Source: a phage. From it: a DNA stretch of 64,000 nucleotides. This document shows, in pieces, positions 1 through 64,000 of this stretch. The translations under genes were made by a program, and so were the position numbers. The notes beneath the pieces are model-generated. The model made no database searches, had not been told where the DNA came from, and was given only the letters and a program-made list of their open reading frames with translations. The DNA is taken from assembly GCA_033286805.1 (NCBI GenBank), contig GCA_033286805.1_4727.1; one strand, given 5' to 3'. Numbering within the stretch: the first letter of the stretch is position 1; each line of letters begins with the position of its first letter.

Positions 1-54
1 TGCTTCTTTAAGAAGCCATAGCGAACAGCCTCATCCGGCATGAGCGTCCACGCA

Positions 55-375
55 TTAACGGGTTGCTTTACGAGTTCCATGTAACACCTCATCAAGATTA
101 TCACTTACACCTGGCGGTACCACGATACCGGTACGAATCACAGCAGCAACTTCCTGCATGCCTTTACCCTTCAACGCATAGGTTTCATATACCTTATTAC
201 GTCGCGTCGTTAATCCAACAAATTTACATACGACCATGTTGTTTTCTGAAAGGTAGGCGGTGTCGAGTTCACCATGCAACAATTCTTTCTCTTTGGTATC
301 AATACCCAATAACGCAATTTGATAAGCTGAAAGTTTCCAATAGCGCATGTTATCACCCAAACTGTTAAGAAGCAT
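55..375 (-). CDS. hypothetical protein (start uncertain; internal ATG near 348 avoids overlap)
   Basis: 106-aa ORF on dominant minus strand; no recognised motif. Confidence 0.35.
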   Translation of the reverse strand: MLLNSLGDNMRYWKLSAYQIALLGIDTKEKELLHGELDTAYLSENNMVVCKFVGLTTRRNKVYETYALKGKGMQEVAAVIRTGIVVPPGVSDNLDEVLHGTRKATR

Positions 376-781
376 CCTGTTTAATGTCGATGAGTATTTC
401 CGTTCGAACCGGATTAGTCAGCACAGCACGCATGCGTTCAAGCATCATTGGGTTATCCGTAACCACCACATCGGCGTAACACAATGGATGACTTTCGAAT
501 GCTTCGGTGTCACTTACTAACATAACGCCCATCACATTTACGTATTGCGGTATGCGTCCACGGATGCGCTGCCACATGTCTTGAGTAAGGTCTTCGTTTT
601 CTAATGCAACCACGATGACAGGACTGATATTTACCGGGAAACGCGGATGCGCCGTGCGGCGAAAGGTCACCCAGCTTTCGACGTGGGATAATGCAAGTTC
701 AAGAGAACAGCACTTTGGAGAAATCTGTATGTTTATTTGCTGAATCAATGAAAGGGGGTTTTGTACAGTCGCTTCAGCCAT
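365..781 (-). CDS. hypothetical protein
   Basis: 138-aa ORF, minus-strand gene array. Confidence 0.5.
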   Translation of the reverse strand: MAEATVQNPLSLIQQINIQISPKCCSLELALSHVESWVTFRRTAHPRFPVNISPVIVVALENEDLTQDMWQRIRGRIPQYVNVMGVMLVSDTEAFESHPLCYADVVVTDNPMMLERMRAVLTNPVRTEILIDIKQDAS

Positions 782-1759
782 TTACTTTTTCCTGAAAATT
801 AATGTCGGTAAGCCATTTCTTACAGCATAATACAACACTAAGAGGTTAATCTTGCCTGCGGATACCGTAAGCATTTTACGACGACGTGGTAAACTAACCG
901 GTACGGTAGATGCCATCGTCGCACTGTTCTTGAACGTTTGGGAATAACGTCGCAGCGATGCTTCACCTAACAATGGAAGGAACAGATCCTCAGTAAGAAT
1001 ATCATCGCAGATATACGTAATCGCAAGTAACGGCGGATTCCACTCGTTCAGGAACTCGAAAATCTCGTTTGCGATACCCAGCGCGTTATTGGGAAGCGGA
1101 ACCTCACGAACGTATTTCTGATTGCCTTTATCCAGCAGGATTCTTGACATACAGTAATCGTGGATTATACCCGAAATATCATCCGCTGTTTCTGCGCTCT
1201 GCATCAACGCCTGTGCTTCTTCCCAGGTCAGTTGACGTTTTGTTTCGTAGTAGGTTGGTTTCAAAACCGCGTAAAAATCGTGGATTAAGCGACCAACGTC
1301 CCCACGGGTTTTCTCTGCCAACGCGATTGCGTACGCTTTCTTCTCCGCATCCGTTAAGATCTGATTACGCCACAACTCGTATTCGTCTAACAGCTCGGTG
1401 TATTTGGCTGTCCATTCAGAGGAAAGATAATAACCAATACTGTCAATCAATGCGTGCGTTAAAACACCCAGACGCTCGCGTCTTGGATCGACCGACGGCT
1501 CATAAACAAAAGGTAGCTTCGGTTTTTCAAAGCCGCTGGCTACAACGGTATCTGAAAAAGCGTTAGCGAAAACACCCATCGGTTTCCACGACGTAAGGAG
1601 ATCCTGATACAGCATCGGATGAACATTATTAATCGCTGTGAGTTTATCATCGAAAAGACTCACGCTTGGATGTTCGGCATTCGCAAGCTCAAAATAAATT
1701 CTTTCGAGCAACGCCTTTACCGCATCGCGTGTCTTATCGATTGGGCCAACAGAAGCCAT
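782..1759 (-). CDS. hypothetical protein
   Basis: 325-aa ORF abutting downstream gene; no recognised motif. Confidence 0.55.
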   Translation of the reverse strand: MASVGPIDKTRDAVKALLERIYFELANAEHPSVSLFDDKLTAINNVHPMLYQDLLTSWKPMGVFANAFSDTVVASGFEKPKLPFVYEPSVDPRRERLGVLTHALIDSIGYYLSSEWTAKYTELLDEYELWRNQILTDAEKKAYAIALAEKTRGDVGRLIHDFYAVLKPTYYETKRQLTWEEAQALMQSAETADDISGIIHDYCMSRILLDKGNQKYVREVPLPNNALGIANEIFEFLNEWNPPLLAITYICDDILTEDLFLPLLGEASLRRYSQTFKNSATMASTVPVSLPRRRKMLTVSAGKINLLVLYYAVRNGLPTLIFRKK

Positions 1760-1773
1760 GTAAATTATCCTCG

Positions 1774-2040
1774 TTAAAAAGTACCCATGATCGATAGGGC
1801 AATATGGTCTTTGTTCGCACGCGCTTGTAACGACATATCAAGACCGCTTTTCTTAATATGCCAGCGTGCCACCAGTTCCGGTTGGTCAACGGAATACAGC
1901 CCTTCTCGATGTTGATTCAACCATTTAGCAATCGGATGCAATTTATCGGGATTGACCACACCCAATTCCAAGCCGCCAGGTGTTAATGGTTTAGAATAAA
2001 AGTCAAGTGCGTTCCGTAAAAAGTCATCCTCGATGCTCAT
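1774..2040 (-). CDS. hypothetical protein
   Basis: 88-aa ORF; start overlaps stop of upstream small ORF (ATGA). Confidence 0.45.
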   Translation of the reverse strand: MSIEDDFLRNALDFYSKPLTPGGLELGVVNPDKLHPIAKWLNQHREGLYSVDQPELVARWHIKKSGLDMSLQARANKDHIALSIMGTF

Positions 2041-2153
2041 CGTAGCATACCTACCATGCCAATTACGGCAAACAGTACGCCGACGGCGCTATACGCAAGC
2101 AGCGCTTTAGCAGCCCAAGATTTTATTTCCGTAAGCTCGTCATTATTCACCAT
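2037..2153 (-). CDS. small hydrophobic (single-TM) protein, 38 aa, not in ORF track
   Basis: ATG at 2153 preceded by GAGGTG SD; translation MVNNDELTEIKSWAAKALLAYSAVGVLFAVIGMVGMLR; ATGA overlap with next gene. Confidence 0.4.
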   Translation of the reverse strand: MVNNDELTEIKSWAAKALLAYSAVGVLFAVIGMVGMLR

Positions 2154-2204
2154 GTTTCACCTCGTTCGGTTGTTGTCTGATCTCATACCTTTACTTAAGC
2201 GTAT

Positions 2205-2224
2205 CCCCCGTCATTAAGACGGGG
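2205..2224 (-). terminator. stem-loop downstream of gene 2231-2605
   Basis: CCCCGTC / GACGGGG stem with ATTAA loop immediately after the stop codon. Confidence 0.4.
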
Positions 2225-2230
2225 TGCTTA

Positions 2231-2605
2231 TCACCAGAGACGATTACCTTCCTCGTCCCACCAAGCAATCGCTTGTGTCGACTCGAATGTGTTAGGGCGT
2301 AATGTCATACCCTTGCGGTCAACGATTAACCGCAACTCGGTACCGAACCATTCAATCGAGATAAACAAACCCTTCCGAATGATTGCTTGATAACCTGATA
2401 GCCGCTCAAAGAGTCGTTGAAAGATCTCATCATGCCCACACGACACTAATGCTTCTGAATAGCGTCGCATCGATTTTGCATCGCTAGGTAAGCGTGTTTT
2501 ACAGTCCCACCATAACACAGCGTACATCAATGCGGCATTACGCAATCGTAACGATTGAACTGGTGTTAGCTGTCGTCCTTCAACATCATCGATAATAACG
2601 TACAT
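2231..2605 (-). CDS. hypothetical protein
   Basis: 124-aa ORF. Confidence 0.5.
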   Translation of the reverse strand: MYVIIDDVEGRQLTPVQSLRLRNAALMYAVLWWDCKTRLPSDAKSMRRYSEALVSCGHDEIFQRLFERLSGYQAIIRKGLFISIEWFGTELRLIVDRKGMTLRPNTFESTQAIAWWDEEGNRLW

Positions 2606-2838
2606 TGCGTCTTATTCCGCGTTTGTTTCCTTAACATGGACACATTCCGCATCGATAGTCACACCGGTAGAACGATGGGTCTCGCTGGTAGAATCAAATC
2701 CGCTGTTGAACAACATGGCGAACGTGTTATTATCCATACGAGCAAAGGTCTCCGCAATACGATCGGGATGAAAATCGGTGCGGTTGATGGTCGATTTCAC
2801 AAAAACTCCTATAAACAATTTAATTATTGGTATTAAGA

Positions 2839-3324
2839 TTAAAGCAGAATCTGCGGACAGCAGCATGATTCGTAACCACCTTCATGTGGTAACGTATTGC
2901 TGGTGTCAGGCCAAACAAGCTGGATACCTGCAACTTTTTTACCATAACGAGCGAAAGCCGATATCGCATACACTTCGTTGAAGGATTCAATATCCTCAAT
3001 TTCGCGCACGTCAAGACGCAAGGTTTCACCCGTACCCTTCAAAGTCAGATTGCCATCGAACGCGCCTAACGGGATGGTCTTTGCCTTCACCATGAAGTTA
3101 CCCAGTTTGTTGATTGCTGAACCAAGGGCAGGGCAGTAACCGGATACGAAGATTTCCGGCATTCCGTGTTCGGTTAGACCAACAGTATACATAAAGCCAG
3201 GCTCGTCGCTTCCCTCATCAGGAGCGACACTGATAATAGCCCATTGCTTTTTCTCGATATATTCTTCGATAAAATCGTCCAGTTTTGAAAAATTGTTTTC
3301 ATTAAGCTTAACTGTGTTACTCAT
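2839..3324 (-). CDS. hypothetical protein (possible DUF4262-like)
   Basis: 161-aa ORF; FMYTVGL...PEIFV segment recalls DUF4262, unverified. Confidence 0.5.
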   Translation of the reverse strand: MSNTVKLNENNFSKLDDFIEEYIEKKQWAIISVAPDEGSDEPGFMYTVGLTEHGMPEIFVSGYCPALGSAINKLGNFMVKAKTIPLGAFDGNLTLKGTGETLRLDVREIEDIESFNEVYAISAFARYGKKVAGIQLVWPDTSNTLPHEGGYESCCCPQILL

Positions 3325-3610
3325 GTTCTTTATCCTTTAATGCATTTTCTAACCAGCGGACATAACTTTCACGATAAAGGTGAATATGTCTTTTACCGTC
3401 GCGAAAGTTAGGGTCAATAAGATGAATCGCAGCATGGGTTGAAGTCATCGCATGCTGTAAATGTTTTCGTGTTAATCGCCCAAGTTTTACCCAGCGTTGA
3501 ATATACCGTGCGTCTGCCGCTAAACAGGTACGTTCATCGATGAAAGGTACCAATACCTGAACGATACTACCGTAATACACCATCGAACTGTTGAACATCT
3601 GCGTCTCCAT
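3317..3610 (-). CDS. hypothetical protein
   Basis: 97-aa ORF. Confidence 0.45.
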   Translation of the reverse strand: METQMFNSSMVYYGSIVQVLVPFIDERTCLAADARYIQRWVKLGRLTRKHLQHAMTSTHAAIHLIDPNFRDGKRHIHLYRESYVRWLENALKDKEHE

Positions 3611-3628
3611 GCAAATGGATGGGGCGGA

Positions 3629-3937
3629 TTAGTGAAGAATTACTGTTTGCGACCCTTTCTCGTATTCGGTAAGTAACTCGTCGTACCGACGATCGACTGC
3701 CTTGATTGCATTATCGATCTCCGACATATCTGATACAACAGATCGTTTCGCTTCCAGTCGATATACTAACGCATCACGCATACCCTCGGCTGCAGCGAGT
3801 TCGCAAGTTGCTTGATGTTTATTATCCGAAAAGACGAAGAATGGTTTGTTCTCTTCATCAGCCAGGAAGTAGTTACGAATCTCAACCAACCTTTCTTCTG
3901 GAACCAGTTCACAATTGTTTTCGTTCATTTTCATCAT
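3629..3937 (-). CDS. hypothetical protein
   Basis: 102-aa ORF. Confidence 0.45.
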   Translation of the reverse strand: MMKMNENNCELVPEERLVEIRNYFLADEENKPFFVFSDNKHQATCELAAAEGMRDALVYRLEAKRSVVSDMSEIDNAIKAVDRRYDELLTEYEKGSQTVILH

Positions 3938-3942
3938 CTCTC

Positions 3943-4275
3943 TTAAAGTTTTAACGTATTGACGCCGCTTATAAAGGCGTTGATTTCATTGTCGATGTTA
4001 CCGGTTTGCTCGATAATCTTCTCCACCATCAATCTTGGTTTGTTATAAGCAATACTTACAGCATCGGGACCATTCCCATACATGCTCGCCACGTAAATTC
4101 GAAGTTCTTTTAAACGATCAAGTAACAACTGCGCGATTTCCAGAACTTCTTCTGTAGCGGTCTGTACGTTGCATTCGCGTAACTTGTGCTCTAACAGCGA
4201 TGTCGCGGCATCGAGCATGGATGTGTATTTACGATAGTTATAAATATCAATTATAGCTGTCTGATTCATATACAC
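3943..4275 (-). CDS. hypothetical protein
   Basis: 110-aa ORF. Confidence 0.45.
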   Translation of the reverse strand: MYMNQTAIIDIYNYRKYTSMLDAATSLLEHKLRECNVQTATEEVLEIAQLLLDRLKELRIYVASMYGNGPDAVSIAYNKPRLMVEKIIEQTGNIDNEINAFISGVNTLKL

Positions 4276-4280
4276 GTTAT

Positions 4281-4649
4281 TTATTTATCGGGGTCTGGAA
4301 AATAGTAAAATCGCCAATGCAACATAGAGATCGCATTTCTTATTTGATTCGCACGAACACAGCGTCCGAGAAAGGACTTGTAGCAAGAATCGCAATCCAT
4401 GAACAACTCATGGCTCGATTTCATCAGAACCACGATGTCTCTTATATACGAATTGCAGTACTCGATAAACGGGTCTGTATCGTACGTATATTTCCTCGCA
4501 CTACCTATCCCCAACTCTCTATTTAACTCACGACAATTTATCATGAGCTTCACATAACGGATAAGCCGAACGAAGTCACGTAAATTACGATTAAACCAAT
4601 ATCGATACCAAAATGACTGTATACTCCGAACAGTTCTATTTAACTTCAT
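4281..4649 (-). CDS. hypothetical protein
   Basis: 122-aa ORF. Confidence 0.45.
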   Translation of the reverse strand: MKLNRTVRSIQSFWYRYWFNRNLRDFVRLIRYVKLMINCRELNRELGIGSARKYTYDTDPFIEYCNSYIRDIVVLMKSSHELFMDCDSCYKSFLGRCVRANQIRNAISMLHWRFYYFPDPDK

Positions 4650-5280
4650 TGATACCTTCTATTAGTTGTACAGCAACTTCTTTTTCGGTGCTATAAAAGA
4701 ACTTGCGGTGGAACTGAACAAGAAGCTTTTCGAATTTACATTGAACGATCTTTTTGCGTTCGATATGACCCAGGGAGAGCAAAGCACCCATGCAACGTAC
4801 CGCTTGTTCGAGAACCTGTTTCGCGGTATCGTGATCGTCCGGTAACGGTAAATCTTCCTCGTCATCTTTAGCGATAAGACGTCTAATGATGTTATCGATA
4901 CGTATCTCATCACCGTTAATGAAAGCGCCTTTCTCCCATTCATCAAATCGTTGATGGATTCGACGTTGTAAGTTGGCCCTGTCTTCCGTTAACTCTTTCA
5001 ACTGGCTTTCTAAGTGGGATACGGTACGGCGGTCGGTTTCAGTGAAGTTTTCCGATTCTTTGTACCACCAATCGTTACGCGCTTGTAAGTCATTAATGCG
5101 AGAAATCGTCCGACGACACTCGTTAACAAACGCATCGCCGTTCGATAGCTCCGTACCGAAATAGCATTTGTATTTATAACGCATAACACGGATTAAACGT
5201 TTCGTTAGAAAACCTTGTTTCTCCAGTTTCTTCTTCAGTTGGGTGTATTTCTCTTCTTTTGTTTCCGCGATATCTTTCAT
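4636..5280 (-). CDS. hypothetical protein
   Basis: 214-aa ORF, charged/coiled-coil-like composition. Confidence 0.5.
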   Translation of the reverse strand: MKDIAETKEEKYTQLKKKLEKQGFLTKRLIRVMRYKYKCYFGTELSNGDAFVNECRRTISRINDLQARNDWWYKESENFTETDRRTVSHLESQLKELTEDRANLQRRIHQRFDEWEKGAFINGDEIRIDNIIRRLIAKDDEEDLPLPDDHDTAKQVLEQAVRCMGALLSLGHIERKKIVQCKFEKLLVQFHRKFFYSTEKEVAVQLIEGINEVK

Positions 5281-5627
5281 GCCATATTCTCCGTTATATG
5301 CTTTAAACTGTTACGTATACTTTTCAATCGGTGGTTAAATCCGGAACGATAACATTTCCGTACAACCCTTGGCGCTCGCGCTTTATTCGCCTGATGAAGC
5401 TGTTCATTCACCTGCGACGCTATACGTAAACGCTCTAATAAAGAGCTCAACCGAATGACAACCAACGGTTGTTCTTTCACCTTCTCTAGTTTGAGTAAAG
5501 AGTCAATATGAAACTTTATATCGATAATCTGATTCCTGTTTTTGCGGTACTGATGAATATACCAGCATCGACGAAAATAGGCGATGCTAAGCATAGGGTG
5601 GATCCTCTTCAACGCTATCTCCAACAA
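5277..5627 (-). CDS. hypothetical protein
   Basis: 116-aa ORF. Confidence 0.45.
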   Translation of the reverse strand: MLEIALKRIHPMLSIAYFRRCWYIHQYRKNRNQIIDIKFHIDSLLKLEKVKEQPLVVIRLSSLLERLRIASQVNEQLHQANKARAPRVVRKCYRSGFNHRLKSIRNSLKHITENMA

Positions 5628-5812
5628 TACATCGGATTAGGTGATTTATGGCATTTATAAATACCTACTTTCTTCTGTCTACCTTTACCTGGGCCTCGTT
5701 TAACGCGTTTGTTATAAACACGACCCAAATATCGAGTGACGATAGATCGGGATAAATACATCGGATCGATATAATCCAGAGTACCCGCTTCTGTTTCTTC
5801 GAGGCATTGCAT
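5615..5812 (-). CDS. small basic protein, KxGxxKGK-motif paralog 1
   Basis: 65 aa; VKRGPGKGRQKK motif shared with two neighbouring small ORFs. Confidence 0.4.
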   Translation of the reverse strand: MQCLEETEAGTLDYIDPMYLSRSIVTRYLGRVYNKRVKRGPGKGRQKKVGIYKCHKSPNPMYCWR

Positions 5813-5838
5813 GCGTAACTCCTCTTTCCTCTAAGAAG

Positions 5839-6045
5839 TCAATCCAGCATAAGCCACGGCATCGCTTTCGCGATAGAATCCACCGCAGCATTTGCGATCC
5901 TTCGTTCAGTCGTTGGTACCACGTGCGCCACGAACCGTTTCCCTTTATTGCAACCTTTCTTGTGTTTTCCTTTGACCAAACGAACACCAATCATGTCGTT
6001 GATAACATGATTTAGTATGTGGCGCTGTAGAGAATTAATCATCAC
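5839..6045 (-). CDS. small basic protein, KxGxxKGK-motif paralog 2
   Basis: 68 aa; VKGKHKKGCNKGKRF motif. Confidence 0.4.
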   Translation of the reverse strand: MMINSLQRHILNHVINDMIGVRLVKGKHKKGCNKGKRFVAHVVPTTERRIANAAVDSIAKAMPWLMLD

Positions 6046-6181
6046 TTTTACTCCAGGCAGAGAAGATTCTCGGTTTTAGTTCTATCTGTCCGCATATCCA
6101 GGTGTATCTCCATTTACCTTTACGAGGACCTTTCTTATTTTTAACACCTATCAGAATACGATAGGGGTACGACCAAGTCAT
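6035..6181 (-). CDS. small basic protein, KxGxxKGK-motif paralog 3 (48 aa, not in ORF track)
   Basis: ATG at 6181 with AGGAG SD 7 nt upstream; translation MTWSYPYRILIGVKNKKGPRKGKWRYTWICGQ... Confidence 0.35.
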   Translation of the reverse strand: MTWSYPYRILIGVKNKKGPRKGKWRYTWICGQIELKPRIFSAWSKSDD

Positions 6182-6210
6182 TGTAAACTCCTAAATAAAT
6201 CTCAATGTTC

Positions 6211-6537
6211 TTAATGCAGTTGCTTCTTAAAACCTAATTTAAGAAGCGTCATTCTCTTGTCGATGGTATCTAATGCTTCCAGCAAGGATTCACGCTGTTC
6301 TTTCGTAAGCATATCGACGCGTAGACGTTCGTTAATTTCTGCTTTAAGCTGTATAGGAAGGGTTTGTGTAAGTATGCTATCAGCCTCCATCTCGTAACTA
6401 TTTTTCGGTGTGGGTAATGCTTCAGTAACACCGGTGAGATAAAAACCGATAGTGGTTACTCGTTCATCCATTGCTTCTAGCAGTTCAGAACTTACTTCAT
6501 CCACGATAGTTCTCCGTATTAGGGTGGGCGTACCCAC
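6211..6537 (-). CDS. hypothetical protein
   Basis: 108-aa ORF. Confidence 0.45.
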   Translation of the reverse strand: MGTPTLIRRTIVDEVSSELLEAMDERVTTIGFYLTGVTEALPTPKNSYEMEADSILTQTLPIQLKAEINERLRVDMLTKEQRESLLEALDTIDKRMTLLKLGFKKQLH

Positions 6538-6551
6538 CCTCGGTTGTTAAT

Positions 6552-7571
6552 TTACACCGCCACCTTAGCCTTGATAGCGGGGTGTGATTGATATCCGACG
6601 AACACAAAGTCTTCGTAACGGTAATCCGTAATACTTTCCGGTTTACGTACGATTGTTAGCTTCGGTAATGGGTACGGCTCACGGCTGAGCTGCTCTTTAA
6701 CCTGTTCGAAGTGGTTATGATAGATGTGGCAATCTCCACCCGTCCACACGAACTCACCAACGTCCATATTCAGCTGTTGGGCAAGCATATGCGTCAGCAA
6801 CGAATATGAGGCGATGTTGAACGGTGTTCCGAGCAACACGTCCTGTGATCTGGCTAACAGCATACAAGACAAGGCACGTGTTGGTACGTTATGCGCATTC
6901 AACCAAAGTTCCGTTTCACTATGTCGTACATCATCCGTAACCCACTGGGTTCTTAATACGTCGTTGCGTTGAACATAATCAACGCGTTCATCGACTGTGA
7001 GTTCGTGGGTATAGAACTGATAGAAACTGTGGCATGCTGGAAGCGCCATATCGTCTAAATCGCCTACGTTCCACGCGCTAACGATGATCCGTCGAGAATC
7101 AGGATCTTCTTTAAGCTGACGCATCACGTTTGCGATTTGGTCGTGGTGTTTAACATACAAGAGATGTTTGACCATACCGGCGTCAACAACACCGCAATAC
7201 TCATAGCCGCGTTGCATCAACTCACGAGTACGTTCTGTATCGTGCGGGACAACCATTTTGTAGTCGATCCATTCCCGCCATTGTTTGCCGTAAATAGGTC
7301 CTAGATTCCCTTCTTCGTCAGCCCACTCATTCCAGATGCGAACACCGTTATCCTGAAGATAAGCAACGTTTGTATCACCATTAAGAAACCAGAGCAGTTC
7401 GTGGATAACGCTCTTAAGGTGAATCTTCTTGGTGGTTACCAGCGGGAATCCTTTCTTCAAGTCAAAACGCATCTGACGTCCGAATACGGAACGGGTCCCG
7501 GTGCCTGTACGATCAGCTTTATCACGACCATTATCCATGATGTCTTGCAAAAGGTCCAAATACTGTTTCAT
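6552..7571 (-). CDS. thyA: thymidylate synthase (ThyA) with two internal insertions
   Basis: MKQYLDLLQ...DRTGTGT...FPLVTTKK...[20 protein letters not shown], catalytic-Cys region PACHSF all align to bacterial ThyA; GAGGA SD before ATG. Confidence 0.9.
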
Positions 7572-7771
7572 TTTAATCCTCTAAGTGTTTCAAGTAGTTC
7601 CTGAAATTTATAACGATATTTAGGATCGCTTAACGTGTAGCAGCAACCATGTAACACGTTATACGCGAAATCGGCTTGTAAACCACGAACCTTCGGATCC
7701 AATGATAGATTCAACGGCGCATCATCAAAAATCCACGCCTCAATGTTCTTCTTGGATTCCTTCGTTAACAT
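7568..7771 (-). CDS. hypothetical protein
   Basis: 67-aa ORF, 4-nt overlap with thyA start. Confidence 0.4.
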
Positions 7772-7902
7772 CGTTGTTCACCTCGTCGTAAAAGTAAATA
7801 GAGTTTTGTCGAGACGCCCTAATTACTTACAACGTCGGTTCTCCCGGCTTCAGAGAATTCTTAAAATCCGTTAGTTTTGATAGATAGGGTAAGACGGCAT
7901 AA

Positions 7903-7923
7903 AAGCCTCCCATTACGGGAGGC
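7903..7923 (-). terminator. GC-rich hairpin followed by TTTATGCCGTC motif
   Basis: AGCCTCCC-ATTAC-GGGAGGCT stem-loop just after stop of 7937-8485; recurrent motif family. Confidence 0.5.
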
Positions 7924-7936
7924 TCCATCAATCAAC

Positions 7937-8485
7937 TTACTTCACGAGAACAGCGAATTCGAGAACGTAAATAGTCTCGTCATCCATCGGATTTGTTGTG
8001 GTATAGCCAGCAAATTGATAGCCCATATCCACGATAAACTCGCTAAGTTTATCGATGACTGATACCCCGATACGATCGTCAACAGACAGACGACATTTAC
8101 GGGTTATGTTTTGCCCGCGAGGAACGCCAGCTAACACGGATAGGAAATGTACGATCCGGTTATTGGTTGCGAACTGCTTGAAATCGTCGTAGTGTTTAAG
8201 GTCTTTCATCGCAGACTCTACAGTCATCCGGCGACCAGGTGATACATACTCAGAATAAGAATAAGCTGCAATCGTGCGGCGGTCTTCAGTGAGGTAAGTG
8301 TTCCCATCAGGATGATAACTTTCGATTGTTCCGTCTTCATAGGCGACGGTCACAACAGGTGCGCCGTATTCGTCGCGACCGAAATCAACTTTACATTTGT
8401 CCGAAAGCGGTAGAATCGTACAAGGCTTTGCATTGTTCTCATCAGGGAGATCGTAACCACTCATCATTTTCAAGAACATAGACAT
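7937..8485 (-). CDS. hypothetical protein, tandem paralog A
   Basis: 182 aa; shares ENNAKPCTILP / FGRDEYG segments with 8572-9105. Confidence 0.55.
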   Translation of the reverse strand: MSMFLKMMSGYDLPDENNAKPCTILPLSDKCKVDFGRDEYGAPVVTVAYEDGTIESYHPDGNTYLTEDRRTIAAYSYSEYVSPGRRMTVESAMKDLKHYDDFKQFATNNRIVHFLSVLAGVPRGQNITRKCRLSVDDRIGVSVIDKLSEFIVDMGYQFAGYTTTNPMDDETIYVLEFAVLVK

Positions 8486-8537
8486 AATAGAACCTCATGA
8501 TAATAGATAATAGAAATGATAGATAGTACAGCAAAAT

Positions 8538-8561
8538 GAGGGGGTATTATCCCACCCCCTC
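8538..8561 (-). terminator. hairpin downstream of 8572-9105
   Basis: GAGGGGGT / ACCCCCTC stem then ATTTTGCTG on minus strand. Confidence 0.45.
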
Positions 8562-8571
8562 GCAGGGATTA

Positions 8572-9105
8572 CTACTTAACGATCGCGATGATTTTACCGC
8601 CCGCACCGGCGTAATATGCCGTTAAATTACCAGTAAACAACTCTTGTAAAAGACGATTTACGTGACTAACAAAGTTAGGATTGTCTGATTTTACAAACTC
8701 GATGTGACGCGTTTGTTTTATATCACGATCGATTAAGCGTATTTCCAACAACGCACGAATGAGGTTATCGTCAAGTTTACCACTTGCATCCAGCACTTCC
8801 CCATACGTCGTAGCACGGACGTCTGCATACATACGGTCAACATCATCCTTCCCAAAACCACAGGAATAGGCATACGTTGCGATGGTATTACCATTATCCA
8901 TCACGTAAACGTTACCGCCTGGGTAATCGATAAATCGTTGATCCTTATCACCATGAGCGACGAACTCCAGTGTCGGTCTACCTAGTGAATCACGATTGAA
9001 TTCGATAGTTGTCAAACGGTCAGGCACCACATGTAACGTAAACGGTTTTGCATTGTTACGATCGCTAGTATCGCAGTTGCCCATTACTTTTACGATAACA
9101 CTCAT
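8572..9105 (-). CDS. hypothetical protein, tandem paralog B
   Basis: 177 aa; DRNNAKPFTLHVVPD / FNRDSLGRPTLEF similar to neighbour. Confidence 0.55.
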   Translation of the reverse strand: MSVIVKVMGNCDTSDRNNAKPFTLHVVPDRLTTIEFNRDSLGRPTLEFVAHGDKDQRFIDYPGGNVYVMDNGNTIATYAYSCGFGKDDVDRMYADVRATTYGEVLDASGKLDDNLIRALLEIRLIDRDIKQTRHIEFVKSDNPNFVSHVNRLLQELFTGNLTAYYAGAGGKIIAIVK

Positions 9106-9179
9106 GTTTTATTCCTTAGTAGTCCTAGTAGTAGTATTGAGGAATTTCACCTCATTAGATAGTCTATTTTGGTAATGTT

Positions 9180-9512
9180 TTACTGAAACAAGACATTAAA
9201 TTCGACGAGATACCCATCGGATCTATCACCACGATATCTGTTGCAGAAAACACCGAATTTCATCAAAAACACACATAACTCTTCGGCTTTGTATAGCGGA
9301 ATACGATTTTCGTCGAGCAGGGGGCACTTATGGCTAACCCGCTCCGACGAATCAACACAACACAAATAAAGAAGGAACCGAACGATGGCTCGGTTCTTAG
9401 TGAAGCTCTCGAATTCACCTGCGGTTCTGAACTCATCGAGGAGCTTTGTCGTTTTCTTCAATCGTTCACGATCAAGCATGTTAACCTCAATACGAACATA
9501 ACCCTCCTCCAA
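9180..9512 (-). CDS. hypothetical protein (track start is TTG; ATG at 9479 more likely)
   Basis: 110-aa ORF; track start overlaps hairpin 9502-9533. Confidence 0.4.
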   Translation of the reverse strand: MEEGYVRIEVNMLDRERLKKTTKLLDEFRTAGEFESFTKNRAIVRFLLYLCCVDSSERVSHKCPLLDENRIPLYKAEELCVFLMKFGVFCNRYRGDRSDGYLVEFNVLFQ

Positions 9513-9533
9513 CCCGTCAGGGAAGGAGGAGGG
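9502..9533 (-). terminator. hairpin after 9543-9857
   Basis: CCCTCCTCC / GGAGGAGGG 9-bp stem. Confidence 0.4.
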
Positions 9534-9542
9534 GATATGCCG

Positions 9543-9857
9543 TTATTCTGTTTTCGGTGTTGAACCGTTCTTCTTGAAGTCGGATTCGTATTTCACGTTA
9601 GAATCGAGAACCTCACGAACGGTTTTATCCGTACAACCACGGGCGATGTATGCATTAAGATCGTCGCGTAATTTACGCATCGTTGTTTTATCCGCATCAG
9701 AAACATCTGACTTGGTAAGACGGAATGCGATTGCATCACGAATTTTATTCAGCGTTGCTGGGTTATTACGCTGCTCTGCAAATACCGCTTTGATGAATGT
9801 ACCGCTATCTTTCGAAGCGATGGCTGCATCAAGAATCTCAATATGCTTTTCAGACAT
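9543..9857 (-). CDS. hypothetical protein
   Basis: 104-aa ORF. Confidence 0.45.
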   Translation of the reverse strand: MSEKHIEILDAAIASKDSGTFIKAVFAEQRNNPATLNKIRDAIAFRLTKSDVSDADKTTMRKLRDDLNAYIARGCTDKTVREVLDSNVKYESDFKKNGSTPKTE

Positions 9858-9908
9858 CTTCTTTCCTTTAATAAACGATCATCGTCATATTCATTGCGCA
9901 GGACGCTA

Positions 9909-11138
9909 TCACTTCGGAAGCTTAGACACCGCCATGCTTCGCGCCATCGCAACGTCATACGCATCCATGATTGCATCACCGATAGCGGTATGACGGATCA
10001 ACGGAATACCCATATCTGGATACTCTTTGGTGCCTAAGATGGATACCGGTTTGTCTTGATATGCGGCAATCATCGAACGAATATCCTGAACCTGGTTATA
10101 ACGGCAGATTGGTTTGAAGCCTGCCTTACGGAACCAATGTTCTAATTGAGGCCAATCTGTTTCACCACGAGCAAGATAATAGAAGGTATCCTTACCGTAG
10201 TAATCAGTAAGCACATCACGAATTGTGTTAACAAACACGTTTACTTCGGTGATGGCTTCTTTATAACCCACCACCTTACAATGTTGAAAACAATAGTCAC
10301 GCGCTTCCTTCGGTGCTTTGGTTTGCCACCATTCTACTGTTGATTCACTGATGCGACCACCGTCAGCGATTTGACCATGAATGTCAGGGAAGATATCTAT
10401 ACGCGGGCCGTTAATAACAGATTCTGGGTTAGCTAGATCGAAGAACACCATACCGATTTCCAGCAGTACCCCGTTCTTTTCCAGACTGAGATTCTCAACA
10501 TCCAGACAAAAAGCGGGCTTCTCTACCGTTGAAAAATCAAAGCGTCCCTCATATCGTGGTGCTAGCTTAGCACCAAGGAACGTCTCTTGGATGAACTGGG
10601 AGAATGTTATATTCTCTGCTACTAAATCAATACCCAATTTACTTAGCAAAGGTATAAGTTCACGGTAGTTCTGCTTAATTAGCAACATTACTTGGTCGTT
10701 GACACAACAACTAATTGAGTAAAAGATATAAAAGATATCTAACGGTTTGTATGGAGCCTCAAAAATATGTTCCTGGAACGATTGGGCCAGCGCTTTATGT
10801 GTTTCCTCACGATGATTCATCAGTCGGTAAATAGCGCAACGCAGATAATGTCGAAGTGTTATCTCGTGAAGATGCGACGTATCTTCTTGAAATAACGTCA
10901 TGAAACCGTGATACGTATAATACTCTCCTCTTTTAATTTCTTCGTGGAGTTCTTTGTTCCCCTTTATTTCTTCTGGTGTTATCGGGTCGATCTGATCATG
11001 GATAATGTTGAGTAGATCGTCGCTGTGTACCTTAAACAGTTTTTCAGCGTCAAGATTAGGTAATGTCGCAATTGCTGCGTACATTAATGTTTCTGCGGGA
11101 TTAAGTTCTTTATTGTCGATTGTGATGGTTAAAGCCAT
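9909..11138 (-). CDS. DEDDh-type 3'-5' exonuclease domain protein with unknown N-terminal domain
   Basis: C-terminal half has Exo I LDVEN and Exo III HTAIGDAIMDAYD (H-x-A-x-x-D-A) motifs; ATG at 11138 with GAGGT SD (track start 11162 is TTG). Confidence 0.55.
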   Translation of the reverse strand: MALTITIDNKELNPAETLMYAAIATLPNLDAEKLFKVHSDDLLNIIHDQIDPITPEEIKGNKELHEEIKRGEYYTYHGFMTLFQEDTSHLHEITLRHYLRCAIYRLMNHREETHKALAQSFQEHIFEAPYKPLDIFYIFYSISCCVNDQVMLLIKQNYRELIPLLSKLGIDLVAENITFSQFIQETFLGAKLAPRYEGRFDFSTVEKPAFCLDVENLSLEKNGVLLEIGMVFFDLANPESVINGPRIDIFPDIHGQIADGGRISESTVEWWQTKAPKEARDYCFQHCKVVGYKEAITEVNVFVNTIRDVLTDYYGKDTFYYLARGETDWPQLEHWFRKAGFKPICRYNQVQDIRSMIAAYQDKPVSILGTKEYPDMGIPLIRHTAIGDAIMDAYDVAMARSMAVSKLPK

Positions 11139-11163
11139 TTTATTATACCTCATCGAAATCAAA

Positions 11164-11505
11164 TTAGTTCAGTTCTGGTTTATTAGCAGCCAGACCAAGT
11201 CCAGCTAATATCACGTAGTCGTACCAAGTTTTTACTTTTGCTTTCGCTTCATCTAAACTATCTGCGTTGATGTGCTGAAACTCATCGTTGACTGGGAAAG
11301 GTAAATCGCAGTCGTAGCTGGTATAATCCTTCCAACCTTTCCATTCGATAGTTAAAGAACCAAAAACGGTCTCAGCGACAACATGGTTATAGCGACAGTT
11401 TTCACATGGCGTACGCTCTTCCGACCAAACAAGCTCATGCTGCGCTAAAAGTTGTTGTACGACCGATAACGGCTGCTCTTCATTAAGTTCGATACTGTCT
11501 ATCAT
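11164..11505 (-). CDS. hypothetical protein
   Basis: 113-aa ORF. Confidence 0.45.
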   Translation of the reverse strand: MIDSIELNEEQPLSVVQQLLAQHELVWSEERTPCENCRYNHVVAETVFGSLTIEWKGWKDYTSYDCDLPFPVNDEFQHINADSLDEAKAKVKTWYDYVILAGLGLAANKPELN

Positions 11506-12098
11506 CGCATACCCTCCTTTTCCTTATCGTAATCACTGCAAATATTGACAAACGCCGTATTATCAGACAGCCTGCTGACCATCTGACGGATTGCGGCCAA
11601 CGGTTCAAGTTTAGGATTGATTGATTCACCGGTCAACGCGCTTATCGCTCGTGTGATCTCAACCAAATCAACGTTCGGGTCTTTGTCATCAATAATGAGT
11701 AAACTCTTCGCCGGTTTCTGACGACGTTTGATGATCAACAAATACGTGATGAGGTTCTCACGCCAAGCGTCAGAATCCAGATTGCGTATCAGGGTTAACG
11801 CACGACGTTCTTCCGCCCACGATGGTTTCTCACGGATAACAGGCATGTAAGATAATTGCTCAGCAAGCCCTTTCAAGCTGACACGGTTGGTGCCGCCAGG
11901 ATGCTCGCTAATCCGCAACATCTCGGTTAACAGACGGACATAGGCGGCTGTTGTCGAAACACCCCTCAGCGGCAGAAACACATTATGTCCTGGAACCCCA
12001 TCGTGACTCAGCGGTGCGATATACGCCATGAATCGCCGAATATCATCATCGGTCTGTTCTCCAGCAACGAACTTAAACGCTTCACGTAAAACGCTCAC
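11502..12098 (-). CDS. hypothetical protein
   Basis: 198-aa ORF. Confidence 0.5.
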   Translation of the reverse strand: MSVLREAFKFVAGEQTDDDIRRFMAYIAPLSHDGVPGHNVFLPLRGVSTTAAYVRLLTEMLRISEHPGGTNRVSLKGLAEQLSYMPVIREKPSWAEERRALTLIRNLDSDAWRENLITYLLIIKRRQKPAKSLLIIDDKDPNVDLVEITRAISALTGESINPKLEPLAAIRQMVSRLSDNTAFVNICSDYDKEKEGMR

Positions 12099-12384
12099 TA
12101 TGAAGTCTCCTTAATGTTTCTTGCATACGTAGTCTCTCCGGCAGGTACAGACGTTTGTATAGATCAATTAACAGATAACGCATAACAGAAGCGACCACCA
12201 GGTATTCACCTTCAGCTTCCGAATAACGTATCATGTTAATTGGGTAATTCAAATAAGAATAAGAAAAGAGATCATCGTTGGTAAGGTGATGATCTTCAAG
12301 ATACTGACGAAACAATTTTGCTAAGGCATCGTACTCCATTCCGTAGTAACACAACGACACCTGTCTTGCAGATAGTCGTTTCAT
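12082..12384 (-). CDS. hypothetical protein
   Basis: 100-aa ORF. Confidence 0.45.
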   Translation of the reverse strand: MKRLSARQVSLCYYGMEYDALAKLFRQYLEDHHLTNDDLFSYSYLNYPINMIRYSEAEGEYLVVASVMRYLLIDLYKRLYLPERLRMQETLRRLHSERFT

Positions 12385-13223
12385 GCTGGGTTACCTTTTA
12401 GTTTTCCACGTAACATGTCGACAACGCGTGAGGGATCAGAAATAACATTGGCGATAAGATGATCGATAGGTAGGTCGAGAATGATATTCTTCAGCTGGAA
12501 AGCCGTATCTTTACGACGCACGCCGTAGAACACGCCATCTTTAAACACAACCTCGTACGAAATGGGGAGCTGGCTAATAACCGTGTTAGCGTAATCACCC
12601 AACCACATCGACCCCGCCATCAGATGCGCACAAACAGCATGACTAATACGCACATCTTTGTTCTTCCGGTTAACGTCTTTGGTTTTCGACATGGTAACCA
12701 GAAGCTCACCGATCTTACTCAGCATATCGTCGTATACCCCAAAGAACTTAATCAGTTGTCGGGCACCTAACGATATATATGTTTCTCGTGGTAAGACACA
12801 ACACACCTGCGGTAACGTTCCAACACCATAGACACAACTGTGTGGTGATAATGGAAGCAAATCAGCAACCGCGTTCTTGATGTTGTTATACTCAACGATA
12901 TCGTTGAACGGTGAAAGACCTTTCGTAATCGGTTTATCAATCGCCACATCGAACTCCGCGAACGTCCATGCTGCTTTACGCGGTTCCCCTTTCTGGTACG
13001 GTGGAGCCAGTACCGCGACAACACGAAGTCGATGTTCATGGGTATCACGTAGCTTAAGTTGGATACCCTCACCGTCACCCTCACGCACAAGTGAGTAGCG
13101 GCTTGCGCAGTCATCACATACCACCGTTGGTTCGTGTTGACCGTATGCTGCAAGCATCGGTTTACTAAGATCTTTATCACAGTGTTTACAGCGATGATCC
13201 TGTTCCTGATAACTGATTTTCAC
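12381..13223 (-). CDS. zinc-ribbon-containing hypothetical protein
   Basis: 280 aa; N-terminal CKHC...CDDC pair. Confidence 0.5.
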   Translation of the reverse strand: MKISYQEQDHRCKHCDKDLSKPMLAAYGQHEPTVVCDDCASRYSLVREGDGEGIQLKLRDTHEHRLRVVAVLAPPYQKGEPRKAAWTFAEFDVAIDKPITKGLSPFNDIVEYNNIKNAVADLLPLSPHSCVYGVGTLPQVCCVLPRETYISLGARQLIKFFGVYDDMLSKIGELLVTMSKTKDVNRKNKDVRISHAVCAHLMAGSMWLGDYANTVISQLPISYEVVFKDGVFYGVRRKDTAFQLKNIILDLPIDHLIANVISDPSRVVDMLRGKLKGNPA

Positions 13224-13238
13224 ACCGAGACCCCTTTG

Positions 13239-14195
13239 TTAATGCAAGACACGATCTGCTGGAATTATCGAGGCATTGCTGTCGGACAGATTCGTCGCTT
13301 TACGATCAGGACTGAATCGACGAGCGTTCTCTTCATGGTAGTTGACGGGGTTATCCTGTTTTAACAGTTCCATTGCCTCATCAAACGTTAGTTCCCGAAA
13401 TCCTCTTGGATAGAGGAACAGGGGTTCATCAACATCCAGCCCTTTAACAAACCCGTGTGACAACCAGACGCTACCATCAGCACTGTAAAGAACCGGCTCA
13501 ACGTCATAATCCAAGACGTATTGATACCAGTAATTAAACAGTTGGGCGATCCATCGATTACGTAATAAATAATCGATTACAACCGCACTACGCACGCTGT
13601 GGCACCAGCCGATCTTACCATCAACTTTCTGCAACAACGTACCCTCATTTGCTTGATGAATAACCGCATTAAATAACCACGCGAGATCGGTTGCGAAAAG
13701 TGCGGCTTCTTGAATATCGCTAATGTAACGCACGGGTATCGTCAGATGCGTGCGGTAATGCGACATCGCCTCTTCGTAGTTGTCTCCTTCGATGCAGAGA
13801 GTCCCGTTTGGTGACAGATGTCCCTGATTCAACGACTGACCAATATAAAGATCAGCGATCGCGTTAATATATTCGACGGTGCCCAAGGTTAACTCAGACA
13901 TAAAAGAATCGACATCAACAGCCATCGATGTGCTGGAAACAAACGGATTGGTTGGGCGAGTTGTATTAGAGAAAATAATCGACCAAATCGCTTCGTGTTT
14001 TTCATCCGATGGCATAAACGAAATATGGCGTTCCGCGCTATTATCGACAACAAATACCTTTACGGTTTTCAAGCAGTTAGTACAAACATAGCACGTGTTC
14101 GGCAACGGCATATCCGAAAACATATCGTAACGAATAGATGCCAGCGAAATGTCATGTCCGCAATGAGGGCATGTCGTATCAATAAGCGTTTTCAT
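13239..14195 (-). CDS. zinc-ribbon-containing hypothetical protein
   Basis: 318 aa; N-terminal CPHC...CYVCTNC. Confidence 0.5.
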   Translation of the reverse strand: MKTLIDTTCPHCGHDISLASIRYDMFSDMPLPNTCYVCTNCLKTVKVFVVDNSAERHISFMPSDEKHEAIWSIIFSNTTRPTNPFVSSTSMAVDVDSFMSELTLGTVEYINAIADLYIGQSLNQGHLSPNGTLCIEGDNYEEAMSHYRTHLTIPVRYISDIQEAALFATDLAWLFNAVIHQANEGTLLQKVDGKIGWCHSVRSAVVIDYLLRNRWIAQLFNYWYQYVLDYDVEPVLYSADGSVWLSHGFVKGLDVDEPLFLYPRGFRELTFDEAMELLKQDNPVNYHEENARRFSPDRKATNLSDSNASIIPADRVLH

Positions 14196-14458
14196 TATTG
14201 AATTCCTTTTGATAAGAATAACTGAATATCGGTAAACTGTTCTTCAGGAACATCGTCAGCAGCCGTTAGAACCTTAGAGCCATGTTCATTGAGGTAAGCT
14301 TCCCGTAGACAACGATGACGTCGATTGGCTTCCTGGAACTCAGTGTCCGTCATGTAAACCAGCGTAAACTTCGAACGTTTATTCGGATTGTATCTCTTAT
14401 TACGTTTCTTTGGTTTCTTCGCCATAATAGCCTCGTGAAGGTGGATGGATACACCCAT
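14195..14458 (-). CDS. hypothetical basic protein
   Basis: 87-aa ORF with KKPKKRNKRYNPNKR stretch. Confidence 0.4.
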   Translation of the reverse strand: MGVSIHLHEAIMAKKPKKRNKRYNPNKRSKFTLVYMTDTEFQEANRRHRCLREAYLNEHGSKVLTAADDVPEEQFTDIQLFLSKGIQ

Positions 14459-14473
14459 CCACCTTCCTCCATG

Positions 14474-14995
14474 TTAAAGTGCGTTCAATTCTTCAGGTGT
14501 ACGTACAGTACGCGTGTTGGGATCAACCATTGCTGGCACACCCGCTGGACATTTACGGACATCGATCCGCATCTCCGGTTCGATCGGACGAACGCGATAC
14601 GTTTTGCCATCATCGGTTAACACCGAAATGGTCAACGCTTGGTTCAATTCACTAACGAAGTTCACCAAACGTTGTTGTCCGCCCTTCGACCAGAAGTTAA
14701 GATCGGTTTCTCCATTGAAATAACTGATTCCATCAGCGGTTCCAATCGTGATTTTAACGATACCCGGATAGTCACGAAGAAGAGGTGCCTGATAACCTTC
14801 ATCTTCCGTATCCAGTTTTACCCACACGCCTCCCGTAGACAAACAGTTAACTTCCAAGGCGGTTGGTGCGCTGACTTCCGCCGATGACCAGGTATACATC
14901 GTGCCTAGTTTAGCGTGTCCGGTTTCCAGCTCGCTGTAATCCCAAGCATGTGCTGATGCCGTAACAAATAAAGCCGCAAGAAACAACTTTTTCAT
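14474..14995 (-). CDS. secreted/periplasmic protein (Sec signal peptide)
   Basis: N-terminus MKKLFLAALFVTASAHA with AHA-W cleavage-type site; 173 aa. Confidence 0.6.
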   Translation of the reverse strand: MKKLFLAALFVTASAHAWDYSELETGHAKLGTMYTWSSAEVSAPTALEVNCLSTGGVWVKLDTEDEGYQAPLLRDYPGIVKITIGTADGISYFNGETDLNFWSKGGQQRLVNFVSELNQALTISVLTDDGKTYRVRPIEPEMRIDVRKCPAGVPAMVDPNTRTVRTPEELNAL

Positions 14996-15050
14996 TCTTT
15001 TCGATTCCTATTAAAAGTGACCGATTTCTGTGGTCGAGATTGCTAATAAA

Positions 15051-15512
15051 TTAATTCCGGTTTTGTTTCCGTATTGCACGGTTACGTTTACGTTCTTGGT
15101 CTTTGACTGTACCAAGAAACTTCTTTAATTCTGACGGTTCGAGTGTACCCTCACGTACCACACCGTTTTGTTCGATATGGTACGACCAATAACCAACTTC
15201 AGCCGTTAAGGATAACGTTGTCGGTTGTTCGTCAGGTAACGATCGGGGTGAGAAAATAAAGAGTAATTCAAAAGGCGTTTCTCGGCTGATGGTGGGACGG
15301 ATACTAACGTCAAGACCCTCCCATCGCTGAGGTTTAAATATTCCTCCAGCAGCAATGATTGTCTCCGAGCGTTGATCTACAAGCTCGGCTAATTCACGAT
15401 CATCGTTGAAATAAATATCGTGAAGAATATCTGTGTCGATAAAAAACCCGCGTTCCAAATCGTGACGAACAATGGAATTCTTCATTCTGCTGCCTTTGTT
15501 GTTTGTTTTCAT
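15051..15512 (-). CDS. hypothetical protein
   Basis: 153-aa ORF. Confidence 0.45.
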   Translation of the reverse strand: MKTNNKGSRMKNSIVRHDLERGFFIDTDILHDIYFNDDRELAELVDQRSETIIAAGGIFKPQRWEGLDVSIRPTISRETPFELLFIFSPRSLPDEQPTTLSLTAEVGYWSYHIEQNGVVREGTLEPSELKKFLGTVKDQERKRNRAIRKQNRN

Positions 15513-15561
15513 GTCCTATACGAACACGAAAAACCGTTAATTTTTACCATAACCACATGCG

Positions 15562-15837
15562 TTAAAATTCCACACCGCGACCCGTCATCGACGAAGGAAC
15601 CGCGCGATAATAGAAGTAGATGTAATGGTCACGATGGCTAAAATAGTTTTTGCAAGCATAGAACTCTCCAGATCCAATGAATGATTTAATACGTGTAACT
15701 TGAGGGTGTCGTGCGATTAACGCCTGTATGACGATTTCCATTTGGTGTGCGCTCAAACCAGGTCGAGCTGCAACATGATAATGAAGCTCCCTAAGAAATC
15801 GTTTCCAGGGATCAGGTTGTGTCGATGATCGAGACAT
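15562..15837 (-). CDS. hypothetical protein
   Basis: 91-aa ORF, AAGGAG SD. Confidence 0.45.
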   Translation of the reverse strand: MSRSSTQPDPWKRFLRELHYHVAARPGLSAHQMEIVIQALIARHPQVTRIKSFIGSGEFYACKNYFSHRDHYIYFYYRAVPSSMTGRGVEF

Positions 15838-15875
15838 CTTTATCTCCTTAACGGTTGCTGGTAACGCGGCATAAA

Positions 15876-15893
15876 CCCTCCCCGAAGGGAGGG
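15876..15893 (-). terminator. GC-rich hairpin followed by TTTATGCCGCG motif
   Basis: CCCTCCC-CGAA-GGGAGGG immediately after stop of 15904-16461. Confidence 0.5.
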
Positions 15894-15903
15894 TGATTAA
15901 CGA

Positions 15904-16461
15904 TTACTCCATCCATACTTCTTCGTCGTAATGATTTTCTATCGCATTACGCCAAAAACGCACGGTGTCCAAACTAATCGGCGCATAAAAATGCTGATCA
16001 ACGCCGACATTAAGTCCGTTGGCCTTCGCTAACATACAGCGATGAATATGACCGAATAGATTGAAGTAGCCTGGGTTTCTTTCGCTGGGCTTATGGCATA
16101 GCCAGTAGGATTCGTCATTGCTAATCGGCAACACCAACGGATGTTCATAAACCGCAGCAAACCCCATACCGAGCAATTTATCACGCCATGCTTCAAAGCT
16201 TAATCCTGTTGCTTTGTATGCGTCTTCGTCCCAATTCCCCAATACCAATTGAACCTGGATATCAGAACGAATGGCTTCCACGAACTCGAACTTACCCCAA
16301 TCACCTAAATGCCATAACACACTGTTCTTTGGAAGCTTGTTGATGGCTTTCAGCATATGCTGGTTCATATCGGCGACGCTTGCGAACGGACGGCGTGAAT
16401 ACGTCCATGTACGCTCGCTATCAAAATGGGTATCCGACATAAAGAAGATGGACGGGGTCAT
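15904..16461 (-). CDS. calcineurin-like metallophosphoesterase
   Basis: Ordered motifs MSDTHFD, LGDWG, GNWDE, GHIH typical of metallophosphoesterase fold. Confidence 0.65.
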   Translation of the reverse strand: MTPSIFFMSDTHFDSERTWTYSRRPFASVADMNQHMLKAINKLPKNSVLWHLGDWGKFEFVEAIRSDIQVQLVLGNWDEDAYKATGLSFEAWRDKLLGMGFAAVYEHPLVLPISNDESYWLCHKPSERNPGYFNLFGHIHRCMLAKANGLNVGVDQHFYAPISLDTVRFWRNAIENHYDEEVWME

Positions 16462-16940
16462 TGATCTAATTGCTCCAGAAATGCACGACCCGATTTACTT
16501 GCTTTTAAATGCTGTTCTGCGGAAGTAAGCAGAAGATCGGTTGGTGTATATGCAGCGCTACCTTTCCACGCTGTTTTCAGTTTACCCTTTTCGATACTGA
16601 ACTGAATCAGTTGTTGGGTACCGAAGTTAAGCGTGTTCGTCGCGGCGCTAAATACACCACCCATCATGCTGTAACCAAAGACTTTCACGTTTTCCGTGTA
16701 GAAGTCATTGTCGATCAATTTGTTCTGGAGCTCGAGTTGGTCGGACGGCAGCAATCCCCCATCGAAGACGCTTAAAATACCAGCCAGGCGATACATACTC
16801 ACCTTTCCTGAAACGCCCACCACGTAGTTGCCGTACACGGTTTCTTCCAGTTTAGCAACAACGGTGCGATCGTCGGAGGTTTTCATCGAAACCTCAATAC
16901 CATCACCAACTTCTGTTAACGTTAAATCAACGATACTCAT
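16458..16940 (-). CDS. hypothetical protein
   Basis: 160-aa ORF. Confidence 0.45.
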   Translation of the reverse strand: MSIVDLTLTEVGDGIEVSMKTSDDRTVVAKLEETVYGNYVVGVSGKVSMYRLAGILSVFDGGLLPSDQLELQNKLIDNDFYTENVKVFGYSMMGGVFSAATNTLNFGTQQLIQFSIEKGKLKTAWKGSAAYTPTDLLLTSAEQHLKASKSGRAFLEQLDQ

Positions 16941-16962
16941 TCATTATTCTCCGCTTTCATGT

Positions 16963-17649
16963 TTAACACATGATTTCACCATGTTTCTTTTCAACATACG
17001 TATAAACGTCATCCAAATAAGCAATGAGTTTATCACGATCCGCACAGAGCGATTTAATCATCGCAATCTCTTTCATATAAAGCTGCTGACCTAACGCCGG
17101 ATAGGTAATCCAAGCGTAGCCGTCAGGCGCAAATTTAGAAATAAGATAATCGGCGGTTTCCTGTAATGCGAACTCTTTGCTCATCTGGCCGTAACGATGT
17201 TCGATTGCACGGATACCAAAACGTTCGCTATCGAGACGACCCATATCCGCCAGACGAAGCACCTGAGAAGCAACAGAACTACGTGGACCAGAGTGCGAGG
17301 CACGATGTTCAGCAATAAGTACGCGTATCTCCTCGATGTCTTCCGGTGTGAAAATATCCTGCTCGTTACGAAGCAGGATAACCGATGCACGAATACCACC
17401 GATAAGGTGGTGGTATGTTCTGTTTTCGTGGCAAGCGATATCATGCATAAAAGCAGCGGTTAATAGACGACGACGTTCCGTGGGTCTGATGATCCCAACC
17501 ACATCAGCAAGTTCATTTGCCAGTTCAACAACAGCAAGCACATGTTCTTCTTGATGTGCAAGATCGTTCTTCCGAATATTTTCAATTACTTCAGCGCGAG
17601 TTTCCTGAGATAAGAAATTTAAACAATCCAACGAATATAAAGATTTCAT
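16963..17649 (-). CDS. HD-domain phosphohydrolase-like protein
   Basis: H...HD...H...D pattern (EEHVLAV ... AAFMHDIACHE); preceded by early-promoter-like motif. Confidence 0.45.
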   Translation of the reverse strand: MKSLYSLDCLNFLSQETRAEVIENIRKNDLAHQEEHVLAVVELANELADVVGIIRPTERRRLLTAAFMHDIACHENRTYHHLIGGIRASVILLRNEQDIFTPEDIEEIRVLIAEHRASHSGPRSSVASQVLRLADMGRLDSERFGIRAIEHRYGQMSKEFALQETADYLISKFAPDGYAWITYPALGQQLYMKEIAMIKSLCADRDKLIAYLDDVYTYVEKKHGEIMC

Positions 17650-17690
17650 CGCACGTACCTCTTTGAATCTATTAATAAATTTTCTTTACT

Positions 17691-17716
17691 CACGTAAGTA
17701 ATATAGCCGTGAAAGG
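17691..17716 (-). promoter_or_regulatory. early-promoter-like motif copy 1
   Basis: Minus-strand TTTCACGGCTATATTACTTACGTG ~48 nt upstream of ATG 17649; four near-identical copies in window. Confidence 0.45.
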
Positions 17717-17793
17717 ATTTGTGTTGGTCCGTTTCGATGCCCATCGTATTTTATGGATTGTCGAATGACGTCATTTTAAGGGACATCCCCGGC

Positions 17794-17827
17794 CTCCTCC
17801 CCAGGAAAGGTGTGGGGAGGAGTTTTT
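17794..17827 (+). terminator. plus-strand hairpin plus T5 run in leader of helicase gene
   Basis: CTCCTCCCC / GGGGAGGAG 9-bp stem followed by TTTTT. Confidence 0.4.
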
Positions 17828-17857
17828 ATCATACATTCTATTAAATCGAGCGCGATT

Positions 17858-19939
17858 ATGTTGGATAGAATCAATCGTTTAATGAACCGAATAACGGTTA
17901 AAAATCAGAGTAACAATACCGTGCATATCGGGGGTATCGATGCCTGGCGTCTTTCAGATGACATTCAGCGAATATGGGGTACCTCCCGATTTATGAAACA
18001 TATGTTTCGTAATTTCTCTTCTAGTGGACTCAGTCTCCACAATTTTTACCTTCCCGATTTCGTTTATATTCTCGAAACGATCATCGAAGCAAAGAATACC
18101 CGCAGTAATAAACGCATGCTGAAACACCTTATTGAGGTACTGCTGCAGGAAACCTGGTTGCAAAATACCACAATCGAGCAACCTGCAATCCTCGATAAAG
18201 CACGCATGAACAAAATGCTAACGCTCTCCCTGTTCGATTATCAAGATGAGTTTATCGACATCTATAACCGTAACGTACCTAAATATCGACTGAAAGGATA
18301 CGTGTGTGCGATGGGTGCGGGTGCTGGTAAAACAATCACCGCATTGGCTTTAAGCGCCGCAATGAACGTCGACGTATTTGTGGTCTGCTGTCCTAAGAAC
18401 ACCATGCGTTCAGCATGGCAATCCGATGTAAACAAAGCCATCGTTGACCCCGCAACAGAAACCGCATTCTGGTCAGATACAATGCCACCATCACAGCTGC
18501 AGAAAAGCGATAAGTATTATTTTCTGCATTACGAGTCGATGGGTTTATTAAACGATGTAATGATCAAGCATAAACGCACCGCGAAGCGAGTTCTTATTGT
18601 TGTTGACGAAAGCCATAACTTCAACGACAAGAACAGCCAACGTTCCCAACGACTGGTTGATCTCGTACAGACGATGCGTCAGACCATGAATGCTGATGTT
18701 CATGTCTTGTTTATGTCGGGTACGCCTGTTAAACAAATGGGTTCTGAGATGATCCCGTGTTTAGGTTGTATTGACCCAATGTTCCAAGGACAGGTGGTCG
18801 ATAGCTTCAAAGCAATTTACGGTTTAACCAGCAGTCGCGCTAACGATATCCTCAGACATCGTCTTGGGTTCATGATGCATGTCGTACCTAAAGAGGCTTA
18901 TCGTAAAACCCGTCCGGAAGTTCAGGACGTTTACGTGAAGCTCCCTAACGGTAGCGATTATACCATCTCAAGTATCCGCGACGACATGGCGATATTTGTA
19001 CGCGATCGGGCAAAGTATTACAAGGATAACTGGGGGCATTACAGAAAGATTTTTGATGACGCCTTGGACTACTATCGTAAGACTATTCGTACCGATGGTG
19101 AACGTAAAGAGCTATCTCGATACGAATCGATTGTTGCTCGTTTCCAGAAAGGTTACGACCCCGTCAGAGACAAAGAAGATGCGATGTTCTGCAACGCGTT
19201 TGAAAAACGTTCCATCATGCCGGTTCTTCCTTCCGATTTAAGGGTTGCTTTCAAAGACGCCAAGAGCGTCATCAAGTACGTTGGGTTGAAAATTCAGGGT
19301 GAAGCGTTGGCACGTGTTCTAGGTGCAGCCCGCATTCGGTGTCATGTCGACATGGTGGAGTACATCGACTTCGAAGGGTACATCAATAACGCCGAAGCCA
19401 AAGTGTTGATCTTCACGTCGTACGTTCAGGTGGTTGAACGCGTCGACAACATGCTTCGTGATGCGGGTTTCTTACCTGAACCCATTTACGGGAAGACCAA
19501 CAAGAACATCAACCAAATACTTGCTCGTCTACGCGATGATCCTGACAGCGGTCCCGCTATCGCAACATTTGATAGCTTAGCTGAAGGGGTTCCGATGCTG
19601 ATGTGTAATGTCGGCCTTTTCCTGAACAATCCATGGCGTTCATCCGATGAAATCCAAGCCATCAGCCGTCTCGATCGTGTAGGGCAAACGCAGCCCGTTC
19701 GGATTTATCGTTTCATGTTGGATACAGGAAGCGAGGGTAACGTTTCTACACGTAGCCACGAAATCATGGAGTTAAGTCGACAGCTTGTTGAAGAAATCAC
19801 GGGTGTCAAATATGTAGTGAACAAGCAAGACGATGTTAACTTGCAAGAAACGTTGGCGATGGAAGGATACGATCAATACGTTACCGTAAACACCACGGAA
19901 TACGATATTAAACCGCGACCTGCATTCTTGGAATGGTGA
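17858..19939 (+). CDS. SF2 (SNF2/DEAD-like) helicase
   Basis: Walker A AMGAGAGKT, DExH box VVDESHN, MSGTP, motif VI QAISRLDRVGQ; track start 17810 is GTG inside hairpin, ATG 17858 preferred. Confidence 0.7.
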   Translation: MLDRINRLMNRITVKNQSNNTVHIGGIDAWRLSDDIQRIWGTSRFMKHMFRNFSSSGLSLHNFYLPDFVYILETIIEAKNTRSNKRMLKHLIEVLLQETWLQNTTIEQPAILDKARMNKMLTLSLFDYQDEFIDIYNRNVPKYRLKGYVCAMGAGAGKTITALALSAAMNVDVFVVCCPKNTMRSAWQSDVNKAIVDPATETAFWSDTMPPSQLQKSDKYYFLHYESMGLLNDVMIKHKRTAKRVLIVVDESHNFNDKNSQRSQRLVDLVQTMRQTMNADVHVLFMSGTPVKQMGSEMIPCLGCIDPMFQGQVVDSFKAIYGLTSSRANDILRHRLGFMMHVVPKEAYRKTRPEVQDVYVKLPNGSDYTISSIRDDMAIFVRDRAKYYKDNWGHYRKIFDDALDYYRKTIRTDGERKELSRYESIVARFQKGYDPVRDKEDAMFCNAFEKRSIMPVLPSDLRVAFKDAKSVIKYVGLKIQGEALARVLGAARIRCHVDMVEYIDFEGYINNAEAKVLIFTSYVQVVERVDNMLRDAGFLPEPIYGKTNKNINQILARLRDDPDSGPAIATFDSLAEGVPMLMCNVGLFLNNPWRSSDEIQAISRLDRVGQTQPVRIYRFMLDTGSEGNVSTRSHEIMELSRQLVEEITGVKYVVNKQDDVNLQETLAMEGYDQYVTVNTTEYDIKPRPAFLEW

Positions 19940-19945
19940 TTAAGA

Positions 19946-19971
19946 AGCTCTGCCTGACATCAGGCAGAGCT
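19946..19971 (+). terminator. palindromic hairpin after helicase gene
   Basis: AGCTCTGCCTG-ACAT-CAGGCAGAGCT. Confidence 0.5.
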
Positions 19972-20038
19972 TCATGCTGTATTTGTTGCAAGATCGTATG
20001 ACGTATATGCGTTGTACTTATTTAATAAGGCAGAATAA

Positions 20039-21490
20039 ATGAAACTTAAACAAAGCTGGAAAGACGAACTTCTCGCGTTAGTAAATAGCAAAAACAGTTT
20101 ACAGCTGACATTAGCCGACGTAAAATTTGAGTTAACTGAACCGGTAAGCGAAGTGCCCGGAACGGTTGTTGTTACGATCAAACCGAACGATGATAGCCGT
20201 TACTTTAACGAGCAGTCTCTGACCTACATTCGTCGAGACATCGCTAAAAACTTCACCGGGATCCCGTTACGGGTTATCGTTAAAAATGATACCGCCGTAA
20301 GGGATATCATCAACACGATCGCTGAACGTTACGGATTGGTATTTGACACAACCGTCGACTTCCTCGAATCCGAACTGAATAAACAAATTACGTTCGAAGA
20401 CACCGGTATTAAAGACATTACGGTTCCGGTTGCAAACACGTCTTATGTTTGGGCTGGTAATCTTCAGTTCAATATCGCTAACGATACGTTGAGCTTGATT
20501 ACGATCATCAAGCAAACCAATCTTACGAATCTGGTTTATCTGGATGGTGTTGAATCTAACACATCGGGTTCGTTACTATTAGCAACGACCTCGGTTATCG
20601 GCGAAAACGGAAATGCCGAAACAACTGAAGGTGTCCTTGACGCCGCGTACTTCCAGAATATCCTGAACGTCATGGTTCGTTATGGTGATATTACCAGCGA
20701 ACAAATGCAACAAGCAATGCAGACAATTAACGGAAGCGAAGACGCTCGTAGAGTAGAGGTGCGGTCATACGGTGACGCCGAATTATTGGTAACCACCAAG
20801 AAAGATTGGGTTATCGGTAGCCTTAAGGGTGCTATGGTTGTTGGTCACGCTTCACCTAAACCAATCCAATACGTTCTTAAAACAAAAGGCGGCACCATTA
20901 TATTGTCATTAGATGGTTGGACAAATGTCAATATCGATTGGGGTGATGGGAATAAGACGACGCAGGACTCCGGCGATAATGAATATCAGCACAATTACGC
21001 GGACACTACAGAACGTACGATCGTCGCTACGGGTACCCCTACCAACGTTGAAGATACAGACGTACAGCAAAGCTTCACCGGTGGTAACATCACTGAAATC
21101 GTTGACTGGAACAACGGATTACCTAAGGCCCCATCATTACTTGCGGCGAACAGTTTAATTAAGGTTCCCGATTATATCCCGGCATACTGGACATCGTTAG
21201 AAGGTATGTTTACGCGATGCAGCGCTATTAACGACGTGAACATCACCAAATGGAACACCCGCAACATTACTTCAATGAAGGACCTCTTCTACGGTTGCGC
21301 TACGTTCAACCAACCGATCGGTTCGTGGGATGTTTCGTCTGTTAAGAATGCAGACAATATGTTGTCTGGGTGCTTCGCGTTCAATCAGGATCTGAGTGGT
21401 TGGACATTCCCGGCAGGCACTTCACACATCAACTACGACGCCATGACCGCCGCATGGCAGGCTGGTTATAAACCACACTTCACCGAGTAA
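20039..21490 (+). CDS. DUF285/BspA-like repeat protein
   Basis: C-terminal repeats MFxxCxxxNxxxxxxWxxxxV x3 (e.g. LFYGCATFNQPIGSWDVSSV); 483 aa. Confidence 0.55.
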   Translation: MKLKQSWKDELLALVNSKNSLQLTLADVKFELTEPVSEVPGTVVVTIKPNDDSRYFNEQSLTYIRRDIAKNFTGIPLRVIVKNDTAVRDIINTIAERYGLVFDTTVDFLESELNKQITFEDTGIKDITVPVANTSYVWAGNLQFNIANDTLSLITIIKQTNLTNLVYLDGVESNTSGSLLLATTSVIGENGNAETTEGVLDAAYFQNILNVMVRYGDITSEQMQQAMQTINGSEDARRVEVRSYGDAELLVTTKKDWVIGSLKGAMVVGHASPKPIQYVLKTKGGTIILSLDGWTNVNIDWGDGNKTTQDSGDNEYQHNYADTTERTIVATGTPTNVEDTDVQQSFTGGNITEIVDWNNGLPKAPSLLAANSLIKVPDYIPAYWTSLEGMFTRCSAINDVNITKWNTRNITSMKDLFYGCATFNQPIGSWDVSSVKNADNMLSGCFAFNQDLSGWTFPAGTSHINYDAMTAAWQAGYKPHFTE

Positions 21491-21513
21491 AAAAAAAAAA
21501 ATAGATAGCATAT

Positions 21514-21546
21514 CTTCCTCCCTACCCATAACGGGCGGGGAGGAAG
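21514..21546. terminator. bidirectional hairpin between convergent genes
   Basis: CTTCCTCCC / GGGAGGAAG stem flanked by A12 upstream and T-rich downstream. Confidence 0.55.
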
Positions 21547-21563
21547 GTTTATGTCAATTTAAT

Positions 21564-21902
21564 TTAGAACCAGAGTTCTTTCATGAGGTAAGCTTCCATA
21601 TCGTAGATAAGCCACTCGTCAGGGATTTCTAAAGGATCGTCTTCGGTTAAGGTCAGCATGTGCAGGGCGAACGCACGCTTAATATCGTTCAGCAGTTTTT
21701 CGTCGTCGTAACCTTCTGGTAGTTTACGGTCTACCAGCTGGGTTTGTTTATAGACATCGCGGAATGCTTCAGGGCTGTGTTTGTCCATCGGAAATTGTTC
21801 AGCAGCCTGAACCATAGAAAGCGTCCAGCTTACAACATTGTAACGCTCACCGTTAATTTCACTGAACTGATCATCGATTAAACAGATTTGTTGTACATTC
21901 AT
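21564..21902 (-). CDS. hypothetical protein
   Basis: 112-aa ORF. Confidence 0.45.
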   Translation of the reverse strand: MNVQQICLIDDQFSEINGERYNVVSWTLSMVQAAEQFPMDKHSPEAFRDVYKQTQLVDRKLPEGYDDEKLLNDIKRAFALHMLTLTEDDPLEIPDEWLIYDMEAYLMKELWF

Positions 21903-22792
21903 TCATTTTCTCCATTCTTATCTTGGTCGCAATCACACTCTTCGACGTCTTTCTTACTTAAACGTAAGACGCCGAGTGCGGCATGCTTGAGTTCTTGCAA
22001 CGCGCTTTTCAGCTGACCTTCTTCATCGAAATCAAAATACTTCTCGTTGTAGCTTAACGCTGGAATCATATTTACGAGAGGTTCGATGGCGGGCATCAGC
22101 ATTTCAATGACGACCTTAGGATCAACAAAGCGTTCGAACCCTTCAGGAAGTTTGCTCGCTACAACCTTATCGTTTTTGATGTAGAATTTGTTCTTGAACA
22201 AATCGTCAAGAATAGCATTCTCTTCATCCGTACGTTTTGCGTGAGGACGATCGATCATCTGCACAAACACATCGCTCAACGCTTCAGGCAACGTCGGATT
22301 TTCACGAAGATAAGTTCCGGCTGGAATTTCAATATCGATCTTCGTCCACTCAACAACCTGGTGGTCTCGCGTATAGATGACGTCAACTTCCCATGCCAGG
22401 CCATCAGCGCTTTCTACGGTGTAACGTGTTTTCGCCTGGCCTTCAGGAGCCATGCGTTCGATCGCGTCAAACATCTCGACTGGGATTTCGACTTCGCTTT
22501 CCGTCGCATCACCTGGACCACGATACACCTTCGTGGTCATGATGTATTTCGGCTCTTCGTTATCGATCTGGATCGCACGTGCGCGCACCTGACCTTTCAC
22601 GCCACCAACGGCCGTGTTATCAAACAACCACTGATGTTGCACCATATGTTCGATTTTTGATGCGACTTGACGAAGACGTTCAACACCGTCTTCAGCCAGT
22701 TTACCAAAGAAGACCAGCTCACGTTCCTGCTGTGTCTCACCACTTAACATCATTAAATTGGCGATTTGTTTCACGCCTCTTACTTGTGACAT
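21899..22792 (-). CDS. hypothetical protein
   Basis: 297-aa ORF. Confidence 0.5.
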   Translation of the reverse strand: MSQVRGVKQIANLMMLSGETQQERELVFFGKLAEDGVERLRQVASKIEHMVQHQWLFDNTAVGGVKGQVRARAIQIDNEEPKYIMTTKVYRGPGDATESEVEIPVEMFDAIERMAPEGQAKTRYTVESADGLAWEVDVIYTRDHQVVEWTKIDIEIPAGTYLRENPTLPEALSDVFVQMIDRPHAKRTDEENAILDDLFKNKFYIKNDKVVASKLPEGFERFVDPKVVIEMLMPAIEPLVNMIPALSYNEKYFDFDEEGQLKSALQELKHAALGVLRLSKKDVEECDCDQDKNGENE

Positions 22793-22860
22793 ACATGCTC
22801 CGGTTATAAGGGCCTACATCGAGGCCCCTCATTGATTTTTGATTCCACCAAACGCTATCG

Positions 22861-25491
22861 TTACAATTCAAAATCTTCATCGATAACACGCTGGGTAAGC
22901 ACTTTGTCGCTGAAGAACTCCACCTTGCGCTGATGGTATTTACGGTGCGCTTCGATAGAAGTACATACCAGATACCAGAACGTTGGCGTCATTCCTTCAA
23001 ACTTCCCTTTCAGCTGACGCAGTCGTCCCAACACCTGAATGTTGCCGGTTCGTGACCCCATCGCTAACGTCATGAACGTCATCACCAAGTCAGGAAGGTC
23101 GATACCGGTACCTGCCGATTTCACGGTTGTAACGCTAATATCGTTATCCAGCAAGACCATGAAATCTTCTTCAGCAGTATAAGGACCGATCTCTAGCTCA
23201 GGAATACGTTCACTGAGATAATGCGACAACGACTTACACATATCAACGGTTGCACAATACACCAGCATCTTCATACCTTCCTGATACTGGTTCATAAAAC
23301 CTTTGATAATAACGGTATAGATGAAGTTAAAGTACGCGAGTTTGAGTTGCTTGTTCTTCATGATAGACTGTTCAAATATCGTGTGCGAATAAGCTCCACC
23401 AAACCCTTTGTATCTGACTTTATCTGTACTGCGTAGTCGATATGTTACCGCATTTACCGCAATGTATTTCTTGTATTCGCCTTTCGCATAACGGGCTTCT
23501 TTCGGATACATCAAATACAGCATCTGTTCGATAAACGGATCATCGGATACCGCTGTTGCCGACAGATAAATGATTTCCGGAATATTGGCGTAACACTTGA
23601 CCTTAAACAAGAAATGCAATGCTTCGTGACACTCGTCATGAATCAGCAAACCTATGCCGGTCTTTTCCCAAAACTCAGCGGGATGGAAGGCATATGGCGC
23701 AACGCAGTTATTCTTCTCGTAGTCCGCAATATAACGTTGGAACATGTTCAAGGAGAACAATGCGATTTTGAAGTCGAGTTCACCCTGTTCAACCAAGGTT
23801 TGAAACTCCAGCATGCTGTAACGAGGAATGTCGGGATGCGGTGGATCCTCCTTAGCGTTCCCGCGTATCTCGATAACATCCCCTGGTTCCATCCCGAAGA
23901 AGTTCAGCAGCGAGCTTCGCCAACCTGGCATATACCGTGGAGAAAGTATAATGCCTGTGCGCACACCCCGTCTAAACACGATTTCCTGCGACATCGCGGT
24001 GTTGTGTGTGACGATAAAGTCTTTCACCACAAACAACGCTGAAGGATCATCGATCGTAATGCAACGTGCATCCGCAACACGGGAAGGTTTGATTGACAGT
24101 ACACGCAGCATACTTTCGAAGTATTGTCCGTCGACAGGACAACGTTCCAGCTTCTTCGGAAGTGTAACGATTTCATGTGGACGTTTATACCGTATCGTAA
24201 CCATGTACGCCAATCGTCCCTTATGTCTTTCCCCCTTGTAGGTGTAATACGGTTGTTTAATACGTAGACGAGCATATCCACCGATCGAACGAACCAAGTA
24301 GATAACGTCATCTGAAAGCTGTTTGCTCGAAGTACAGAAAACAATAGATCCGCCTTTATCTACCGTTCCGTCGGTATCGATAAGACCTGCAAGTATTTCG
24401 CAACGCTGTCTATGCGACGCCATCATGTACTGTTTCGGAACAAACTTCTCCCAGGCTCGTTTACCCATCAACCCCAACTGATCAAGCGCGGATGCTGTCT
24501 CCGACCGCCCACCGTAATTGATTAACGTTGCGGCAGGCGTCTTCGTTACCGCATAGTCGTATTTGTCACGGTACTGTATTTCACAGTCATCAGGAAGACG
24601 ACTTAACACCTTATTCAAGATGAAATCGTCAGGAGTTGTAATGATTGGAGATGTCGTTAAATGACCGTCCCCTAACAGAACACCAAGCACGTACGGATCA
24701 AGCGGTAAATCTGCATCAGGAGTATCCTCAGACTCACAATACGGAATGTAAAGTCGTTTATTGGACAGCTCCAGGATACGAATCATCTCAAGTGTATTGA
24801 TAACCCGCATGGGATAAGGATTGTTTTTGTCCCATCCCCAGTTAGGTCTCATGCACGCCCAGAGATGCTCGCCGCAGGCTTCAACACGACGACCGTCAGC
24901 AAAGACAATCTCATAGAGCTGTTTTGCTTTATGGTCGAAGATATTGGTTACCTTCGTTGGTCGGCCATTAGCAGCCGTGATGGTATCACCTAGCTTCAAA
25001 TCGCCTAATTGACGCCATCCGCCAGGGACTTTTACGAGCGTGGTAAGCGGATTCGCTTTACCAGACCCCGTTTGAGCGGTGTTTAGGCTCATTCTGAAGG
25101 GGGTATCCTTACCCCCGTTCATGTACTCCAGCCATTCTTGTTGATCTTCACGCCACGGAAACTTCCATTTCTTTACGAACTCCACTTCCTTACCTGGTAC
25201 CGGATCGTGATAAACGATTTCCAACCACTCTTTTCGGATTCCTCGAGAGAAGATAAAATCCAAAAACGATTTCAACTGTTCGCGGAGTAAGTATACCTCG
25301 CTATAATCGCTTCTCGCTGCGGCGTAGGTGTTAATGGTATCGGTGACCATTCTCCGTGTACGAGGGTCGCGTCGTTTCCGTAGATGCAAACAACGGTCTC
25401 GAAGGTAATGGCCAATCAAATGGGCAAATCGAAGTCCGTATCCGCTCAGCCTCATGCCATGCGAGAAGACGTCGATACGAGCTAACTTCAT
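22861..25491 (-). CDS. DExH-box SF2 helicase precursor containing an intein
   Basis: Walker A split as TGSGK|...|TAM; after the insertion: DExH LLIHDECHEA, VKSAGTGIDLPDL, motif VI LGRLRQ; ATGA overlap with upstream gene. Confidence 0.75.
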   Translation of the reverse strand: MKLARIDVFSHGMRLSGYGLRFAHLIGHYLRDRCLHLRKRRDPRTRRMVTDTINTYAAARSDYSEVYLLREQLKSFLDFIFSRGIRKEWLEIVYHDPVPGKEVEFVKKWKFPWREDQQEWLEYMNGGKDTPFRMSLNTAQTGSGKANPLTTLVKVPGGWRQLGDLKLGDTITAANGRPTKVTNIFDHKAKQLYEIVFADGRRVEACGEHLWACMRPNWGWDKNNPYPMRVINTLEMIRILELSNKRLYIPYCESEDTPDADLPLDPYVLGVLLGDGHLTTSPIITTPDDFILNKVLSRLPDDCEIQYRDKYDYAVTKTPAATLINYGGRSETASALDQLGLMGKRAWEKFVPKQYMMASHRQRCEILAGLIDTDGTVDKGGSIVFCTSSKQLSDDVIYLVRSIGGYARLRIKQPYYTYKGERHKGRLAYMVTIRYKRPHEIVTLPKKLERCPVDGQYFESMLRVLSIKPSRVADARCITIDDPSALFVVKDFIVTHNTAMSQEIVFRRGVRTGIILSPRYMPGWRSSLLNFFGMEPGDVIEIRGNAKEDPPHPDIPRYSMLEFQTLVEQGELDFKIALFSLNMFQRYIADYEKNNCVAPYAFHPAEFWEKTGIGLLIHDECHEALHFLFKVKCYANIPEIIYLSATAVSDDPFIEQMLYLMYPKEARYAKGEYKKYIAVNAVTYRLRSTDKVRYKGFGGAYSHTIFEQSIMKNKQLKLAYFNFIYTVIIKGFMNQYQEGMKMLVYCATVDMCKSLSHYLSERIPELEIGPYTAEEDFMVLLDNDISVTTVKSAGTGIDLPDLVMTFMTLAMGSRTGNIQVLGRLRQLKGKFEGMTPTFWYLVCTSIEAHRKYHQRKVEFFSDKVLTQRVIDEDFEL
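24001..25056 (-). mobile_element. intein (352 aa) with LAGLIDADG homing-endonuclease domain, Ala-1 / WCT-type (class 3-like)
   Basis: Begins ANPLTTLVKV after GSGK, ends FIVTHN before T; LLGDGHL and ILAGLIDTDG motifs; block B GEHLW, block F Cys (RCITIDD), Thr before HN. Confidence 0.65.
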
Positions 25492-27494
25492 AACGTGATT
25501 ACATCCTCCGGTTTAGGTTCTTTACGCGGTAAAAGCATGTAGTCGATCGGATGATCCGGCTTCATGGTTGGGATATAACTGTTCGGGTTTTGGAACGCAT
25601 CCAGTTGCTCTTGGTGAGCGAACTTCATACTCAAGGAGCGCATGTTCATGTTCTTCTTGAAGGTACTGAAGTATCGTGTTGTTCCCTGTTTCGGCATGCG
25701 ATAATCTTTCGTGTGTGGCGAACGAATCATGCTGGCGTAGAGAATAACGTCGAGATGCGAAAGGTTCATTCGCAGACGCTGGGCACACAGGCGATGCCAA
25801 TAATACAGCACGTTTGCAACTTCTTCCGGTGTTGCTTCGTCTTCCGAGAGGAATCCGGCACTGAAAGAACCTTTCCCGAATTTGAACTCACGTTCGATTT
25901 CTTTTGCGTATTCCATCATGTTTTTGTGGATTAACGGCATCTGGAATAACGTACGTGAATTGTCCCAATGTTTCAAGTCGAAAATCACAATCCCGTCAGA
26001 CGTCACTTCCCAGCTATGGCGTTTAAGATAACGGATAAACGCTTTACTCGGGACGACGGGACGTCCACAGAAATCGAAATTGACTTTGAGCTTACGATAG
26101 CTTTCATCTTTCCTGTCGTAAATCTCCATATCACAAAGCGTCATGTTAAACAGACGTTGCGGTATCAGCGAACTGATTTCTTCCGCTTCGGCTACATCGT
26201 ACAACATGTTCGCAAGACCTAACTTCATCTTAATCAGCACGTGTTTACCTTTCAGCTCACGTGCGAGTTTGATGTCGTTCATGTTCTGGCTGTAGCGAAG
26301 GATATGTTGATATTCCGGCGGGATTGGTGCTGTGGATACCGTTGACGAACCATCGTGGTGTTTGGTGGAAAGAATGTTCTGCGTTACCTGTTGCGAACAG
26401 GTACGCGCTGCGCCATCGCCAACATTATCGGTTAGTGCGAAGTTATGACTTAATTCACCATAACACGTTGTACATACCCCAGCAGGATCGGGATGATGAC
26501 AATAGTTAACGGAGCGCATGCGTACCGTCGTGCCGATCAATTCTTTCATGTGTGGTTGTATAGCTACCAACGAACCGTCATCACGAATAATGAATCGACC
26601 ATGGAAGCCACGCAGGTCGGTCTCATCGCGGATTGGCATCGGGATGGTCTCTTTACTACCACAATCACCAGGATGAAGTCGTTGTACAACCGCTGTCGCT
26701 ATCTGAAGTTCACGACCGAAATATTCAGACTTTTTAATCTGCTCTTTGTTGAACAGCAACGATTTCGCCGCAGAACGACTTTCTTTCAAGCTGTCGGGAA
26801 GAGAGATCAAACCAGCTGCGTATGACCGCATTACTGGATCACGGAATATCTCGGAGTTAATATCAGTCAAGAATCCACGCATCCCAATACACTGTAGCAC
26901 CTGCCCAATCGAAACGTGTTCGGTTCTTACCGCACGTGCAATAGGGTTTGCATGTAACGTTTTATCGGTGCTCAGTACCTTCGTCAGTTTCTTGTATGCG
27001 CTTTCGATACCTTCGCGGGTGGGTTCCGCTTCAGCGATGATTTTCTTAACTTCAGGGTGTACAGTAATCTGATAAAAATCATCCGCACAAATAGTTGTTA
27101 CGTATTCCTCCAACGCATACGTAAAGAAGTTATACACATTGTTAAACATATCGAACAATGCTTTCCAGAGAACCTCGCGATTCTCTTGTGGGTAAGCATA
27201 CATACATTGACGATACGCTGCGCTTTGCAACGCAACCGACGAACCAGCAGTAAACTTGCGTTTATCGACCAGGTTCTCTTTTGTCAACGGTGTCTCAGGA
27301 TACATGCGATGCACAGACCAATGCATGTAACTAAAGAAAATGCGTCGCGCACGTAATTCATGAACGCCATCGTCCATCTCGATATATACACGGTCATTAG
27401 GCTGTGCCCATTCGAACACCTCATCAACCGGCCAGTGCATAAGCTCGCGTGCCCTCACACGACGTTTCGTGGTGGTCGTCTGTGTTGTATTCAT
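25488..27494 (-). CDS. multisubunit RNA polymerase beta-prime subunit, C-terminal fragment
   Basis: IGMRGFL (cf. bacterial AGMRGLM) and YCHHPDPAGVCTTCYGELS (cf. SCDTDFGVCAHCYGRDL) in correct order. Confidence 0.65.
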   Translation of the reverse strand: MNTTQTTTTKRRVRARELMHWPVDEVFEWAQPNDRVYIEMDDGVHELRARRIFFSYMHWSVHRMYPETPLTKENLVDKRKFTAGSSVALQSAAYRQCMYAYPQENREVLWKALFDMFNNVYNFFTYALEEYVTTICADDFYQITVHPEVKKIIAEAEPTREGIESAYKKLTKVLSTDKTLHANPIARAVRTEHVSIGQVLQCIGMRGFLTDINSEIFRDPVMRSYAAGLISLPDSLKESRSAAKSLLFNKEQIKKSEYFGRELQIATAVVQRLHPGDCGSKETIPMPIRDETDLRGFHGRFIIRDDGSLVAIQPHMKELIGTTVRMRSVNYCHHPDPAGVCTTCYGELSHNFALTDNVGDGAARTCSQQVTQNILSTKHHDGSSTVSTAPIPPEYQHILRYSQNMNDIKLARELKGKHVLIKMKLGLANMLYDVAEAEEISSLIPQRLFNMTLCDMEIYDRKDESYRKLKVNFDFCGRPVVPSKAFIRYLKRHSWEVTSDGIVIFDLKHWDNSRTLFQMPLIHKNMMEYAKEIEREFKFGKGSFSAGFLSEDEATPEEVANVLYYWHRLCAQRLRMNLSHLDVILYASMIRSPHTKDYRMPKQGTTRYFSTFKKNMNMRSLSMKFAHQEQLDAFQNPNSYIPTMKPDHPIDYMLLPRKEPKPEDVITL

Positions 27495-27639
27495 TATTGC
27501 TTTCCGATTTAAATGGTTTTATCATACGGTTTACCAAATCCGTTGGACTTTACTATCGTTGTGATAGCATCGGGAATCCCTTCCCTTAGGTTATGTAGGT
27601 GTTAATATATCTCCACTGCTGGCCTTTATGTCGGCAGCA

Positions 27640-28125
27640 TTATCCAGCTTTCTGTTGTAAAGCGTATGGATCCATAGCGTCAGACATATCCGCAAAAACG
27701 GTGAGAATAAACCCCTTTATCTGTCTCACCTCGGTTACACGAAGCCCTTTATCATTGCGATATACGTTTTCTTCACCGACCAACTTTGGTCGAATAACAT
27801 AAACTCCATCAACAAGCGGGAATGTCGGATACGGATAAATACCGATACGAATGATGTTTGGGTGATCGCCTAGAAGGTCACGTCCAAACTTATCGACTCG
27901 ACCATAAATCGCCCCATCCACACCTTCCACTTCAATGAGATCGTTTCGAATATCCTGAAATAGCTGCTCTAACGTGTCGGCGGGGTACGTATATGCGACA
28001 CCTAACGCTGGATCCTCAATGGTTTTGACACTGAATCCGTTAAGCCAAACAATCTGTTCATCCGCCCATGTTTCTTCATATACCGTTAATCCATCGCCGT
28101 ATATGTTGGCGTGTGCTATCTCCAT
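27640..28125 (-). CDS. hypothetical protein
   Basis: 161-aa ORF. Confidence 0.45.
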   Translation of the reverse strand: MEIAHANIYGDGLTVYEETWADEQIVWLNGFSVKTIEDPALGVAYTYPADTLEQLFQDIRNDLIEVEGVDGAIYGRVDKFGRDLLGDHPNIIRIGIYPYPTFPLVDGVYVIRPKLVGEENVYRNDKGLRVTEVRQIKGFILTVFADMSDAMDPYALQQKAG

Positions 28126-28239
28126 AATCTCATTTCCTCTTATACGTTAGGATAGATGACATGTTGGATATACGTTGCCTTTGCATATATTGCTTTATTT
28201 CCGTCAGAAATAACGGAAAATAAAAACAACGACATAATT

Positions 28240-28269
28240 CCCTCCCACCTCCACATGGGAGAGGGAGGG
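28240..28269 (-). terminator. hairpin after 28283-28645
   Basis: CCCTCCC...GGGAGGG imperfect stem followed by T-rich tract on minus strand. Confidence 0.45.
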
Positions 28270-28282
28270 TTATTCGTGTTTA

Positions 28283-28645
28283 TTATTCTACGCTGTCTTC
28301 TTCCGTATCTTCCTCTTCGGAACCATCGAATGTTTTCATTGTGACGGTGGTATCCCAGTTAGCCGCGTAATCAGCCATCGCTTCACGCAGCGCTTCTTCA
28401 CCAGCATCACCAGCCAGGTCAAGTACAACCAAACCCTGTGCGACGTTTTGAGCAACGGTATCAATAACGGTTGCATCTTCTTCAAAACTACGTACGGGTT
28501 CAATGGTACCTACATCAACAGCGTAGTTCGTGGTTGCTGTAAACACGGCGACTTGTAGCGCATTGCTATCTTCATCATGCAGTGCTGCTTCAATACCGAT
28601 CGGACGAGCCAGTTCTTGTAGTGTTAATTTGCGAATTAAGTTCAT
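28283..28645 (-). CDS. hypothetical acidic protein
   Basis: 120-aa ORF, acidic C-terminus. Confidence 0.45.
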   Translation of the reverse strand: MNLIRKLTLQELARPIGIEAALHDEDSNALQVAVFTATTNYAVDVGTIEPVRSFEEDATVIDTVAQNVAQGLVVLDLAGDAGEEALREAMADYAANWDTTVTMKTFDGSEEEDTEEDSVE

Positions 28646-28677
28646 TATGTTTTCCTCAGGTGAATGTTAGCAATCGT

Positions 28678-29103
28678 TTAAAACTTTAAAACTTTTTCGA
28701 TACGATGGTTGACGAGTTCATTGAACGACTCTTCAGCTTGTTCGATGATTTCATCAACGTCGATATCTAATTGTTGGGGTTGGATAACATGCTCTTTCAT
28801 GGTTTCCAGCCAGTATTCGGCTTTAATCATGACGTTAGCGACGTGTTCGACCTGGCTGCGTATGTCGACGATCTGGCAGTCAGGATTGTTAATATCGATG
28901 ATGTGTCCGTGGTGGTTGATAAAACCTAGCTTATTTGATGCCCTTACCGCATCGCGGGTAAGTTCTTGCAAGATTAAATTATTAACGTAGTTCACTGCTA
29001 CGGAACGATTTTCGTTATCACTCATACCAGGGATCCTCTTTAAGTCATCACATTCTAGTGTTAAGCAGTTAAAATAAACCGTTCCTTTTATCAGCATAAA
29101 CAT
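28678..29103 (-). CDS. hypothetical protein
   Basis: 141-aa ORF. Confidence 0.45.
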   Translation of the reverse strand: MFMLIKGTVYFNCLTLECDDLKRIPGMSDNENRSVAVNYVNNLILQELTRDAVRASNKLGFINHHGHIIDINNPDCQIVDIRSQVEHVANVMIKAEYWLETMKEHVIQPQQLDIDVDEIIEQAEESFNELVNHRIEKVLKF

Positions 29104-29132
29104 CCTCCTCCCACCACATGGGTAGGAGGAGG
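29104..29132 (-). terminator. hairpin followed by TTTATGCTG variant
   Basis: CCTCCTCC / GGAGGAGG stem after stop of 29144-29554. Confidence 0.45.
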
Positions 29133-29143
29133 CGTAATATGCA

Positions 29144-29554
29144 TCAGAAAGGAGGACGATCTTTAAATTCTAGCAACGTGTCTTCGAAGCAAGCGATGAG
29201 TTCAGACTGCAATTCGGTACGGCCTTGTTCACCGAAGAGTTCCAGCAACATTAACCCCCGAGCGGTCTTCGTAGCAACCTCTTCGCAGATGCGGAGATCG
29301 CGAACTTCATCATCGCCGACATCTTTACGTAACTGCGCTGCAATGGGCTTAAGATTACCGTTTTCATCGTGTTCGTCACGAAATGCATCATAAGCCGCAT
29401 CGATGTTCGCGATCCGTGTCAACCCTTCAGAATCCCGCCAGTCTCGATATAATCCAAGCAGACGGTTATGATTCTTCGTTTTGACGTTCGGTGCTGGAAG
29501 GTTGCGCAACAGATGTGGTGTAATCATTGCTATCACGCTATCCGAATGATCCAT
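29144..29554 (-). CDS. hypothetical protein
   Basis: 136-aa ORF. Confidence 0.45.
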   Translation of the reverse strand: MDHSDSVIAMITPHLLRNLPAPNVKTKNHNRLLGLYRDWRDSEGLTRIANIDAAYDAFRDEHDENGNLKPIAAQLRKDVGDDEVRDLRICEEVATKTARGLMLLELFGEQGRTELQSELIACFEDTLLEFKDRPPF

Positions 29555-29565
29555 CGTATACCTCG

Positions 29566-31734
29566 TTAGCTTTCGCAGTCATCTGCGTCGATGATTTGTC
29601 CGCCAGCAACGTTCAGTTGATGATACAGAATCCTCAACGCACGGTTGCCGCCAATGGGATACTTCTCGAAGTTGGTCGCAATAGGAATCGCTGACGGTTT
29701 ATCGGTCGCATAGATGCTTTCAGTGATGCTATCCACCTGTTTTGGATTGTTCGCATAATCCATAAAGACGCTTGCGAACCATCCGCCAGCAAAGGCGGTA
29801 ACTTCGCGATGTTCAGATTCACCACAGTAACGAGTTGGTTGCTCTTTACCCGGAGAACTGTATTTATCGCTATTACTGAGTTTCGACGGTAATCCATGCG
29901 CTTGCAGTTTAGGGATGCCCACCGCTGACCAGTCGTTCGCCGTCTTCTCCAACATCATGATGTACGTGTCACCGATCGCAATATCGTTCTTGGTTGTCCG
30001 CCATTGCCCAGAACGTCCACGATACCGTACAGGACCTTTCTTCAACGGGAACTCACGAATCAGATTCTCCATACGTTCTGAACCTGCTGCGATACTGTCC
30101 GTCGGGATATAAACTTCCGTACCGTGGCGCTGTACGTACCGTAAATGATCCCATTTATCCTCATCCGTGATACAGTATTTTTCAACAACCTGTTCCACGA
30201 ACTCAGGACTGACGATATAGTAGTAGCGCATCAGTGTGTTCCAAGCGGTCTCCAGATCGCCTGCATCCATCACCGGTTTCAGTTCACGCATGATCTGATC
30301 ACCAACGCCGTTGATGTACGGTGCGTTAACACGACTTAAACTCATCCTTTTGATTACCGTACTATCGTCGAACATGAAGTCCGCAACGTTACCCCATTGG
30401 TCGACCGGCATTTCATCGTCTTCCATGATGTCGGTTACGACGAATTTATCACCCGCCATACCGGTGAATTTAAACCCGATACCTGGAACGACGTCGTACG
30501 TGTACGTGATGGTCACACGCCAATCATCGAGATTCTCTTTGCGGTAATCGCGAGTCGGTAGCACATGACGTAGCTGTCCGTTGGGATTGCGGATATCAAT
30601 ACCATGTTCAGCATCAGCCAGGTTCAACCACCACATCACCGTTTGATGATGACGTATCGGCGTACCAACGCGTTCACGTTCGTACTTACGAACAGCATCC
30701 TGAATCCGGGTGTAAAGCAAACCGATTGCGTTCTCGTATTTCAGGAATTGACGATACGGAGGACGCATCTTCTCTTCCATCATAATCGCACGCTCGCGGG
30801 CTTGACGTCCAGAACGACGATGTCGATCGCTGACAACATCGATATCCGTTACACGCGCATTCGGTTCCGCGTAAGTGAGGTCATCGTAAACATAATCCAC
30901 GCGCTGAAGATTACACGTCATCATGTCAACAACGCTAAGGATAGGATCGATTTCGCGTGTTGCTGCGAGTAACCCATCCTTACGAATACGCTCACCGTTC
31001 TCGGGTATTGCTTGATATACCTCGTCATCACCGTAGAGATTGATTGGGTATCGCGATTTACCTGACGTGATTGTTCGCTTCTCAATACCGGTACTGGTGA
31101 AATGCTTCAATACACCACGACGGGCAACGCCACCATCTTCAATACACTGATAGAAGCTACCGAAACACACCTTGCAATCGCGACCGTAGCCCCACTCGCG
31201 CGTTTCTTGATTGATCGCTGGGCTTTCCATCAAACGAGAATATCGCGGTACGATCTGGCCTCGACGGAGGGAATGGAACAAGTTGGTTGGTCGAAAACGG
31301 AAACCGTACTGCTGATGCATGATGTGATGCTCAGGCACTTCGAGCAAACGCAGTTCGTGACGGTTACCATCCTCTTGGTTTTCATACAGCACGTAATGCA
31401 TCGTGTTTGTTTTGATGCTGTTTGCTGTATGCCCCGGTTGGAAACGTGGGATGATATCTATGATGCGAGATTCAACTGGAAACTCTACTGACCACGTGTT
31501 CTGTCCGTACTGGTATTCGATCCCCGTCGTCAGTCGGGACGGTTTCGCATCTTTGATAACCAACGCTTGGCTAAGATGTCCACCAAACATCGCAGCGCGC
31601 TGTGCTGAGTTATAATGCAATAGCCCGTTAAGTCCTGTCCCTACGCCAGTATACTCCTGTTTAATGGGAATGATTTTACCTTCAGCGATTGCCTGCTTCA
31701 CAGATTCATAAAGAGGTTTTTCTTTATAATGCAT
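29566..31734 (-). CDS. multisubunit RNA polymerase beta subunit, C-terminal fragment
   Basis: NSAQRAAMFGGHLSQA (cf. ANRALMGANMQRQA), GDKFVVTD...EMPVD...SRVN (cf. GDKMAGRHGNKGV...EDMPYD...SRMN), RYCGESEHREVTAFAGGW (cf. QRFGEMEVWALEAYGA); ATG 31734 with AGGAAG SD, alternative 31899. Confidence 0.65.
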   Translation of the reverse strand: MHYKEKPLYESVKQAIAEGKIIPIKQEYTGVGTGLNGLLHYNSAQRAAMFGGHLSQALVIKDAKPSRLTTGIEYQYGQNTWSVEFPVESRIIDIIPRFQPGHTANSIKTNTMHYVLYENQEDGNRHELRLLEVPEHHIMHQQYGFRFRPTNLFHSLRRGQIVPRYSRLMESPAINQETREWGYGRDCKVCFGSFYQCIEDGGVARRGVLKHFTSTGIEKRTITSGKSRYPINLYGDDEVYQAIPENGERIRKDGLLAATREIDPILSVVDMMTCNLQRVDYVYDDLTYAEPNARVTDIDVVSDRHRRSGRQARERAIMMEEKMRPPYRQFLKYENAIGLLYTRIQDAVRKYERERVGTPIRHHQTVMWWLNLADAEHGIDIRNPNGQLRHVLPTRDYRKENLDDWRVTITYTYDVVPGIGFKFTGMAGDKFVVTDIMEDDEMPVDQWGNVADFMFDDSTVIKRMSLSRVNAPYINGVGDQIMRELKPVMDAGDLETAWNTLMRYYYIVSPEFVEQVVEKYCITDEDKWDHLRYVQRHGTEVYIPTDSIAAGSERMENLIREFPLKKGPVRYRGRSGQWRTTKNDIAIGDTYIMMLEKTANDWSAVGIPKLQAHGLPSKLSNSDKYSSPGKEQPTRYCGESEHREVTAFAGGWFASVFMDYANNPKQVDSITESIYATDKPSAIPIATNFEKYPIGGNRALRILYHQLNVAGGQIIDADDCES

Positions 31735-31765
31735 AGGACTTCCTATTATCGAATTGAGGTACGTC

Positions 31766-32119
31766 ATGTCTAACACGCCCCTGAACGACTTTCTTAAGAC
31801 AAACCCCGATGACCTCATCCACGATCTTGATTTCAGGAACGTTGTTGAGATGCATCTGGAATATTTCAAAAATGCCGGACTGGTCTCTACGATAGACATA
31901 CCACCCGAACGCGCCTACGAATTCGATGGTAACTTTTATGGATTGTGTCGTGTTCTGCTCGGTGAGGGCAGTGAACCAATGCACTGGATAACCATGAGAC
32001 TCAATGGTTATCGCGACCCTACGGAATACACCGCCGATGTTCTAACCATGAGGATTGTCGATACAAGCGCAATCAACACATTAAAACAACAGTACCGCAC
32101 AATCCACTACAGCGCTTAA
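31766..32119 (+). CDS. hypothetical protein
   Basis: 117 aa from ATG 31766 with GAGGT SD; followed by plus-strand terminator hairpin. Confidence 0.4.
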   Translation: MSNTPLNDFLKTNPDDLIHDLDFRNVVEMHLEYFKNAGLVSTIDIPPERAYEFDGNFYGLCRVLLGEGSEPMHWITMRLNGYRDPTEYTADVLTMRIVDTSAINTLKQQYRTIHYSA

Positions 32120-32124
32120 GATAA

Positions 32125-32153
32125 CCCTCCCACAGCGTAAAGCGTAGGGAGGG
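32125..32153 (+). terminator. plus-strand GC-rich hairpin followed by TTTATGCCGTCG
   Basis: CCCTCCC / GGGAGGG stem; same motif family as minus-strand copies. Confidence 0.45.
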
Positions 32154-32184
32154 CATTTATGCCGTCGTTCGATGACTTAATACA

Positions 32185-33465
32185 TCAGAAACGATTCACA
32201 GTACGTCCTGTCCACGCGCTCAGGATGTTGTTACGTTCCATCTCAGCACGACGACGTAAACCGTTTGGCGACTGCGGTGCTTGCGGCATCCCCCATCCAG
32301 CCGGTTGCATACCCATGCCCGGCCAAGCAGCGTTATTGAACATCGTACCGTTACGTTCCGCAACACGGTTCATCAGCGCATCAAACGTGCTATTACCTGC
32401 CGGTTGGTTACCGCCGCTTTCCCACTGATTAGGTTGGACAGGTGCGGTTTTACCTAACAGGTTATCGATCACACTGCCTGTTGAAGCAGGACGCGGTTGC
32501 ATACCTTCATGTGCAGCTGCTGATGGATTTGGCTTAACCGTCGGCTGCGGACGACTGTTCAGCGTTACACCCATGTTGTATTTCGCTGGCGGAATCTGAC
32601 CACGATGTTGATTGATCGGTTCAAAATCCTCAACCCAGGTAACATCACAATAACCGTTCTCTTTACCGTCGTACTTATCACCAAACAGTTTGATGAGATT
32701 GTTCAGCGGTTCCATCAGCTTAGCGAAGCTGTGGATAAGACAATCGAAATACGGAGCATGAGGATCGCTTGACCCAGCGTTGTACGTTTCGCTTACTTCA
32801 CCCGCGTGCGGGATAACGTACTCAACCAGGTTTCTCAGCATGTTAAGATCTTTCTTGGAAATCTCAACACCACACCAGTACGTTTTCTTATCTTTCGTGC
32901 TGATATGTTCTTCTTCCATGAACGGGAAAGTAACGACCGCAACACGGGTCATCTTCTTACCCATGTAGGTTGCACCAGTACGACGAAGATAAATTTTAGA
33001 CAACGTATACGGTGTGTCACGTTTCAACCAAACGGTGACCAGTTTACCTAACGTCGTTAGCGTTTTATCGCTGGCGTCCGCAAGGATGTTGAAGAACTCT
33101 TTTTGCTTCGGTCCGAAACGTTTTGCTTCTTTAGGGTTGATTGCGGTTTCAACCATCCAAATCAACATGGAGCACAGCGTGGCATTAAAACGAACAACCA
33201 TCGCACGACGCAGGAATTGAAGGACTTCCGATTCGCCGTTCATCACGTCTTCACTTAGCGGATGGAACAGCACACGTTCAGCCAGCTGATTTCCGGTACG
33301 GACTTCGGAAACCGGCATAAGCAACGGCATGCTTTCCACGGTAGCGGCAACTGCAACAACTTTACCATCCCCATCCGTAAAACGATATTCTAATTCGTGG
33401 GCGTCATTCTCAAAATAGTTAACGCTCTGTAGTGCTTTGCGATAAGCTTCGATAAGCTTCGACAT
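32185..33465 (-). CDS. hypothetical protein with low-complexity G/P/Q-rich C-terminus
   Basis: 426-aa ORF. Confidence 0.5.
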   Translation of the reverse strand: MSKLIEAYRKALQSVNYFENDAHELEYRFTDGDGKVVAVAATVESMPLLMPVSEVRTGNQLAERVLFHPLSEDVMNGESEVLQFLRRAMVVRFNATLCSMLIWMVETAINPKEAKRFGPKQKEFFNILADASDKTLTTLGKLVTVWLKRDTPYTLSKIYLRRTGATYMGKKMTRVAVVTFPFMEEEHISTKDKKTYWCGVEISKKDLNMLRNLVEYVIPHAGEVSETYNAGSSDPHAPYFDCLIHSFAKLMEPLNNLIKLFGDKYDGKENGYCDVTWVEDFEPINQHRGQIPPAKYNMGVTLNSRPQPTVKPNPSAAAHEGMQPRPASTGSVIDNLLGKTAPVQPNQWESGGNQPAGNSTFDALMNRVAERNGTMFNNAAWPGMGMQPAGWGMPQAPQSPNGLRRRAEMERNNILSAWTGRTVNRF

Positions 33466-33520
33466 ATTGTATTTCCTTTTCTTTACGTCAACGGTCCCCC
33501 TACAACAGGGGACCTATGGA

Positions 33521-35107
33521 TTAGAAGTTGCCTTTGGTAGTTACCGCATCCACCAGGTTAAACAAATCAACGCTCAGCTTATACACCTCCTGCTGGCTAC
33601 GGTTGAGCAGCGGACTGTATGCAGATGGGTTGATGTTCGGCATGGTGTACGGAATCGGTGCAGAACCGTCAACGCTGATCTTGAACTGGCTGTCCAGGAA
33701 CAGGTTAATCGCGCCGCTCACCATAACCGCATTCGGGTTGTTGCCCAACATGGAGGGTAGGATATTGGTAATCATGTCAGAACGCATTTGTTCAGCAGCA
33801 CGGTTACAATCGTATCCTTTAATGAACGGTACTGCGTCGGTAACCGCAACCGCCCACTGACCTGGCATGATACCGAGTTCTGGGTGACCATGGTTGTCAG
33901 CAATGAAACGGAACGATTCCAACATGCGATACGTCATCGCAGCAGGCATCATTGCAGCAAGCGATGAACAATACAGCGTTGGATAATCGATCACATCCCA
34001 GCTCTGGCTGTCGGTCGGCATCCAACCAAACTCGGTGGTTGCTGATGTACCACGACGAGCTTCCACATACGGGAATAACGTTAAGACGTCACGGATATGT
34101 TCACCGAACATCCGTTTCATGTCAGCCCAACTCAGGCTACCGCTGAAAGCGAATCCTTCATCACGCATAATCGCACCGAATACCGGATGCGCAACCAACG
34201 GTTCTTCACGAACAGCTTGAGCGGCTTCCACGTAAATATCCTCGTTCTCTGCGCTACCTGGATGAGACCCGCTTTCGTACGTCTGACGAATAGCTCCAAC
34301 ATTATCGAAGGCTTTTCTCAGATAGATGGTTGGGATGTTCGTATCGGCACTAGCGGGTTTGATTTTCTCTGTCGCGAAACACATTGCTGCTTCCACACCA
34401 CGGAAAACCGGTTCCGGTTGCGGTGGATAGGATGTACGATGAACCACATCAGCGTAGGCTGGATCGAACTGTTGCATCACGTTCTGCATGGCTGGGTCCA
34501 TGAACTGGTTATCAAAACCACCATTACCTACCCAACGTGCTGTTGATGCATAGGTCAGCGTATCCTGAACACGAGTACTGAACTGAACATCACGATTAAC
34601 AGGGTCGTATGCGCCGGTCAACAGGTTCGTTGCGTCCATCGGGGTCGCGCGAACGATTTGCTTACCGAACATATCTGTCGTGGTTGTTTCGGTTACCTGG
34701 ATTACGTTCGTGAAGAAGAACACCAGTTCATTCGGCAGATCGATAGCACGCGTTGTAAACGCATCGAGGCTTACAGAATGGTCGGTGTATCCAGAAATGT
34801 AATGGACACGCTTGGTTCCTGGTGCAAGGGCCAAGGATTCTTCTACCGCCATCATGAAATGGAAACGGCGTGTGCCCCAACCATTCGCAATCTCCGAAAC
34901 CCCCTCAGGTTCTGCAGACTGCTGCAACAAACCGGTTGCAAGCTTATTGATTGCTGATGGTGTTGTTGCCGTACCGAACCGCGTCGTGTTAATAAAGTCT
35001 TCGATGCTACGCATGCTATCTGCGTGGAATCGTAGTGGACGACGTTGTACGTTGTTGTACGGTGCGGTTTCAACCATCAGTATTTCACGAACATTCATCG
35101 GGATCAT
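33521..35107 (-). CDS. hypothetical protein
   Basis: 528-aa ORF, no recognised motif. Confidence 0.55.
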   Translation of the reverse strand: MIPMNVREILMVETAPYNNVQRRPLRFHADSMRSIEDFINTTRFGTATTPSAINKLATGLLQQSAEPEGVSEIANGWGTRRFHFMMAVEESLALAPGTKRVHYISGYTDHSVSLDAFTTRAIDLPNELVFFFTNVIQVTETTTTDMFGKQIVRATPMDATNLLTGAYDPVNRDVQFSTRVQDTLTYASTARWVGNGGFDNQFMDPAMQNVMQQFDPAYADVVHRTSYPPQPEPVFRGVEAAMCFATEKIKPASADTNIPTIYLRKAFDNVGAIRQTYESGSHPGSAENEDIYVEAAQAVREEPLVAHPVFGAIMRDEGFAFSGSLSWADMKRMFGEHIRDVLTLFPYVEARRGTSATTEFGWMPTDSQSWDVIDYPTLYCSSLAAMMPAAMTYRMLESFRFIADNHGHPELGIMPGQWAVAVTDAVPFIKGYDCNRAAEQMRSDMITNILPSMLGNNPNAVMVSGAINLFLDSQFKISVDGSAPIPYTMPNINPSAYSPLLNRSQQEVYKLSVDLFNLVDAVTTKGNF

Positions 35108-35108
35108 T

Positions 35109-36695
35109 TTATTTTTTTCCTCTTAAATTTACTACGTGTTCATTTAATCGAACAACTAATTGCACAAGCTGCTGACGGATATCTGCTGGACAAAGCATCA
35201 ATCCTTTACGATCAGCTGGGACTTTCTCAAGGATTTCCGGGCCTGCTGCTGAAACATCCCAGTCCCATTCACAAAACGCATCGGCCACCATGTTAATACC
35301 GACAACCGGTAAAGTTGTACGTTCATCTTCATACATGGCGTGTGGATACAATTTATTGACAGTAATGATCTCCTGTGGTTTTAATTGGTGGATAATCTGA
35401 TAAACATCGTCGCGTTTAACCTGGATACCTACGGTCAGCGCTGCTAGTTGAGGAAAACCCCAATGGTCTAATAAGCAAGCTGCGATCGCTAACGCTTTTG
35501 CTTGATGCACGGCTTCAATCGGTGCCAGACTTCTCGCCGGAAGATGGCTATCAAGCAACCATTGTGCCAGTGCTCGGCATCCACGGTTGATTGGTTTTAA
35601 CTCAACGGTGTCATCATGTTTAGCGTACGTGTATCCGTCGTAACGTTTTGCGATACGCGCATACATGTCTTCAACTTTACCGTAAGGTGCTGTTTCGTCG
35701 ACGTCGTGTAACACACGTTCCATCTGGGTAAGATACGCAATGTCGAGAATGAGTACACGTGGTGAACGTTTATCTTTCACCATCAACGCATCAATCACGC
35801 CTTGACTATCTTCATCTTGCGCGTTCCCTCGCGGGGTTTTCTCACGAATCGGTCCGCTGAAACGTCGTTCCGTACAAAGGTTATTCACATAGCTAAAGAT
35901 CAGTGTTACCAGATGCGTACAACTCACCAACACCCCATCTTTAACGACAGGCTGTACGGCTTGGTCCAAGTCGCGTACGGCGAGGCGGCGGACGATGGCT
36001 TGTGAACGCAACCAGCCGGGCACTTTCTCCGTCGACATGTAATCCACGGTCATCGACAGTGTGATCTTTTTATCACCCGTCTGTGCGCGGATATAGTCTT
36101 CCAGTCGGTCGTAAGCGGCGATATCATGGATGCGTGTTTTATACATCAACGACATGGCCACTTCTTCTTTACGGACTGTCCCGTACGTTTTCCCTGCGTC
36201 AATCAGAAACTCTGCCCAAATCGGCACCATCAGACGGACGTAGATCGCTAACGCTGTTAACTCAACGTAATCATTTCGTAAATAGGTTTTCTCAGGTATG
36301 TCATCCTCACCTAATGTTGTTTTCATGTCTGGTGGTAATTTTACCCAACCTGGGGTATTACACAACGCCAGAATCTCTTCATACACAACCGGTTTGTAAA
36401 TTTCACCAACAGCGCGACTCAACTCCTCCATTTGTTGTTGTGGAGCAATGTAGTTATCCATCGCTTCACGTGCTTTAACGAACCCTTCGAAGATGTCGTC
36501 AATTCGACGTGGGTTCTTTTGTTCTATCCAGGCGAGATACTTGTTAATCTCCCGCATCTGATTGCTAGCCATATCCCCATCAATCTTGATGTAACCCTGA
36601 CCTGAAAATTCTACAGTACGTCCATCACGATGTTTGATGAGATAGTGATCCAGCTTTTCTTTTCCTTGCGTCGTAATGACGGGCACTATGTGCAT
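35109..36695 (-). CDS. hypothetical protein (early-promoter-driven)
   Basis: Start set to ATG 36695 (MHIVPVITT) with AGAGG SD; track N-terminal extension would lie upstream of the promoter motif. Confidence 0.55.
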   Translation of the reverse strand: MHIVPVITTQGKEKLDHYLIKHRDGRTVEFSGQGYIKIDGDMASNQMREINKYLAWIEQKNPRRIDDIFEGFVKAREAMDNYIAPQQQMEELSRAVGEIYKPVVYEEILALCNTPGWVKLPPDMKTTLGEDDIPEKTYLRNDYVELTALAIYVRLMVPIWAEFLIDAGKTYGTVRKEEVAMSLMYKTRIHDIAAYDRLEDYIRAQTGDKKITLSMTVDYMSTEKVPGWLRSQAIVRRLAVRDLDQAVQPVVKDGVLVSCTHLVTLIFSYVNNLCTERRFSGPIREKTPRGNAQDEDSQGVIDALMVKDKRSPRVLILDIAYLTQMERVLHDVDETAPYGKVEDMYARIAKRYDGYTYAKHDDTVELKPINRGCRALAQWLLDSHLPARSLAPIEAVHQAKALAIAACLLDHWGFPQLAALTVGIQVKRDDVYQIIHQLKPQEIITVNKLYPHAMYEDERTTLPVVGINMVADAFCEWDWDVSAAGPEILEKVPADRKGLMLCPADIRQQLVQLVVRLNEHVVNLRGKK

Positions 36696-36750
36696 AACAA
36701 CCTCTTTTCGCGGTTCCCTGTTAAAACGTCTTCTGTGACGTCTACCACAA

Positions 36751-36772
36751 AGGTAATATAAGCGTGAATAAT
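36751..36772 (-). promoter_or_regulatory. early-promoter-like motif copy 2
   Basis: Minus-strand ...CACGCTTATATTACCTTT ~56 nt upstream of ATG 36695. Confidence 0.4.
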
Positions 36773-36899
36773 TTTGGATTCCGGCTGAGTTATCGCTCAG
36801 CATGCAAGGCATCCCGCCGAAGCGAGACACCTTGCACTAACGGAAAATATTCGCGTTACCTTCTGAATCGAAGACTCAGAATGCGATACTAAAGCATCA

Positions 36900-37688
36900 T
36901 TAGAATGCTAAACCATCAAAGGCGATTGACGGATCATCGTCGTCATTTGCGCTAGGCGCGTCCCAACGTGTGTCAGGGGCTGCTGAAGCCGAACTTGAGG
37001 CATTAGAGTTACCGTTGTACTGGCCGTTACCAGCATTACGGTTACCGCCACCGTTGTTATTGTTACGATTGTAGCTGTTGTTACCATTGCTTACGCTACG
37101 ACTTTCACCGTCAAAGTTGGTTGCGAGGATGCTTGGTAACACCGCACGATGGATACGTACGAATTCCAGCGCACAAAGCGGAGAAACAACACCGATCTGC
37201 AAAGGTTGTCCAGACTCATCAACCAAAGCGTGGAAACGCGGCGGTTTGAACACGAATTGGATGTTCGGTTTTTGGTACGCGGTTACCGCGATGTACACCG
37301 AACCATCGTCATTCTTACCCACCCACGTTGTGCTCTCGGTAATCTGCTTTTTCTTACCTGGGTTATTGCGATCATCGATAACCTTTTCGTTCTTCATCGC
37401 AAAGCGTTGACCAGGTTTACCCTTAGCAACCTGCTCGAGGATCGCAAGCAGGTTATAGAACGCGTATGAGCTCATGCGTGCCCAAATGCTTTCAGCGCGA
37501 CCCTGCTGGTCTTTACGACCGGTGTAAACCGTGATACGCGGTTGATTCTTAGCAACGCTAATTTTCAATGAGGGGACTGAATTACCGCCCTCAACCTTTT
37601 CGTCCGCCCACAGTTTCCAGTTGTTGTCGTCATACGCTGTAGGAATAATGTTTCCTTGTGGTTTACTGCCCGAATTCCAATTGCTCAT
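36900..37688 (-). CDS. putative ssDNA-binding-like protein (N/G-rich linker, acidic C-terminal tip)
   Basis: C-terminus NGNNSYNRNNNNGGGNRNAGNGQYNGNS...DDDDPSIAFDGLAF resembles SSB linker and acidic tail; fold unverified. Confidence 0.35.
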   Translation of the reverse strand: MSNWNSGSKPQGNIIPTAYDDNNWKLWADEKVEGGNSVPSLKISVAKNQPRITVYTGRKDQQGRAESIWARMSSYAFYNLLAILEQVAKGKPGQRFAMKNEKVIDDRNNPGKKKQITESTTWVGKNDDGSVYIAVTAYQKPNIQFVFKPPRFHALVDESGQPLQIGVVSPLCALEFVRIHRAVLPSILATNFDGESRSVSNGNNSYNRNNNNGGGNRNAGNGQYNGNSNASSSASAAPDTRWDAPSANDDDDPSIAFDGLAF

Positions 37689-37761
37689 TTTCAGCCTCGT
37701 TACGTAGTGTGAATCAATTTCTGGTTCAGATGATAGTTAATATTAGTTAAAAATTACAGCC

Positions 37762-38595
37762 TCAGCGGAACATGTCCAACAGAAAACGTTTTGCAAAGGG
37801 GTCACGTAACTGGTTGACGCCAAAGCGCGTACGGTCTTCCGTTGTTAATGGATTCCACTGACTCTGTTTCGCAAGATCTAACAGCATCCTTTTTATTTTC
37901 ACCGGCCCACTGTTAAACTGTACGGCTTGGTCACCGAACGTTCCCAAGGTCATCTTTGTAAATGGAAGATTCGCAACCTCTGGACGATCCCCACCAGTAA
38001 GTTTAGTCGACCACTGATGTTTTCGTTTCAAGGTTCCGGTATGGCTCTCTACCAAAATAAGTTCACCAAAACCGGTTCTTGCCAACAAGTCAGAAACATA
38101 GTGCGTGGTGATATACGATGTCTTGGTTATCGCGGGTAATTTACAATCCATCGATTCGATATTAGGGAGTCGATCTACAGACGCCATTAACCCACGATAA
38201 AGTGTCGCGAGTCCTTTTTGTTTTTCGGTGTGTGGCTCCTTATGTATAGCGTGCGGATAAACACGCTTTATTGATGCGTAGGTTGGCGCATATATCCGCA
38301 AGCGAATATGAGGAACGAGTTCATTCACCAGCTGCCTTAGCTGCAGTAATTCGTTTTGAAAATCCCCCGTTATCGTCGACAACGGTAATTTATGTTGTTC
38401 AACGTCTTCAAAGCTTTCAACGAAATTGCGTGCTAAAGTACGCAGGTTGAACAACCAATCCATCGGTGTTTCTGGCTGTTGCTGCACTGCGGATAGTGTT
38501 GCTGATGTCCCTACCGATAAAGGATAATCACCTAACGTGCGGGCGTACATATCGCTCATACCCCACAACTCCTTCTTATCATGGCAACGTATCAA
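37762..38595 (-). CDS. hypothetical protein
   Basis: 277-aa ORF. Confidence 0.5.
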   Translation of the reverse strand: MIRCHDKKELWGMSDMYARTLGDYPLSVGTSATLSAVQQQPETPMDWLFNLRTLARNFVESFEDVEQHKLPLSTITGDFQNELLQLRQLVNELVPHIRLRIYAPTYASIKRVYPHAIHKEPHTEKQKGLATLYRGLMASVDRLPNIESMDCKLPAITKTSYITTHYVSDLLARTGFGELILVESHTGTLKRKHQWSTKLTGGDRPEVANLPFTKMTLGTFGDQAVQFNSGPVKIKRMLLDLAKQSQWNPLTTEDRTRFGVNQLRDPFAKRFLLDMFR

Positions 38596-39721
38596 GCCAA
38601 GCAGAAACCTTTAAGGCGTCAACGTTCGGGTATTTATTACGGATGCGTTCAACCAACAAACGCTTAACGTTGTCCTTTGTCAAGTCCCCACCTTTCTCGA
38701 TAACGTTATTGACAAAACTGTTCTTTAATAGCGACTGGTTGTTCTTGGCATCCGTTTTAATTGACCAGACAAAGCCCGGATACAAAGAAGGGATAGAACG
38801 AAACGTTTTCGCTGCGTCGTCTTCCTTATCGCAGCGTATTCGAATATGATCGCCCTTCTTCAATGGAGCCAATTCCCGTTCCAACACACGGACAATTTCA
38901 TCTCCAACAAGACCATGCAGTTTTATCGTCTTATAGACATCTGCTTTCTTGTTCTCAACAAATTCCCACTGGTCGTTAAACGATTCTGTTAACGTATAAC
39001 GGAGATACCCCTTTGGACCTTCTTCGCCATGCGCCAAGCGACCAAACGAACCGCCAACCATGATACGTCCTTTCTGGGATTGTAAGTGGATATGCCCGCT
39101 CACAATCCATCCCTGGGTCTTCTCTACCATTGAGTTATACGCATCACTGCTATGAACACATGTTGCTTTTAACGCTTCTGGTGGAAGCTGATATTCAAAC
39201 GCACCGTGCATCAGAATGAAGTCTGGCGATCCCTTCTCATCAATAAGTCGGTTCACGGCCGACAACGTCACATCCGGATCGTGGCTGTAGTTATCTGGAA
39301 GATAAAGCACTTTTAAACCAAAGTCTTCATCAACCATGCAGAGGTCATCGTAATAACGAACTTTCGCTCCTATCTCCATGACCTCGTTCTGTTCAACGAA
39401 CCACTGACTTTGCTTCTGGTCGTGTAAATTGGTACCCTCAAGAAAGATCAACGTAATATCGTGTTTTCTCGCATACCGTAACAACCAGGTACCCCAGGCA
39501 CGAACAGCAACCACATCACTCGTCACAAATGTCGTAATACGATCGAAGACATCGCCACTGAACGTAATCACATCAAGCAGCGCAGGATCTTCTTTTGTAA
39601 TGTAATAACGCAGTTGGCTAATCAGGTTTACTGTCGGTGTTTGACGATGGATAAAGTGAATATCCGACAAATTGATTCCACGTAATACCCCAGGCGTTTT
39701 ATTTCGACTGAAGTCTCGCAT
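38579..39721 (-). CDS. SbcD/Mre11-like metallophosphoesterase nuclease
   Basis: Motifs INLSDIHF, FSGDVFDR, LEGTNLHD, LMHGAF, VSGHIHLQ in canonical order. Confidence 0.55.
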   Translation of the reverse strand: MRDFSRNKTPGVLRGINLSDIHFIHRQTPTVNLISQLRYYITKEDPALLDVITFSGDVFDRITTFVTSDVVAVRAWGTWLLRYARKHDITLIFLEGTNLHDQKQSQWFVEQNEVMEIGAKVRYYDDLCMVDEDFGLKVLYLPDNYSHDPDVTLSAVNRLIDEKGSPDFILMHGAFEYQLPPEALKATCVHSSDAYNSMVEKTQGWIVSGHIHLQSQKGRIMVGGSFGRLAHGEEGPKGYLRYTLTESFNDQWEFVENKKADVYKTIKLHGLVGDEIVRVLERELAPLKKGDHIRIRCDKEDDAAKTFRSIPSLYPGFVWSIKTDAKNNQSLLKNSFVNNVIEKGGDLTKDNVKRLLVERIRNKYPNVDALKVSAWLDTLP

Positions 39722-40503
39722 CAGAATTCCTCTAGGTTGCTGCTGCTAATAGTCCCCGTCGTAGACGGCATGTTTCTACTGCTCGCTGACGCAGTTGTTG
39801 AAGAAGTTCTGGCTAGATTCAATCCATTTAATAACCCACGCTCTTTTACTGTACGACGTGAACCATCACGAACGTCGTAAAGGGGTACGTTATAATGGTC
39901 AAAAATCCGAAGCCATTGCACGTAATCAGCAACAACATGGTCTTTGCTTTCATTCGGGGCAAAGCGATCAAGCTGATGGTCGACGTAAGCTTTAGCGCTT
40001 TCAGGATTGAAGTTATACTGTCGACGTGCTTTGTCCACCATCGCGAGGAAACACGTGTTGGGGTCACGATTGATGTATGAACGCGTCCTGATAAAGATAG
40101 CCGGTACCGTAAACAGAACCTTGTTGTTATTCCCATCAGCAACGATGTTAACCGCACGATGTGGTTGGCCTGCTATCTTGCACCAATCGTGAACAATGGT
40201 GCTATTACTCAGCATCTCCGCGTATTCAGGATCCTGCGAAAACATTCCTGCGAACGGATACAAGAAATGTTTAACAAACAGCGACTCAGGCAGGATGTTG
40301 GGACGCGTCATCTCCTGTAAACCTTTTCGTAGAAGCTCGCTGTTGTCTACCAGCTCCTGCCACATGTCCGGTCGTGTTTTCGGGATGGACGGATCCTGAG
40401 CGCGGCGAATGCGCTCTTCCTCATTTACAACCACTACCCCAGCCGGATACCCCAATAAATCCGTTCCTTCGCTAACGTTGCTGTTAGTTTGGCGCGCCTT
40501 CAT
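39721..40503 (-). CDS. hypothetical protein
   Basis: 260-aa ORF. Confidence 0.5.
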   Translation of the reverse strand: MKARQTNSNVSEGTDLLGYPAGVVVVNEEERIRRAQDPSIPKTRPDMWQELVDNSELLRKGLQEMTRPNILPESLFVKHFLYPFAGMFSQDPEYAEMLSNSTIVHDWCKIAGQPHRAVNIVADGNNNKVLFTVPAIFIRTRSYINRDPNTCFLAMVDKARRQYNFNPESAKAYVDHQLDRFAPNESKDHVVADYVQWLRIFDHYNVPLYDVRDGSRRTVKERGLLNGLNLARTSSTTASASSRNMPSTTGTISSSNLEEF

Positions 40504-40891
40504 TTACTTCCTCCTGCCACTTGATAAAATTACCACGCTCGGATCGCAGAACACCGCCCAAATCGTACGATATACCTTTCTCTGTGACAATCCCACCAAT
40601 CTGGAGATCAACACGTTCCGTCGTCGGATCGATATACTTGACACGGACTTTCAATTCCACGCGATCGTAATAACGCATTAAATAATCATACAACATCCGG
40701 TATGTCGCATCTTCCAATTTGGGTGCGCTATACTGCGATGTTGCAATGAGGTACGGTAGTGAAACGATAGAGCCTTGGTAGCAATACGACTGGGAATAAT
40801 TCGATATTGCAAAATTGGTCATTAATCCATCCAGCTTTTTTCCCGACGCGGTTAAAAAGCTCGACAGTCCCGGTAACGGATTCGATGCCAT
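40484..40891 (-). CDS. hypothetical protein
   Basis: 135-aa ORF. Confidence 0.45.
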   Translation of the reverse strand: MASNPLPGLSSFLTASGKKLDGLMTNFAISNYSQSYCYQGSIVSLPYLIATSQYSAPKLEDATYRMLYDYLMRYYDRVELKVRVKYIDPTTERVDLQIGGIVTEKGISYDLGGVLRSERGNFIKWQEEVNEGAPN

Positions 40892-40904
40892 GAGGAACTC
40901 CTCT

Positions 40905-41444
40905 TTAAGCGTAATTCATTCCAACCAATCTATCGTAGTTAGGCATATGCCCTAACTCCAGTTCGACGGGCATGGATACATTGGTGCGTGGCGCGTAAAA
41001 TGTTCGCGTATGCATATCGATATACCCACAGTCCAAATAAACAATATCGGACAACTCCGCTGGATGTTTAGGTGCGGGAATCTTTAAGCGATTGTAACAC
41101 TCAAGCTGCCACCAGGCATGAAAAAAGTTATTGTAGGCGTACGATTTACTGTTGGCAACTTTAAGTCCGTAGATCACCCATAACGCCGCCATGAAGTTGG
41201 TCGCGTTAATTCGCATCGGTTGTTCATTATTGAGCATGTGCGTGTAGGTAAACAACGGTGTGTTACCATCACCGAAACGTCCGACTAAGGTATTGTTCGT
41301 GTGTTCGACCTCAAAGGAAAAATGCTGGCTGCTATTGCCATCAAAATGGATCATTCCGTTCTCCTCAAGCTTTTTCATTTCATAGAGTGGTGGAAATTCG
41401 TAGAAAGTTACAAAAATAAAAAAGAATGGGCAGCCCCTCCCCAC
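40905..41444 (-). CDS. hypothetical protein
   Basis: 179-aa ORF. Confidence 0.45.
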   Translation of the reverse strand: MGRGCPFFFIFVTFYEFPPLYEMKKLEENGMIHFDGNSSQHFSFEVEHTNNTLVGRFGDGNTPLFTYTHMLNNEQPMRINATNFMAALWVIYGLKVANSKSYAYNNFFHAWWQLECYNRLKIPAPKHPAELSDIVYLDCGYIDMHTRTFYAPRTNVSMPVELELGHMPNYDRLVGMNYA

Positions 41445-41460
41445 CCGAAGGTAGGGAGAG
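41436..41460 (-). terminator. hairpin after 41474-41938
   Basis: CCTCCC...GGGAGAG stem followed by T-rich run on minus strand. Confidence 0.45.
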
Positions 41461-41473
41461 ACCGCAAATATAC

Positions 41474-41938
41474 TTAAACCAAAGCTGCGATAACGTCGTT
41501 AACATTACGGCCTCGCAACTCTGCCGCTAAACGAATAACCTCATCCAGGGAACGGTTTGTACGAATCTTGGCCACTTTCCAATTTTCAGGATACTGTTCG
41601 AAGTTAAGCAACCAAGTCATTACCTTTGCTTGTTCCATACCGTTGAGTTTGATTGTCGTGCGCGGATTGGCTTTGAACCACTTCTTGCTCAGCTGCGCCA
41701 TACGGCGAACAGGGTAAGCGTAAGCGCGAGTCCAGTCTTTGGACAGATTGTCGAGTAATTCACGGTAGCTGCTGTCGTAGTCTTTGTTGATACGACGTAA
41801 TAACCAGTTGGCGGTCATCTGGTAAAGTTTATCATCTTCACGTAACCGCATACCCGCTACTGCTAAATAAATGATAAGACCTGCGCCCAGGATGAGAGAC
41901 AGGATAAACAGAATTTGGGTTTCTTGTGCTAAAGTCAT
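41474..41938 (-). CDS. membrane protein (N-terminal TM helix)
   Basis: ILFILSLILGAGLIIYLAVAG hydrophobic segment; early-promoter-like motif upstream. Confidence 0.5.
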   Translation of the reverse strand: MTLAQETQILFILSLILGAGLIIYLAVAGMRLREDDKLYQMTANWLLRRINKDYDSSYRELLDNLSKDWTRAYAYPVRRMAQLSKKWFKANPRTTIKLNGMEQAKVMTWLLNFEQYPENWKVAKIRTNRSLDEVIRLAAELRGRNVNDVIAALV

Positions 41939-42024
41939 TTTATTATCCTCGGATTTCGTTAGGATTTAATTTCCAATATAAGGGCAATGTGATATGCCTT
42001 ATACAGTCGATTGATGTTGTACAT

Positions 42025-42050
42025 CACTTAAGTAATATAGCCGTGAAAAA
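42025..42050 (-). promoter_or_regulatory. early-promoter-like motif copy 3
   Basis: Minus-strand TTTTTCACGGCTATATTACTTAAGTG upstream of 41474-41938. Confidence 0.45.
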
Positions 42051-42057
42051 TGTTGGA

Positions 42058-42855
42058 TTAACGTGTTCTCCTATCACGATGCGTATACGACTGAAGACCG
42101 ATGTCCATATGCGGTAACGTCAGCGTCTGCCAGATCTGTCGTGCGTAGCGATCGAGCGTATGATCATCAGTAACACAATCGACGGGTTCGATGAGGTGAG
42201 TCGTATACTGGCTTTTCTCAGAGAAAGGTTCGATGTTAGCTGTATCTCCTAATCCGCTTTTCACCGTGAAGACAAGACGTGTGACTATCATCGCCTTATG
42301 TTGCTGTTCGTTATAACGAAGGCTGCGGTATACGGCATAGCTTCCTCCTTTTAGGCTTCGGGTATAACGAAGGTCGGAGGTCGTCTCGGAAATCTGATAC
42401 AGCATCCAGTCCAACGTATCACGCCAGTACGCATCATCCACATCAGGAACCGTGATACCGTATCGCGTAGGCAGCAGTTCTAAAAGCAATTTATAAAGTC
42501 CGCGACGCAGACCATGCTCTTCTGTTTCCGATAAACCGTTTCCAACGTAACGTGAAATACGCGTACGTAAATACGTACGGATGAACATATTCGCCATCAG
42601 TGTTTTCACTCTGCTACTTGTATCCTCAAAGCGATCAACGCTGAAACTCGTTTCAATCAGCCGTCCATTAAAATACAATGCGGCAACATACATCGCGTTA
42701 TTGCTATCACGTTCAATGTTTAAACGACCGCAGATATTGGCTGCGTCGTTCATGGTAAATTCTAATTTATCGTGTTCGATACGATAGATAATATCCTCTT
42801 GGGTTGCCAGGCTCGCAATGCGACGGTAGCCCGGAGAAGTACGTTTTACACTCAT
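42058..42855 (-). CDS. hypothetical protein
   Basis: Start set to ATG 42855 (MSVKRT) with GAGGA SD; track start 42894 is the ATG inside the TTTATGCCG motif. Confidence 0.5.
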   Translation of the reverse strand: MSVKRTSPGYRRIASLATQEDIIYRIEHDKLEFTMNDAANICGRLNIERDSNNAMYVAALYFNGRLIETSFSVDRFEDTSSRVKTLMANMFIRTYLRTRISRYVGNGLSETEEHGLRRGLYKLLLELLPTRYGITVPDVDDAYWRDTLDWMLYQISETTSDLRYTRSLKGGSYAVYRSLRYNEQQHKAMIVTRLVFTVKSGLGDTANIEPFSEKSQYTTHLIEPVDCVTDDHTLDRYARQIWQTLTLPHMDIGLQSYTHRDRRTR

Positions 42856-42897
42856 GATTGTCCTCGTTTTCAATTTTAAGATTGCATGCGGCATAAA

Positions 42898-42922
42898 CCC
42901 TCCCCGCCTTATGCAGGGAGGG
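42898..42922 (-). terminator. GC-rich hairpin followed by TTTATGCCGC motif
   Basis: CCCTCCC / GGGAGGG stem after stop of 42938-43576. Confidence 0.5.
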
Positions 42923-42937
42923 TAGCCATTAAATGGA

Positions 42938-43576
42938 TTAACCTAATTTACCACCGGCGATGTTGGTGAAATCTTCGCCATCAGGAACTTGCAGTAGGAT
43001 ACGTGCCATGTCCCAGTTGGTTAATGTAATTGCTTTATCATCGATACTCAGTTCTGGTAGGTCGAGTTCATGATCATCAAACTCGTAGGAAATACTCCAC
43101 GTTTCGTCTGTTTTAGGATCGGTTATCAACACACCGTCTGTTACACGCATGTAGTCCGGATGCAATTCATTACTGAATGTGCTGAACGGATCGGTGTAAC
43201 ACTCAGCATACCCCTCGATCTGCTGACGCTGTGCCTTCGTACGTAATTCAGGGCACGCCATGATCAGTTGTCGAGATATGCCGTTTGCAGCACGGAAGTC
43301 TTCCACGGTGTTACATGGCATAACCACATCGTCATGGAAGATGTTCTCCGATTGTCTCAGCAAAGTCTTACGGAGTTCAGCATAGTTTATCTGATTGAAT
43401 GCATCGAACGTTGCTAACGATTCAGCGTAAAAATGCTTTACGTGTTCGCTCGCGCCGCCGAGGCTATTCATCAACTTGTGTCCATACTCCATGAAGCTTT
43501 TATCGAGACCGGAGGACATTTCTCCGAACCTCAGTGCACGATAACTGTCTCGTCCACCTGTAAATATTTGCGCCAT
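42938..43576 (-). CDS. hypothetical protein
   Basis: 212-aa ORF. Confidence 0.5.
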   Translation of the reverse strand: MAQIFTGGRDSYRALRFGEMSSGLDKSFMEYGHKLMNSLGGASEHVKHFYAESLATFDAFNQINYAELRKTLLRQSENIFHDDVVMPCNTVEDFRAANGISRQLIMACPELRTKAQRQQIEGYAECYTDPFSTFSNELHPDYMRVTDGVLITDPKTDETWSISYEFDDHELDLPELSIDDKAITLTNWDMARILLQVPDGEDFTNIAGGKLG

Positions 43577-43591
43577 TACAGGCGTCCTCCT

Positions 43592-43816
43592 TTAGCAATG
43601 GTTGTTAGTTGCTTCTATTTCGTCAAGATAAGGTTCTACGTCATCGCCCTCCACGAATTCGTTGAACCAACAGTCAATGGTAGAAATAACCGGTGACTGG
43701 TGTTCACATTTCTTAGATACCTTAAAAGGTACGTTATTATCCATCATACCGAGTTCGGGTCGGAATCTCCCGAAATGTTTCGCAGTCCAAATGTCTGGGA
43801 CGATATGGTTGTTCAT
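43592..43816 (-). CDS. RNA polymerase beta-prime N-terminal fragment, proposed exon 3
   Basis: Translation MNNHIVPD...GMMDNNVPF matches the bacterial beta-prime segment directly after NADFDGD (QMAVHVPL...ALMMSTNNILSP). Confidence 0.5.
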   Translation of the reverse strand: MNNHIVPDIWTAKHFGRFRPELGMMDNNVPFKVSKKCEHQSPVISTIDCWFNEFVEGDDVEPYLDEIEATNNHC

Positions 43817-44173
43817 CAATATCTTCAATACGAATCGCTACTTCGTATCCGCAGCATTACCTGCAGCTCCTGGTGTTACCAGGATGTTGAGAGTATATCA
43901 TGTCCATATTCCAAATGGAACGTAGGACTTCCGCGCTGGATCTCGCTTGAGACCGCTTACTCGTTGAACGTTCTCCTAAACGGAGCTTCGCTGCTGATTG
44001 GACATTGTTACGTACGGTAGGCGTCCCATTAAAGGGATTTTCATTGAAGCCGCGTACATCCGTTACCTTGTTTCTACCTTATCGGTTCCTCTTACGAGGC
44101 GTAACGGCTTTAGCCTATTCCAGCAATTCACGGAATGCATATTCTCCTTTTCAGGAGATAAGGCCATGGCTCT
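43817..44173 (-). ncRNA. intervening sequence 2 (putative self-splicing intron, group I-like; boundaries approximate)
   Basis: Paralog of IVS1: shared 3' end ...CCTGGTAACACCAGGAGCTGCAGGTAATGCTGCGG...GAAGATA..G and hairpins with compensatory changes; ends in G. Confidence 0.4.
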
Positions 44174-44191
44174 GGCATCACCGTCAAAGTC
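44174..44191 (-). CDS. RNA polymerase beta-prime proposed micro-exon 2 encoding DFDGD(A)
   Basis: Minus-strand GAC TTT GAC GGT GAT GCC; in-frame TGA three codons upstream so it cannot be reached by read-through from exon 1. Confidence 0.45.
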
Positions 44192-44541
44192 CACGTATCT
44201 TCAGTATGGTTCGCTACTCCATACCCGCAGCATTACCTGCAGCTCCTGGTGTTACCAGGACGGAGAGATCATCTCATCACCCACGAAGGGTGTTCCGCGC
44301 TACCCTCAGCGAATTCGAGGGACATGATCGTTGAACCTTCCACCGATAATCGGCGGCTAGGCTGCTGATTGAACATTGTACGTTGGGGTGGCATCCTGGT
44401 GCAGGACTGTCGTTGAAGCCTCCCAACATCCACTCACTTATTTCCGCCTTATCGGCTCCCACAAGGGCAGAGTGGCTTTAGCCCGTCTCAGCAATTCACG
44501 GAATTCAAGCTCTTCCTTTCGGAAGGCAGGGCCTCATTTGA
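44192..44541 (-). ncRNA. intervening sequence 1 (putative self-splicing intron, group I-like)
   Basis: 350 nt between ...GYNA codon (ends in U) and DFDGD codons; ends in G; multiple hairpins conserved by covariation with IVS2. Confidence 0.45.
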
Positions 44542-45792
44542 AGCGTTGTATCCCTTAAGGATCATCACGCTTAACCCGATGGTGTTATCCTGCGGATCGC
44601 GTTTAACCTTGGTGATTTCAAGACATTGGTTACTGCTTCGGTCAAGTGATGGGTTTCGAACAAAGCCGCACACAATCCCATCGAACGGTGTATCAGCAAT
44701 AAGCTCATCGTGCAGCTCGCTCATCATCGGATGATAATTACGGACATGTTCCGCAACGAACGCACGTGCCGCTCTTGGCGAATAACCACGATGGAATAAC
44801 TTGGATTGGATATGTTCTTTATTGGTTAAAGTAAATGGTGCGTATGGGAAATGCAGATGATAATAACGATGGTTCGCTGTTATCGAACTGATTACAGTAC
44901 GCGTGGTGAATGGATGTAATGTACCTAATATGTTTTTACGTGTGATACCTTTCTTCTTACCGATGAACTCATCGAAAATTGCTGCGTGGTATTGCAGTAG
45001 CTTCAGTTGTACTTTCGCCATCCAGTTTTCTTTCTTTCTGGCGCTCAAAGGTGTTGTTGGGTGATAGATACTATTCAACGTACCGATAGCATCGATCGCA
45101 CCTTCCATTTTGCTATCTGCATAACGACCGGTCGGCGTATTTTCGATAACGAACATCATGGCCGCAGGAAAGCTGATATACTGACTGAAGAACTTATCAC
45201 GATGGATACGGATGAATTCTCGTAGCGTGTCAACTTTCTCCGTGTTCTTCGGTCCACGTAACGTGGGTCCTTTATACAAGATCTCCATGATACGATCGAA
45301 GTTCTGTATAAAGCTATTTACGCCACGTCGTATCCCGAATGCATCAAATTGCTGCTCTAGATAGTTCTTGAGTTCAATGGGTCGTTTTACATTTGGACGG
45401 TAACTGGCATCAATGAGCCACGTCATCGTTTCAAAGCTTTTGATATTCAACTCGCTTGCCAGCACGAGATGGACCAACGGGTTAATGAACGCATCGATTC
45501 CTTCAGGGACACGCGCCCAGACCGTCGAACGAATCTCTTGTTCTGCTGGGTAGGTTACAACCGTTTTACAGTTTGGACACACCGTGCCGAGTAGCTCACC
45601 ACGATTGTAGAAACCACAACCACATTGTGGTGTGATATCCAACGTATCGCTGGAGTAAACACGGGTGATAAAACTGTTTAATTTCTTCTTCTCTTCGACG
45701 ACTTTTGTATCGTAATCATTCAACAAAATCGGCGTAAAAGGAAGTTCTGCGAGCTGTCTATCGAAACTCACGATATCGAGCATGATGGCCAT
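44542..45792 (-). CDS. RNA polymerase beta-prime N-terminal fragment, exon 1
   Basis: Zinc-binding CGCGFYNRGELLGTVCPNCKTVV (cf. [23 protein letters not shown]), GKKKGITRKNILG...TRTVISS (cf. [23 protein letters not shown]), ends ...VMILKGYNA; AGGAG SD. Confidence 0.65.
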
Positions 45793-45834
45793 GGGGTATC
45801 TCCTACAAATGAAAAAGAACGTTAGGACGTATAA

Positions 45835-45858
45835 GGGAGGGAGGTTGCCCTCCCTCCC
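45835..45858 (-). terminator. hairpin after 45885-47780
   Basis: GGGAGGGAGG-TTGC-CCTCCCTCCC 10-bp stem. Confidence 0.5.
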
Positions 45859-45884
45859 GTCAGATTACATCGAACGTTCTTCCA

Positions 45885-47780
45885 TTAGAACAGGTTGAAT
45901 GCCCCACCCATGTTGTTAACGCCAACATTCGGACGATCGCTACGTGCGTAGATGTTACCGGAGATGTTACCCAGACCACGAGCACGTGCTGCCATGTTAC
46001 CACGAACGGCGGTACCTGCCAGATGCTGGATGTTCTCAGGACGGATGGTGAAGCCAGCATCAGCCGCAGCTTCGATCAGCGCCTGCAGTGCTAACGGATC
46101 GAAGTCGTAACGCATTGCCCAGCCGGTTTGTTCCCAGCTACCAGACAGAACACGATCGATGATTTCGTGACGAGCGACAACACGCTGAGACATCGTCATA
46201 TCGGTACGGTCGAAGCTGTCTTCCCAAGCTTCTACGGTATCCGGGTTAGTGATGTTCATCATGTACAGATCGTCCATATCACGAATATCGTGACGGTGAC
46301 CATCCTGGTGGTTGTAGTAACCCAGCGGGATACGGTTACCGGTAGCGTAGACCAGCGGTTGGCCGTATTGATATTTCTTGCTGAAGCAACCCAGGGTAGT
46401 ATCATCGAAGGCACGGTAGAGTGCTTTGTAACCTTCGGAGATTTCCCGGACTTCACCTTCAACTTTGCCCGTAAAGATCTTCTCAGCCGCCGGGATCATA
46501 CGCAGCAGCCAGCTATACTCGCCTTCTTCTGGTACGTCGATAGAAATCAGCAGAGACGGATACAGAACCTGTTGCAGGAACTTGTAAATCTGCTCGTTGG
46601 TTTGCGTAGACAGATCCAGCGGTGCAGTCACTTCAGGATCCAGCACCATCGCCAGAGCACCTGGGTTATGCGGACCAATACCACGAGCCGCGTTGCTGAT
46701 TAAAGACTGTGCCCATGCCATGCCGCTGTTCAGCGTAGCGATGGTACCAATCAGACCCAGCACGAAGCTGTTCGGTGTGAACGCATCCAGCTCCAGCGGG
46801 TAAACGCTGGTCATCACGTAACGCGGCTGGTATTGTACAGTCGGCGGTACCGGATAGCCGTTAACCAGAACAGGGCCTTGGTTGAAGGTCGGGTTCTGCG
46901 GGCTGTAGGTCAGGTCAATGTAACCGGTGGTGGCGACCAGACGCTGTTGACTATCGTAATCGCTCATCGCTTGACGGATGCGGTTAGAGATAGTTACAGT
47001 GATGTCAGAACGCACAGGGTTACCAACAATATCGCTGTCCTGCATACCGCTGGTGTTGTACTGAACGCTGCTGATTGGCTGATCGCTTGCCATCATGCCC
47101 AGGTTGAACTGCGGCAGACCCAGTTTATCACCGAGACGGATTTCGATCGCGGTTTGGATTGCGTTATCTGCAGCAGACAGCAGGGTGGTTGCCAGATGCG
47201 CAGATTCAGCGGTGATTTCATTGGTCACCACAGCCAGACCAGCGATACGAACAGTACCGTTAGACTTACCGCCAATAGCTGAATACATTGCCGCCATGAC
47301 TTCGTTGATGAACGTACCGTTCAGGTTATCAACCCAGGTACGCGGTACCAGAATGTTACCATGCGGACCTTGTTCTTCACGACGCGGCAGCGGAGCCAGA
47401 CCAGCAACCAGCGGCAGGACGTAACCGAAGAAGTGGTTATGATCACCAACTTTTGCACCGCTCATAACAACCAGGGTCGGATACGGTACGCTGTACTGGT
47501 TCGGGTCAACCGCAACAAAGATGAAGTCGTCTTTGAACTGGGTATCTTCCAGATATTTCTCCATCAGACGACGGAGATTCAGTACCTGCTCGGAGCCGGT
47601 ATTACGGCTGATACGACGGCTCAGTGTACGGTTGATCGTACGCATCGTATGAGTTACTTTAGGACGGTCGGCAAAATCTGCAGCGGTTTCCAGCGCCTCA
47701 TCAGCACGTTGTGCGGTGCGGGTTTCAGCTGCACGAATTTCTACATTATCGTTACCGTTATTACGTACGTCTAAGCCCAT
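45885..47780 (-). CDS. candidate chimallin (phage nucleus shell protein ChmA) or other major early protein
   Basis: 631 aa; early-promoter-like motif upstream; about 11 genes from PhuZ, matching my recollection of Goslar layout; no sequence-level confirmation possible here. Confidence 0.4.
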   Translation of the reverse strand: MGLDVRNNGNDNVEIRAAETRTAQRADEALETAADFADRPKVTHTMRTINRTLSRRISRNTGSEQVLNLRRLMEKYLEDTQFKDDFIFVAVDPNQYSVPYPTLVVMSGAKVGDHNHFFGYVLPLVAGLAPLPRREEQGPHGNILVPRTWVDNLNGTFINEVMAAMYSAIGGKSNGTVRIAGLAVVTNEITAESAHLATTLLSAADNAIQTAIEIRLGDKLGLPQFNLGMMASDQPISSVQYNTSGMQDSDIVGNPVRSDITVTISNRIRQAMSDYDSQQRLVATTGYIDLTYSPQNPTFNQGPVLVNGYPVPPTVQYQPRYVMTSVYPLELDAFTPNSFVLGLIGTIATLNSGMAWAQSLISNAARGIGPHNPGALAMVLDPEVTAPLDLSTQTNEQIYKFLQQVLYPSLLISIDVPEEGEYSWLLRMIPAAEKIFTGKVEGEVREISEGYKALYRAFDDTTLGCFSKKYQYGQPLVYATGNRIPLGYYNHQDGHRHDIRDMDDLYMMNITNPDTVEAWEDSFDRTDMTMSQRVVARHEIIDRVLSGSWEQTGWAMRYDFDPLALQALIEAAADAGFTIRPENIQHLAGTAVRGNMAARARGLGNISGNIYARSDRPNVGVNNMGGAFNLF

Positions 47781-47845
47781 TTGGGATTCCTCTTTTCTTA
47801 AACTTTATTAAATGACGTCATTGAATCAGCTTCTACTCGCTCATT

Positions 47846-47870
47846 CACCTAGGTAATATAACCCTGAAAT
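47846..47870 (-). promoter_or_regulatory. early-promoter-like motif copy 4
   Basis: Minus-strand ATTTCAGGGTTATATTACCTAGGTG ~73 nt upstream of ATG 47780. Confidence 0.45.
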
Positions 47871-48034
47871 TTTTTTCAATATTGGTGTAACCACATTGAA
47901 CGATATAAACCCCCAGGCGAACGCTGCCGAGAAGCAACATTCTTTCTACATATAATCAGGATATGTCTGTAAACTTTTACTTCTCTTATTGAGAGTAAAG
48001 TCATATCCGTTTACCATCTTCTTACGGAGTTCGT

Positions 48035-49129
48035 ATGTTTCGTGTTTTAAATAACCTCCCGCGAACATCATCGGGTGTGCAACCCGTCCCTCAGAAAGAC
48101 TATCTAATACGTGAAGTTCAAAGAAACCTACAGACAATCCAGAACCACTATCAAGGTTTTACCTTCGCGGTTCAGAGCGATCACATCCTTGCATTGCTGC
48201 TCGCACAGCTCCCTATGAGATACGACATCTCAGTACAAACTTACTACGACATGATTCTCGATCTTACGCCAGAATTGGGTAATCGTGTCAAGTTGACAAC
48301 ATCAAGATACGCGGGTAAGTTATTCGACGGTGCTTTCTATCCGGGATTGCACGAAGCTATTATCGCAACCGGTGAAAGTCGTCTTATTTCACGTGATGTT
48401 CTTGACAACTGGCGTAATTGGTCACCAGTTAGAATCGTGACGCACCCATACGCAAATCTTCGTTACATTCCTCTTCACCAAAAGCAGGTTGAAGAAGGAC
48501 GAGGTTTTGCGGTCATTATGGTTGACGTACCTTTATTAGCGCTACAGTATCGAATGTGGTCTTTGGTCATGGGTCATAACGTCGACGGTAAATGGGTGGT
48601 TAAAGAACCGGTTACAAGCTTCCTTGCGAGTTTTCCGTTGGTTAACGTATTATACTCACACAACGATGTTGTTATACGTAATCGTTGTTTGTGGGTATCT
48701 CCGGCTAAGAATCCACTCAAATCACCAATTTACGTTAACGACCTTGATAACGTATTCAGCCAAGTCGTTCTGTCCGTACAGCATCATTTATTACGAAGAA
48801 GACGAAGCTACACCGACATGCTTAAACAGATACCGAGTTTATACGGGGATCAGTACCAAGCAACCCGGATGGGCTATACCGTCGATCTTCGACAAACACG
48901 ATGGGCAAGGGATCTGGGTTGTCTGTCATTATGGCAACAACTCGTCACACTACAAAACGTATCTGAAAGCGTCGGGTTCAGCAGTCAAATCGATAACGAC
49001 CTGTATCGTGCCGCCGACCGAAGTCTAAAAGAAGGTAACTGGGAATCCTCTCCGTTACCTGGCGATTTAAGACGTGAAGTTATCGCACAGGTTGCCGACC
49101 TCTTAAAAATTCTTCCTGCTGGTACATAA
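48035..49129 (+). CDS. hypothetical protein
   Basis: 364-aa plus-strand ORF with GGAG SD; CCGTTTACCATCT motif upstream. Confidence 0.55.
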   Translation: MFRVLNNLPRTSSGVQPVPQKDYLIREVQRNLQTIQNHYQGFTFAVQSDHILALLLAQLPMRYDISVQTYYDMILDLTPELGNRVKLTTSRYAGKLFDGAFYPGLHEAIIATGESRLISRDVLDNWRNWSPVRIVTHPYANLRYIPLHQKQVEEGRGFAVIMVDVPLLALQYRMWSLVMGHNVDGKWVVKEPVTSFLASFPLVNVLYSHNDVVIRNRCLWVSPAKNPLKSPIYVNDLDNVFSQVVLSVQHHLLRRRRSYTDMLKQIPSLYGDQYQATRMGYTVDLRQTRWARDLGCLSLWQQLVTLQNVSESVGFSSQIDNDLYRAADRSLKEGNWESSPLPGDLRREVIAQVADLLKILPAGT

Positions 49130-49149
49130 TCACCTCCCTCTTCCCTTGC

Positions 49150-49180
49150 ATCCTCCCAACCCGTAAGGGAAGGGAGGATG
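49150..49180. terminator. hairpin between convergent genes
   Basis: CATCCTCCC / GGGAGGATG stem within longer imperfect palindrome. Confidence 0.45.
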
Positions 49181-49195
49181 GGGTGGTGGATTATG

Positions 49196-51349
49196 TTACT
49201 CTGCGGTTTCTCGCTTCGGTAAATAACTTGCTGCGATGTCTTGGGCCAACAATGTATTGTTTTTATTCGAGATGAAAATACCGTAACTTTCCATTAACGC
49301 GTAATACGAACGCACGAGCGTAGAGATCAATCGACGAATATCCATACCTTGAATAAAGATATCGGGAAGCCCGGAGGCTTCGATCACCGGTAATGGTATC
49401 GTTAAGTTGCTTATCGTTTTCTTATCGTTACGTACAATCCAATCACGGAAACGTTGTTGTAACCCTTTATCCTCCCAGGAATCAATCCAATCGTTAAGAA
49501 GCGTTTTGTTCTTCGTCGCCAACGGCACACGAACCCCAACATAGGGTGGTTCCTGGCAATGGCCGTACGATTGAGCAAACACCTCTTCCCACATATCGTA
49601 AGACTGTTTCGTTACTGCAACATGCGGTTTCACTTTAACACGTGTTAAGAAATCAGGATCACCACGTTTCATGGACTCAACGATTTCGTTTTCTAACGAG
49701 ATAATATCATCAAGAACCAATCGAATGCTGATCTTCTCATTACGTAACAGCTTATCCATGATACCACACATCATGCGTTCAACACGTTTGACGATCATTT
49801 TTGGTGCTGACGCATCGCGCATAACCGGACCTTTCAATTCCAGCTTCGGTGGATTGATAGGAACCCCCTCACGCATGGTCATGTAACCGTAATAGTTTTT
49901 ACCCATCGAGGTTAACGACAGAATCAAGAACATATATTCGTTCTTCATTTCCATTACGTACATATGCTCTTTCGCCACACCGATATTACCAGAACACATC
50001 GCCATCAGATGGACTGTAATCTGCGTAACCAGATAGATAAGCGTGTTTGCTAAGCGCGTCGAAACTGGATTGATCTCCATATTTCCAAATCGCCACTGAA
50101 CCCACTCCTGGCAGGTAAACACCGTCGAGTCGGTATCAGACAACACGCCCACTTCACGGATTGCTGATGGGAAAGCATAAACACCAGCCGGTTGGTTCTC
50201 GGTACGCCAGAACGCCATAATCAAATCAGCATAGCTTTGAATACGCTGTAGCATTAATTTTGTCGTTGCTGCAGTAAGACGATAACCAAGCTCATTTCCT
50301 TTTTCTAGCGCTACGTAAATCGCTTCCCCATTCAAGAACTCCGTACATTGTGCTGTAATCCAAGCGACCGTGTTGTTATCCATGGAAGCAATAATGGCTT
50401 TAGCCTCTTCCATCGTTTCAACAGGTTCGGATGCCAGCTCGCATAACGAATCAAGAAAATCTCGAACAAATTCAGGATTAAGCTCACGTAACGAGTACAG
50501 GTTATTGCTGTACATGTAGCAGGCGCGTTCCAGTGGGGTTAAACCGGTAATTAACTCCCGGATAGTCAGTTCTTTCTCTGGGTCGAAAGTATACCGATGC
50601 AAGCATTTCGATACGTTAGCCCAAACCTCTTCCGGCGTAGGGTAATGTAGTTTGTATTTTACCATTACCTGTTCAATGGCTTTACGATCGCTGTTGCGGA
50701 CAATACTCACGATGTTTTCAATTGCGATATCACAATCGTAATAATGGAAATTGCCCGCAAGGAAGCGTTCGTTGTTCGCATTGGCTGAACCTGAAGCACA
50801 GCGACATGTTGTCGTTAAACTTGGATGTGCGATCGGATTATAAAAAGGGTTAAACTTGGACGCCTGGGTTCCTGACAAACTGTTGTTATCTAACTTGGTG
50901 TTGGTTTGTCGTTTATCGTGTAACTCAGCTTCATCTTTACGTCCGTGTGCTTGTGCTATCGACATTTGTTTCTTTTGTTTCTTACGCAACTTACCGTTTT
51001 CAACCGCGAAATCGCTTAGCACACTGGAACGTGTTTCACGTGGATAACAGTTAGCCCATACCGGCGTGATAATTAAATTATTTTCTTTAATATCATTGAA
51101 GTATTGGCTGAACTTAATGACTTCTTTTTCTCGATTTCCTTCGGTACGCTGTGTTAATACAAGACAGTCGGGATCAACCATCCCGTATTTTCCACCGGGA
51201 CGAACCGTATCAAGGACAAACTGTAACGCTTCCTGCTGTGATATCCCACGCATGCGCATTAAGAACAGGGTATAATCCTGTACCGCTTCTTTGGTCATAT
51301 CCAACGTACGACCATATCCGTTTTCATCGTAAAAGAACGGATTTTCCAT
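49196..51349 (-). CDS. large hypothetical protein (717 aa)
   Basis: Long ORF; YAFPSAI and LSDTDS segments noted but no confident family assignment. Confidence 0.55.
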   Translation of the reverse strand: MENPFFYDENGYGRTLDMTKEAVQDYTLFLMRMRGISQQEALQFVLDTVRPGGKYGMVDPDCLVLTQRTEGNREKEVIKFSQYFNDIKENNLIITPVWANCYPRETRSSVLSDFAVENGKLRKKQKKQMSIAQAHGRKDEAELHDKRQTNTKLDNNSLSGTQASKFNPFYNPIAHPSLTTTCRCASGSANANNERFLAGNFHYYDCDIAIENIVSIVRNSDRKAIEQVMVKYKLHYPTPEEVWANVSKCLHRYTFDPEKELTIRELITGLTPLERACYMYSNNLYSLRELNPEFVRDFLDSLCELASEPVETMEEAKAIIASMDNNTVAWITAQCTEFLNGEAIYVALEKGNELGYRLTAATTKLMLQRIQSYADLIMAFWRTENQPAGVYAFPSAIREVGVLSDTDSTVFTCQEWVQWRFGNMEINPVSTRLANTLIYLVTQITVHLMAMCSGNIGVAKEHMYVMEMKNEYMFLILSLTSMGKNYYGYMTMREGVPINPPKLELKGPVMRDASAPKMIVKRVERMMCGIMDKLLRNEKISIRLVLDDIISLENEIVESMKRGDPDFLTRVKVKPHVAVTKQSYDMWEEVFAQSYGHCQEPPYVGVRVPLATKNKTLLNDWIDSWEDKGLQQRFRDWIVRNDKKTISNLTIPLPVIEASGLPDIFIQGMDIRRLISTLVRSYYALMESYGIFISNKNNTLLAQDIAASYLPKRETAE

Positions 51350-51424
51350 AAATCCTCCAAAAGTTATTTAGTCTGTCTACATCATCTCGTATATCTGTTA
51401 AAAAAGAAGGACGGCATAAAAAAG

Positions 51425-51452
51425 AACCGATCCAGCCGAAGCCAGATCGGTT
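51425..51452 (-). terminator. hairpin followed by TTTTTTATGCCGTCC motif
   Basis: AACCGATC / GATCGGTT stem. Confidence 0.45.
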
Positions 51453-51648
51453 AAAAAAGGATAATAACTGACAGAAAGATATCGATGATGTTCGTGAAAC
51501 AAGATCTTCTCTCGTGTACAATGATGCTAGATCAGAGGGAGGTTGTAACACGAGAGGTGGTCCGCCAAAGAAGGAATAAAAACACGAACCTATCTTATTT
51601 CACTGATGGCACTAACCACTCAAAATATATAGTACCGTATGTAAAAGT

Positions 51649-52062
51649 TTACTGATTAATCAAGTCGTTAGCAACAATCTTGGTGTAACCTGCTTGATTA
51701 AGAATTTGATTAATTTTCGTCACGTCGGTCGCATCCTCAATAACGATGCTGGGTTTATAGATCAGCGTCTTGGTAACGACGATTGTACTCTCCTTAATCC
51801 AAGGAATCCCTAGAATCACATACTCACCATCGGCTGTAATGACCTCGACGTAATTGTATTTCGTCGGATCGTTCGGTACACTAGACGGGAGCCGGGAATA
51901 AATCTGTTGGTGAATGGCATCTACATCACGACCGTTACGTACAGCTGTGCGATAATTGTACACAGCGCTAATTTCTACTCCGTTGAAGTTAACCCCAAGT
52001 TCTGGGGCGTACACATCAAAACTCACAACAGAGCCAATCTTTTCTAAATCAGAAGCTGGCAT
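51649..52062 (-). CDS. hypothetical protein
   Basis: 137-aa ORF. Confidence 0.45.
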   Translation of the reverse strand: MPASDLEKIGSVVSFDVYAPELGVNFNGVEISAVYNYRTAVRNGRDVDAIHQQIYSRLPSSVPNDPTKYNYVEVITADGEYVILGIPWIKESTIVVTKTLIYKPSIVIEDATDVTKINQILNQAGYTKIVANDLINQ

Positions 52063-52077
52063 AATAGCATCCTTTAT

Positions 52078-52596
52078 TTAAAAAATGTATTCATATCCGA
52101 AAGTCGTCGCTGACCAGACCCGGATAGATGATAGTGTTCCGCCACGATAAAACGTTTTTGTGAATTCCATATCCTGGACAACACGATAATAAACACGTCC
52201 GATAATACGTACGATAAGGTTTCGTGATAACGATCTCTCCTCGCAGTATTCATCGATAAAGTCATCGTCGATATCCGATAAGACAACATCCGCAATTTCT
52301 TGCAGTAGATTCCTCATCAGCATCTGCCTTCCTTCGGTACCCCACCCAGACAAACAGTAATCGTCTTCTGCCTGACTATAGATGTCGTTAACCGCCTGTT
52401 CGAGCAGTTGCTCAAGATAGTAGTCATCGCGTTTTATAACGTGGCGACGGCGCTCAGTGGCGTATTTTTCCATCCTGTGTTTCTCTTGTTCGGCGTATGT
52501 ATTAACGACGCCACAGTCTTTTCTGGATCGTCCCACAATGCACGACGAAAACTGGATACTACCATAACGGTAGGATAGATTTGTACAACCTCCCAT
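52078..52596 (-). CDS. hypothetical protein (start uncertain)
   Basis: 172-aa ORF overlapping next ORF by 162 nt as drawn. Confidence 0.35.
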   Translation of the reverse strand: MGGCTNLSYRYGSIQFSSCIVGRSRKDCGVVNTYAEQEKHRMEKYATERRRHVIKRDDYYLEQLLEQAVNDIYSQAEDDYCLSGWGTEGRQMLMRNLLQEIADVVLSDIDDDFIDEYCEERSLSRNLIVRIIGRVYYRVVQDMEFTKTFYRGGTLSSIRVWSATTFGYEYIF

Positions 52597-52922
52597 CCGT
52601 AACGATGTGCGTTAGTCGTACGTCCGACATTGAACAGACATAGCTGATTTAAGAAACAGAGCTGCATCTTCGTAAATAACACCATGTCTTCACGTTTAAC
52701 GTATCCGAGGATATACGCATTCTCGAACGCCTCGCGCGACAAGACGGGACGATTAAGATACCGCAACGACAGTACCAACAACGTTGTTATACGCAACGGA
52801 TCTTCTGGGTCATTCATGGTGCTCAGCTCTGCTTGTAACCAGTCAGGGATAGTAACCGTCAGACGATAGGTATCTGTTCCACGATCAACCACATTCAATG
52901 TTGAAAAAGGCAACATATCCAT
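52434..52922 (-). CDS. hypothetical protein
   Basis: 162-aa ORF. Confidence 0.4.
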   Translation of the reverse strand: MDMLPFSTLNVVDRGTDTYRLTVTIPDWLQAELSTMNDPEDPLRITTLLVLSLRYLNRPVLSREAFENAYILGYVKREDMVLFTKMQLCFLNQLCLFNVGRTTNAHRYGWEVVQIYPTVMVVSSFRRALWDDPEKTVASLIHTPNKRNTGWKNTPLSAVATL

Positions 52923-53379
52923 GAATTCCTTCTAGCTCGAGGTTATTCTCGCCCGTCTTCGGTAATAACCCACTGGCCGTTAACATCTGCGTCATCGAGT
53001 AGTCAAAGCACGGAAATATCAGGTTAACGGTTTCCTGGATCGCGTCAACATAACTATAAATGGCTTCATAATACTCACCGTCATGATCTACACTAACCAG
53101 TTCCTGACACAGTTCTTCGCTTATCATTTCATATACCGGTGGATACCATGATTGAAATGGTCGCTGCATACGTAACGACCAATACTCGTACGTCGTATAC
53201 TGAAGCACGTCGTAAGCCGATACGTTAATGCGGTCGAAGAAAGCATACTTGTCCATATGCTGATACAACATCGCCAGCACGGTTTCCAAGCACACCGATA
53301 TCCGCACGCCGTCATCTTTCCCGTTAAGAAAATTAGGTTTCTGCCGATAACGCACAAATGCCGACGGCTTTGATTGCAT
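52885..53379 (-). CDS. hypothetical protein (start trimmed to ATG 53379, TAATG overlap)
   Basis: Track ORF 52885-53460; internal ATG gives 1-nt overlap with upstream stop. Confidence 0.4.
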   Translation of the reverse strand: MQSKPSAFVRYRQKPNFLNGKDDGVRISVCLETVLAMLYQHMDKYAFFDRINVSAYDVLQYTTYEYWSLRMQRPFQSWYPPVYEMISEELCQELVSVDHDGEYYEAIYSYVDAIQETVNLIFPCFDYSMTQMLTASGLLPKTGENNLELEGIHGYVAFFNIECG

Positions 53380-53930
53380 TATTCCACCACCAACCATAAC
53401 GTCATACTCGTATCTAACGTAAAATTGAAATGCCACCAATCTTCTACACGTGGAATCCACGTACGAAGGATTTGGTTAACTTCGCTTCGCATCACCGATA
53501 AACGACAACGAAAATCGAACTTCTCATCATGACCGTAGTCTTCATGCATGAAAACTTCATCCAAAACGAACTCAAGTTGCATGTCGACATCACGACCAGA
53601 GATATTCCGTTTGTACAAATACAACTCAATCGTGTCGTAAAGCAACGTATGAATATCATAATTTCCGTTCGGTGAGAAATAAGGTAATCGCTCATCGAAC
53701 ATCGAAAACAGATATTCGCTGTAGTTTAATAACGGGATGATGTACCGACGCCCTGTCTGTGGTGTGCGAATATGTATCGAAACCTGACTTGGGCGCGGAA
53801 TAACCGACGGCTTAGAATCGTCTCTCTGAAATTGCTCTAAAGATCGCAACAAAGGTGGCCGCATTGTAACTCTCCAACGCCCAATTGTAAGGCCCTTCCA
53901 ACATGTGTTCCCATACGTGAATAAACTCAC
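53379..53930 (-). CDS. hypothetical protein (start uncertain)
   Basis: 183-aa ORF. Confidence 0.4.
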   Translation of the reverse strand: MSLFTYGNTCWKGLTIGRWRVTMRPPLLRSLEQFQRDDSKPSVIPRPSQVSIHIRTPQTGRRYIIPLLNYSEYLFSMFDERLPYFSPNGNYDIHTLLYDTIELYLYKRNISGRDVDMQLEFVLDEVFMHEDYGHDEKFDFRCRLSVMRSEVNQILRTWIPRVEDWWHFNFTLDTSMTLWLVVE

Positions 53931-54441
53931 TACCGAAGACAGGCTCTAGCGCCATAGTGAGATTCGTAAGTTCTGACGCGGCCGCATGGTAAGCATCAAC
54001 ATGTCTTTCCATTGACGGATCGTCTTCATTGAAAATACGTTCTGTATCGCCAGCGCGCTCAATAAGTTCGGTAATGAGATCTGTCCATGTCTCGTGACAC
54101 GTCATCATTTCCTGTTCTCGACTTAGTATGCCGATGTCTGCGTGGACGCTGGACTCGAACCGGTCTAAAAGGACCCGAAGAACGTGCACCTTGTCGATGT
54201 ATTTCACCGTTATCCAAGAAAGCGGTTGCCACCGACTCAGCATCCATCCGGTACTCGGGAACCCCAAACTCATATAGTACGGGTTGCACCGGACCGAAGA
54301 CGGAGCGACGTTGTTTAAATCGCTCCTTAAGGGCAAGGCCTTGTTTAATATAAACGGGTTCATTGGCGAGTTGTTCCGCTTTTCGTTTTGCGTGAGCCAA
54401 TCGAAGTTCTTCCAATTGCCCAAGCCATTCAAATTGTTCAT
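53812..54441 (-). CDS. hypothetical protein (start uncertain; likely internal Met)
   Basis: 209-aa ORF overlapping 54059-55036 by 383 nt as drawn. Confidence 0.3.
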   Translation of the reverse strand: MNNLNGLGNWKNFDWLTQNEKRNNSPMNPFILNKALPLRSDLNNVAPSSVRCNPYYMSLGFPSTGWMLSRWQPLSWITVKYIDKVHVLRVLLDRFESSVHADIGILSREQEMMTCHETWTDLITELIERAGDTERIFNEDDPSMERHVDAYHAAASELTNLTMALEPVFGSEFIHVWEHMLEGPYNWALESYNAATFVAIFRAISERRF

Positions 54442-55036
54442 CTGTTAGCTCCTGGGGACGTTCAACAATCGCGCCAGACGGGCAGATATTGATCGTAATG
54501 TTAATTGACGGCATCGCCATCACTCGAGGATTACTATTACGTACGCGGACAACGTGTTCGGTTGCTGATTTACGATCGACGCAATACTCTGTTTCTTGGA
54601 ACTCAAATGCTTTTAACGGCGCTGGTTTTGTTTGACGTTTAGGAACGCGACCAAGATCAACAATATAGGCATAATCGCACACACGTTCTATTCCGTAAAT
54701 ACGGTTATCCGACCAGTTCTTACCAAACAGCTTGTTGTGATGATAAGACAAATATTCGGTTACCATACCCTGGACAACATCGAAGTCTTCTCGAAATTCG
54801 GGTTGGTACCAAATCGGGCCGAGAATATCTGCGAACGATTCATGACGATATCGAGGATCATGTCGAGTCCAGGTCATTCTCTGGTTAAGATCGAAATCCA
54901 CCAACAACTCGGTTAATTGCAATTTTTCCTTCGGAGAAAGCTGGCGTTGATGATGCAAACTCAGGCAATCGATAAGCGGTAATGAAACCCACGATGCTAA
55001 TGTGTACAAATCGATCCTGGCTAATCTCTTGGTCAT
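54059..55036 (-). CDS. hypothetical protein
   Basis: 325-aa ORF. Confidence 0.5.
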   Translation of the reverse strand: MTKRLARIDLYTLASWVSLPLIDCLSLHHQRQLSPKEKLQLTELLVDFDLNQRMTWTRHDPRYRHESFADILGPIWYQPEFREDFDVVQGMVTEYLSYHHNKLFGKNWSDNRIYGIERVCDYAYIVDLGRVPKRQTKPAPLKAFEFQETEYCVDRKSATEHVVRVRNSNPRVMAMPSINITINICPSGAIVERPQELTDEQFEWLGQLEELRLAHAKRKAEQLANEPVYIKQGLALKERFKQRRSVFGPVQPVLYEFGVPEYRMDAESVATAFLDNGEIHRQGARSSGPFRPVRVQRPRRHRHTKSRTGNDDVSRDMDRSHYRTY

Positions 55037-55127
55037 ACTCTTTTCCTAAGTCCCCATTGTTTATACACACGATATCTGGGAATAGTTAAAATATACGGCG
55101 TAAAACGAAGCAGGAGAGTTTCTGACG

Positions 55128-55448
55128 TCATTTTCTCCCTCTTCGAATACCACCGATACCTCTTTCGTCTAAGACGTCCCAAGCACGCTTTATTTCATCC
55201 TCCGTTGCTCTGGTATCTGGAGGGACAACCATAACACAGTCGTGGAATGGCCAATGTGTAGGTCTGGGGTTAGCGAACAAATCATCCCATTCAAATGTCC
55301 ATTCTTTCTTTGAGCGATTGTAGTAGAGCGTAAGGTACGTGTTGGTATACGCCGGATAACCGCGCATAACTTCAATATCCTTACGATCTTGCCGTTCCTG
55401 ATTCCAATCGTTAAACCGCTTTCTTATTTTCTCCCACCACTTTCCCAT
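55128..55448 (-). CDS. hypothetical protein
   Basis: 106-aa ORF; AGGAG SD; TTTATGCCGTC motif 20 nt upstream. Confidence 0.5.
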   Translation of the reverse strand: MGKWWEKIRKRFNDWNQERQDRKDIEVMRGYPAYTNTYLTLYYNRSKKEWTFEWDDLFANPRPTHWPFHDCVMVVPPDTRATEDEIKRAWDVLDERGIGGIRRGRK

Positions 55449-55470
55449 GCTTTCTCCTAGACGGCATAAA

Positions 55471-55492
55471 AGCCTGCCCCGAAGGACAGGCT
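55471..55492 (-). terminator. hairpin followed by TTTATGCCGTC motif
   Basis: AGCCTGCCC-CGAA-GGACAGGCT stem after stop of 55502-55702. Confidence 0.5.
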
Positions 55493-55501
55493 CGATAGAA
55501 C

Positions 55502-55702
55502 TTAACGACCATCCAATTTCAATGAAGGATGGTTGACGATATGTGCGTGTTTTGCTGGGTCATATAGCTGATATGGAAAATAGCCATGCCATTGACGGCC
55601 TTGGCATTTCGTACACAGGAACTGACCAACACCTTGTCGATTCTCGTAAGCGAGTTCGGTACTATCAACATGTCCGCAACGTTCGCAGATAAACAGCGAC
55701 AT
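55502..55702 (-). CDS. small zinc-ribbon protein
   Basis: CERCGH...CTKCQG, 66 aa. Confidence 0.45.
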   Translation of the reverse strand: MSLFICERCGHVDSTELAYENRQGVGQFLCTKCQGRQWHGYFPYQLYDPAKHAHIVNHPSLKLDGR

Positions 55703-55739
55703 AGCGCATCCCCATTCACTTGAACCTTTTGGTTCGGCA

Positions 55740-56720
55740 TTAGAAAAGCAAGAAACCGCTATTCTTCGCTTCCGCTACAGTTTCGTCACCAACTTTCGGT
55801 GCTTGTTGACGTGCGTTACGATGTTCGATGTAACGTTTCGCTTCGTCCGCGATCTGTTTGATAATACCCCCTAAACGATCGGTACTTAAAACAAACGACG
55901 TCGCTTCACGAATCGGGCTGCTTTCAGGCACAAAACCATCACAGCTATAAATAGCGCTAACACCCATGACTTTTGTCGCGTCTTTCGGATAAAGCGTACA
56001 GAAAGCAATCGGGCTATCGTTCTCTTTCGTCCAATCGTATCCCATGAACGTATTCAGTTCGGTGATCGTTGGTTCCAAACCGGTAACACGTGGATGGTTT
56101 AAGAAGTTTTCCAGGTCGGCGCTGTCAAGACGACGGTTCTCGCCAGAAAACAGAACACAAAGCTGGCTAATAACAACCTGGACGTCCAGGTTGACATCCT
56201 GCTCCGATTTCCCATTTTCGCCATTCATGTGATAGCTAACAATCACCGGACGTTTCAATCCTTCTGCGGCTGCCATCAGTCCTTTGAAGGTGCGATCGGC
56301 GTTGATCGTCTGGCGCTCATCATCGAACGAGGCAACGATACAACACACCACACGTTCACCGCGTTCCAGCAGGTTAGCAACCAACGCAGGACCGGCAACA
56401 GAACCTGAACCACCGCTCAAACTAAAGACCACGATATTAAATTTACCCGGCGTATGCTTATTGAGAATACCTGGGATTTGTGAACAGATCAGTTCAGCGT
56501 TCTCATCACGCTTCTTACCAGAACCGTCTAACTCACGACCAGCTGCATCTTTAAAGATGTAAATATGATCGTCGCCCAGTGTGCTATCGCGTAGGTTAGC
56601 GCGGCTGGTATCAACATACGTCATGCTGTGTAATCCTTTCGCGACTTCGCCTTCAAATGCTGAGCCGATTTCGCCACCACAACCACCGACAGCCCAAATA
56701 TGTACTTGGTTCTCTTGCAT
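55740..56720 (-). CDS. phuZ: phage tubulin PhuZ (tubulin/FtsZ-like GTPase)
   Basis: N-terminal IWAVGGCGGEIG and T4-loop-like FSLSGGSGSVAGPALV closely parallel recalled PhuZ (IFAGGTGMNV...YSLGGGSGSVLGPLI); 326 aa; AGGAG SD. Confidence 0.75.
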   Translation of the reverse strand: MQENQVHIWAVGGCGGEIGSAFEGEVAKGLHSMTYVDTSRANLRDSTLGDDHIYIFKDAAGRELDGSGKKRDENAELICSQIPGILNKHTPGKFNIVVFSLSGGSGSVAGPALVANLLERGERVVCCIVASFDDERQTINADRTFKGLMAAAEGLKRPVIVSYHMNGENGKSEQDVNLDVQVVISQLCVLFSGENRRLDSADLENFLNHPRVTGLEPTITELNTFMGYDWTKENDSPIAFCTLYPKDATKVMGVSAIYSCDGFVPESSPIREATSFVLSTDRLGGIIKQIADEAKRYIEHRNARQQAPKVGDETVAEAKNSGFLLF

Positions 56721-56784
56721 GTGAACTCCTAACTTAATATGTATTTAACGCACAATGAATCTTTCTTTGCTAAAGGGGTGACCC

Positions 56785-57627
56785 ATGGGTGCTATTGACT
56801 ACAGTGTAGATCGTATCTGTCGTACAATACCGGCAGATATCCTACAGTATTGCTATATCGATCGTTACGACTGGCGTAATCGCTATCCTCGTTCCGTAGA
56901 AGACATCATTACCGATTGGGTAATCCGTAAACGGGTTATCGGCGACATCGATATATACGGGGGACTACAAACCGTTATCCCCCTTGATGATGCCGGTGTC
57001 ACTATCGAAGAAGTCACCATTAACTGTTATGTTTTCCACATCCCGTTGGAAGCCACACAGGGACGTTATATCACGTCTGCATTATCCATTATTTCAGGGA
57101 GCGTGAACAACTACGGAATAAACTATAACGGGCAATGGGGTGCTTTCAACCAAACCCAGTTTCAACGTCAGCTTTGTGGGTGGAACCCTGCAAGCAACAC
57201 GTTACAGCAGGGGATGAACGCGTTCGGTCCTATGAACGTTCTTAGTACAGCCAACGTTGATATCATCGCCCCTAACACCATCATGGTGAACAACGTCACG
57301 CCGGTACAATTTCCCCTGAGCCTACGTTGTTTCCTTGCCCACGATCCGGAACTTACTAACCTCAGCATGGAGGTTTGGAACGACTTCTACAAACTCTGTT
57401 TATACGCCACACAAAGTGACATCTATAACAGAACCGTTATCCGTCTCGATAGAGGTGTTACAGCACAAGGACAAGAAGTCGGTGCATTCAAGGAATACAT
57501 CGATCGCTTTGCCGATGCTGAAAACACATATCAGGAATTCCTCAACGAAACGTGGGCAGGCGTTGCCGCCTGGAACGATCCGCAAACTAAACGTCGCGCC
57601 ATTCGACTACAAACCGGTTACTTCTGA
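56785..57627 (+). CDS. hypothetical protein
   Basis: 280-aa plus-strand ORF, AAGGGG SD. Confidence 0.55.
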   Translation: MGAIDYSVDRICRTIPADILQYCYIDRYDWRNRYPRSVEDIITDWVIRKRVIGDIDIYGGLQTVIPLDDAGVTIEEVTINCYVFHIPLEATQGRYITSALSIISGSVNNYGINYNGQWGAFNQTQFQRQLCGWNPASNTLQQGMNAFGPMNVLSTANVDIIAPNTIMVNNVTPVQFPLSLRCFLAHDPELTNLSMEVWNDFYKLCLYATQSDIYNRTVIRLDRGVTAQGQEVGAFKEYIDRFADAENTYQEFLNETWAGVAAWNDPQTKRRAIRLQTGYF

Positions 57628-58151
57628 TTAACGACAGCTTCCTCCCTCGGAGTTTTCGAGGGAGGTATTTGCCGCTTGAACACTTTCAGCATGTTCGCAA
57701 AATCAGCAGCAATAATACAGGCCGAGGTTGACAGCTTATTGCTGAAAATGAGATCGTCCGGTAAACAATCGAACTGAATACCGTATTGCGTCTTTGTCTC
57801 ATCAACGATCAATGATGGTGTCGATCTTGTCTTCGCGATGTCGGTGATATACAAACGTAAAAATAATTCACCGTCTTCGCTATCCATAAAACGATAAGCG
57901 TTACCAGAAAATGCAGCATGTGGCGTAACGATAAATTGAACACGATCGTCGGTCGGATGGATATTTAACCAACGTTCGATATCACTGCTACTCACATTTT
58001 GCATATTTACTACGGTAAAAGCAAATAGCGTATCGTGATGTTTGGAATAATGCAGCACATACGCCGCATCTTTCTTTCCGTGAATCCCTTCAATGTATTC
58101 TATTGTCGTATAGCCGGATTTATATAGCTTTACTTGCGGTTTATCACTCAT
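57618..58151 (-). CDS. hypothetical protein (start trimmed to ATG 58151)
   Basis: Track ORF 57618-58235; ATGATGA start/stop coupling with upstream gene. Confidence 0.45.
   Translation of the reverse strand: MSDKPQVKLYKSGYTTIEYIEGIHGKKDAAYVLHYSKHHDTLFAFTVVNMQNVSSSDIERWLNIHPTDDRVQFIVTPHAAFSGNAYRFMDSEDGELFLRLYITDIAKTRSTPSLIVDETKTQYGIQFDCLPDDLIFSNKLSTSACIIAADFANMLKVFKRQIPPSKTPREEAVVNQK
57641..57665 (+). terminator. hairpin after 56785-57627, lying inside 3' codons of convergent minus gene
   Basis: CCTCCCTCG-GAGTTTT-CGAGGGAGG 9-bp stem followed by TATTTGCCGC. Confidence 0.45.
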
Positions 58152-58450
58152 CATAACAACCCTTCCCGTTTCATCGCAGCACGCATACTTGCGTAAAGCG
58201 CATTCCTCATTGCACCCGGACGCAACGGATAACAAATCTCATATCGACGTCCTTGTTTTACAGCAATTTTCCTTCCATTCAGAAACAACGTGCCATTATC
58301 CAGCAACAACTCACCTTGTAGTACCATGAGTCCTGCTTTAACATGACGTCCTTCTTCTTTAGTTAAGACCTTATAGCCGTGTTTATCCAATAACCACAAT
58401 TCGTAGATACCATGCGCAGCCTTCGGCATTACTTTCTTCTTCGTCGTCAT
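58151..58450 (-). CDS. hypothetical protein
   Basis: 99-aa ORF. Confidence 0.45.
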   Translation of the reverse strand: MTTKKKVMPKAAHGIYELWLLDKHGYKVLTKEEGRHVKAGLMVLQGELLLDNGTLFLNGRKIAVKQGRRYEICYPLRPGAMRNALYASMRAAMKREGLL

Positions 58451-58462
58451 GGAAGATCCTCC

Positions 58463-58837
58463 TTAAACTCCTTGTCGGATCATCACCAACCGGAGCATGT
58501 TGTATTCCAATGTAGCGCTTTCTAATTCGAATTCATATCGATACCAGAAATTCGGCTCTAATTGACCTACAACACATTTACGAACATCTGTCTGCACCTT
58601 CCTCGACAACACCTGTAACAGTTGTGTTATCTCCGGCTTGAAGTAATGCGCCAAACCTAACTGATCAGAATAAAACAGGCCACAATCAAAGATGGCCTGT
58701 AAAATAACATATTCAACCATCAGGTGACGCGCATCGGGGTCAGGGAATGGCGAACGTAAAGCGAGGTCTAACACATCGACAATTGGGCCGACATAAATGG
58801 CGGCACGGTACTCACGAATAACACTGATGTTATCCAT
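58463..58837 (-). CDS. hypothetical protein
   Basis: 124-aa ORF. Confidence 0.45.
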   Translation of the reverse strand: MDNISVIREYRAAIYVGPIVDVLDLALRSPFPDPDARHLMVEYVILQAIFDCGLFYSDQLGLAHYFKPEITQLLQVLSRKVQTDVRKCVVGQLEPNFWYRYEFELESATLEYNMLRLVMIRQGV

Positions 58838-58850
58838 GATAACCTATTCG

Positions 58851-59675
58851 TTAACTGTCGCTTTCTGACGTATCGACGTAGTTGAAAATACGATCCCGCA
58901 AACACTCATAACGAGGCAACGCACTAAGAATGATCATCTTCAACTGCATCGCGATCGATACACGTTCTTCATCCGACGCATCGTCTCCCCATTTACCTGG
59001 CTTAACCTGAATAGGTTCGTGCGGATCCTGCGGGAATATAAAACTTAACAACAGATAATCCGTACGGAACTCCCATACTTCTCGACCGTTGTTATCGGTT
59101 TCTTTACGCAACGTGAAGAGTTGGCGTTCGGTGGTTGGATCCAGCATCAGCGGTCGGCCACGAACAATCTCCAGTTTACGTGGGCTGACGAACGTCGTAC
59201 GTTCAGGAAGGTATTTTTCAACATCATCCGTATCCAACAAGAACAAAATGATGTCGTCGAAATACTTCGGTGCGTACGTGTGTATCGGTTCGCCGTCGCT
59301 ATACGAAGAGATCTCTTGAAGTATTGGTGTCTTACACGAAAAGTTCTGGCACGAACCACGGGTGATCGGTAAGGTGGTCCATTGATGTTCTGTAGACAAT
59401 TCAACAGGCACCAACGGATAATCATCGATGAAGACCACGCACGTTGTGCTAATGGGTATTCTTCCATCATTACCTGGTTCAAAAACCAAACGTATCTTAC
59501 CAGTAATCAGCGCCATCTCATCTGGCATTAAATGGCTTGCTGAACGAGCAAGTCTGAAACCGGCCGCCTGTTTATAAGGTTCGGGTTTATAGCCACGGAC
59601 AATAAGAGAGACATCCGCAAGTTCAACGCTCACGAACGCATCTTTGGTGTCTTCATTGTTCGTCGTTAACGTCAT
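58851..59675 (-). CDS. hypothetical protein
   Basis: 274-aa ORF. Confidence 0.5.
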   Translation of the reverse strand: MTLTTNNEDTKDAFVSVELADVSLIVRGYKPEPYKQAAGFRLARSASHLMPDEMALITGKIRLVFEPGNDGRIPISTTCVVFIDDYPLVPVELSTEHQWTTLPITRGSCQNFSCKTPILQEISSYSDGEPIHTYAPKYFDDIILFLLDTDDVEKYLPERTTFVSPRKLEIVRGRPLMLDPTTERQLFTLRKETDNNGREVWEFRTDYLLLSFIFPQDPHEPIQVKPGKWGDDASDEERVSIAMQLKMIILSALPRYECLRDRIFNYVDTSESDS

Positions 59676-60690
59676 TGCTCATTTTCTCCACTGCAACAAA
59701 TCGTTCAAGCTCGCGTAATAAACGCTCTTTTAACGCAGGATCAACTTCCGGAGCATGTTTATCACGATACCATTCGGTCCCGTTGTATTGCAGGCTAACA
59801 TGCCATGTTCCTAACGGGCTTTCCTCTGCAGCGGCGATGAAATTCTTAACGCCGGTTTTGGTAGGATACTCCATGATAGGAACAGCCTGCTTCAGATCCA
59901 TTACGGTAAGATCCTGGAAGTTGTAGTCCAGGAGCGTTAATGCACGTTTGTCGCGTAGCAGTAACCCGCAATCCAAGATGGTGAAATCAATACCCCAGAA
60001 ACGTAACTTACCTCCAACCCCAACAGGAGTGTGACCACGATAAACCGCGAGATAAATCTCACCTTTATCGGTTTCTTTGTTGTATCCAGCAATGAAAGCG
60101 GCTGTGATTAATGGTTGGTGTCCTTTCGCTAAGAAGACAGGGTGGTTATGATACAACCAGTCACTACGAATCAGATCGGTAACCTGACCTAAACGTGCTG
60201 TTGGTACCATCACCGATCCCAGAGTTTCATCAACAGGAACCTGGTAATATTCAAACAGAACACCATCGATTTCTTCGGTAGCGTAAGGGGTACGTGCTGG
60301 ATCGTTAAGGAGTTTACGGAGTTTTGTGTCGATTTCGTTAACACGGCTACCCTGTTCTTTCTCGCGACTACCGATCACAAAAGCAACAAGATTGCGTACG
60401 CTAACAAAAACATCATCTTTCTCGGTGTCGCTGAGATCAGCTTCATCAGGCATTGTTGTCCAATGTAACGGGCCTTCAACAACCTTAAGCCATCTATCTT
60501 CACGTCCCGGATAAACAAAAGGCTTATGCACAGGAACACTGGTATGCTGAACCCGTAATAACAGGCTACATAACGGTGGTAATGTTTTCTCTAGAGGAGG
60601 AACAATACCTGATGTAACAGCGATGACGTGACGGTTAAGAACAAGAGAAGCTGAATAGGTGATGTTATCTAATCCTGGTAATTGATCCAT
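59653..60690 (-). CDS. hypothetical protein
   Basis: 345-aa ORF; AAGGA SD; AT-rich region upstream. Confidence 0.55.
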   Translation of the reverse strand: MDQLPGLDNITYSASLVLNRHVIAVTSGIVPPLEKTLPPLCSLLLRVQHTSVPVHKPFVYPGREDRWLKVVEGPLHWTTMPDEADLSDTEKDDVFVSVRNLVAFVIGSREKEQGSRVNEIDTKLRKLLNDPARTPYATEEIDGVLFEYYQVPVDETLGSVMVPTARLGQVTDLIRSDWLYHNHPVFLAKGHQPLITAAFIAGYNKETDKGEIYLAVYRGHTPVGVGGKLRFWGIDFTILDCGLLLRDKRALTLLDYNFQDLTVMDLKQAVPIMEYPTKTGVKNFIAAAEESPLGTWHVSLQYNGTEWYRDKHAPEVDPALKERLLRELERFVAVEKMSNDVNDEQ

Positions 60691-60998
60691 GATAGGAATC
60701 CTTAGTATGTTTGATATGTTGTTTAATTGACATATTAAGTTTAAAAGAGGTTATGTTTTACGTATGGTTAATAAAGTATTCTTATCTCTATTAAGTTATA
60801 TTCTATCTAAAGATAGTAAACAGATATAATGCTCCCCACCTCCCCATTCTCCCAAGTAATACTGGCCTACCGGCCCTCTCCTTTTTAAGGGAGAGAGTAA
60901 GCATTCAGTATTGCTCAAATGAATAAGCAAAACAGTATAAACTTACCGTCTCGAGTCGTCTCGAGACGGCGTAGTAGTATCTGTTTATCTCTTTTATG

Positions 60999-61352
60999 CT
61001 AACAGCCTATTTCTGCATGAACCTTTAACGATTCGAATACATCTTCCTTCTTTGTCATCGTCTTGTATAAACGTGATTGAGCAATGATCTTTATCCATTG
61101 TTGTGGATCGCGTAAATTCACATTTTCAAAACGGGGTGGGGTATTATCTCCGTCGAGTCGGATATACCCTAAGAGCAATCCTTCATGGTCTCCTCGACGG
61201 ATTTCGATATGCGGTTTGAGGAAGACACGATTGTCTGGTGGATACCAGCTTACGGTGTAGTAATGGTTTCCTGAAACAACGAATTCGTGAACGGTTTTTG
61301 TCTCATCGTCAATGACCGCATTTACGCTGGGAATCATTAATTTTTGAAGCAT
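60999..61352 (-). CDS. hypothetical protein
   Basis: 117-aa ORF. Confidence 0.45.
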   Translation of the reverse strand: MLQKLMIPSVNAVIDDETKTVHEFVVSGNHYYTVSWYPPDNRVFLKPHIEIRRGDHEGLLLGYIRLDGDNTPPRFENVNLRDPQQWIKIIAQSRLYKTMTKKEDVFESLKVHAEIGC

Positions 61353-61936
61353 GGGACATAAACCTCCATCAACATCGCATAAAGCGCACCAAGCCCATGC
61401 AGGACTTGGTTAGGTGCAAAGGTCGGAGTGTAACATACTTGTTCGGTTGGTGCTTGTTGACGTAAGTCTAACGGATCTCCGTTGATAAGCATCTGCAGGA
61501 GATCAGCATCATCTTGCAATGTGTCTTCATCGATATACGCATCAACACAAAGCAGTCGGTGTAACTGTTCGGGTTTAATTGAAATACCTACAACCATGCA
61601 GTTGTTGTAGGTGGCGTTGTCCAGAAAGAAGTGGATGACGCCCGCTTGAGGATCGCCACCGTAGTGAAGCCAACGCGTAAAACCAGCCGACATCATCCAT
61701 AGCGGGTTGTGTTGTAACGCACTGACGACACGGGTCTCGAAATCCAAACCAAACTTCTGGAAGATTGCACCCATCTGGAAACGATCTTCATCGAGACGGT
61801 AGCGGAATATACAGGCATCCGATCCCGTTGAGTTATCGTACACCGAAAGATACCCACGATGGATTTCCACAGTAACATTGTTGTCGTCAAGCGTAGCGCT
61901 CGCAACGCCGTTAGAAAAGGTTGGAACAAAGCTCAT
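61337..61936 (-). CDS. hypothetical protein
   Basis: 199-aa ORF. Confidence 0.5.
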   Translation of the reverse strand: MSFVPTFSNGVASATLDDNNVTVEIHRGYLSVYDNSTGSDACIFRYRLDEDRFQMGAIFQKFGLDFETRVVSALQHNPLWMMSAGFTRWLHYGGDPQAGVIHFFLDNATYNNCMVVGISIKPEQLHRLLCVDAYIDEDTLQDDADLLQMLINGDPLDLRQQAPTEQVCYTPTFAPNQVLHGLGALYAMLMEVYVPCFKN

Positions 61937-62484
61937 CTTGTAATCCTTAATTTACCTGAATGAATTATCGTTGACGGGTCCACGACGCGACCGTATTTCG
62001 CGTTACGTAATACACGATGCCCAAAGAAGTCAGCGGTTTCCAAAACAACCGTATAACAACCCAGCTGATGTTGATGTCCCCAAAACCGTTCAATGGGAAT
62101 CCAGCAGGGCGACATGCCTTTGTGTCGCCAATCCGTAACACAACCGAATTCAGCAAACTGTTCAGTAAACCACTCGTCAATATCGGTATCCGTAAAGAGA
62201 AACACGTGGTTTTTAACCAGATAAGCGAACCCAGGATAAAAAAGCTGAGGGTCATCCGGGTCACGGAGATAAACACGAAGTTTGTCTAGCGTACCCTCGA
62301 CAACGATTGTATCGGGTAATCCTGGCGGCGTGAACCGAAGTTGGAAGTTATCCTCGTTTGCCGAGGCGTTAACCAAATACCCCAGTTGAAGGGGTCGATG
62401 CAGTTCGAAAAGGTTAAACGTTAATGCATATTCGATATACTCTAATCCTATATTCATGTCTGGCCTATGTGGTATGGACGGCAT
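61933..62484 (-). CDS. hypothetical protein
   Basis: 183-aa ORF. Confidence 0.5.
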   Translation of the reverse strand: MPSIPHRPDMNIGLEYIEYALTFNLFELHRPLQLGYLVNASANEDNFQLRFTPPGLPDTIVVEGTLDKLRVYLRDPDDPQLFYPGFAYLVKNHVFLFTDTDIDEWFTEQFAEFGCVTDWRHKGMSPCWIPIERFWGHQHQLGCYTVVLETADFFGHRVLRNAKYGRVVDPSTIIHSGKLRITR

Positions 62485-62589
62485 TGCATTGCCTTCCGCG
62501 AGTGTAATCAGGAAGGTAATGTAGGTTTATTTTAATCTCCATTTCGCGATGATATGACAGTCTTTATTACGTTTACCATCTGAGGGAGC

Positions 62590-63834
62590 ATGCTCATGTC
62601 TTCTATTTTACAGGTGTTTAATGCGCATGCGGAAGGCATTGACATCGACGAGTATTTTGTTAATCAGGTTATCCGTTACGCGACACGCTTCCGTACGCAA
62701 GACCAAGAACACATGCGTTTTTTCGGTGGGGTTCTGTTAGGTGTACAGAAAATCCGATTCACAACAAGACATAACGATACATGGTTTTCCGACGTCTTGA
62801 TGATGGATGAAGAAAGCTTACGGCGCGATTTGAGTAAACTGCCCTTCTACAATACGCAGACCAACCGTGTTGCCTCAAACGCCTTTAACCTAAGTTGCTG
62901 TTGGTTGCTTTATGCGATCTTCCACAGCAAACAAATCAAAAAAGAAAAGGTTCGTGAAGCCGGGATGCTTGCAGCAATGCAAGTCCTCCATTATAAATTC
63001 ATTTGTGGTCTGGTAGCACGACGTTATCCTTATAACGCCGATCCGGCTATCGCCATTAAGGCGTACGATGAGTTAACACTCAAATCAGGCATCAAGCGCA
63101 TGAATAGCTGGAATGAGTACATCGACGAACGCTGTAACGCCATCATCGCGCGTAATAGTACACATTTCAGTCGTTGGTCAACCCTGGAACCTGATAGCGT
63201 CGCCGAACGTTTTGTGCGTGATGTGAATACCGGAATCCGTAAGGTTATCAACCGTATCACCGATACGTACTACGCGATGTACGAAGAAGGTAAGAAGATA
63301 GGCACGTCTTCTCAAACTGTAGAATTAGACGATGGTCTCGCTGTCCGCGATATTAAACGCAACGAAACCACTTATCGTCAATATCTGTTCGAAATCGCTT
63401 ATGACCGAACGAGTTTCGTTAAACGTGAACTCATGATCGTCATCCTCGACGTGCATCATACTACCAATCTTTTATCCCTTGAGCGAGCGTTAAGCTATAT
63501 CAGCGCTAACGTAGAACGACCGACAAGAGACGGAAAACAGGTCTCTCAGATGTTGCGGCTTGTAATGGAGCATGCTATCGAGTATATCATCTTGAATAAG
63601 GTCGATATGCGCGATCTTACGTTCTTATTCTACATGCGTAACGTGTACACGTCTAACCGCACTAGCAACCCGAAACTGTTAGAACTGCGTAAAATTGGCT
63701 CTGAAGTCATTAAGAAAGCAACCAATGCGAGAAACGACGCTGAAGCTGCAGCGACACGTACTGGTGTCTTTCTGTATATCCTACTTCGTGTGTTTAGCCG
63801 TAACTATTACGTTCGACGTGCGATGTCACGTTAA
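62590..63834 (+). CDS. hypothetical protein
   Basis: 414-aa plus-strand ORF; GAGGGAG SD; CGTTTACCATC motif upstream. Confidence 0.55.
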   Translation: MLMSSILQVFNAHAEGIDIDEYFVNQVIRYATRFRTQDQEHMRFFGGVLLGVQKIRFTTRHNDTWFSDVLMMDEESLRRDLSKLPFYNTQTNRVASNAFNLSCCWLLYAIFHSKQIKKEKVREAGMLAAMQVLHYKFICGLVARRYPYNADPAIAIKAYDELTLKSGIKRMNSWNEYIDERCNAIIARNSTHFSRWSTLEPDSVAERFVRDVNTGIRKVINRITDTYYAMYEEGKKIGTSSQTVELDDGLAVRDIKRNETTYRQYLFEIAYDRTSFVKRELMIVILDVHHTTNLLSLERALSYISANVERPTRDGKQVSQMLRLVMEHAIEYIILNKVDMRDLTFLFYMRNVYTSNRTSNPKLLELRKIGSEVIKKATNARNDAEAAATRTGVFLYILLRVFSRNYYVRRAMSR

Positions 63835-64000
63835 CAATGTAACGGTAAAACTTTACTGACGTTGGTTATTATTTGAAGCATAGGGCTTCACCCAGGAGTA
63901 CCATCCCTTTAAGTCGTTTGTCCTCTCCTGGTTAACTGTCGTTCTCTCACAGTGCTCGACAGACCAAAAATGCTCAGGCCTCATAGCCTCCTCTGGGAAT

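Follow-up and report, generated by a model that had tools for sequence, protein, structure and literature searches.

A basic octapeptide loop shared by three adjacent micro-genes of a Goslar-type jumbo phage

Three adjacent minus-strand ORFs, here called A, B and C, lie within a 64,000-nt stretch of phage DNA (the window) that is approximately 96.5% identical to Goslar, a nucleus-forming E. coli jumbo phage. They are three separate, functional micro-genes of 48-67 aa, and sequence comparison suggests that the basic octapeptide common to them behaves as a portable loop and not as a family signature. By the same comparison A and B appear to share only this loop with the others, and the sole pair whose paralogy is statistically demonstrable consists of C and Goslar gp102. 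The genes are already annotated in Goslar, as hypothetical proteins only, and a mention of the shared motif was not found in a limited, non-systematic selection of the Goslar literature. Goslar is a model nucleus-forming phage, and for the majority of its small early genes no role is known. With one invariant basic loop in common, probably exposed at the protein surface, four early-class micro-proteins offer an eight-residue mutable handle for asking what these micro-proteins bind and where they are located in infected cells. They are also a cautionary example, in that a short motif common to adjacent small ORFs need not mean tandem duplication.

Location and coding status of the three genes

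The first-pass annotation had reported three consecutive minus-strand ORFs of 65, 68 and 48 aa, the last preceded by an AGGAG Shine-Dalgarno (SD) sequence, and all of these were recovered in place. Gene A (6035-6181, minus strand) encodes a Trp/Tyr-rich protein of 48 aa with a net charge of about +8; the ORF and its AGGAG SD (6188-6192, minus strand), situated 6 nt before the ATG, were read directly from the sequence. Gene B (5839-6042, minus strand) encodes 67 aa from the ATG at 6042, the start used in the Goslar annotation; an alternative GTG start (6045..5839) gives the 68-aa form. Gene C (5615-5812, minus strand) encodes 65 aa and has a GAGGAG SD at 5824-5819. The start of B overlaps the end of A by 8 nt, as it does in Goslar and in the diverged relatives L006 and L007, and the two proteins are probably made in fixed proportion via translational coupling. 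The orthologues of A, B and C in vB_EcoM_Goslar (NC_048170) are gp139, the untagged protein YP_009820823 and gp137, with 100%, 98.5% and 87.7% protein identity, respectively. Order and spacing of the Goslar trio are as in the window, with no difference in kind.

According to the Goslar annotation, the trio is part of a run of co-oriented minus-strand genes (4636-7571) comprising thyA (7571..6552), a gp140-like gene (6504..6211), A, B and C, a gp136-like gene (5594..5277) and a gp135-like gene (5280..4636). No minus-strand terminator-like site was found between 8538 and 4000. With thyA close to the trio and genes for a Dam-type methylase and a ligase downstream in relatives, the neighbourhood is one of nucleotide and DNA metabolism. 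The trio is best read as part of a thymidylate-synthase operon in this Goslar-type nucleus-forming jumbo phage.

Overall dN/dS values for A, B and C lie at 0.04-0.62, like those of neighbouring genes. The A protein is identical to that of Goslar, the substitutions in its gene being synonymous in 3/3 cases, and its dN/dS is 0.18-0.36 against L006 and L007. In gene B, 7 changed codons relative to Goslar are synonymous and 1 is non-synonymous, with a dN/dS of 0.04-0.37. The substitutions in A and B fall chiefly on third codon positions and are mostly synonymous. For gene C the values are 0.35-0.62 overall; positive selection on C was considered and is not established, a ratio of about 1 being reached in just one lineage comparison (C-terminal half, very few sites). 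The starts, stops and SDs of all three genes are kept in relatives at a dS of about 0.4-1.3.

A single frameshifted pseudogene, or a set of non-coding ORFs, would account for the very short reading frames and for an alternative 92-codon ORF in another frame (5712-5990, minus strand) that spans the region. Set against this are the dN/dS values below 1 for all three genes, the mostly synonymous substitutions in A and B, the starts, stops and SDs conserved in diverged relatives, and the absence of an Rfam match. In addition, the spanning ORF is broken in Goslar, where its start codon is gone and an internal stop is present; its substitutions relative to Goslar are spread 8/8/8 over the codon positions and affect 17 codons non-synonymously versus 6 synonymously. 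The earlier suspicion that this ORF is a shadow was thereby borne out, and it is not a gene. The pseudogene, which the first-pass annotation had named as a refuting finding, did not materialise in the substitution patterns or in dN/dS; this reading is extremely improbable and has effectively been refuted already.

Transcription of the trio

Published RNA-seq sampled 30 min after infection contains reads for gp137, the untagged gene, gp139 and gp102 (bioRxiv 10.1101/2023.09.20.558163). A lack of expression, the other outcome that had been named as refuting, is thus not seen at the transcript level. Read density per nucleotide is broadly alike from gp141 to gp135 (bioRxiv 10.1101/2023.09.20.558163). 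Upon ChmA knockdown the log2 fold change of the four genes is approximately -1 to +1.3, versus -3 to -7 for structural genes (bioRxiv 10.1101/2023.09.20.558163), and gp102 behaves like the trio genes. Blocking the assembly of the phage nucleus does not stop transcription of the trio operon, and this is how the early gene class behaves. In the part of Table S4 of the Goslar virion mass-spectrometry data that was covered, gp137, gp139 and gp102 are not named, which is only suggestive. The "gp139" that occurs in the text of the Goslar virion proteomics paper is that of PhiKZ and not that of Goslar.

A shared octapeptide motif

The K-x-G-x-x-K-G-K motif described at first pass is indeed common to all three proteins, and the strings quoted for it (GVKNKKGPRKGKWRY, LVKGKHKKGCNKGKRF, RVKRGPGKGRQKK) are present in the A, B and C ORFs. 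Its last position did not hold, as the motif of C ends in R, and the pattern is better written K-[KR]-G-[PC]-x-K-G-[KR]. It reads KKGPRKGK at residues 16-23 of A (6113-6136, minus strand), where it forms the loop at the tip of a predicted beta-hairpin, KKGCNKGK at residues 28-35 of B (5938-5961, minus strand) and KRGPGKGR at residues 38-45 of C (5678-5701, minus strand). In a six-frame translation of the 64-kb window, K[KR]G..KG[KR] occurs exactly 3 times, always in A, B and C. Shuffled sequence yields an expectation of about 0-0.03 and the clustering is clear; since the pattern was derived from these same ORFs, this chance expectation is post hoc. The whole Goslar-type genome contains the motif 4 times, always in ORFs of 48-69 aa. 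The fourth copy is that of gp102 (YP_009820787, 69 aa, KKGPGKGK), which is located about 18 kb away and outside the window. Six more Goslar-like stretches (L003 and L005-L009, of which L003 and L005 belong to one contig) contain exactly 3 copies each, in the orthologues of A, B and C. A, B and C are strongly basic, with a net charge of about +8 to +9; the overall range is +6 to +9.

The motif is the most conserved segment of each protein. In A, the stretch from K16 to I29 does not vary among the four homologues. In the B family (10 members), K24, G25, K26, K29, G30, N32, K33 and G34 are invariant, and the Pro position of the loop is occupied by Cys, Tyr or Val, whereas A, C and gp102 have Pro. 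In C (56 sequences), R39 never varies, and conservation is at least 90% at K38 and throughout G40-R45. The motif is encoded by different codons in A, B and C, and what is conserved is therefore the protein and not the DNA; a DNA-level repeat or an RNA element was rejected on the same grounds and for want of an Rfam match. At 90% identity, A forms one cluster found on 26 contigs and B forms nine clusters, all on Goslar-like contigs. C forms 55 clusters, with the variation concentrated at a few N-terminal positions.

Paralogy among A, B, C and gp102

The annotation had interpreted the trio as a duplicated family. This did not find support, as similarity beyond the octapeptide is not above chance. 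The motif-anchored flanks of A, B and C give z = 0.2, hhalign comparisons among them reach probabilities of 0.5-4% over just 6-17 residues, and Smith-Waterman alignments of A with C and of B with C give p = 0.07-0.13. The one pair with statistical support as paralogs is C and gp102. These two proteins align with a Smith-Waterman score of 64 (z = 9.2 over 36 aa), and their motif-free N-terminal flank yields p = 0.007, or 0.002-0.04 when other C orthologues are used. The GPGKG codons (GGC CCA GGT AAA GGT) are identical in the two genes, an agreement with a probability of about 0.007 when local codon usage is taken into account. Outside the homologous segment of about 36 residues the proteins differ, gp102 having a longer N-terminal region and carrying the motif near its C-terminus.

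Descent of all four genes from a single small ancestor through tandem duplication, followed by divergence until only the functional loop is recognisable, is possible, if on the doubtful side. The three genes are adjacent, on the same strand and similar in size and charge, they carry the same 8-mer, and against shuffles A-B and A-gp102 score z = 4.5 and z = 4.7. Duplication does occur in the group, because C and gp102 are demonstrably paralogous. On the other hand, the A-B and A-gp102 alignments are restricted to 14-16 residues centred on the motif, and the weak flank and hhalign values given above also count against common descent. A profile of C plus gp102 run against all 4204 genome ORFs did not recover A (E = 1.9) or B. 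The motif begins at different positions, namely residue 16 in A, 28 in B, 38 in C and 51 in gp102, and the predicted secondary structure of B is different, with a helix, short strands and a helix. Finally, the same 8-mer arose in clearly unrelated proteins, and convergence is therefore feasible. Unrelated phage proteins bear it in their loops: a His-Me/HNH endonuclease and a Mu-type portal, which both handle DNA, have it flanked by beta-strand-like segments, and it is also present in an HK97-gp10-like tail protein without an obvious nucleic-acid role.

Comparison with known families and predicted structure

Relatives outside Goslar-like phages were not found by tblastn against 50,697 phage records, in IMG/VR scans or in a search of 5.8 billion proteins. 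An exhaustive hmmsearch of 1.84 billion representatives likewise returned Goslar-like relatives only, with no outside relatives of B. Pfam, PHROGs and NCBIfam gave sub-threshold noise only, such as DUF7439 (E = 0.03-0.14) and ICMT, and no nucleic-acid-binding domain was detected for the trio in these three collections. Neither the PDB nor fold libraries contained a family match for the trio, the sole PDB signal being a weak resemblance of B to glutamyl-tRNA synthetase (GluRS). The hypothetical proteins of phrog_32989 (Pelagibacter phages, about 55 aa) are like the trio in size and combine a helix-like N-terminal part and a strand-like segment with the sequence KKGPNKGK. Unlike in the trio, this motif is located at the extreme C-terminus without a second strand after it, and the hosts are unrelated. 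The phrog_32989 HMM did not match A, B, C or gp102, and it matches the pelagiphage proteins at 1e-10 to 6e-16.

An AF2 model of A, predicted from essentially one sequence, has a mean pLDDT of 78, with values >90 for residues 11-30, and contains strands at residues 3-14 and 24-35. The model suggested a long beta-ribbon of two strands, aromatic on one face, with the motif at its solvent-exposed tip; this predicted face comprises W3, Y5, Y7, I9, I11, V13, W24, Y26 and W28, in addition to the cationic tip. The model of B (pLDDT 58.8) was too poor for a fold search, and its motif is not at a hairpin tip. In HU/IHF proteins (PF00216, Bac_DNA_binding) the tip of the beta-ribbon arm enters the DNA minor groove, and the modelled A resembles this arm in its long two-stranded ribbon and its Gly/Pro-containing basic tip. 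The predicted A differs in being a bare hairpin without a helical dimerisation body and in its tip sequence, and B has Cys for Pro; no match of the PF00216 HMM to A, B or C was obtained in Pfam at E up to 10. AT-hooks and KOW motifs are short Lys/Arg/Gly(/Pro) elements that touch DNA or RNA at the backbone or in a groove, and in KOW the loop is placed between two beta-strands. The G-R-P tripeptide at the core of the AT-hook (PF02178) is absent from A, B, C and gp102, and neither the AT-hook nor the KOW (PF00467) model matched any of the four at E up to 10.

Possible functions of the loop

Given their small size and strongly basic character, the proteins may reasonably be guessed to bind nucleic acid. 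We tentatively propose, with confidence a little short of even, that A, B and C are small, early, basic accessory proteins whose loop binds nucleic acid, be it that of the phage or of the host. The Lys/Gly-rich loop would grip DNA or RNA in a groove or at the phosphate backbone, much as the beta-arms of HU/IHF or the basic hairpin loops of ribosomal proteins do. Points counted for this proposal were the 8-mer in DNA-handling proteins and the genomic neighbourhood; counted against it were the lack of a binding domain match, the prediction of a hairpin for A only and the 8-mer in a tail protein. If the loop is a nucleic-acid clamp, the proteins would represent minimal DNA- or RNA-binding modules.

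The octapeptide could instead be a short linear docking motif through which unrelated early micro-proteins bind one common partner protein and not nucleic acid. The partner might be a host protein or an acidic surface on the machinery of the phage nucleus, of import or of the cytoskeleton. Similarity restricted to the motif, in small proteins that are otherwise unrelated, is what linear motifs usually produce. Moreover, the loop is invariant while its surroundings drift, the N-terminal part of C is polymorphic in the population with the loop fixed, and all four genes are transcribed alike with nucleus assembly blocked. We consider this explanation unlikely, given that the motif of A is embedded in a predicted rigid hairpin and not in a disordered segment, and that Lys/Gly-rich loops are generic polyanion binders. 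Were it correct, the loop would bear on protein sorting around the phage nucleus. In an extended version, which is improbable, the tip of the hairpin (K-[KR]-G-P-x-K-G-[KR]) would serve as a portable signal for addressing or docking, installed independently in several unrelated early micro-proteins of Goslar-type phages and convergently in the pelagiphage family phrog_32989, that leads them to one shared target. Such a target might be the early-infection vesicle, the shell of the phage nucleus or its import route, or a conserved polyanionic machine of the host, and nucleus-forming phages would thereby gain their first described linear targeting motif.

The combination of Trp/Tyr with Lys/Arg is typical of membrane-interface peptides, and A with its predicted aromatic face and cationic tip might accordingly be thought of as a cationic amphipathic beta-hairpin peptide, the proteins acting on membranes (the host inner membrane or the early-infection vesicle) and not on nucleic acids. 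However, the sequences show no evident signal peptide or transmembrane segment, the aromatic pattern of A is not common to B, C and gp102, and the genes sit among nucleotide-metabolism genes, so that a role at membranes is very unlikely.

Resemblance of B to glutamyl-tRNA synthetase

In the PDB, the B-family profile matches no chains other than those of GluRS (E = 0.04; 14 of 34 ungapped residues identical), which raises the possibility that B was exapted from the 5' end of a GluRS gene (residues 1-67) and is what remains of it, with the basic loop elaborating the GluRS loop before strand beta-2. A comparison with E. coli GltX in hhalign gave P = 8.7e-5 and placed B 30-66 on GluRS 30-66, with zero offset from the N-termini. 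The Smith-Waterman z was 5.8, and P0008, a homologue with 61% identity, retrieved the same GluRS chains on its own. The likeness is a weak, ungapped and same-numbered alignment over residues 30-67, which in GluRS make up the beta2-alphaB segment of the N-terminal Rossmann part, including F37, V38, T44, R48, M61, W63, L64 and L66, in proteins of 67 aa (B) versus about 470 aa (GluRS). Yet the database E-values are borderline (0.04-0.4, with single B-family sequences reaching only 0.17-0.39), just two GluRS chains were matched, and the HIGH and EDTD signatures are absent from B. The GluRS models of Pfam (PF00749, class I aaRS, GluRS/GlnRS catalytic domain) and NCBIfam matched 0/10 B-family members. 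Extension of the homology into C also failed a null test, and hhalign gave nothing for A or C. On balance, a GluRS origin of B is somewhat unlikely.

The failed extension concerned B and C as the two halves of a split GluRS-derived gene, a candidate that was rejected. By eye, ...PWLMLD|YIDPMY...RY...YKC resembled GluRS ...NWLSLE|WDEGPYY...RY...YKC, and fusion at C residue 14 was the best extension (+13). In the null test, however, this extension was equalled by shuffled C in 57% of cases and by real ORFs in 34%. C did not align to that GluRS segment in hhalign, and a CTGGATT repeat flanking the B-C junction is not conserved in relatives. A was also considered as a GluRS fragment and gave no signal. 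The GluRS resemblance of B bears on the origin of this protein only, and it is compatible with every one of the functional models set out above.

Three small early genes with a shared basic octapeptide

The 237-kb Escherichia phage vB_EcoM_Goslar, a jumbo phage that forms a nucleus, matches window positions 5200-6600 with 96.5% nucleotide identity. The three small minus-strand ORFs that the first-pass annotation had read there, the peptide strings it quoted and the AGGAG upstream of A were all found in the sequence, and the Goslar annotation already lists each ORF as a hypothetical protein: A (6181..6035, 48 aa) as gp139, B (6042..5839 from an ATG or 6045 from a GTG, 67 aa in Goslar) as the untagged YP_009820823, and C (5812..5615, 65 aa) as gp137. 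In that annotation the trio is flanked on one strand by thymidylate synthase gp141 and gp140 upstream and by gp136 and gp135 downstream. Because no minus-strand terminator-like site was found between 8538 and 4000 of the window, A, B and C most likely share a transcript with thyA. In the window B, read from its ATG, shares its first 8 nt with the end of A; this overlap recurs in Goslar and in the diverged metagenomic relatives L006 and L007 and suggests that the two genes are translationally coupled. On the plus strand, a terminator-like inverted repeat with an 11-bp stem and a following T-rich tract lies at 6221-6248, inside the gp140-like gene of the minus strand at its 3' end.

All three substitutions between A and its Goslar orthologue are synonymous; the changed codons of B comprise seven synonymous and one non-synonymous, and those of C five and eight, respectively. 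A has a dN/dS of 0.18-0.36 against L006 and L007 (Nei-Gojobori, dS up to approximately 1.3), B one of 0.16-0.37 and C one of 0.35-0.62, compared with 0.1-0.3 for neighbouring hypothetical genes and 0.04-0.14 for thyA. Start codons, stop codons and Shine-Dalgarno sequences of all three are kept in the relatives. The 92-codon minus-strand ORF 5990..5712, which bridges B and C in another frame, had been taken for a shadow, and this is borne out by a lost start and a gained stop in Goslar and by substitutions spread evenly over the three codon positions. An Rfam search of the A-B-C region gave no match.

Goslar RNA-seq at 30 min yielded 174-222 reads for gp137, 191-219 for the untagged gene, 62-92 for gp139 and 274-322 for gp102, a further motif-bearing gene described below (bioRxiv 10.1101/2023.09.20.558163, Supplementary Table 2). 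When nucleus assembly was blocked by ChmA knockdown, these four changed by about -1 to +1.3 log2 units and structural genes fell by 3-7 log2 units; the four behave as the early class, whose transcription the same study places in the injection vesicle, ahead of phage-nucleus formation (bioRxiv 10.1101/2023.09.20.558163). The available part of a truncated Goslar virion mass-spectrometry table does not name the proteins of these genes. A, B and C are real, transcribed, early-class and strongly basic micro-proteins, and it is extremely improbable that the region is a pseudogene or an artefact.

The K-x-G-x-x-K-G-K motif first noticed is present in all three, except that the final residue in C is R instead of K; the common pattern is K-[KR]-G-[PC]-x-K-G-[KR]. 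With the full 64 kb window translated in six frames, K[KR]G..KG[KR] occurs exactly three times, in A, B and C, as does the looser [KR][KR]G..[KR]G[KR]. This clustering is clear; the expectation in shuffles is approximately 0-0.03, a post hoc figure, as the pattern was derived from A, B and C. In each of six further stretches from Goslar-like contigs (L003 and L005-L009, with L003 and L005 from one contig) there are three and only three copies of the motif, those of the A, B and C orthologues. No other part of the three proteins is as well conserved in the alignments: residues K16 to I29 never vary among A homologues, nor do K24, G25, K26, K29, G30, N32, K33 and G34 in B or R39 in 56 C sequences, where K38 and G40-R45 reach a conservation of at least 90%. 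A, B and C encode the motif with different codons, so that what is conserved is the protein sequence and not a DNA repeat. The invariant loop is the common denominator of the micro-proteins.

A fourth motif-bearing protein and the question of common descent

A genome-wide search for further copies recovered one more, KKGPGKGK in the 69-aa gp102 (six-frame scan of the remaining Goslar genome). Its gene lies outside the window, approximately 18 kb from A-B-C, on the minus strand at 112303-112512 of NC_048170 (12604-12813 of the Goslar stretch L012). This brings the motif to four occurrences in the six frames of approximately 237 kb, each within an annotated ORF of 48-69 aa, and the four proteins carry net charges of +6 to +9.

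Smith-Waterman (SW) scores were judged against composition-preserving shuffles. C and gp102 align over 36 residues (D.I.P..LS...VTR...N.R.K.GPGKG, z = 9.2), and their N-terminal flanks align in register without the motif (p = 0.007 for the window C, 0.002-0.04 for other C orthologues). Their GPGKG codons are the same, GGC CCA GGT AAA GGT, with a chance of about 0.007 given local codon usage. On these grounds C and gp102 are probable true paralogs. Goslar's own gp102 was the sole copy confirmed when IMG/VR was scanned with the C/gp102 alignment, so that a near-identical 237.5-kb contig may lack gp102 or have a diverged version.

The proposal that A, B and C form a duplicated family could not be demonstrated. 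Within the trio only A and B score significantly (SW z = 4.5), over 14 residues with the motif at their centre; neither A-C nor B-C is significant against shuffles. Alignment of the A, B and C family profiles by hhalign covered only 6-17 residues, with probabilities of 0.5-4%. When A, B, C and gp102 were anchored on the motif, the ten residues on either side scored z = 0.2 relative to random protein segments. Searched against all 4204 genome ORFs of at least 30 codons, a profile combining gp102 with the C family picked out only C and gp102 (A at E = 1.9, B absent). Common descent of all three, a question independent of function, is rather doubtful.

The octapeptide was also found elsewhere. 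At least 120 IMG/VR loci encode KKGPxKGK, and more than half of the matches listed belong to one family, phrog_32989, hypothetical proteins of 54-82 aa, typically about 55, with the same 8-mer at the extreme C-terminus (...EVEIGATGTQRYRIKKGPNKGKIL; for example L026 1539-1706, minus strand, among the IMG/VR loci L018-L132). The phrog_32989 HMM did not match the Goslar motif proteins. The family is widespread among Pelagibacter phages of the podo, sipho and myo types (HTVC106P, Kolga, Lederberg, HTVC008M), and its spread over unrelated phage types of one host hints at a host-directed function. Also among the matches listed, the 8-mer stands between strand-like segments in a His-Me/HNH endonuclease (GYGKMNMRF-KKGPRKGK-VKSALAHR), in Mu-type portal proteins and in an HK97-gp10-like tail protein. 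Judged by these sequences, the octapeptide is a recurrent basic loop that arose in unrelated phage proteins, which makes convergence among A, B and C/gp102 plausible.

Predicted structure and possible function

AlphaFold2, run on essentially a single sequence, modelled A as one long beta-hairpin (mean pLDDT 78, exceeding 90 over residues 11-30). The strands of the hairpin cover residues 3-14 and 24-35, and the motif is predicted at its tip (residues 15-23, N-KKGPRKGK). By alternation, W3, Y5, Y7, I9, I11 and V13 with W24, Y26 and W28 would line one aromatic/hydrophobic face. That the proteins are membrane-active cationic hairpins is very unlikely. The B family model was poor (pLDDT 58.8), with a helix at 4-18, short strands and a helix at 46-60.

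The Lys/Gly(/Pro) loop would contact a polyanion, most economically DNA or RNA, in the manner of HU/IHF beta-arms and the basic hairpin loops of ribosomal proteins. Such binding would suit a neighbourhood of genes for nucleotide and DNA metabolism, as well as the occurrence of the loop in the HNH endonuclease and portal proteins; we regard it as a tentative possibility, somewhat short of an even chance. Use of the loop as a shared protein-docking motif is quite unlikely. Tests of A, B and C for membership in the HU/IHF, AT-hook and KOW families were negative, and their nearest real relatives are their Goslar orthologues. The observation in the first-pass annotation is real and its interpretation right in part. 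In a non-systematic check of a few Goslar papers, neither the shared loop nor the fourth member nor the paralogy of C and gp102 was mentioned.

Possible local similarity of B to glutamyl-tRNA synthetase

Against the PDB, the B-family profile gave only two matches, both glutamyl-tRNA synthetases (GluRS; E = 0.04, 34 ungapped residues, 14 identical). B itself and a 61%-identical homologue, each alone, found the same chains at E = 0.17-0.39. With E. coli GltX, hhalign placed B 30-66 on GluRS 30-66, with residue numbers that coincide when each protein is counted from its N-terminus (P = 8.7e-5, probability 60%, or 83% against the first 120 residues), and SW gave z = 5.8. The GluRS-like part, residues 30-67, corresponds to 5839-5955. 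A GluRS origin of B, to which the ungapped, same-numbered alignment and these scores point, is nevertheless unlikely: no B-family member matches the Pfam or NCBIfam GluRS models, and B lacks both the HIGH and the EDTD signature. B tested negative for membership in the class I synthetases, and its possible local similarity to GluRS comes with borderline database E-values. The reading of B and C as a split GluRS-derived gene was rejected: continuing the alignment into C raised the score no more than unrelated or shuffled sequences did, and relatives do not share the apparent DNA repeat.

Distribution and variation

Searches by tblastn of 50,697 phage records found only Goslar, IMG/VR only Goslar and one near-identical contig, and a 5.8-billion-protein database only proteins of Goslar-like contigs of 233-249 kb, in 1 (A), 9 (B) and 55 (C) clusters at 90%. 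The B-family profile, run by exhaustive hmmsearch against 1.84 billion representatives, had no match outside the family. C is the variable member: between window and Goslar its dN/dS is 0.35 versus 0.04 for B, and in alignment A1 of C sequences the N-terminal positions 6, 13, 18, 20, 23, 25, 26 and 30 toggle among two to four residues. This pattern could reflect relaxed constraint, or diversifying selection with recombination. The variable part, residues 1-31, spans 5720-5812. In L006, the most diverged relative (Logan ERR14800508 contig), the A orthologue has 96 aa (L006 4334-4624), in which an acidic extension of 48 residues precedes the conserved hairpin module at the N-terminus; the 48-aa A of the window and Goslar thus reflects an indel of approximately 144 nt.

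The gene block is a hotspot at which small genes are gained and lost. L007-L009 carry an additional gene between thyA and gp140 (L007 7038-7313) whose 91-aa product has a C-terminus resembling a helix-turn-helix (...GKEIAKRYGLTPSRITQIVKEI...), and L006 has an additional 132-aa ORF between gp136 and gp135 (5407-5805). The thymidylate synthase of the window (6552-7571, minus strand) has 339 aa and probably contains insertions, being longer than E. coli ThyA with its approximately 264 aa. It is called as two ORFs of 87 and 234 aa in L009 (2781-3750) and at 320 aa in L008 (6024-6986), calls that could be frameshifts or assembly errors.

Follow-up and report, generated by a model that had tools for sequence, protein, structure and literature searches.

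A hairpin with a conserved TATG-containing tail in a close relative of Escherichia phage Goslar, and its very probable place in a terminator family of nucleus-forming jumbo phages

The stretch of phage DNA analysed here (the window, 64,000 nucleotides) shares 98.4% identity with Escherichia phage Goslar, a chimallivirus and relative of phiKZ with E. coli as host, and it encodes a nuclear shell protein, PhuZ and RNA polymerase beta-like subunits. The exact sequence TTTATGCCG occurs in it six times, as against 0.68 occurrences expected, and none of 100 shuffles reached six. Each copy is preceded, at a distance of 0-4 nt, by a hairpin with a minimum free energy of -16 to -26 kcal/mol (z -2.5 to -5.4). 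All six sites, with a stable GC-rich hairpin and then exact TTTATGCCG, had been pointed out in a preliminary description of this DNA; a motif count had also been proposed there, and in the Goslar genome about 45 hairpin+TATG readings were found. The module is abbreviated here as hairpin+TTTATGCCGT.

Five sites are read on the - strand and one (S3) on the + strand; the RNA 3' ends given for them are predicted from transcript ends of phage 201phi2-1. In S1 the hairpin AGCCTCCC-GTAAT-GGGAGGCT (7904..7924, dG -20.5) lies 12 nt after the stop codon of the gp143 homologue (7937..8485) and is followed by the tail TTTATGCCGTC (7893..7903), with a predicted 3' end at C7896 and G7895 as the next base; the next start codon (7771) is 121 nt beyond the tail. 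S2 consists of CCCTCCC-TTCG-GGGAGGG (15876..15893, dG -16.3), about 10 nt after the stop of a metallophosphoesterase (gp157) homologue, and the tail TTTATGCCGCG (15865..15875, predicted 3' end C15868), which in Goslar reads TTTATGCTG, a C/T change at a Y position. In S3 (+ strand) CCCTCCC and GGGAGGG enclose a loop of 15 nt (32125..32153, dG -17.9), 5 nt after the stop of the gp172 homologue and convergent with the gp173 homologue (32185..33465, - strand); its tail TTTATGCCGTC (32156..32166, predicted 3' end C32163) is fully conserved without any following + strand gene, and in the - strand reading of the same hairpin TTATC follows. S4, 15 nt past the stop codon of the gp184 homologue, has the hairpin CCCTCCCTGC-ATAAG-GCGGGGAGGG (42898..42922, dG -26.2) and the tail TTTATGCCGCA (42887..42897, predicted 3' end C42890). 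S5, upstream of the homologue of DNA polymerase gp244 and about 195 nt after that of gp243, has the hairpin AACCGATCTGGC-TTCG-GCTGGATCGGTT (51425..51452, dG -18.3, z -5.4) and the tail CTTTTTTATGCCGTC (51410..51424, predicted 3' end near C51413); it alone among the six possesses a canonical long T run. S6, about 10 nt after the gp235 homologue, itself downstream of PhuZ, combines AGCCTGTCC-TTCG-GGGCAGGCT (55471..55492, dG -19.2) with the tail TTTATGCCGTC (55460..55470, predicted 3' end C55463), and the next gene's start codon (55448) is 11 nt beyond the tail. The Goslar GenBank record carries 'putative transcriptional terminator' labels on three of the six sites (S1, S5, S6).

Several generalisations made earlier hold for most sites, but not for all. 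The CCTCCC/GGGAGG stem is found in S1-S4 only; the stems of S5 (AACCGATCTGGC/GCTGGATCGGTT), which departs from the family norm, and S6 (GCCTGTCC/GGGCAGGC) are different. The hairpin directly follows a stop codon at five of the six sites, with gaps of about 5-14 nt, the exception being S5, and a start codon 20-120 nt downstream is not present at S3 (32125-32166, + strand), a convergent junction without a co-oriented downstream gene. The list of six was also incomplete, since at least four further hairpins in the window carry looser TATG tails: 9502-9533 and 21514-21546 (both strands), 28239-28266 and 29104-29132 (- strand). The first is a long palindromic hairpin, CCCTCCTCC-AACCCGTCAGGGAA-GGAGGAGGG (9502..9533, dG -28), whose - strand tail TTATGTTCG would make it the terminator of the gp146 homologue; its + strand tail is GATATGCCGTT, the reality of the small + strand gene gp145 being uncertain. 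The second, X2, is a putative bidirectional terminator (21514..21546, dG -27.5 and -25.0) at the convergent gp161(+)/gp162(-) junction, with tails GTTTATGTC (+) and ATATGCTAT (-). The remaining two comprise hairpin TCCCTCTCCCATGTGGAGGTGGGAGGGA with tail ATTATGTCGTTG (28227..28266, - strand, dG -21.5) and hairpin CCTCCTCCTACCCATGTGGTGGGAGGAGG with tail ATGTTTATGCTGAT (29090..29132, - strand, dG -24.9).

The U tract of the module is weak, with four T within 8 nt after the stem at five of the six sites, and a generic scan for hairpins plus T runs did not call S1 and S2. Given this tract, termination efficiency may be partial or polymerase-specific. From 61 terminators of phiKZ the motif 5'-BCCYCCCCHWWDGGGRRGGBYTTATKYYGT-3' was derived (Putzeys et al. 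2024, Microlife, PMC10914365), and for 201phi2-1 a motif A (n=59) that closely resembles it was given, besides a motif B (Microb Biotechnol 2024, PMC11512511); in both phages ONT-cappable-seq placed the transcript 3' ends at the motif. S1 (7894-7923) matches the 30-nt phiKZ motif with two mismatches over all positions, where 0 such matches are expected, and S2 and S4 match its 3' half with one mismatch. In our own scans the module was present in 50 kb of phiKZ as well, and in IMG/VR jumbo contigs with proteins about 30% identical to those of the window.

An alignment of 82 distinct instances showed stems which covary, with 4-6 pair types at several positions. After TAT the tail has G in 82-85%, Y in 82-85%, Y in 94-95%, G in 69-74% and T in 63-70%, and the same conservation was seen in the 67 instances which had not been selected by the search pattern. 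It could be asked whether the likeness stems from copying and not from function, as in a dispersed mobile or recombinogenic repeat of the REP or MITE type. Many near-identical short intergenic copies exist, and in Goslar long palindromic versions recur nearly verbatim (CCCTCCTCCAACCCGTAAGGGAAGGAGGAGGG). The likeness is, however, limited to the approximately 30 nt of hairpin and tail; around the sites there is no longer repeat family, nor are there terminal repeats or target duplications; stems vary among copies with the tail constant, identical tails occur in phages with proteins only about 30% identical, and placement is strictly orientation-dependent relative to genes. This origin is already disfavoured, and we consider it extremely improbable.

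The dependence on orientation was determined in the Goslar genome by scoring TATG within 5 nt after the stem of strong hairpins, separately for each strand-specific reading. TATG followed 45 of 119 intergenic readings compared with 4 of 132 (3%) in coding regions (p=7e-13). Within the intergenic set it followed 39 of 72 terminator-oriented readings (54%) as against 6 of 47 anti-oriented ones (13%; p=6e-6), and the terminator-oriented readings comprised 19 of 39 at tandem junctions and 20 of 33 at convergent junctions or the genome end (p=0.35). TATG thus follows the direction of the terminated transcript and not the presence of a co-oriented downstream gene. The tetranucleotide, which is also the core of the phiKZ late promoter, is among the most avoided in these genomes, a coincidence with its presence in the tail that the terminator reading leaves unaccounted for.

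A promoter core or a processing site had been suggested as a second role for the trailing TTTATGCCGYC. The former has a correct basis: late promoters of phiKZ are centred on TATG, and they are defined by TATG alone, with +1 at the G and every base required (PMC4666361). The non-virion RNA polymerase could accordingly start at the TATG of the tail, at candidate +1 bases G7898, G15870, G42892, G51415 and G55465, and restart the next gene after termination. Leaders of 17-127 nt including a ribosome-binding site would be plausible for S1, S2, S4, S5 and S6, all in tandem; G after YY is found at 76% of tandem and 35% of convergent sites, although these numbers are small, and retention in the module of a tetranucleotide so strongly avoided elsewhere is notable. 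Yet TATG is bound to terminator orientation and is equally common where a co-oriented gene is lacking (S3, X2 on both strands, genome end), as the above counts indicate. Nothing around the TATG of mapped late promoters is conserved, whereas in the module a hairpin precedes it and YYGT follows, and the model promoter p119L, which is AT-rich, has no hairpin. The GC-rich stem would occupy about -5 to -30, presumably where the polymerase must hold and melt the DNA. Separate early-promoter-like elements exist (TTTCACGGCTATATTAC), and start sites coinciding with the motif were reported in neither the phiKZ (PMC10914365) nor the 201phi2-1 (PMC11512511) transcriptome paper. Promoter action of the conserved trailing bases is not supported; a combined terminator and promoter is unlikely.

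For 201phi2-1, eight 3' end positions are printed in the text of PMC11512511, and all eight were used. Each falls on the second Y of TAT(G/A)Y[Y]GT, at 8 nt from the stem in seven cases and 10 nt in one; seven lie directly before the conserved G, although ONT 3' ends are good to a few nt only and release 'exactly before G' is approximate. Since the 3' ends are inside the trailing motif, the trailing sequence would be the release tract of the terminator itself, which, together with the orientation of TATG, speaks against a separate promoter or processing element. All eight 201phi2-1 elements stopped transcription in vivo in a terminator trap in P. chlororaphis (PMC11512511). The suggestion that the hairpin is an intrinsic terminator is supported by this result, by the match to the ONT-cappable-seq 3'-end motif and by the three Goslar labels.

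A phage protein or nuclease might instead bind the stem plus UAUGYYGU, so as to process 3' ends, stabilise mRNA, export it from the phage nucleus or assist termination as a factor, and mapped 3' ends would then be processing products. The stem sequence is indeed biased beyond pairing (73-75 of 82 top pairs have their C on the 5' arm), tail conservation extends across genera, and conserved bases continue 2 nt (G, T) past the mapped 3' end. The eight motif-bearing elements, however, blocked expression of the reporter behind them in uninfected P. chlororaphis cells, where phage proteins are absent; the 3' ends are at the canonical 7-9 nt from the stem, and a candidate protein was not identified in this analysis. 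We regard such a site as rather improbable. The same 3' ends bear on translation. GGGAGG of the 3' arm could be read as a Shine-Dalgarno sequence, with GGAGG 4 nt before the ATG of TTTATG, from which a short leader peptide would start; ATGCCGTC would encode Met-Pro-Ser, and Goslar gp183 is annotated with the ATG of the S4 tail (42894-42892) as its start codon. But terminated RNAs end 2 nt past the ATG, GGAGG is sequestered by pairing in a hairpin (-16 to -26 kcal/mol), and the putative peptides (9, 10, 11, 18 and 89 aa) are unrelated in length and sequence. The codon after ATG varies in phiKZ and Goslar (CTG, TCG, TTG), and in gp183 another in-frame ATG, which has a GAGGA of its own, lies 13 codons further downstream. 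A translation signal is hardly credible.

The hairpin+TTTATGCCG module is thus very probably a member of an intrinsic terminator family of nucleus-forming jumbo phages (Chimalliviridae, phiKZ-like), judged by its sequence and by 3'-end mapping in phages with proteins only about 30% identical. In the relatives, 3' ends at the motif and termination in vivo are established; for the present phage, it is established that the sites belong to the family by sequence, that they depend on orientation and that they do so independently of downstream genes. The GC-rich stem, with a usually C/T-rich 5' arm and a G/A-rich 3' arm, would fold in the nascent RNA, the last transcribed bases would be the approximately 8 nt after it, U(U)UAUGYY, and the transcript would be released at the second Y, right before the conserved G. 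The near-invariant tail would then comprise a short release tract poor in U and, after it, the first bases left untranscribed, and would not be an element of its own. A plain model of hairpin plus U tract does not account for the conservation of the G in TATG or of the stem in its sequence, as distinct from its pairing. The YY|G step together with a G in the 3' arm, about 10 nt upstream, could perhaps form a pause of the G-10/Y-1/G+1 type, which would hold the phage multisubunit RNA polymerases in position for release driven by the hairpin and make up for the short U run.

The pause consensus G-10 Y-1 G+1 (PMC6062546) is effective on RNA polymerases across the range from bacteria to mammals (PMC6336406). 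If the mapped 3' end is numbered -1, Y-1 and G+1 are present in the module, and S1, S2, S4 and S6 have G at -10 and -11 from the 3' arm of the stem, whereas S3 and S5 have no G at -10. Compared with the extended form G-11 G-10 T-3 G-2 Y-1 G+1, the module has T-4 G-3, shifted by one position, and only the core fits; the module may serve as a pause site for chimallivirus polymerases. It shares an identical TATG with the late promoter used by the phiKZ non-virion RNA polymerase (Yakunina et al. 2015, PMC4666361; structure PMC12809450). In the module, however, this TATG is found on the terminator side regardless of any gene downstream, and it lies 2 nt before the RNA 3' end of the relatives. Like bacterial Rho-independent terminators it has a GC-rich hairpin and a U-containing tract; release in the mapped relatives comes 8 nt past the stem, or 10 nt in one case of eight, and their elements work with host RNA polymerase in the terminator trap. 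It differs in its short, interrupted U tract (UUUAUGCC, 4 U in 8), conserved non-U bases in the tail (A, G, YY, then G) and a stem conserved in sequence. The closest likeness is to phiKZ and 201phi2-1: a CCYCCC/GGGRGG stem whose short loop is often TTCG or GTAAT, then YTTATG-YY-GT, placement after genes, including bidirectional palindromes at convergent junctions, and a phage type with two multisubunit RNA polymerases and a phage nucleus. Those are Pseudomonas phages, whereas here the host is E. coli and the phage a Goslarvirus of 45% GC; the K position of the phiKZ motif is nearly always G and YY mostly CC or CT, the stems of S5 and S6 have drifted from CCTCCC, and in Goslar long palindromic hairpins of 32 nt, with CCC/GGG as inner stem, are common. 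The terminator motif, already known from phiKZ and 201phi2-1, is found here in a close relative of Goslar.

All six sites of the preliminary description, each a GC-rich hairpin followed by a short tail, were found in the window: S1 (hairpin at 7904–7924), S2 (15876–15893), S4 (42898–42922), S5 (51425–51452) and S6 (55471–55492) on the minus strand, and S3 (32125–32153) on the plus strand. The module can be written as hairpin+TTTATGCCGT; the core of its tail, TTTATGCCG(T/C), lies 0–4 nt past the stem at 6/6 sites, in agreement with the 3' flank BYTTATKYYGT of the terminator motif of phage phiKZ, and the tetranucleotide TATG is present at every site. The motif count proposed earlier was carried out and yielded six exact copies of TTTATGCCG in the window, compared to 0.68 expected; six were reached by no shuffle. 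Each copy is preceded, as had been stated, by a stable hairpin (MFE −16 to −26 kcal/mol). Other details of that description applied to part of the sites: the CCTCCC/GGGAGG stem is present in S1–S4, but S5 and S6 possess other GC-rich stems; the hairpin does not directly follow a stop codon at S5, where the preceding stop is about 195 nt away; and S3 (32125–32166, plus strand) has no start codon after it, since it is situated between a small plus-strand gene, the homologue of Goslar gp172, and a convergent gp173 homologue facing it. At least four further members with looser tails were detected, at 9502–9533 (X1), 21514–21546 (X2), 28239–28266 (X3) and 29104–29132 (X4), of which X1 and X2 can be read on both strands. 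The CCYCCC(C) 5' arm and GGGRRGG 3' arm of the phiKZ motif occur in S1–S4 and X1–X4; S3 and X2 are located at convergent junctions, X2 on both strands.

Several observations were made around these sites. The S5 hairpin is separated from the stop of the gp243 homologue by about 195 nt (51453–51648, minus strand) in which no ORF is convincing; this stretch would be a long 3' UTR or else encode a small RNA or peptide missing from the annotation. The ATG within the S4 tail is the annotated start codon of Goslar gp183 (window 42853–42894, minus strand); a more plausible start is the in-frame ATG 13 codons further down (42855), which is preceded by a GAGGA ribosome-binding site of its own. Terminator-like intergenic hairpins without a TATG tail were present at 6521–6540, 8538–8561, 19944–19973, 60946–60969 and 45835–45858 (minus strand); the last one, between the shell-protein and RNA polymerase genes, has arms of inverted polarity (GGGAGGGAGG...CCTCCCTCCC) and TTATAC as its tail.

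A 7-kb piece of the window showed 98.4% identity to Escherichia phage vB_EcoM_Goslar, with position 1 of the window corresponding to about 125,119 in Goslar. The homologous Goslar region encodes the nuclear shell protein, the PhuZ tubulin, several RNA polymerase beta-like subunits, DNA polymerase and many hypothetical proteins. Because of this identity and gene content, the phage belongs to the nucleus-forming jumbo phages related to phiKZ (Chimalliviridae), as had been guessed from the sequence, and thus of the type with virion and non-virion multisubunit RNA polymerases to which the phiKZ terminator motif belongs. No Rfam family reached threshold within the entire window, and no tRNAs were found in it. 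Two differences from Goslar were noted. The helicase ORF (22861–25491, minus strand) comprises 876 aa, compared to 524 aa in Goslar gp164; the extra segment contains a LAGLIDADG homing-endonuclease domain at aa 353–435 (Pfam LAGLIDADG_3, E=1.9e-6; Hom_end, at 21.0 bits, was marginally below its cut-off of 21.1) and probably represents an intein, or else a homing endonuclease inserted in frame, absent from Goslar. The region 43576–44533 lacks the HNH endonuclease gene and group I intron annotated in Goslar beside an RNA polymerase beta-like gene, and holds instead a direct duplication of about 370 nt which takes in the 3' end of the polymerase gene (43820–43901 / 44196–44277, 84%; 44106–44165 / 44474–44533, 75%).

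Transcript ends of phiKZ were mapped by ONT-cappable-seq, and 61 intrinsic terminators share the motif 5'-BCCYCCCCHWWDGGGRRGGBYTTATKYYGT-3', a stem-loop followed by TTAT (Putzeys et al. 2024, PMC10914365). In phage 201phi2-1 a closely similar motif A (n=59) is often lengthened by a motif B to a longer hairpin (PMC11512511). S1 differs from the full 30-nt phiKZ consensus by two mismatches, with zero such matches expected, and S2 and S4 differ from its 3' half by one mismatch. The motif was also seen directly in 50 kb of phiKZ, for example as GCCCTCCC-GTAAT-GGGAGGGC-TTATGCTGT; these copies are at convergent junctions and have ATTATG on the opposite strand. A scan of IMG/VR for GGAGGNNTTATGCCGT produced many chance hits in small contigs, and therefore the hits used were restricted to those in jumbo contigs or with a complementary CCTCC arm; about 30 hits had such an arm before them, mostly in contigs of 227–316 kb. 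Several of these loci encode proteins with about 30% identity to the RNA polymerase, helicase, DNA polymerase and PhuZ of the window, and they contain more copies of the module, unselected by the search pattern. In one locus (L077), a terminator that seemed orthologous, ahead of the DNA polymerase homologue, was actually one gene further off, and positional orthology is therefore not claimed; the synteny with S6 of a terminator downstream of a PhuZ homologue (L122) is rough only. Among 82 distinct instances from five sources, stems covary and the tail TAT-G-Y-Y-G-T is constant, with G in 82–85%, Y in 82–85%, Y in 94–95%, G in 69–74% and T in 63–70% following TAT; the same result is obtained with the 67 of these instances that lie outside the search-pattern selection. 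Judged by sequence, the module is a real, non-random member of the published, chimallivirus-wide terminator family. The earlier suggestion that the hairpin is an intrinsic terminator is borne out by this match to mapped motifs and by its orientation in Goslar.

The sequence beyond the U-tract could be interpreted with data from 201phi2-1, for which eight transcript-end coordinates are printed in the main text (PMC11512511). When these positions were fetched and inspected, 8/8 ends were on the second pyrimidine of TAT(G/A)Y[Y]GT, at a distance from the stem of 8 nt in 7/8 cases and 10 nt in 1/8, and the conserved G followed the end directly in 7/8; examples are ggcctcccttcggggaggcTTTATGA[C]GTT and, at a convergent junction, gcccagcc...ggctgggcTTTATGC[T]GTT. 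All eight elements stopped transcription in vivo in a terminator trap in uninfected P. chlororaphis (PMC11512511). Since the 201phi2-1 ends fall inside the tail, what is conserved is, by analogy, the tract on which the RNA is released, U(U)UAUGYY-3', with G as the next base. The 3' ends predicted in this way for S1–S6 are 7896, 15868, 32163, 42890, 51413 and 55463, respectively.

Termination would be hairpin-dependent, with release about 8 nt past the stem, as was shown in relatives. At least five U within 8 nt past the stem, as in a canonical bacterial intrinsic terminator, were found at S5 only (TTCTTTTTTATG); 5/6 sites contain only 4 T in these 8 nt, as in TTTATGCC, and S1 and S2 were not called by a generic terminator scan of 1–20000. 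If the mapped end is taken as position −1, the module has Y at −1 and G at +1, and S1, S2, S4 and S6 also have G at −10 and −11, derived from the 3' arm. The core of the consensus pause element is G-10 Y-1 G+1 (PMC6062546), which is active on multisubunit polymerases from bacteria to mammals (PMC6336406). We infer that Y-1/G+1, together with G-10 where present, would represent this core; a built-in pause could then offset the short, interrupted U run. The fit is partial, as S3 and S5 are without G at −10 and T-3 G-2 is off by one position.

Other explanations for the tail were considered. A leader peptide with Shine-Dalgarno sequence and ATG was rejected, as the peptides are unconserved, the Shine-Dalgarno sequence is shut in the stem and the RNAs end 2 nt past the ATG; a mobile repeat was rejected as extended repeat families or flanks are absent. 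The preliminary description had proposed a promoter core or a processing site, noting correctly that the late promoters of phiKZ are centered on TATG: they are defined by this tetranucleotide, with its G as +1 (PMC4666361), and the phiKZ beta-like subunit gp123 binds TATG on the non-template strand. The overlap between tail and late-promoter TATG is unremarked in the text of the phiKZ and 201phi2-1 transcriptome papers, and the Goslar RNA-seq paper is without any promoter or terminator motif analysis. In the complete Goslar genome, strong hairpins were examined for a TATG no more than 5 nt past the stem. TATG followed 45/119 intergenic versus 4/132 coding hairpins (p 7e-13) and was tied to the terminator orientation, on the 3' side of transcribed genes (39/72 terminator-oriented versus 6/47 opposite hairpins, p 6e-6), with bidirectional copies at convergent junctions. 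The crude ORF-based gene caller overlooks small plus-strand genes (the gp145 and gp172 homologues), and the genome-wide contrasts are therefore conservative; S3 and X1 (plus strand), mislabelled as "anti-oriented" in the window table for the same reason, were reassigned manually according to the Goslar annotation. A co-oriented gene or operon, expected after a late promoter, is missing after S3, X2 (both strands) and the Goslar copy behind the last gene, where only poly(A) and the genome end lie beyond. Flanks of mapped phiKZ late promoters are without conservation, and p119L, the model late promoter, is AT-rich and hairpin-free; the module has a GC hairpin before TATG and YYGT after it. Neither position, orientation nor the data from relatives lend support to a promoter core or processing site, and the positional evidence argues against promoter function as the cause of tail conservation. 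The embedded TATG might, besides termination, be used as a transcription start at tandem junctions, the geometry being compatible and the G after YY being somewhat better conserved there; this appears unlikely, however, as convergent or genome-end hairpins carry TATG as often as tandem ones (20/33 versus 19/39, p 0.35) and separate promoter-like elements exist in the window.

The latter elements are repeats of TTTCACGGCTATATTACYT at 17690–17714, 36745–36769, 42024–42048 and 47845–47869 (all on the minus strand) with the consensus TTTCACGGCTATATTACYTAnGTGA, upstream of genes, including the shell-protein gene (47845–47869). They resemble the AT-rich promoters described for early transcription (by the virion RNA polymerase) in phiKZ-like phages; no 7-mers are more enriched in the upstream regions of Goslar than ATATTAC/TATATTA. 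A weak copy is present at 63826–63850. About 20–40 nt past the terminator tail, many copies in 201phi2-1 and the IMG/VR relatives have promoter-like sequences rich in AT (e.g., GATTTATAT..., TATATTAC).

Few tetranucleotides are as under-represented as TATG/CATA, yet the position right after terminator hairpins is strongly enriched in TATG. Observed/expected ratios were 0.70 in the whole Goslar genome (third lowest word, above CTAG and GATC) and, in its coding regions, 0.66 (sense) and 0.58 (antisense); the window gave 0.74, 50 kb of phiKZ 0.78 and the chimallivirus-like IMG/VR loci 0.77 (lowest among all words), compared to 0.92 in unrelated IMG/VR loci and 0.89 in 50 kb of T4. This fits a signal for the phage transcription machinery which is excluded where unwanted; use as stop, start or both would be alike compatible. 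The promoter-recognition pocket of phiKZ, beneath the gp123 beta-lobe, takes the non-template-strand TATG, and since it is part of the core enzyme rather than of a sigma factor that can detach, the tail TATG could be engaged during elongation as well, an idea we regard as improbable. The result would be either a sequence-specific pause that licenses termination with only a very short U tract, or an instant restart by re-initiation, coupled to the terminator. If true, this would explain one tetranucleotide at both starts and stops of chimallivirus transcripts and also account for its avoidance in these genomes. The TATG overlap and the genome-wide avoidance bear on the question of what gives a 4-nt promoter its specificity.

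For annotation, the motif provides a simple, orientation-aware rule for the ends of transcription units in Goslar-like and other chimallivirus genomes: a GC hairpin, then (T)TATG-YY-G, the G being the first base left out of the RNA. Of at least 10 such sites in the window, the Goslar annotation covers only 3, and the rule exposes doubtful gene starts and small ORFs laid across terminators. Both ends of the deposited linear Goslar genome carry a hairpin+TTATGCCGTC module followed by poly(A) of about 16 nt (L003, 1–50, and L006, 47246–47307), which suggests that the record begins and finishes within a terminator or terminal repeat.

The terminator family was known already, and the module is, on sequence comparison, a further member of it. 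Its tail is conserved between Pseudomonas phages and an E. coli phage, and the 3' ends that have been mapped are at the Y|G step; this conservation and these ends suggest that the sigma-less or sigma-fused RNA polymerases of jumbo phages use a defined pause-and-release signal in place of a long U tract. With the canonical bacterial intrinsic terminator the module has in common the stable GC-rich hairpin (MFE −16 to −28 kcal/mol, z −2.5 to −7.6).

Follow-up and report, generated by a model that had tools for sequence, protein, structure and literature searches.

T4-type internal protein (IP) loci are hyperplastic arrays, which encode head-packaged anti-restriction proteins with a common N-terminal targeting sequence. 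Nucleus-forming jumbo phages are thought to depend mainly on a protein shell for their protection. Which early cytoplasmic proteins act in these phages before the shell is made is therefore an open question. The present analysis concerns a small gene array in a 64,000-nucleotide stretch of phage DNA (GenBank assembly GCA_033286805.1, contig GCA_033286805.1_4727.1), the whole of which is referred to as the window. Bases 7700-9600 of the window have 95% nucleotide identity to positions 132781-134684 (1.9 kb) of Escherichia phage vB_EcoM_Goslar, a 237-kb jumbo phage of the nucleus-forming Chimalliviridae (bioRxiv 10.1101/2023.09.20.558163; bioRxiv 10.64898/2026.04.21.720040). In a first-pass annotation, two neighboring genes in this region, for proteins of 182 and 177 residues (p182 and p177), had been described as adjacent tandem paralogs. 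Their orthologs are Goslar gp143 (Goslar_00143) and gp144 (Goslar_00144) respectively, both hypothetical in the Goslar record. The analysis shows that both genes are members of a tandem array that is specific to its lineage and made up of a single two-domain protein family, the phage being a nucleus-forming jumbo phage of the Goslar type. The order of the array in the window is p99 (C-domain only), p177, terminator, p182 and second terminator, and the features of the locus are the following.

9543-9857, minus strand: ortholog of the Goslar gp146 capsid 'latch', upstream of the array
9495-9533, minus strand: strong terminator hairpin after the upstream gene (gp146 ortholog), from an inverted repeat and RNA folding (-30.7 kcal/mol, z -5.3)
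9180-9479, minus strand: p99 gene, 99 aa, likely start ATG at 9479 with GAGG before it; C-domain-only paralog of the p182 C-domain
9106-9179, minus strand: spacer between p99 and p177 with a weak hairpin only (RNA folding, -6 kcal/mol, z -1.2)
8572-9105, minus strand: p177 gene, 177 aa, ortholog of Goslar gp144
8857-9105, minus strand: p177 N-terminal (A) domain, residues ~1-83
8575-8856, minus strand: p177 C-terminal domain, of the same predicted topology as that of p182, without sequence similarity to it
8531-8561, minus strand: intrinsic terminator after p177, stem 8538-8561, then AUUUUG (terminator scan, RNA folding, Goslar annotation)
8486-8530, minus strand: conserved leader 5′ of p182, with GTACTATCTATCATTTCTATTATCTATTATC and, as ribosome-binding site, GAGG
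7937-8485, minus strand: p182 gene, 182 aa, from the ORF list; 95% amino-acid identity to Goslar gp143; AlphaFold2 pLDDT 91.5
8246-8485, minus strand: p182 N-terminal beta domain (A), residues ~1-80
7940-8239, minus strand: p182 alpha/beta C-domain (C), residues ~83-182
7899-7924, minus strand: intrinsic terminator after p182, stem 7904-7924, then a minus-strand U-tract (RNA folding, Goslar annotation)

The hairpin at 9495-9533 marks the upstream boundary of the array. In Goslar, the gene order and the two annotated terminators are the same as in the window. The Goslar record leaves the paralogy of gp143 and gp144 unremarked, and it differs from the window in that p99 is missing from the annotation, an opposite-strand ORF, Goslar_00145, being annotated in its place.

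The relationship between p177 and p182 was confirmed at the protein level. Both open reading frames lie on the minus strand at the positions given by the first-pass annotation, and the N-terminal blocks quoted there are present in both proteins (...DENNAKPCTILPLSDKCKVDFGRDEYGAPVVTV... in p182 and ...DRNNAKPFTLHVVPDRLTTIEFNRDSLGRPTLEF... in p177). In a pairwise BLASTP alignment, residues 1-78 of p182 were paired with residues 1-81 of p177, with 28 of 81 positions identical (35%, E 2e-13). When all 724 stop-to-stop ORFs of the window were searched with phmmer, p177 and p182 matched each other at E 2e-11, and no other ORF scored better than E ~1. A profile of the N-terminal domain (N-domain) found exactly two copies within the 64 kb, in p182 (85 bits) and in p177 (66 bits). 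At the DNA level, the only remnant of the duplication is a direct repeat of 21 nt, whose copies at 8417-8437 and 9037-9057 lie 620 nt from each other and have 86% identity.

The C-terminal halves of p177 and p182 have no sequence similarity (hhalign probability ~0). With hhalign, the p177 C-domain also gave no signal against the C-domains of p182, p99 and p200 (an extra copy found in related phages, described below), and the p182 C-domain matched that of p200 with a P of 0.057 only. The predicted structures extend the comparison to full length. AlphaFold2 models built on family alignments (pLDDT 91.5 for p182 and 86.9 for p177) have one topology, in which seven beta strands (residues ~3-78) are followed by the order H-H-H-E-H-E-E. 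In Foldseek, the p177 model was aligned to the BFVD model of Goslar gp143 over 188 columns (TM 0.62/0.60, E 6e-12), and the p182 model reached an equal TM against the same gp143 model. Since the two models share their topology and p177 matches the gp143 model over its full length, we conclude that, as far as the models indicate, p177 and p182 are full-length two-domain paralogs whose C-domains have diverged past sequence recognition. The homology of the p177 and p182 C-domains thus rests on predicted structure only, and that of the p200 C-domain is putative.

The tandem array goes further than the pair first described, as a third paralog, consisting of the C-domain only, is present in the window, and a fourth gene is found in related phages. 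A 110-aa ORF at 9180-9512 on the minus strand matched the p182 C-domain in phmmer (E 4e-6) and in hhalign (probability 93.9%, E 1.6e-7). BLASTP of p182 against this ORF found nothing, a result set aside given the phmmer and hhalign matches. The TTG at 9512, which is the listed start of the 110-aa ORF, sits within the hairpin (-30.7 kcal/mol) that forms the terminator of the upstream gene. Translation probably begins at the ATG at 9479, which has GAGG before it, and the protein (p99) would then have 99 aa; the same 99-aa gene was called by gene callers in the relatives L006 and L007. In the minus-strand p99 frame, 6 of 7 differences from Goslar, 14 of 18 from L010 and 16 of 23 from L006 fall at third codon positions, and they are mostly synonymous. 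Read in the plus-strand frame, the same changes give synonymous to non-synonymous ratios of 0:4, 0:6 and 2:6 (Goslar, L010 and L006 respectively). From this pattern of substitution in the two frames, p99 is a real gene and Goslar_00145, on the plus strand, is probably a mis-annotation. p99 and the C-domain of p182 have no DNA repeat in common and only ~24% protein identity, and the idea that they had recently exchanged a cassette was for this reason rejected.

That each of the two genes first described is followed by its own terminator hairpin was borne out by RNA folding, the free energies being -20.5 kcal/mol (z -4.2) after p182 and -18.0 kcal/mol (z -2.2) after p177. Both predicted terminators, each a GC-rich hairpin and U-tract right after the stop codon, are also annotated in the Goslar record, and the one after p177 is invariant across five phages. 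GC-rich hairpins of this type are frequent throughout the window; the terminators are thus a property of the genome and not special to p177 and p182. In the spacer between p99 and p177, RNA folding revealed no convincing terminator, and p99 and p177 are therefore probably co-transcribed, giving the units [p99+p177] and [p182]. In relatives with the extra p200 gene, a full hairpin is found at the position homologous to this spacer (alignment with L006, L008 and L010).

The 86-nt leader 5′ of p182 has a mean column identity of 94% across five phages, above that of nearby synonymous sites; the coding regions of these phages differ at a dS of 0.16-0.38. A conserved 31-mer lies upstream of p182 and is found nowhere else in the window. 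Judged by this conservation, the leader probably holds the promoter and the 5′ UTR of the p182 transcription unit. When the sequences 5′ of p99, p177 and p182, and also 44 intergenic regions, were inspected by eye, no common promoter motif was evident.

The distribution of the genes among related phages was compared. Full-length homologs were confined to Goslar-like contigs, ~240 kb in length, which come from assemblies of E. coli, Salmonella and Shigella or from metagenomes. The array is at a syntenic site, between the ortholog of gp146 (capsid latch) and thyA, where one, two or three full-length copies are present, depending on the phage. The arrays are composed as follows.

L024: one copy (P0182, with a p182-like C-domain)
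Window and Goslar: p99, p177, p182
L008: p201, p179, p182; no p99
L006 and L010: p99, a p200-type copy (199-200 aa), a p177-type copy (179-181 aa), p182

A DUF7448 gene adjoining the array is present in some relatives and missing from others. In a crude neighbor-joining tree of N-domains, the Goslar-type copies all group together, and this grouping suggests an expansion of the array within the Goslar-like lineage.

Every copy is under purifying selection, with omega values of 0.08-0.24 (0.08-0.22 for p182 and 0.10-0.19 for p177), and dN/dS gave no sign of positive selection in any copy. Omega is 0.02-0.10 in the N-domains of p177 and p182, 0.12-0.17 in that of p200, and 0.11-0.41 in the C-domains. 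Between p177 and its counterparts in L006 and L008, dS is ~2 and dN in the C-domain is 0.5-0.6, compared with a dS of 0.1-0.5 in the flanking genes. Such a dS, set against that of the neighbors, points to long-lived divergent alleles of p177 or to its replacement by recombination.

The N-domain has a much wider distribution than the array. It matched two PHROG families of unknown function, phrog_10337 (about 99 aa; E 2.8e-7 for p177 and 0.0026 for p182) and phrog_10807 (about 379 aa, RAY gp198 type; E 7.7e-6 and 0.0068 respectively). In tblastn searches, it was found in jumbo phages of Erwinia (RAY group), Pseudomonas (201phi2-1 gp34, Viktualia), Salmonella (SA002) and Proteus (phage 10), and also in phiCbK-like Caulobacter phages and 45-kb Acinetobacter Obolenskvirus phages. 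RAY gp198, Proteus phage 10 QMP24040 and 201phi2-1 gp34 have the N-domain in common with p177 and p182, but no sequence relationship is seen between the C-terminal domains. The Goslar-type C-domain was seen only in Goslar-like phages, apart from P0237, where the resemblance is by eye.

An exhaustive HMMER search over 1.84 billion representatives gave 568 N-domain matches at E<=1e-3, and 347 at E<=1e-10. These matches define an N-domain family of at least 568 clusters. About two-thirds of them are stand-alone proteins of 73-125 aa, and the remainder carry C-terminal extensions of up to ~400 residues. Forty-eight fusion tails fell into 35 sequence clusters, with a Pfam domain in none. In 146 of the 150 best matches the domain starts at residues 1-6, and in p177 and p182 at residue 2-3. 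The domain is acidic (median pI 4.8, net charge -4), and DNA binding by it was for this reason judged unlikely. Its conserved positions include K6, M8, D15, K20, F22, R38, G64, N65, Y67, T74 and A76 (p177 numbering).

The N-domain is so far known from phage contigs only. Pattern scans with a family alignment gave 7 viral loci, while no relative was confirmed either in metagenome contigs or among 185,579 representative genomes of bacteria and archaea, both of these being weak negatives. When the window proteins, 47 fusion proteins and 123 stand-alone members were searched against Pfam, PHROGs, NCBIfam and PADLOC, neither an informative family nor a weak match that recurred was obtained, and no similarity to anti-defence, defence, toxin or regulator families was found in Pfam, NCBIfam, PADLOC or PDB. 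For the C-domain, a significant structural match to a TusA/SirA-like fold together with a conserved Cys-Pro-x-Pro motif was not found. In the literature, no paper was found that discusses Goslar gp143 and gp144, 201phi2-1 gp34 or the N-domain family; the genes appear in supplementary tables only.

The gene neighborhoods of the homologs were also inspected. In four of six contexts, all of them small phages or contigs below 120 kb (L005, L012, L014 and L015), a head/packaging module contains or lies near the stand-alone gene. In L014 the gene has a MuF-like gene on one side and, downstream, those for the scaffold and the major head protein, an arrangement that is not general. In L005 and L015 the homolog is a few kb upstream of the terminase gene, and in Acinetobacter phage WCHABP12 the genes for the terminase, the portal and a head protein precede it. 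In one metagenomic chimallivirus, a homolog is found near the chimallin and phage DNA polymerase genes. The genes directly upstream of the stand-alone homologs in five contigs are unrelated to each other, and there is no conserved neighbor family among them. Read as genomic context, these neighborhoods hint at a possible head-related role. Co-location with head genes is weak evidence because structural genes fill about half of a 45-kb genome.

Published data for Goslar bear on the time at which the genes are expressed. In RNA-seq at 30 min, knock-down of the nuclear shell protein ChmA relative to the control left gp143 and gp144 at a log2 fold change of ~+0.1 (bioRxiv 10.1101/2023.09.20.558163, Supplementary Table 2), while capsid, portal and tail genes (MCP gp41, portal gp36 and tail spike gp13) were reduced by 4 to 7 log2 units; the capsid latch gp146 was likewise unchanged, and the unaffected genes match the early programme transcribed before the nucleus forms (bioRxiv 10.1101/2023.09.20.558163). 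Being unchanged on ChmA knock-down, gp143 and gp144 are shown to belong to the early class, independent of phage nucleus assembly. Reads per nt, calculated from the published table, are ~1.7 for gp143 and gp144 and 1.1-1.4 for their neighbors. As this is only ~1.3-1.5 times the density of the neighbors, the two genes are not exceptionally expressed. By mass spectrometry of purified Goslar virions, gp143 was detected with 3 peptides (~4.5-10.8 copies estimated) and gp144 with 2 peptides (~1.1-2.6 copies estimated), and in the same preparation the non-virion proteins PhuZ and chimallin had more than 80 estimated copies (bioRxiv 10.64898/2026.04.21.720040, Table S4). The same table lists gp146, encoded just upstream of the array, as the capsid 'latch' protein. 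Carry-over of gp143 and gp144 in virions is plausible, since PhuZ and chimallin are abundant in this preparation.

The reading preferred here, held with somewhat less than even confidence, is that the array encodes early, dispensable cytoplasmic accessory factors, in which the N-domain binds a partner and the C-domain tunes the interaction, and that host-related pressure has shaped the array. The accessory proteins would be produced in the cytoplasm of the host as infection begins. The partner of the conserved N-domain would itself be conserved, and could be a small ligand or a macromolecule of the host, while the variable C-domain would tune this binding or add specificity. Duplication, loss and allelic replacement may then represent adaptation to different hosts, for example evasion of defence or host takeover. 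The first-pass annotation had remarked that diverged tandem duplicates of phages are often host-interaction or anti-defence genes, and for this pair the support for such a function is circumstantial only. In its favor are early expression, the copy number of 1-3 with or without p99, the faster C-domains with their deep allelic divergence and, as a weak negative, the bacterial-genome pattern scan, in which no relative was confirmed. The idea is not favored by the lack of a match to any known defence or anti-defence family, by selection that is purifying and not positive, and by the stand-alone homologs of small phages, which are often in or near head modules. The head-module homologs, together with the low-level virion peptides, also count against the accessory-factor reading, since a phage-internal or virion role fits the head context at least as well.

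A broader proposal, regarded as unlikely, is that the ~80-aa acidic beta domain is an undescribed phage module that needs a free N-terminus and is the common handle by which more than 30 unrelated effector domains at the C-terminus are docked or delivered, in the manner of a 'polymorphic effector' system. The Goslar-type array, p99 included, would then be a locally expanding effector set that acts in the first minutes of infection, before the nucleus is formed. When the family was examined as polymorphic toxins, no Pfam toxin domain was found in p177, p182 or the 47 fusion proteins, and no conserved neighbor gene was found.

Packaging into the virion was considered improbable. Here the proteins would be ejected with the DNA, the N-domain loading variable C-terminal cargo into the head as in T4 internal proteins. 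The conserved N-terminus with hypervariable C-termini is as expected for such proteins, peptides of gp143 and gp144 are found in Goslar virions, the array adjoins the capsid latch gene gp146, and stand-alone homologs lie beside MuF, scaffold and major head genes (L014) or after a head protein gene (WCHABP12). However, transcription is early and nucleus-independent, unlike that of the late capsid, portal and tail genes checked, gp146 being the exception. The few copies detected may be carry-over, given the more than 80 copies of PhuZ and chimallin in the same preparation, and 201phi2-1 gp34 is not among the virion proteins identified by mass spectrometry in its GenBank record. Moreover, in most members of the family the 80-aa domain stands by itself, and no cargo is attached to it.

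The small-phage contexts also bear on a phage-internal role, in which the binding partner of the N-domain would be a phage component, in early gene regulation or head assembly for instance, with the paralogs as sub-functionalised copies. The four of six small-phage or contig contexts in or near the head and packaging module, the homolog near the chimallin and phage DNA polymerase genes in the metagenomic chimallivirus, and the strong conservation of the N-domain across phages of very different hosts are all in its favor. On the other hand, there is no conserved neighboring gene family, structural modules make up about half of a 45-kb genome so that co-location is weak, and tblastn, within its sensitivity, revealed no copy of the gene in PhiKZ. 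A copy number of 1 to 3 within one genus suggests dispensable copies, and such a role was likewise given a low probability.

Quite improbable is a function of the N-domain itself as a small-ligand binder or sponge, or as a mini-enzyme, for example one that sequesters an immune signalling nucleotide, with the C-terminal additions being secondary. The conserved polar residues K6, D15, K20, R38, N65, Y67 and T74 (p177 numbering) across hundreds of diverse phages could be accounted for in this way, as could the dominant form of the family, a stand-alone acidic ~80-aa protein, and early expression. Against it, neither the known sponges nor any solved structure resemble the domain in sequence or fold. 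To have more than 30 unrelated tails as fusion partners would be unusual among the known sponge proteins, and this too was counted against it. Finally, similarity by chance, or decay of non-functional duplicates, is excluded by the E value of 2e-13 with a common predicted fold, by the dN/dS of 0.08-0.24 in all copies, and by the transcripts and peptides detected in Goslar.

With the early accessory factors as the preferred reading, the array is a reasonable and tractable candidate set: its expression is early, its content differs from one close relative to another, and the N-terminal domain of its full-length proteins is widespread and unstudied. It comprises three small genes, and Goslar is already amenable to knock-down with dCas13d. 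The domain family defined here is absent from Pfam, NCBIfam and PDB, and a probable wrong-strand annotation in the Goslar reference genome is corrected.

The array belongs with the variable accessory paralog arrays of phages, in a phage type that has already been sequenced; new here are p99, the copy-number variation, the family size and N-terminal rule of the acidic beta domain, and the assignment of both genes to the early class from the published RNA-seq. Like the T4 IP loci, it is a variable tandem array, its proteins combine conserved N-terminal with diverse C-terminal parts, and they are detected in virions at trace level. In T4 IPs the N-terminal part is a cleaved peptide of ~10 aa, whereas at this locus it is a folded 80-aa domain in the predicted model, with the N-terminus forming the first strand. 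T4 IPs are also late and abundant in virions, whereas gp143 and gp144 are early and are present at ~1-11 estimated copies per virion, which sets the array apart from loci of the T4 IP type.

The minus-strand p99, a 99-aa paralog of p182 consisting of the C-domain only, is overlapped by a plus-strand gene annotated in the reference relative Goslar.

9180-9563, plus strand in the Goslar annotation: Goslar_00145 (HOV27_gp145) region, corresponding to 7483-7860 of the Goslar locus (L001)

Substitutions in Goslar_00145 are almost exclusively non-synonymous, a non-coding-like pattern, and in p99 they are mostly synonymous and at third positions. By these patterns, the reference genome probably has Goslar_00145 annotated on the wrong strand. 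Upstream of p182, the leader (8486-8530) showed 94% conservation among the five phages compared, exceeding that of synonymous sites nearby, and contains a unique AT-rich 31-mer, GTACTATCTATCATTTCTATTATCTATTATC. This leader may be a promoter for the phage RNA polymerase or a 5′ UTR element.

Three related Goslar-like contigs carry a DUF7448 gene (287-294 aa) in the interval between the paralog array and thyA.

L006 5281-6165: DUF7448 gene
L008 5281-6144: DUF7448 gene
L024 5664-6527: DUF7448 gene

Neither the window nor Goslar has the gene, a difference that again points to a hotspot of gene gain and loss in this interval. In another relative, L010 (2652-4778), a GIY-YIG/NUMOD3 homing-endonuclease gene splits the thymidylate synthase gene into 249-aa and 99-aa pieces, which suggests an intron or mobile insertion, whereas thyA of the window (6552-7571) is unbroken.

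One further difference between close relatives lies within a protein.

9909-11162, minus strand: 417-aa protein with an Rv2179c-like 3′-5′ exoribonuclease domain
L008 1463-2776: its counterpart

The C-terminal nuclease half is conserved between the two proteins but the N-terminal ~200 residues are wholly unlike, and the pair gives another example of domain replacement among close relatives. Three metagenomic fusion proteins carrying the acidic N-domain of p177 and p182 (P0183, P0198 and P0206) have in common a distinct C-terminal motif, ...F.PDGGI.F....GTNLFD..QAEAM.RH.... The C-terminal part with this motif forms a small family of its own joined to the same N-domain; no function is assigned to it.

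Throughout the window, many intergenic regions contain GC-rich hairpins (CCCTCC...GGAGGG type) with T-runs after them.

Examples, near: 15838-15903; 28000-29150; 32185-33520; 40905-41470; 42058-42940; 44488-45880; 55128-55520

The mostly minus-strand gene block appears to be punctuated by intrinsic terminators at intervals of a few genes. A hairpin of high stability (-30.7 kcal/mol) also follows the gene directly upstream of the array.

9543-9857, minus strand: 104-aa gene, ortholog of Goslar gp146

Goslar gp146 is given as a capsid 'latch' protein, with 55 copies in the model (cryo-EM preprint, bioRxiv 10.64898/2026.04.21.720040). Knock-down of ChmA leaves its transcript unchanged, as with gp143 and gp144 (the p182 and p177 orthologs), and in this response gp146 differs from other capsid genes (bioRxiv 10.1101/2023.09.20.558163).
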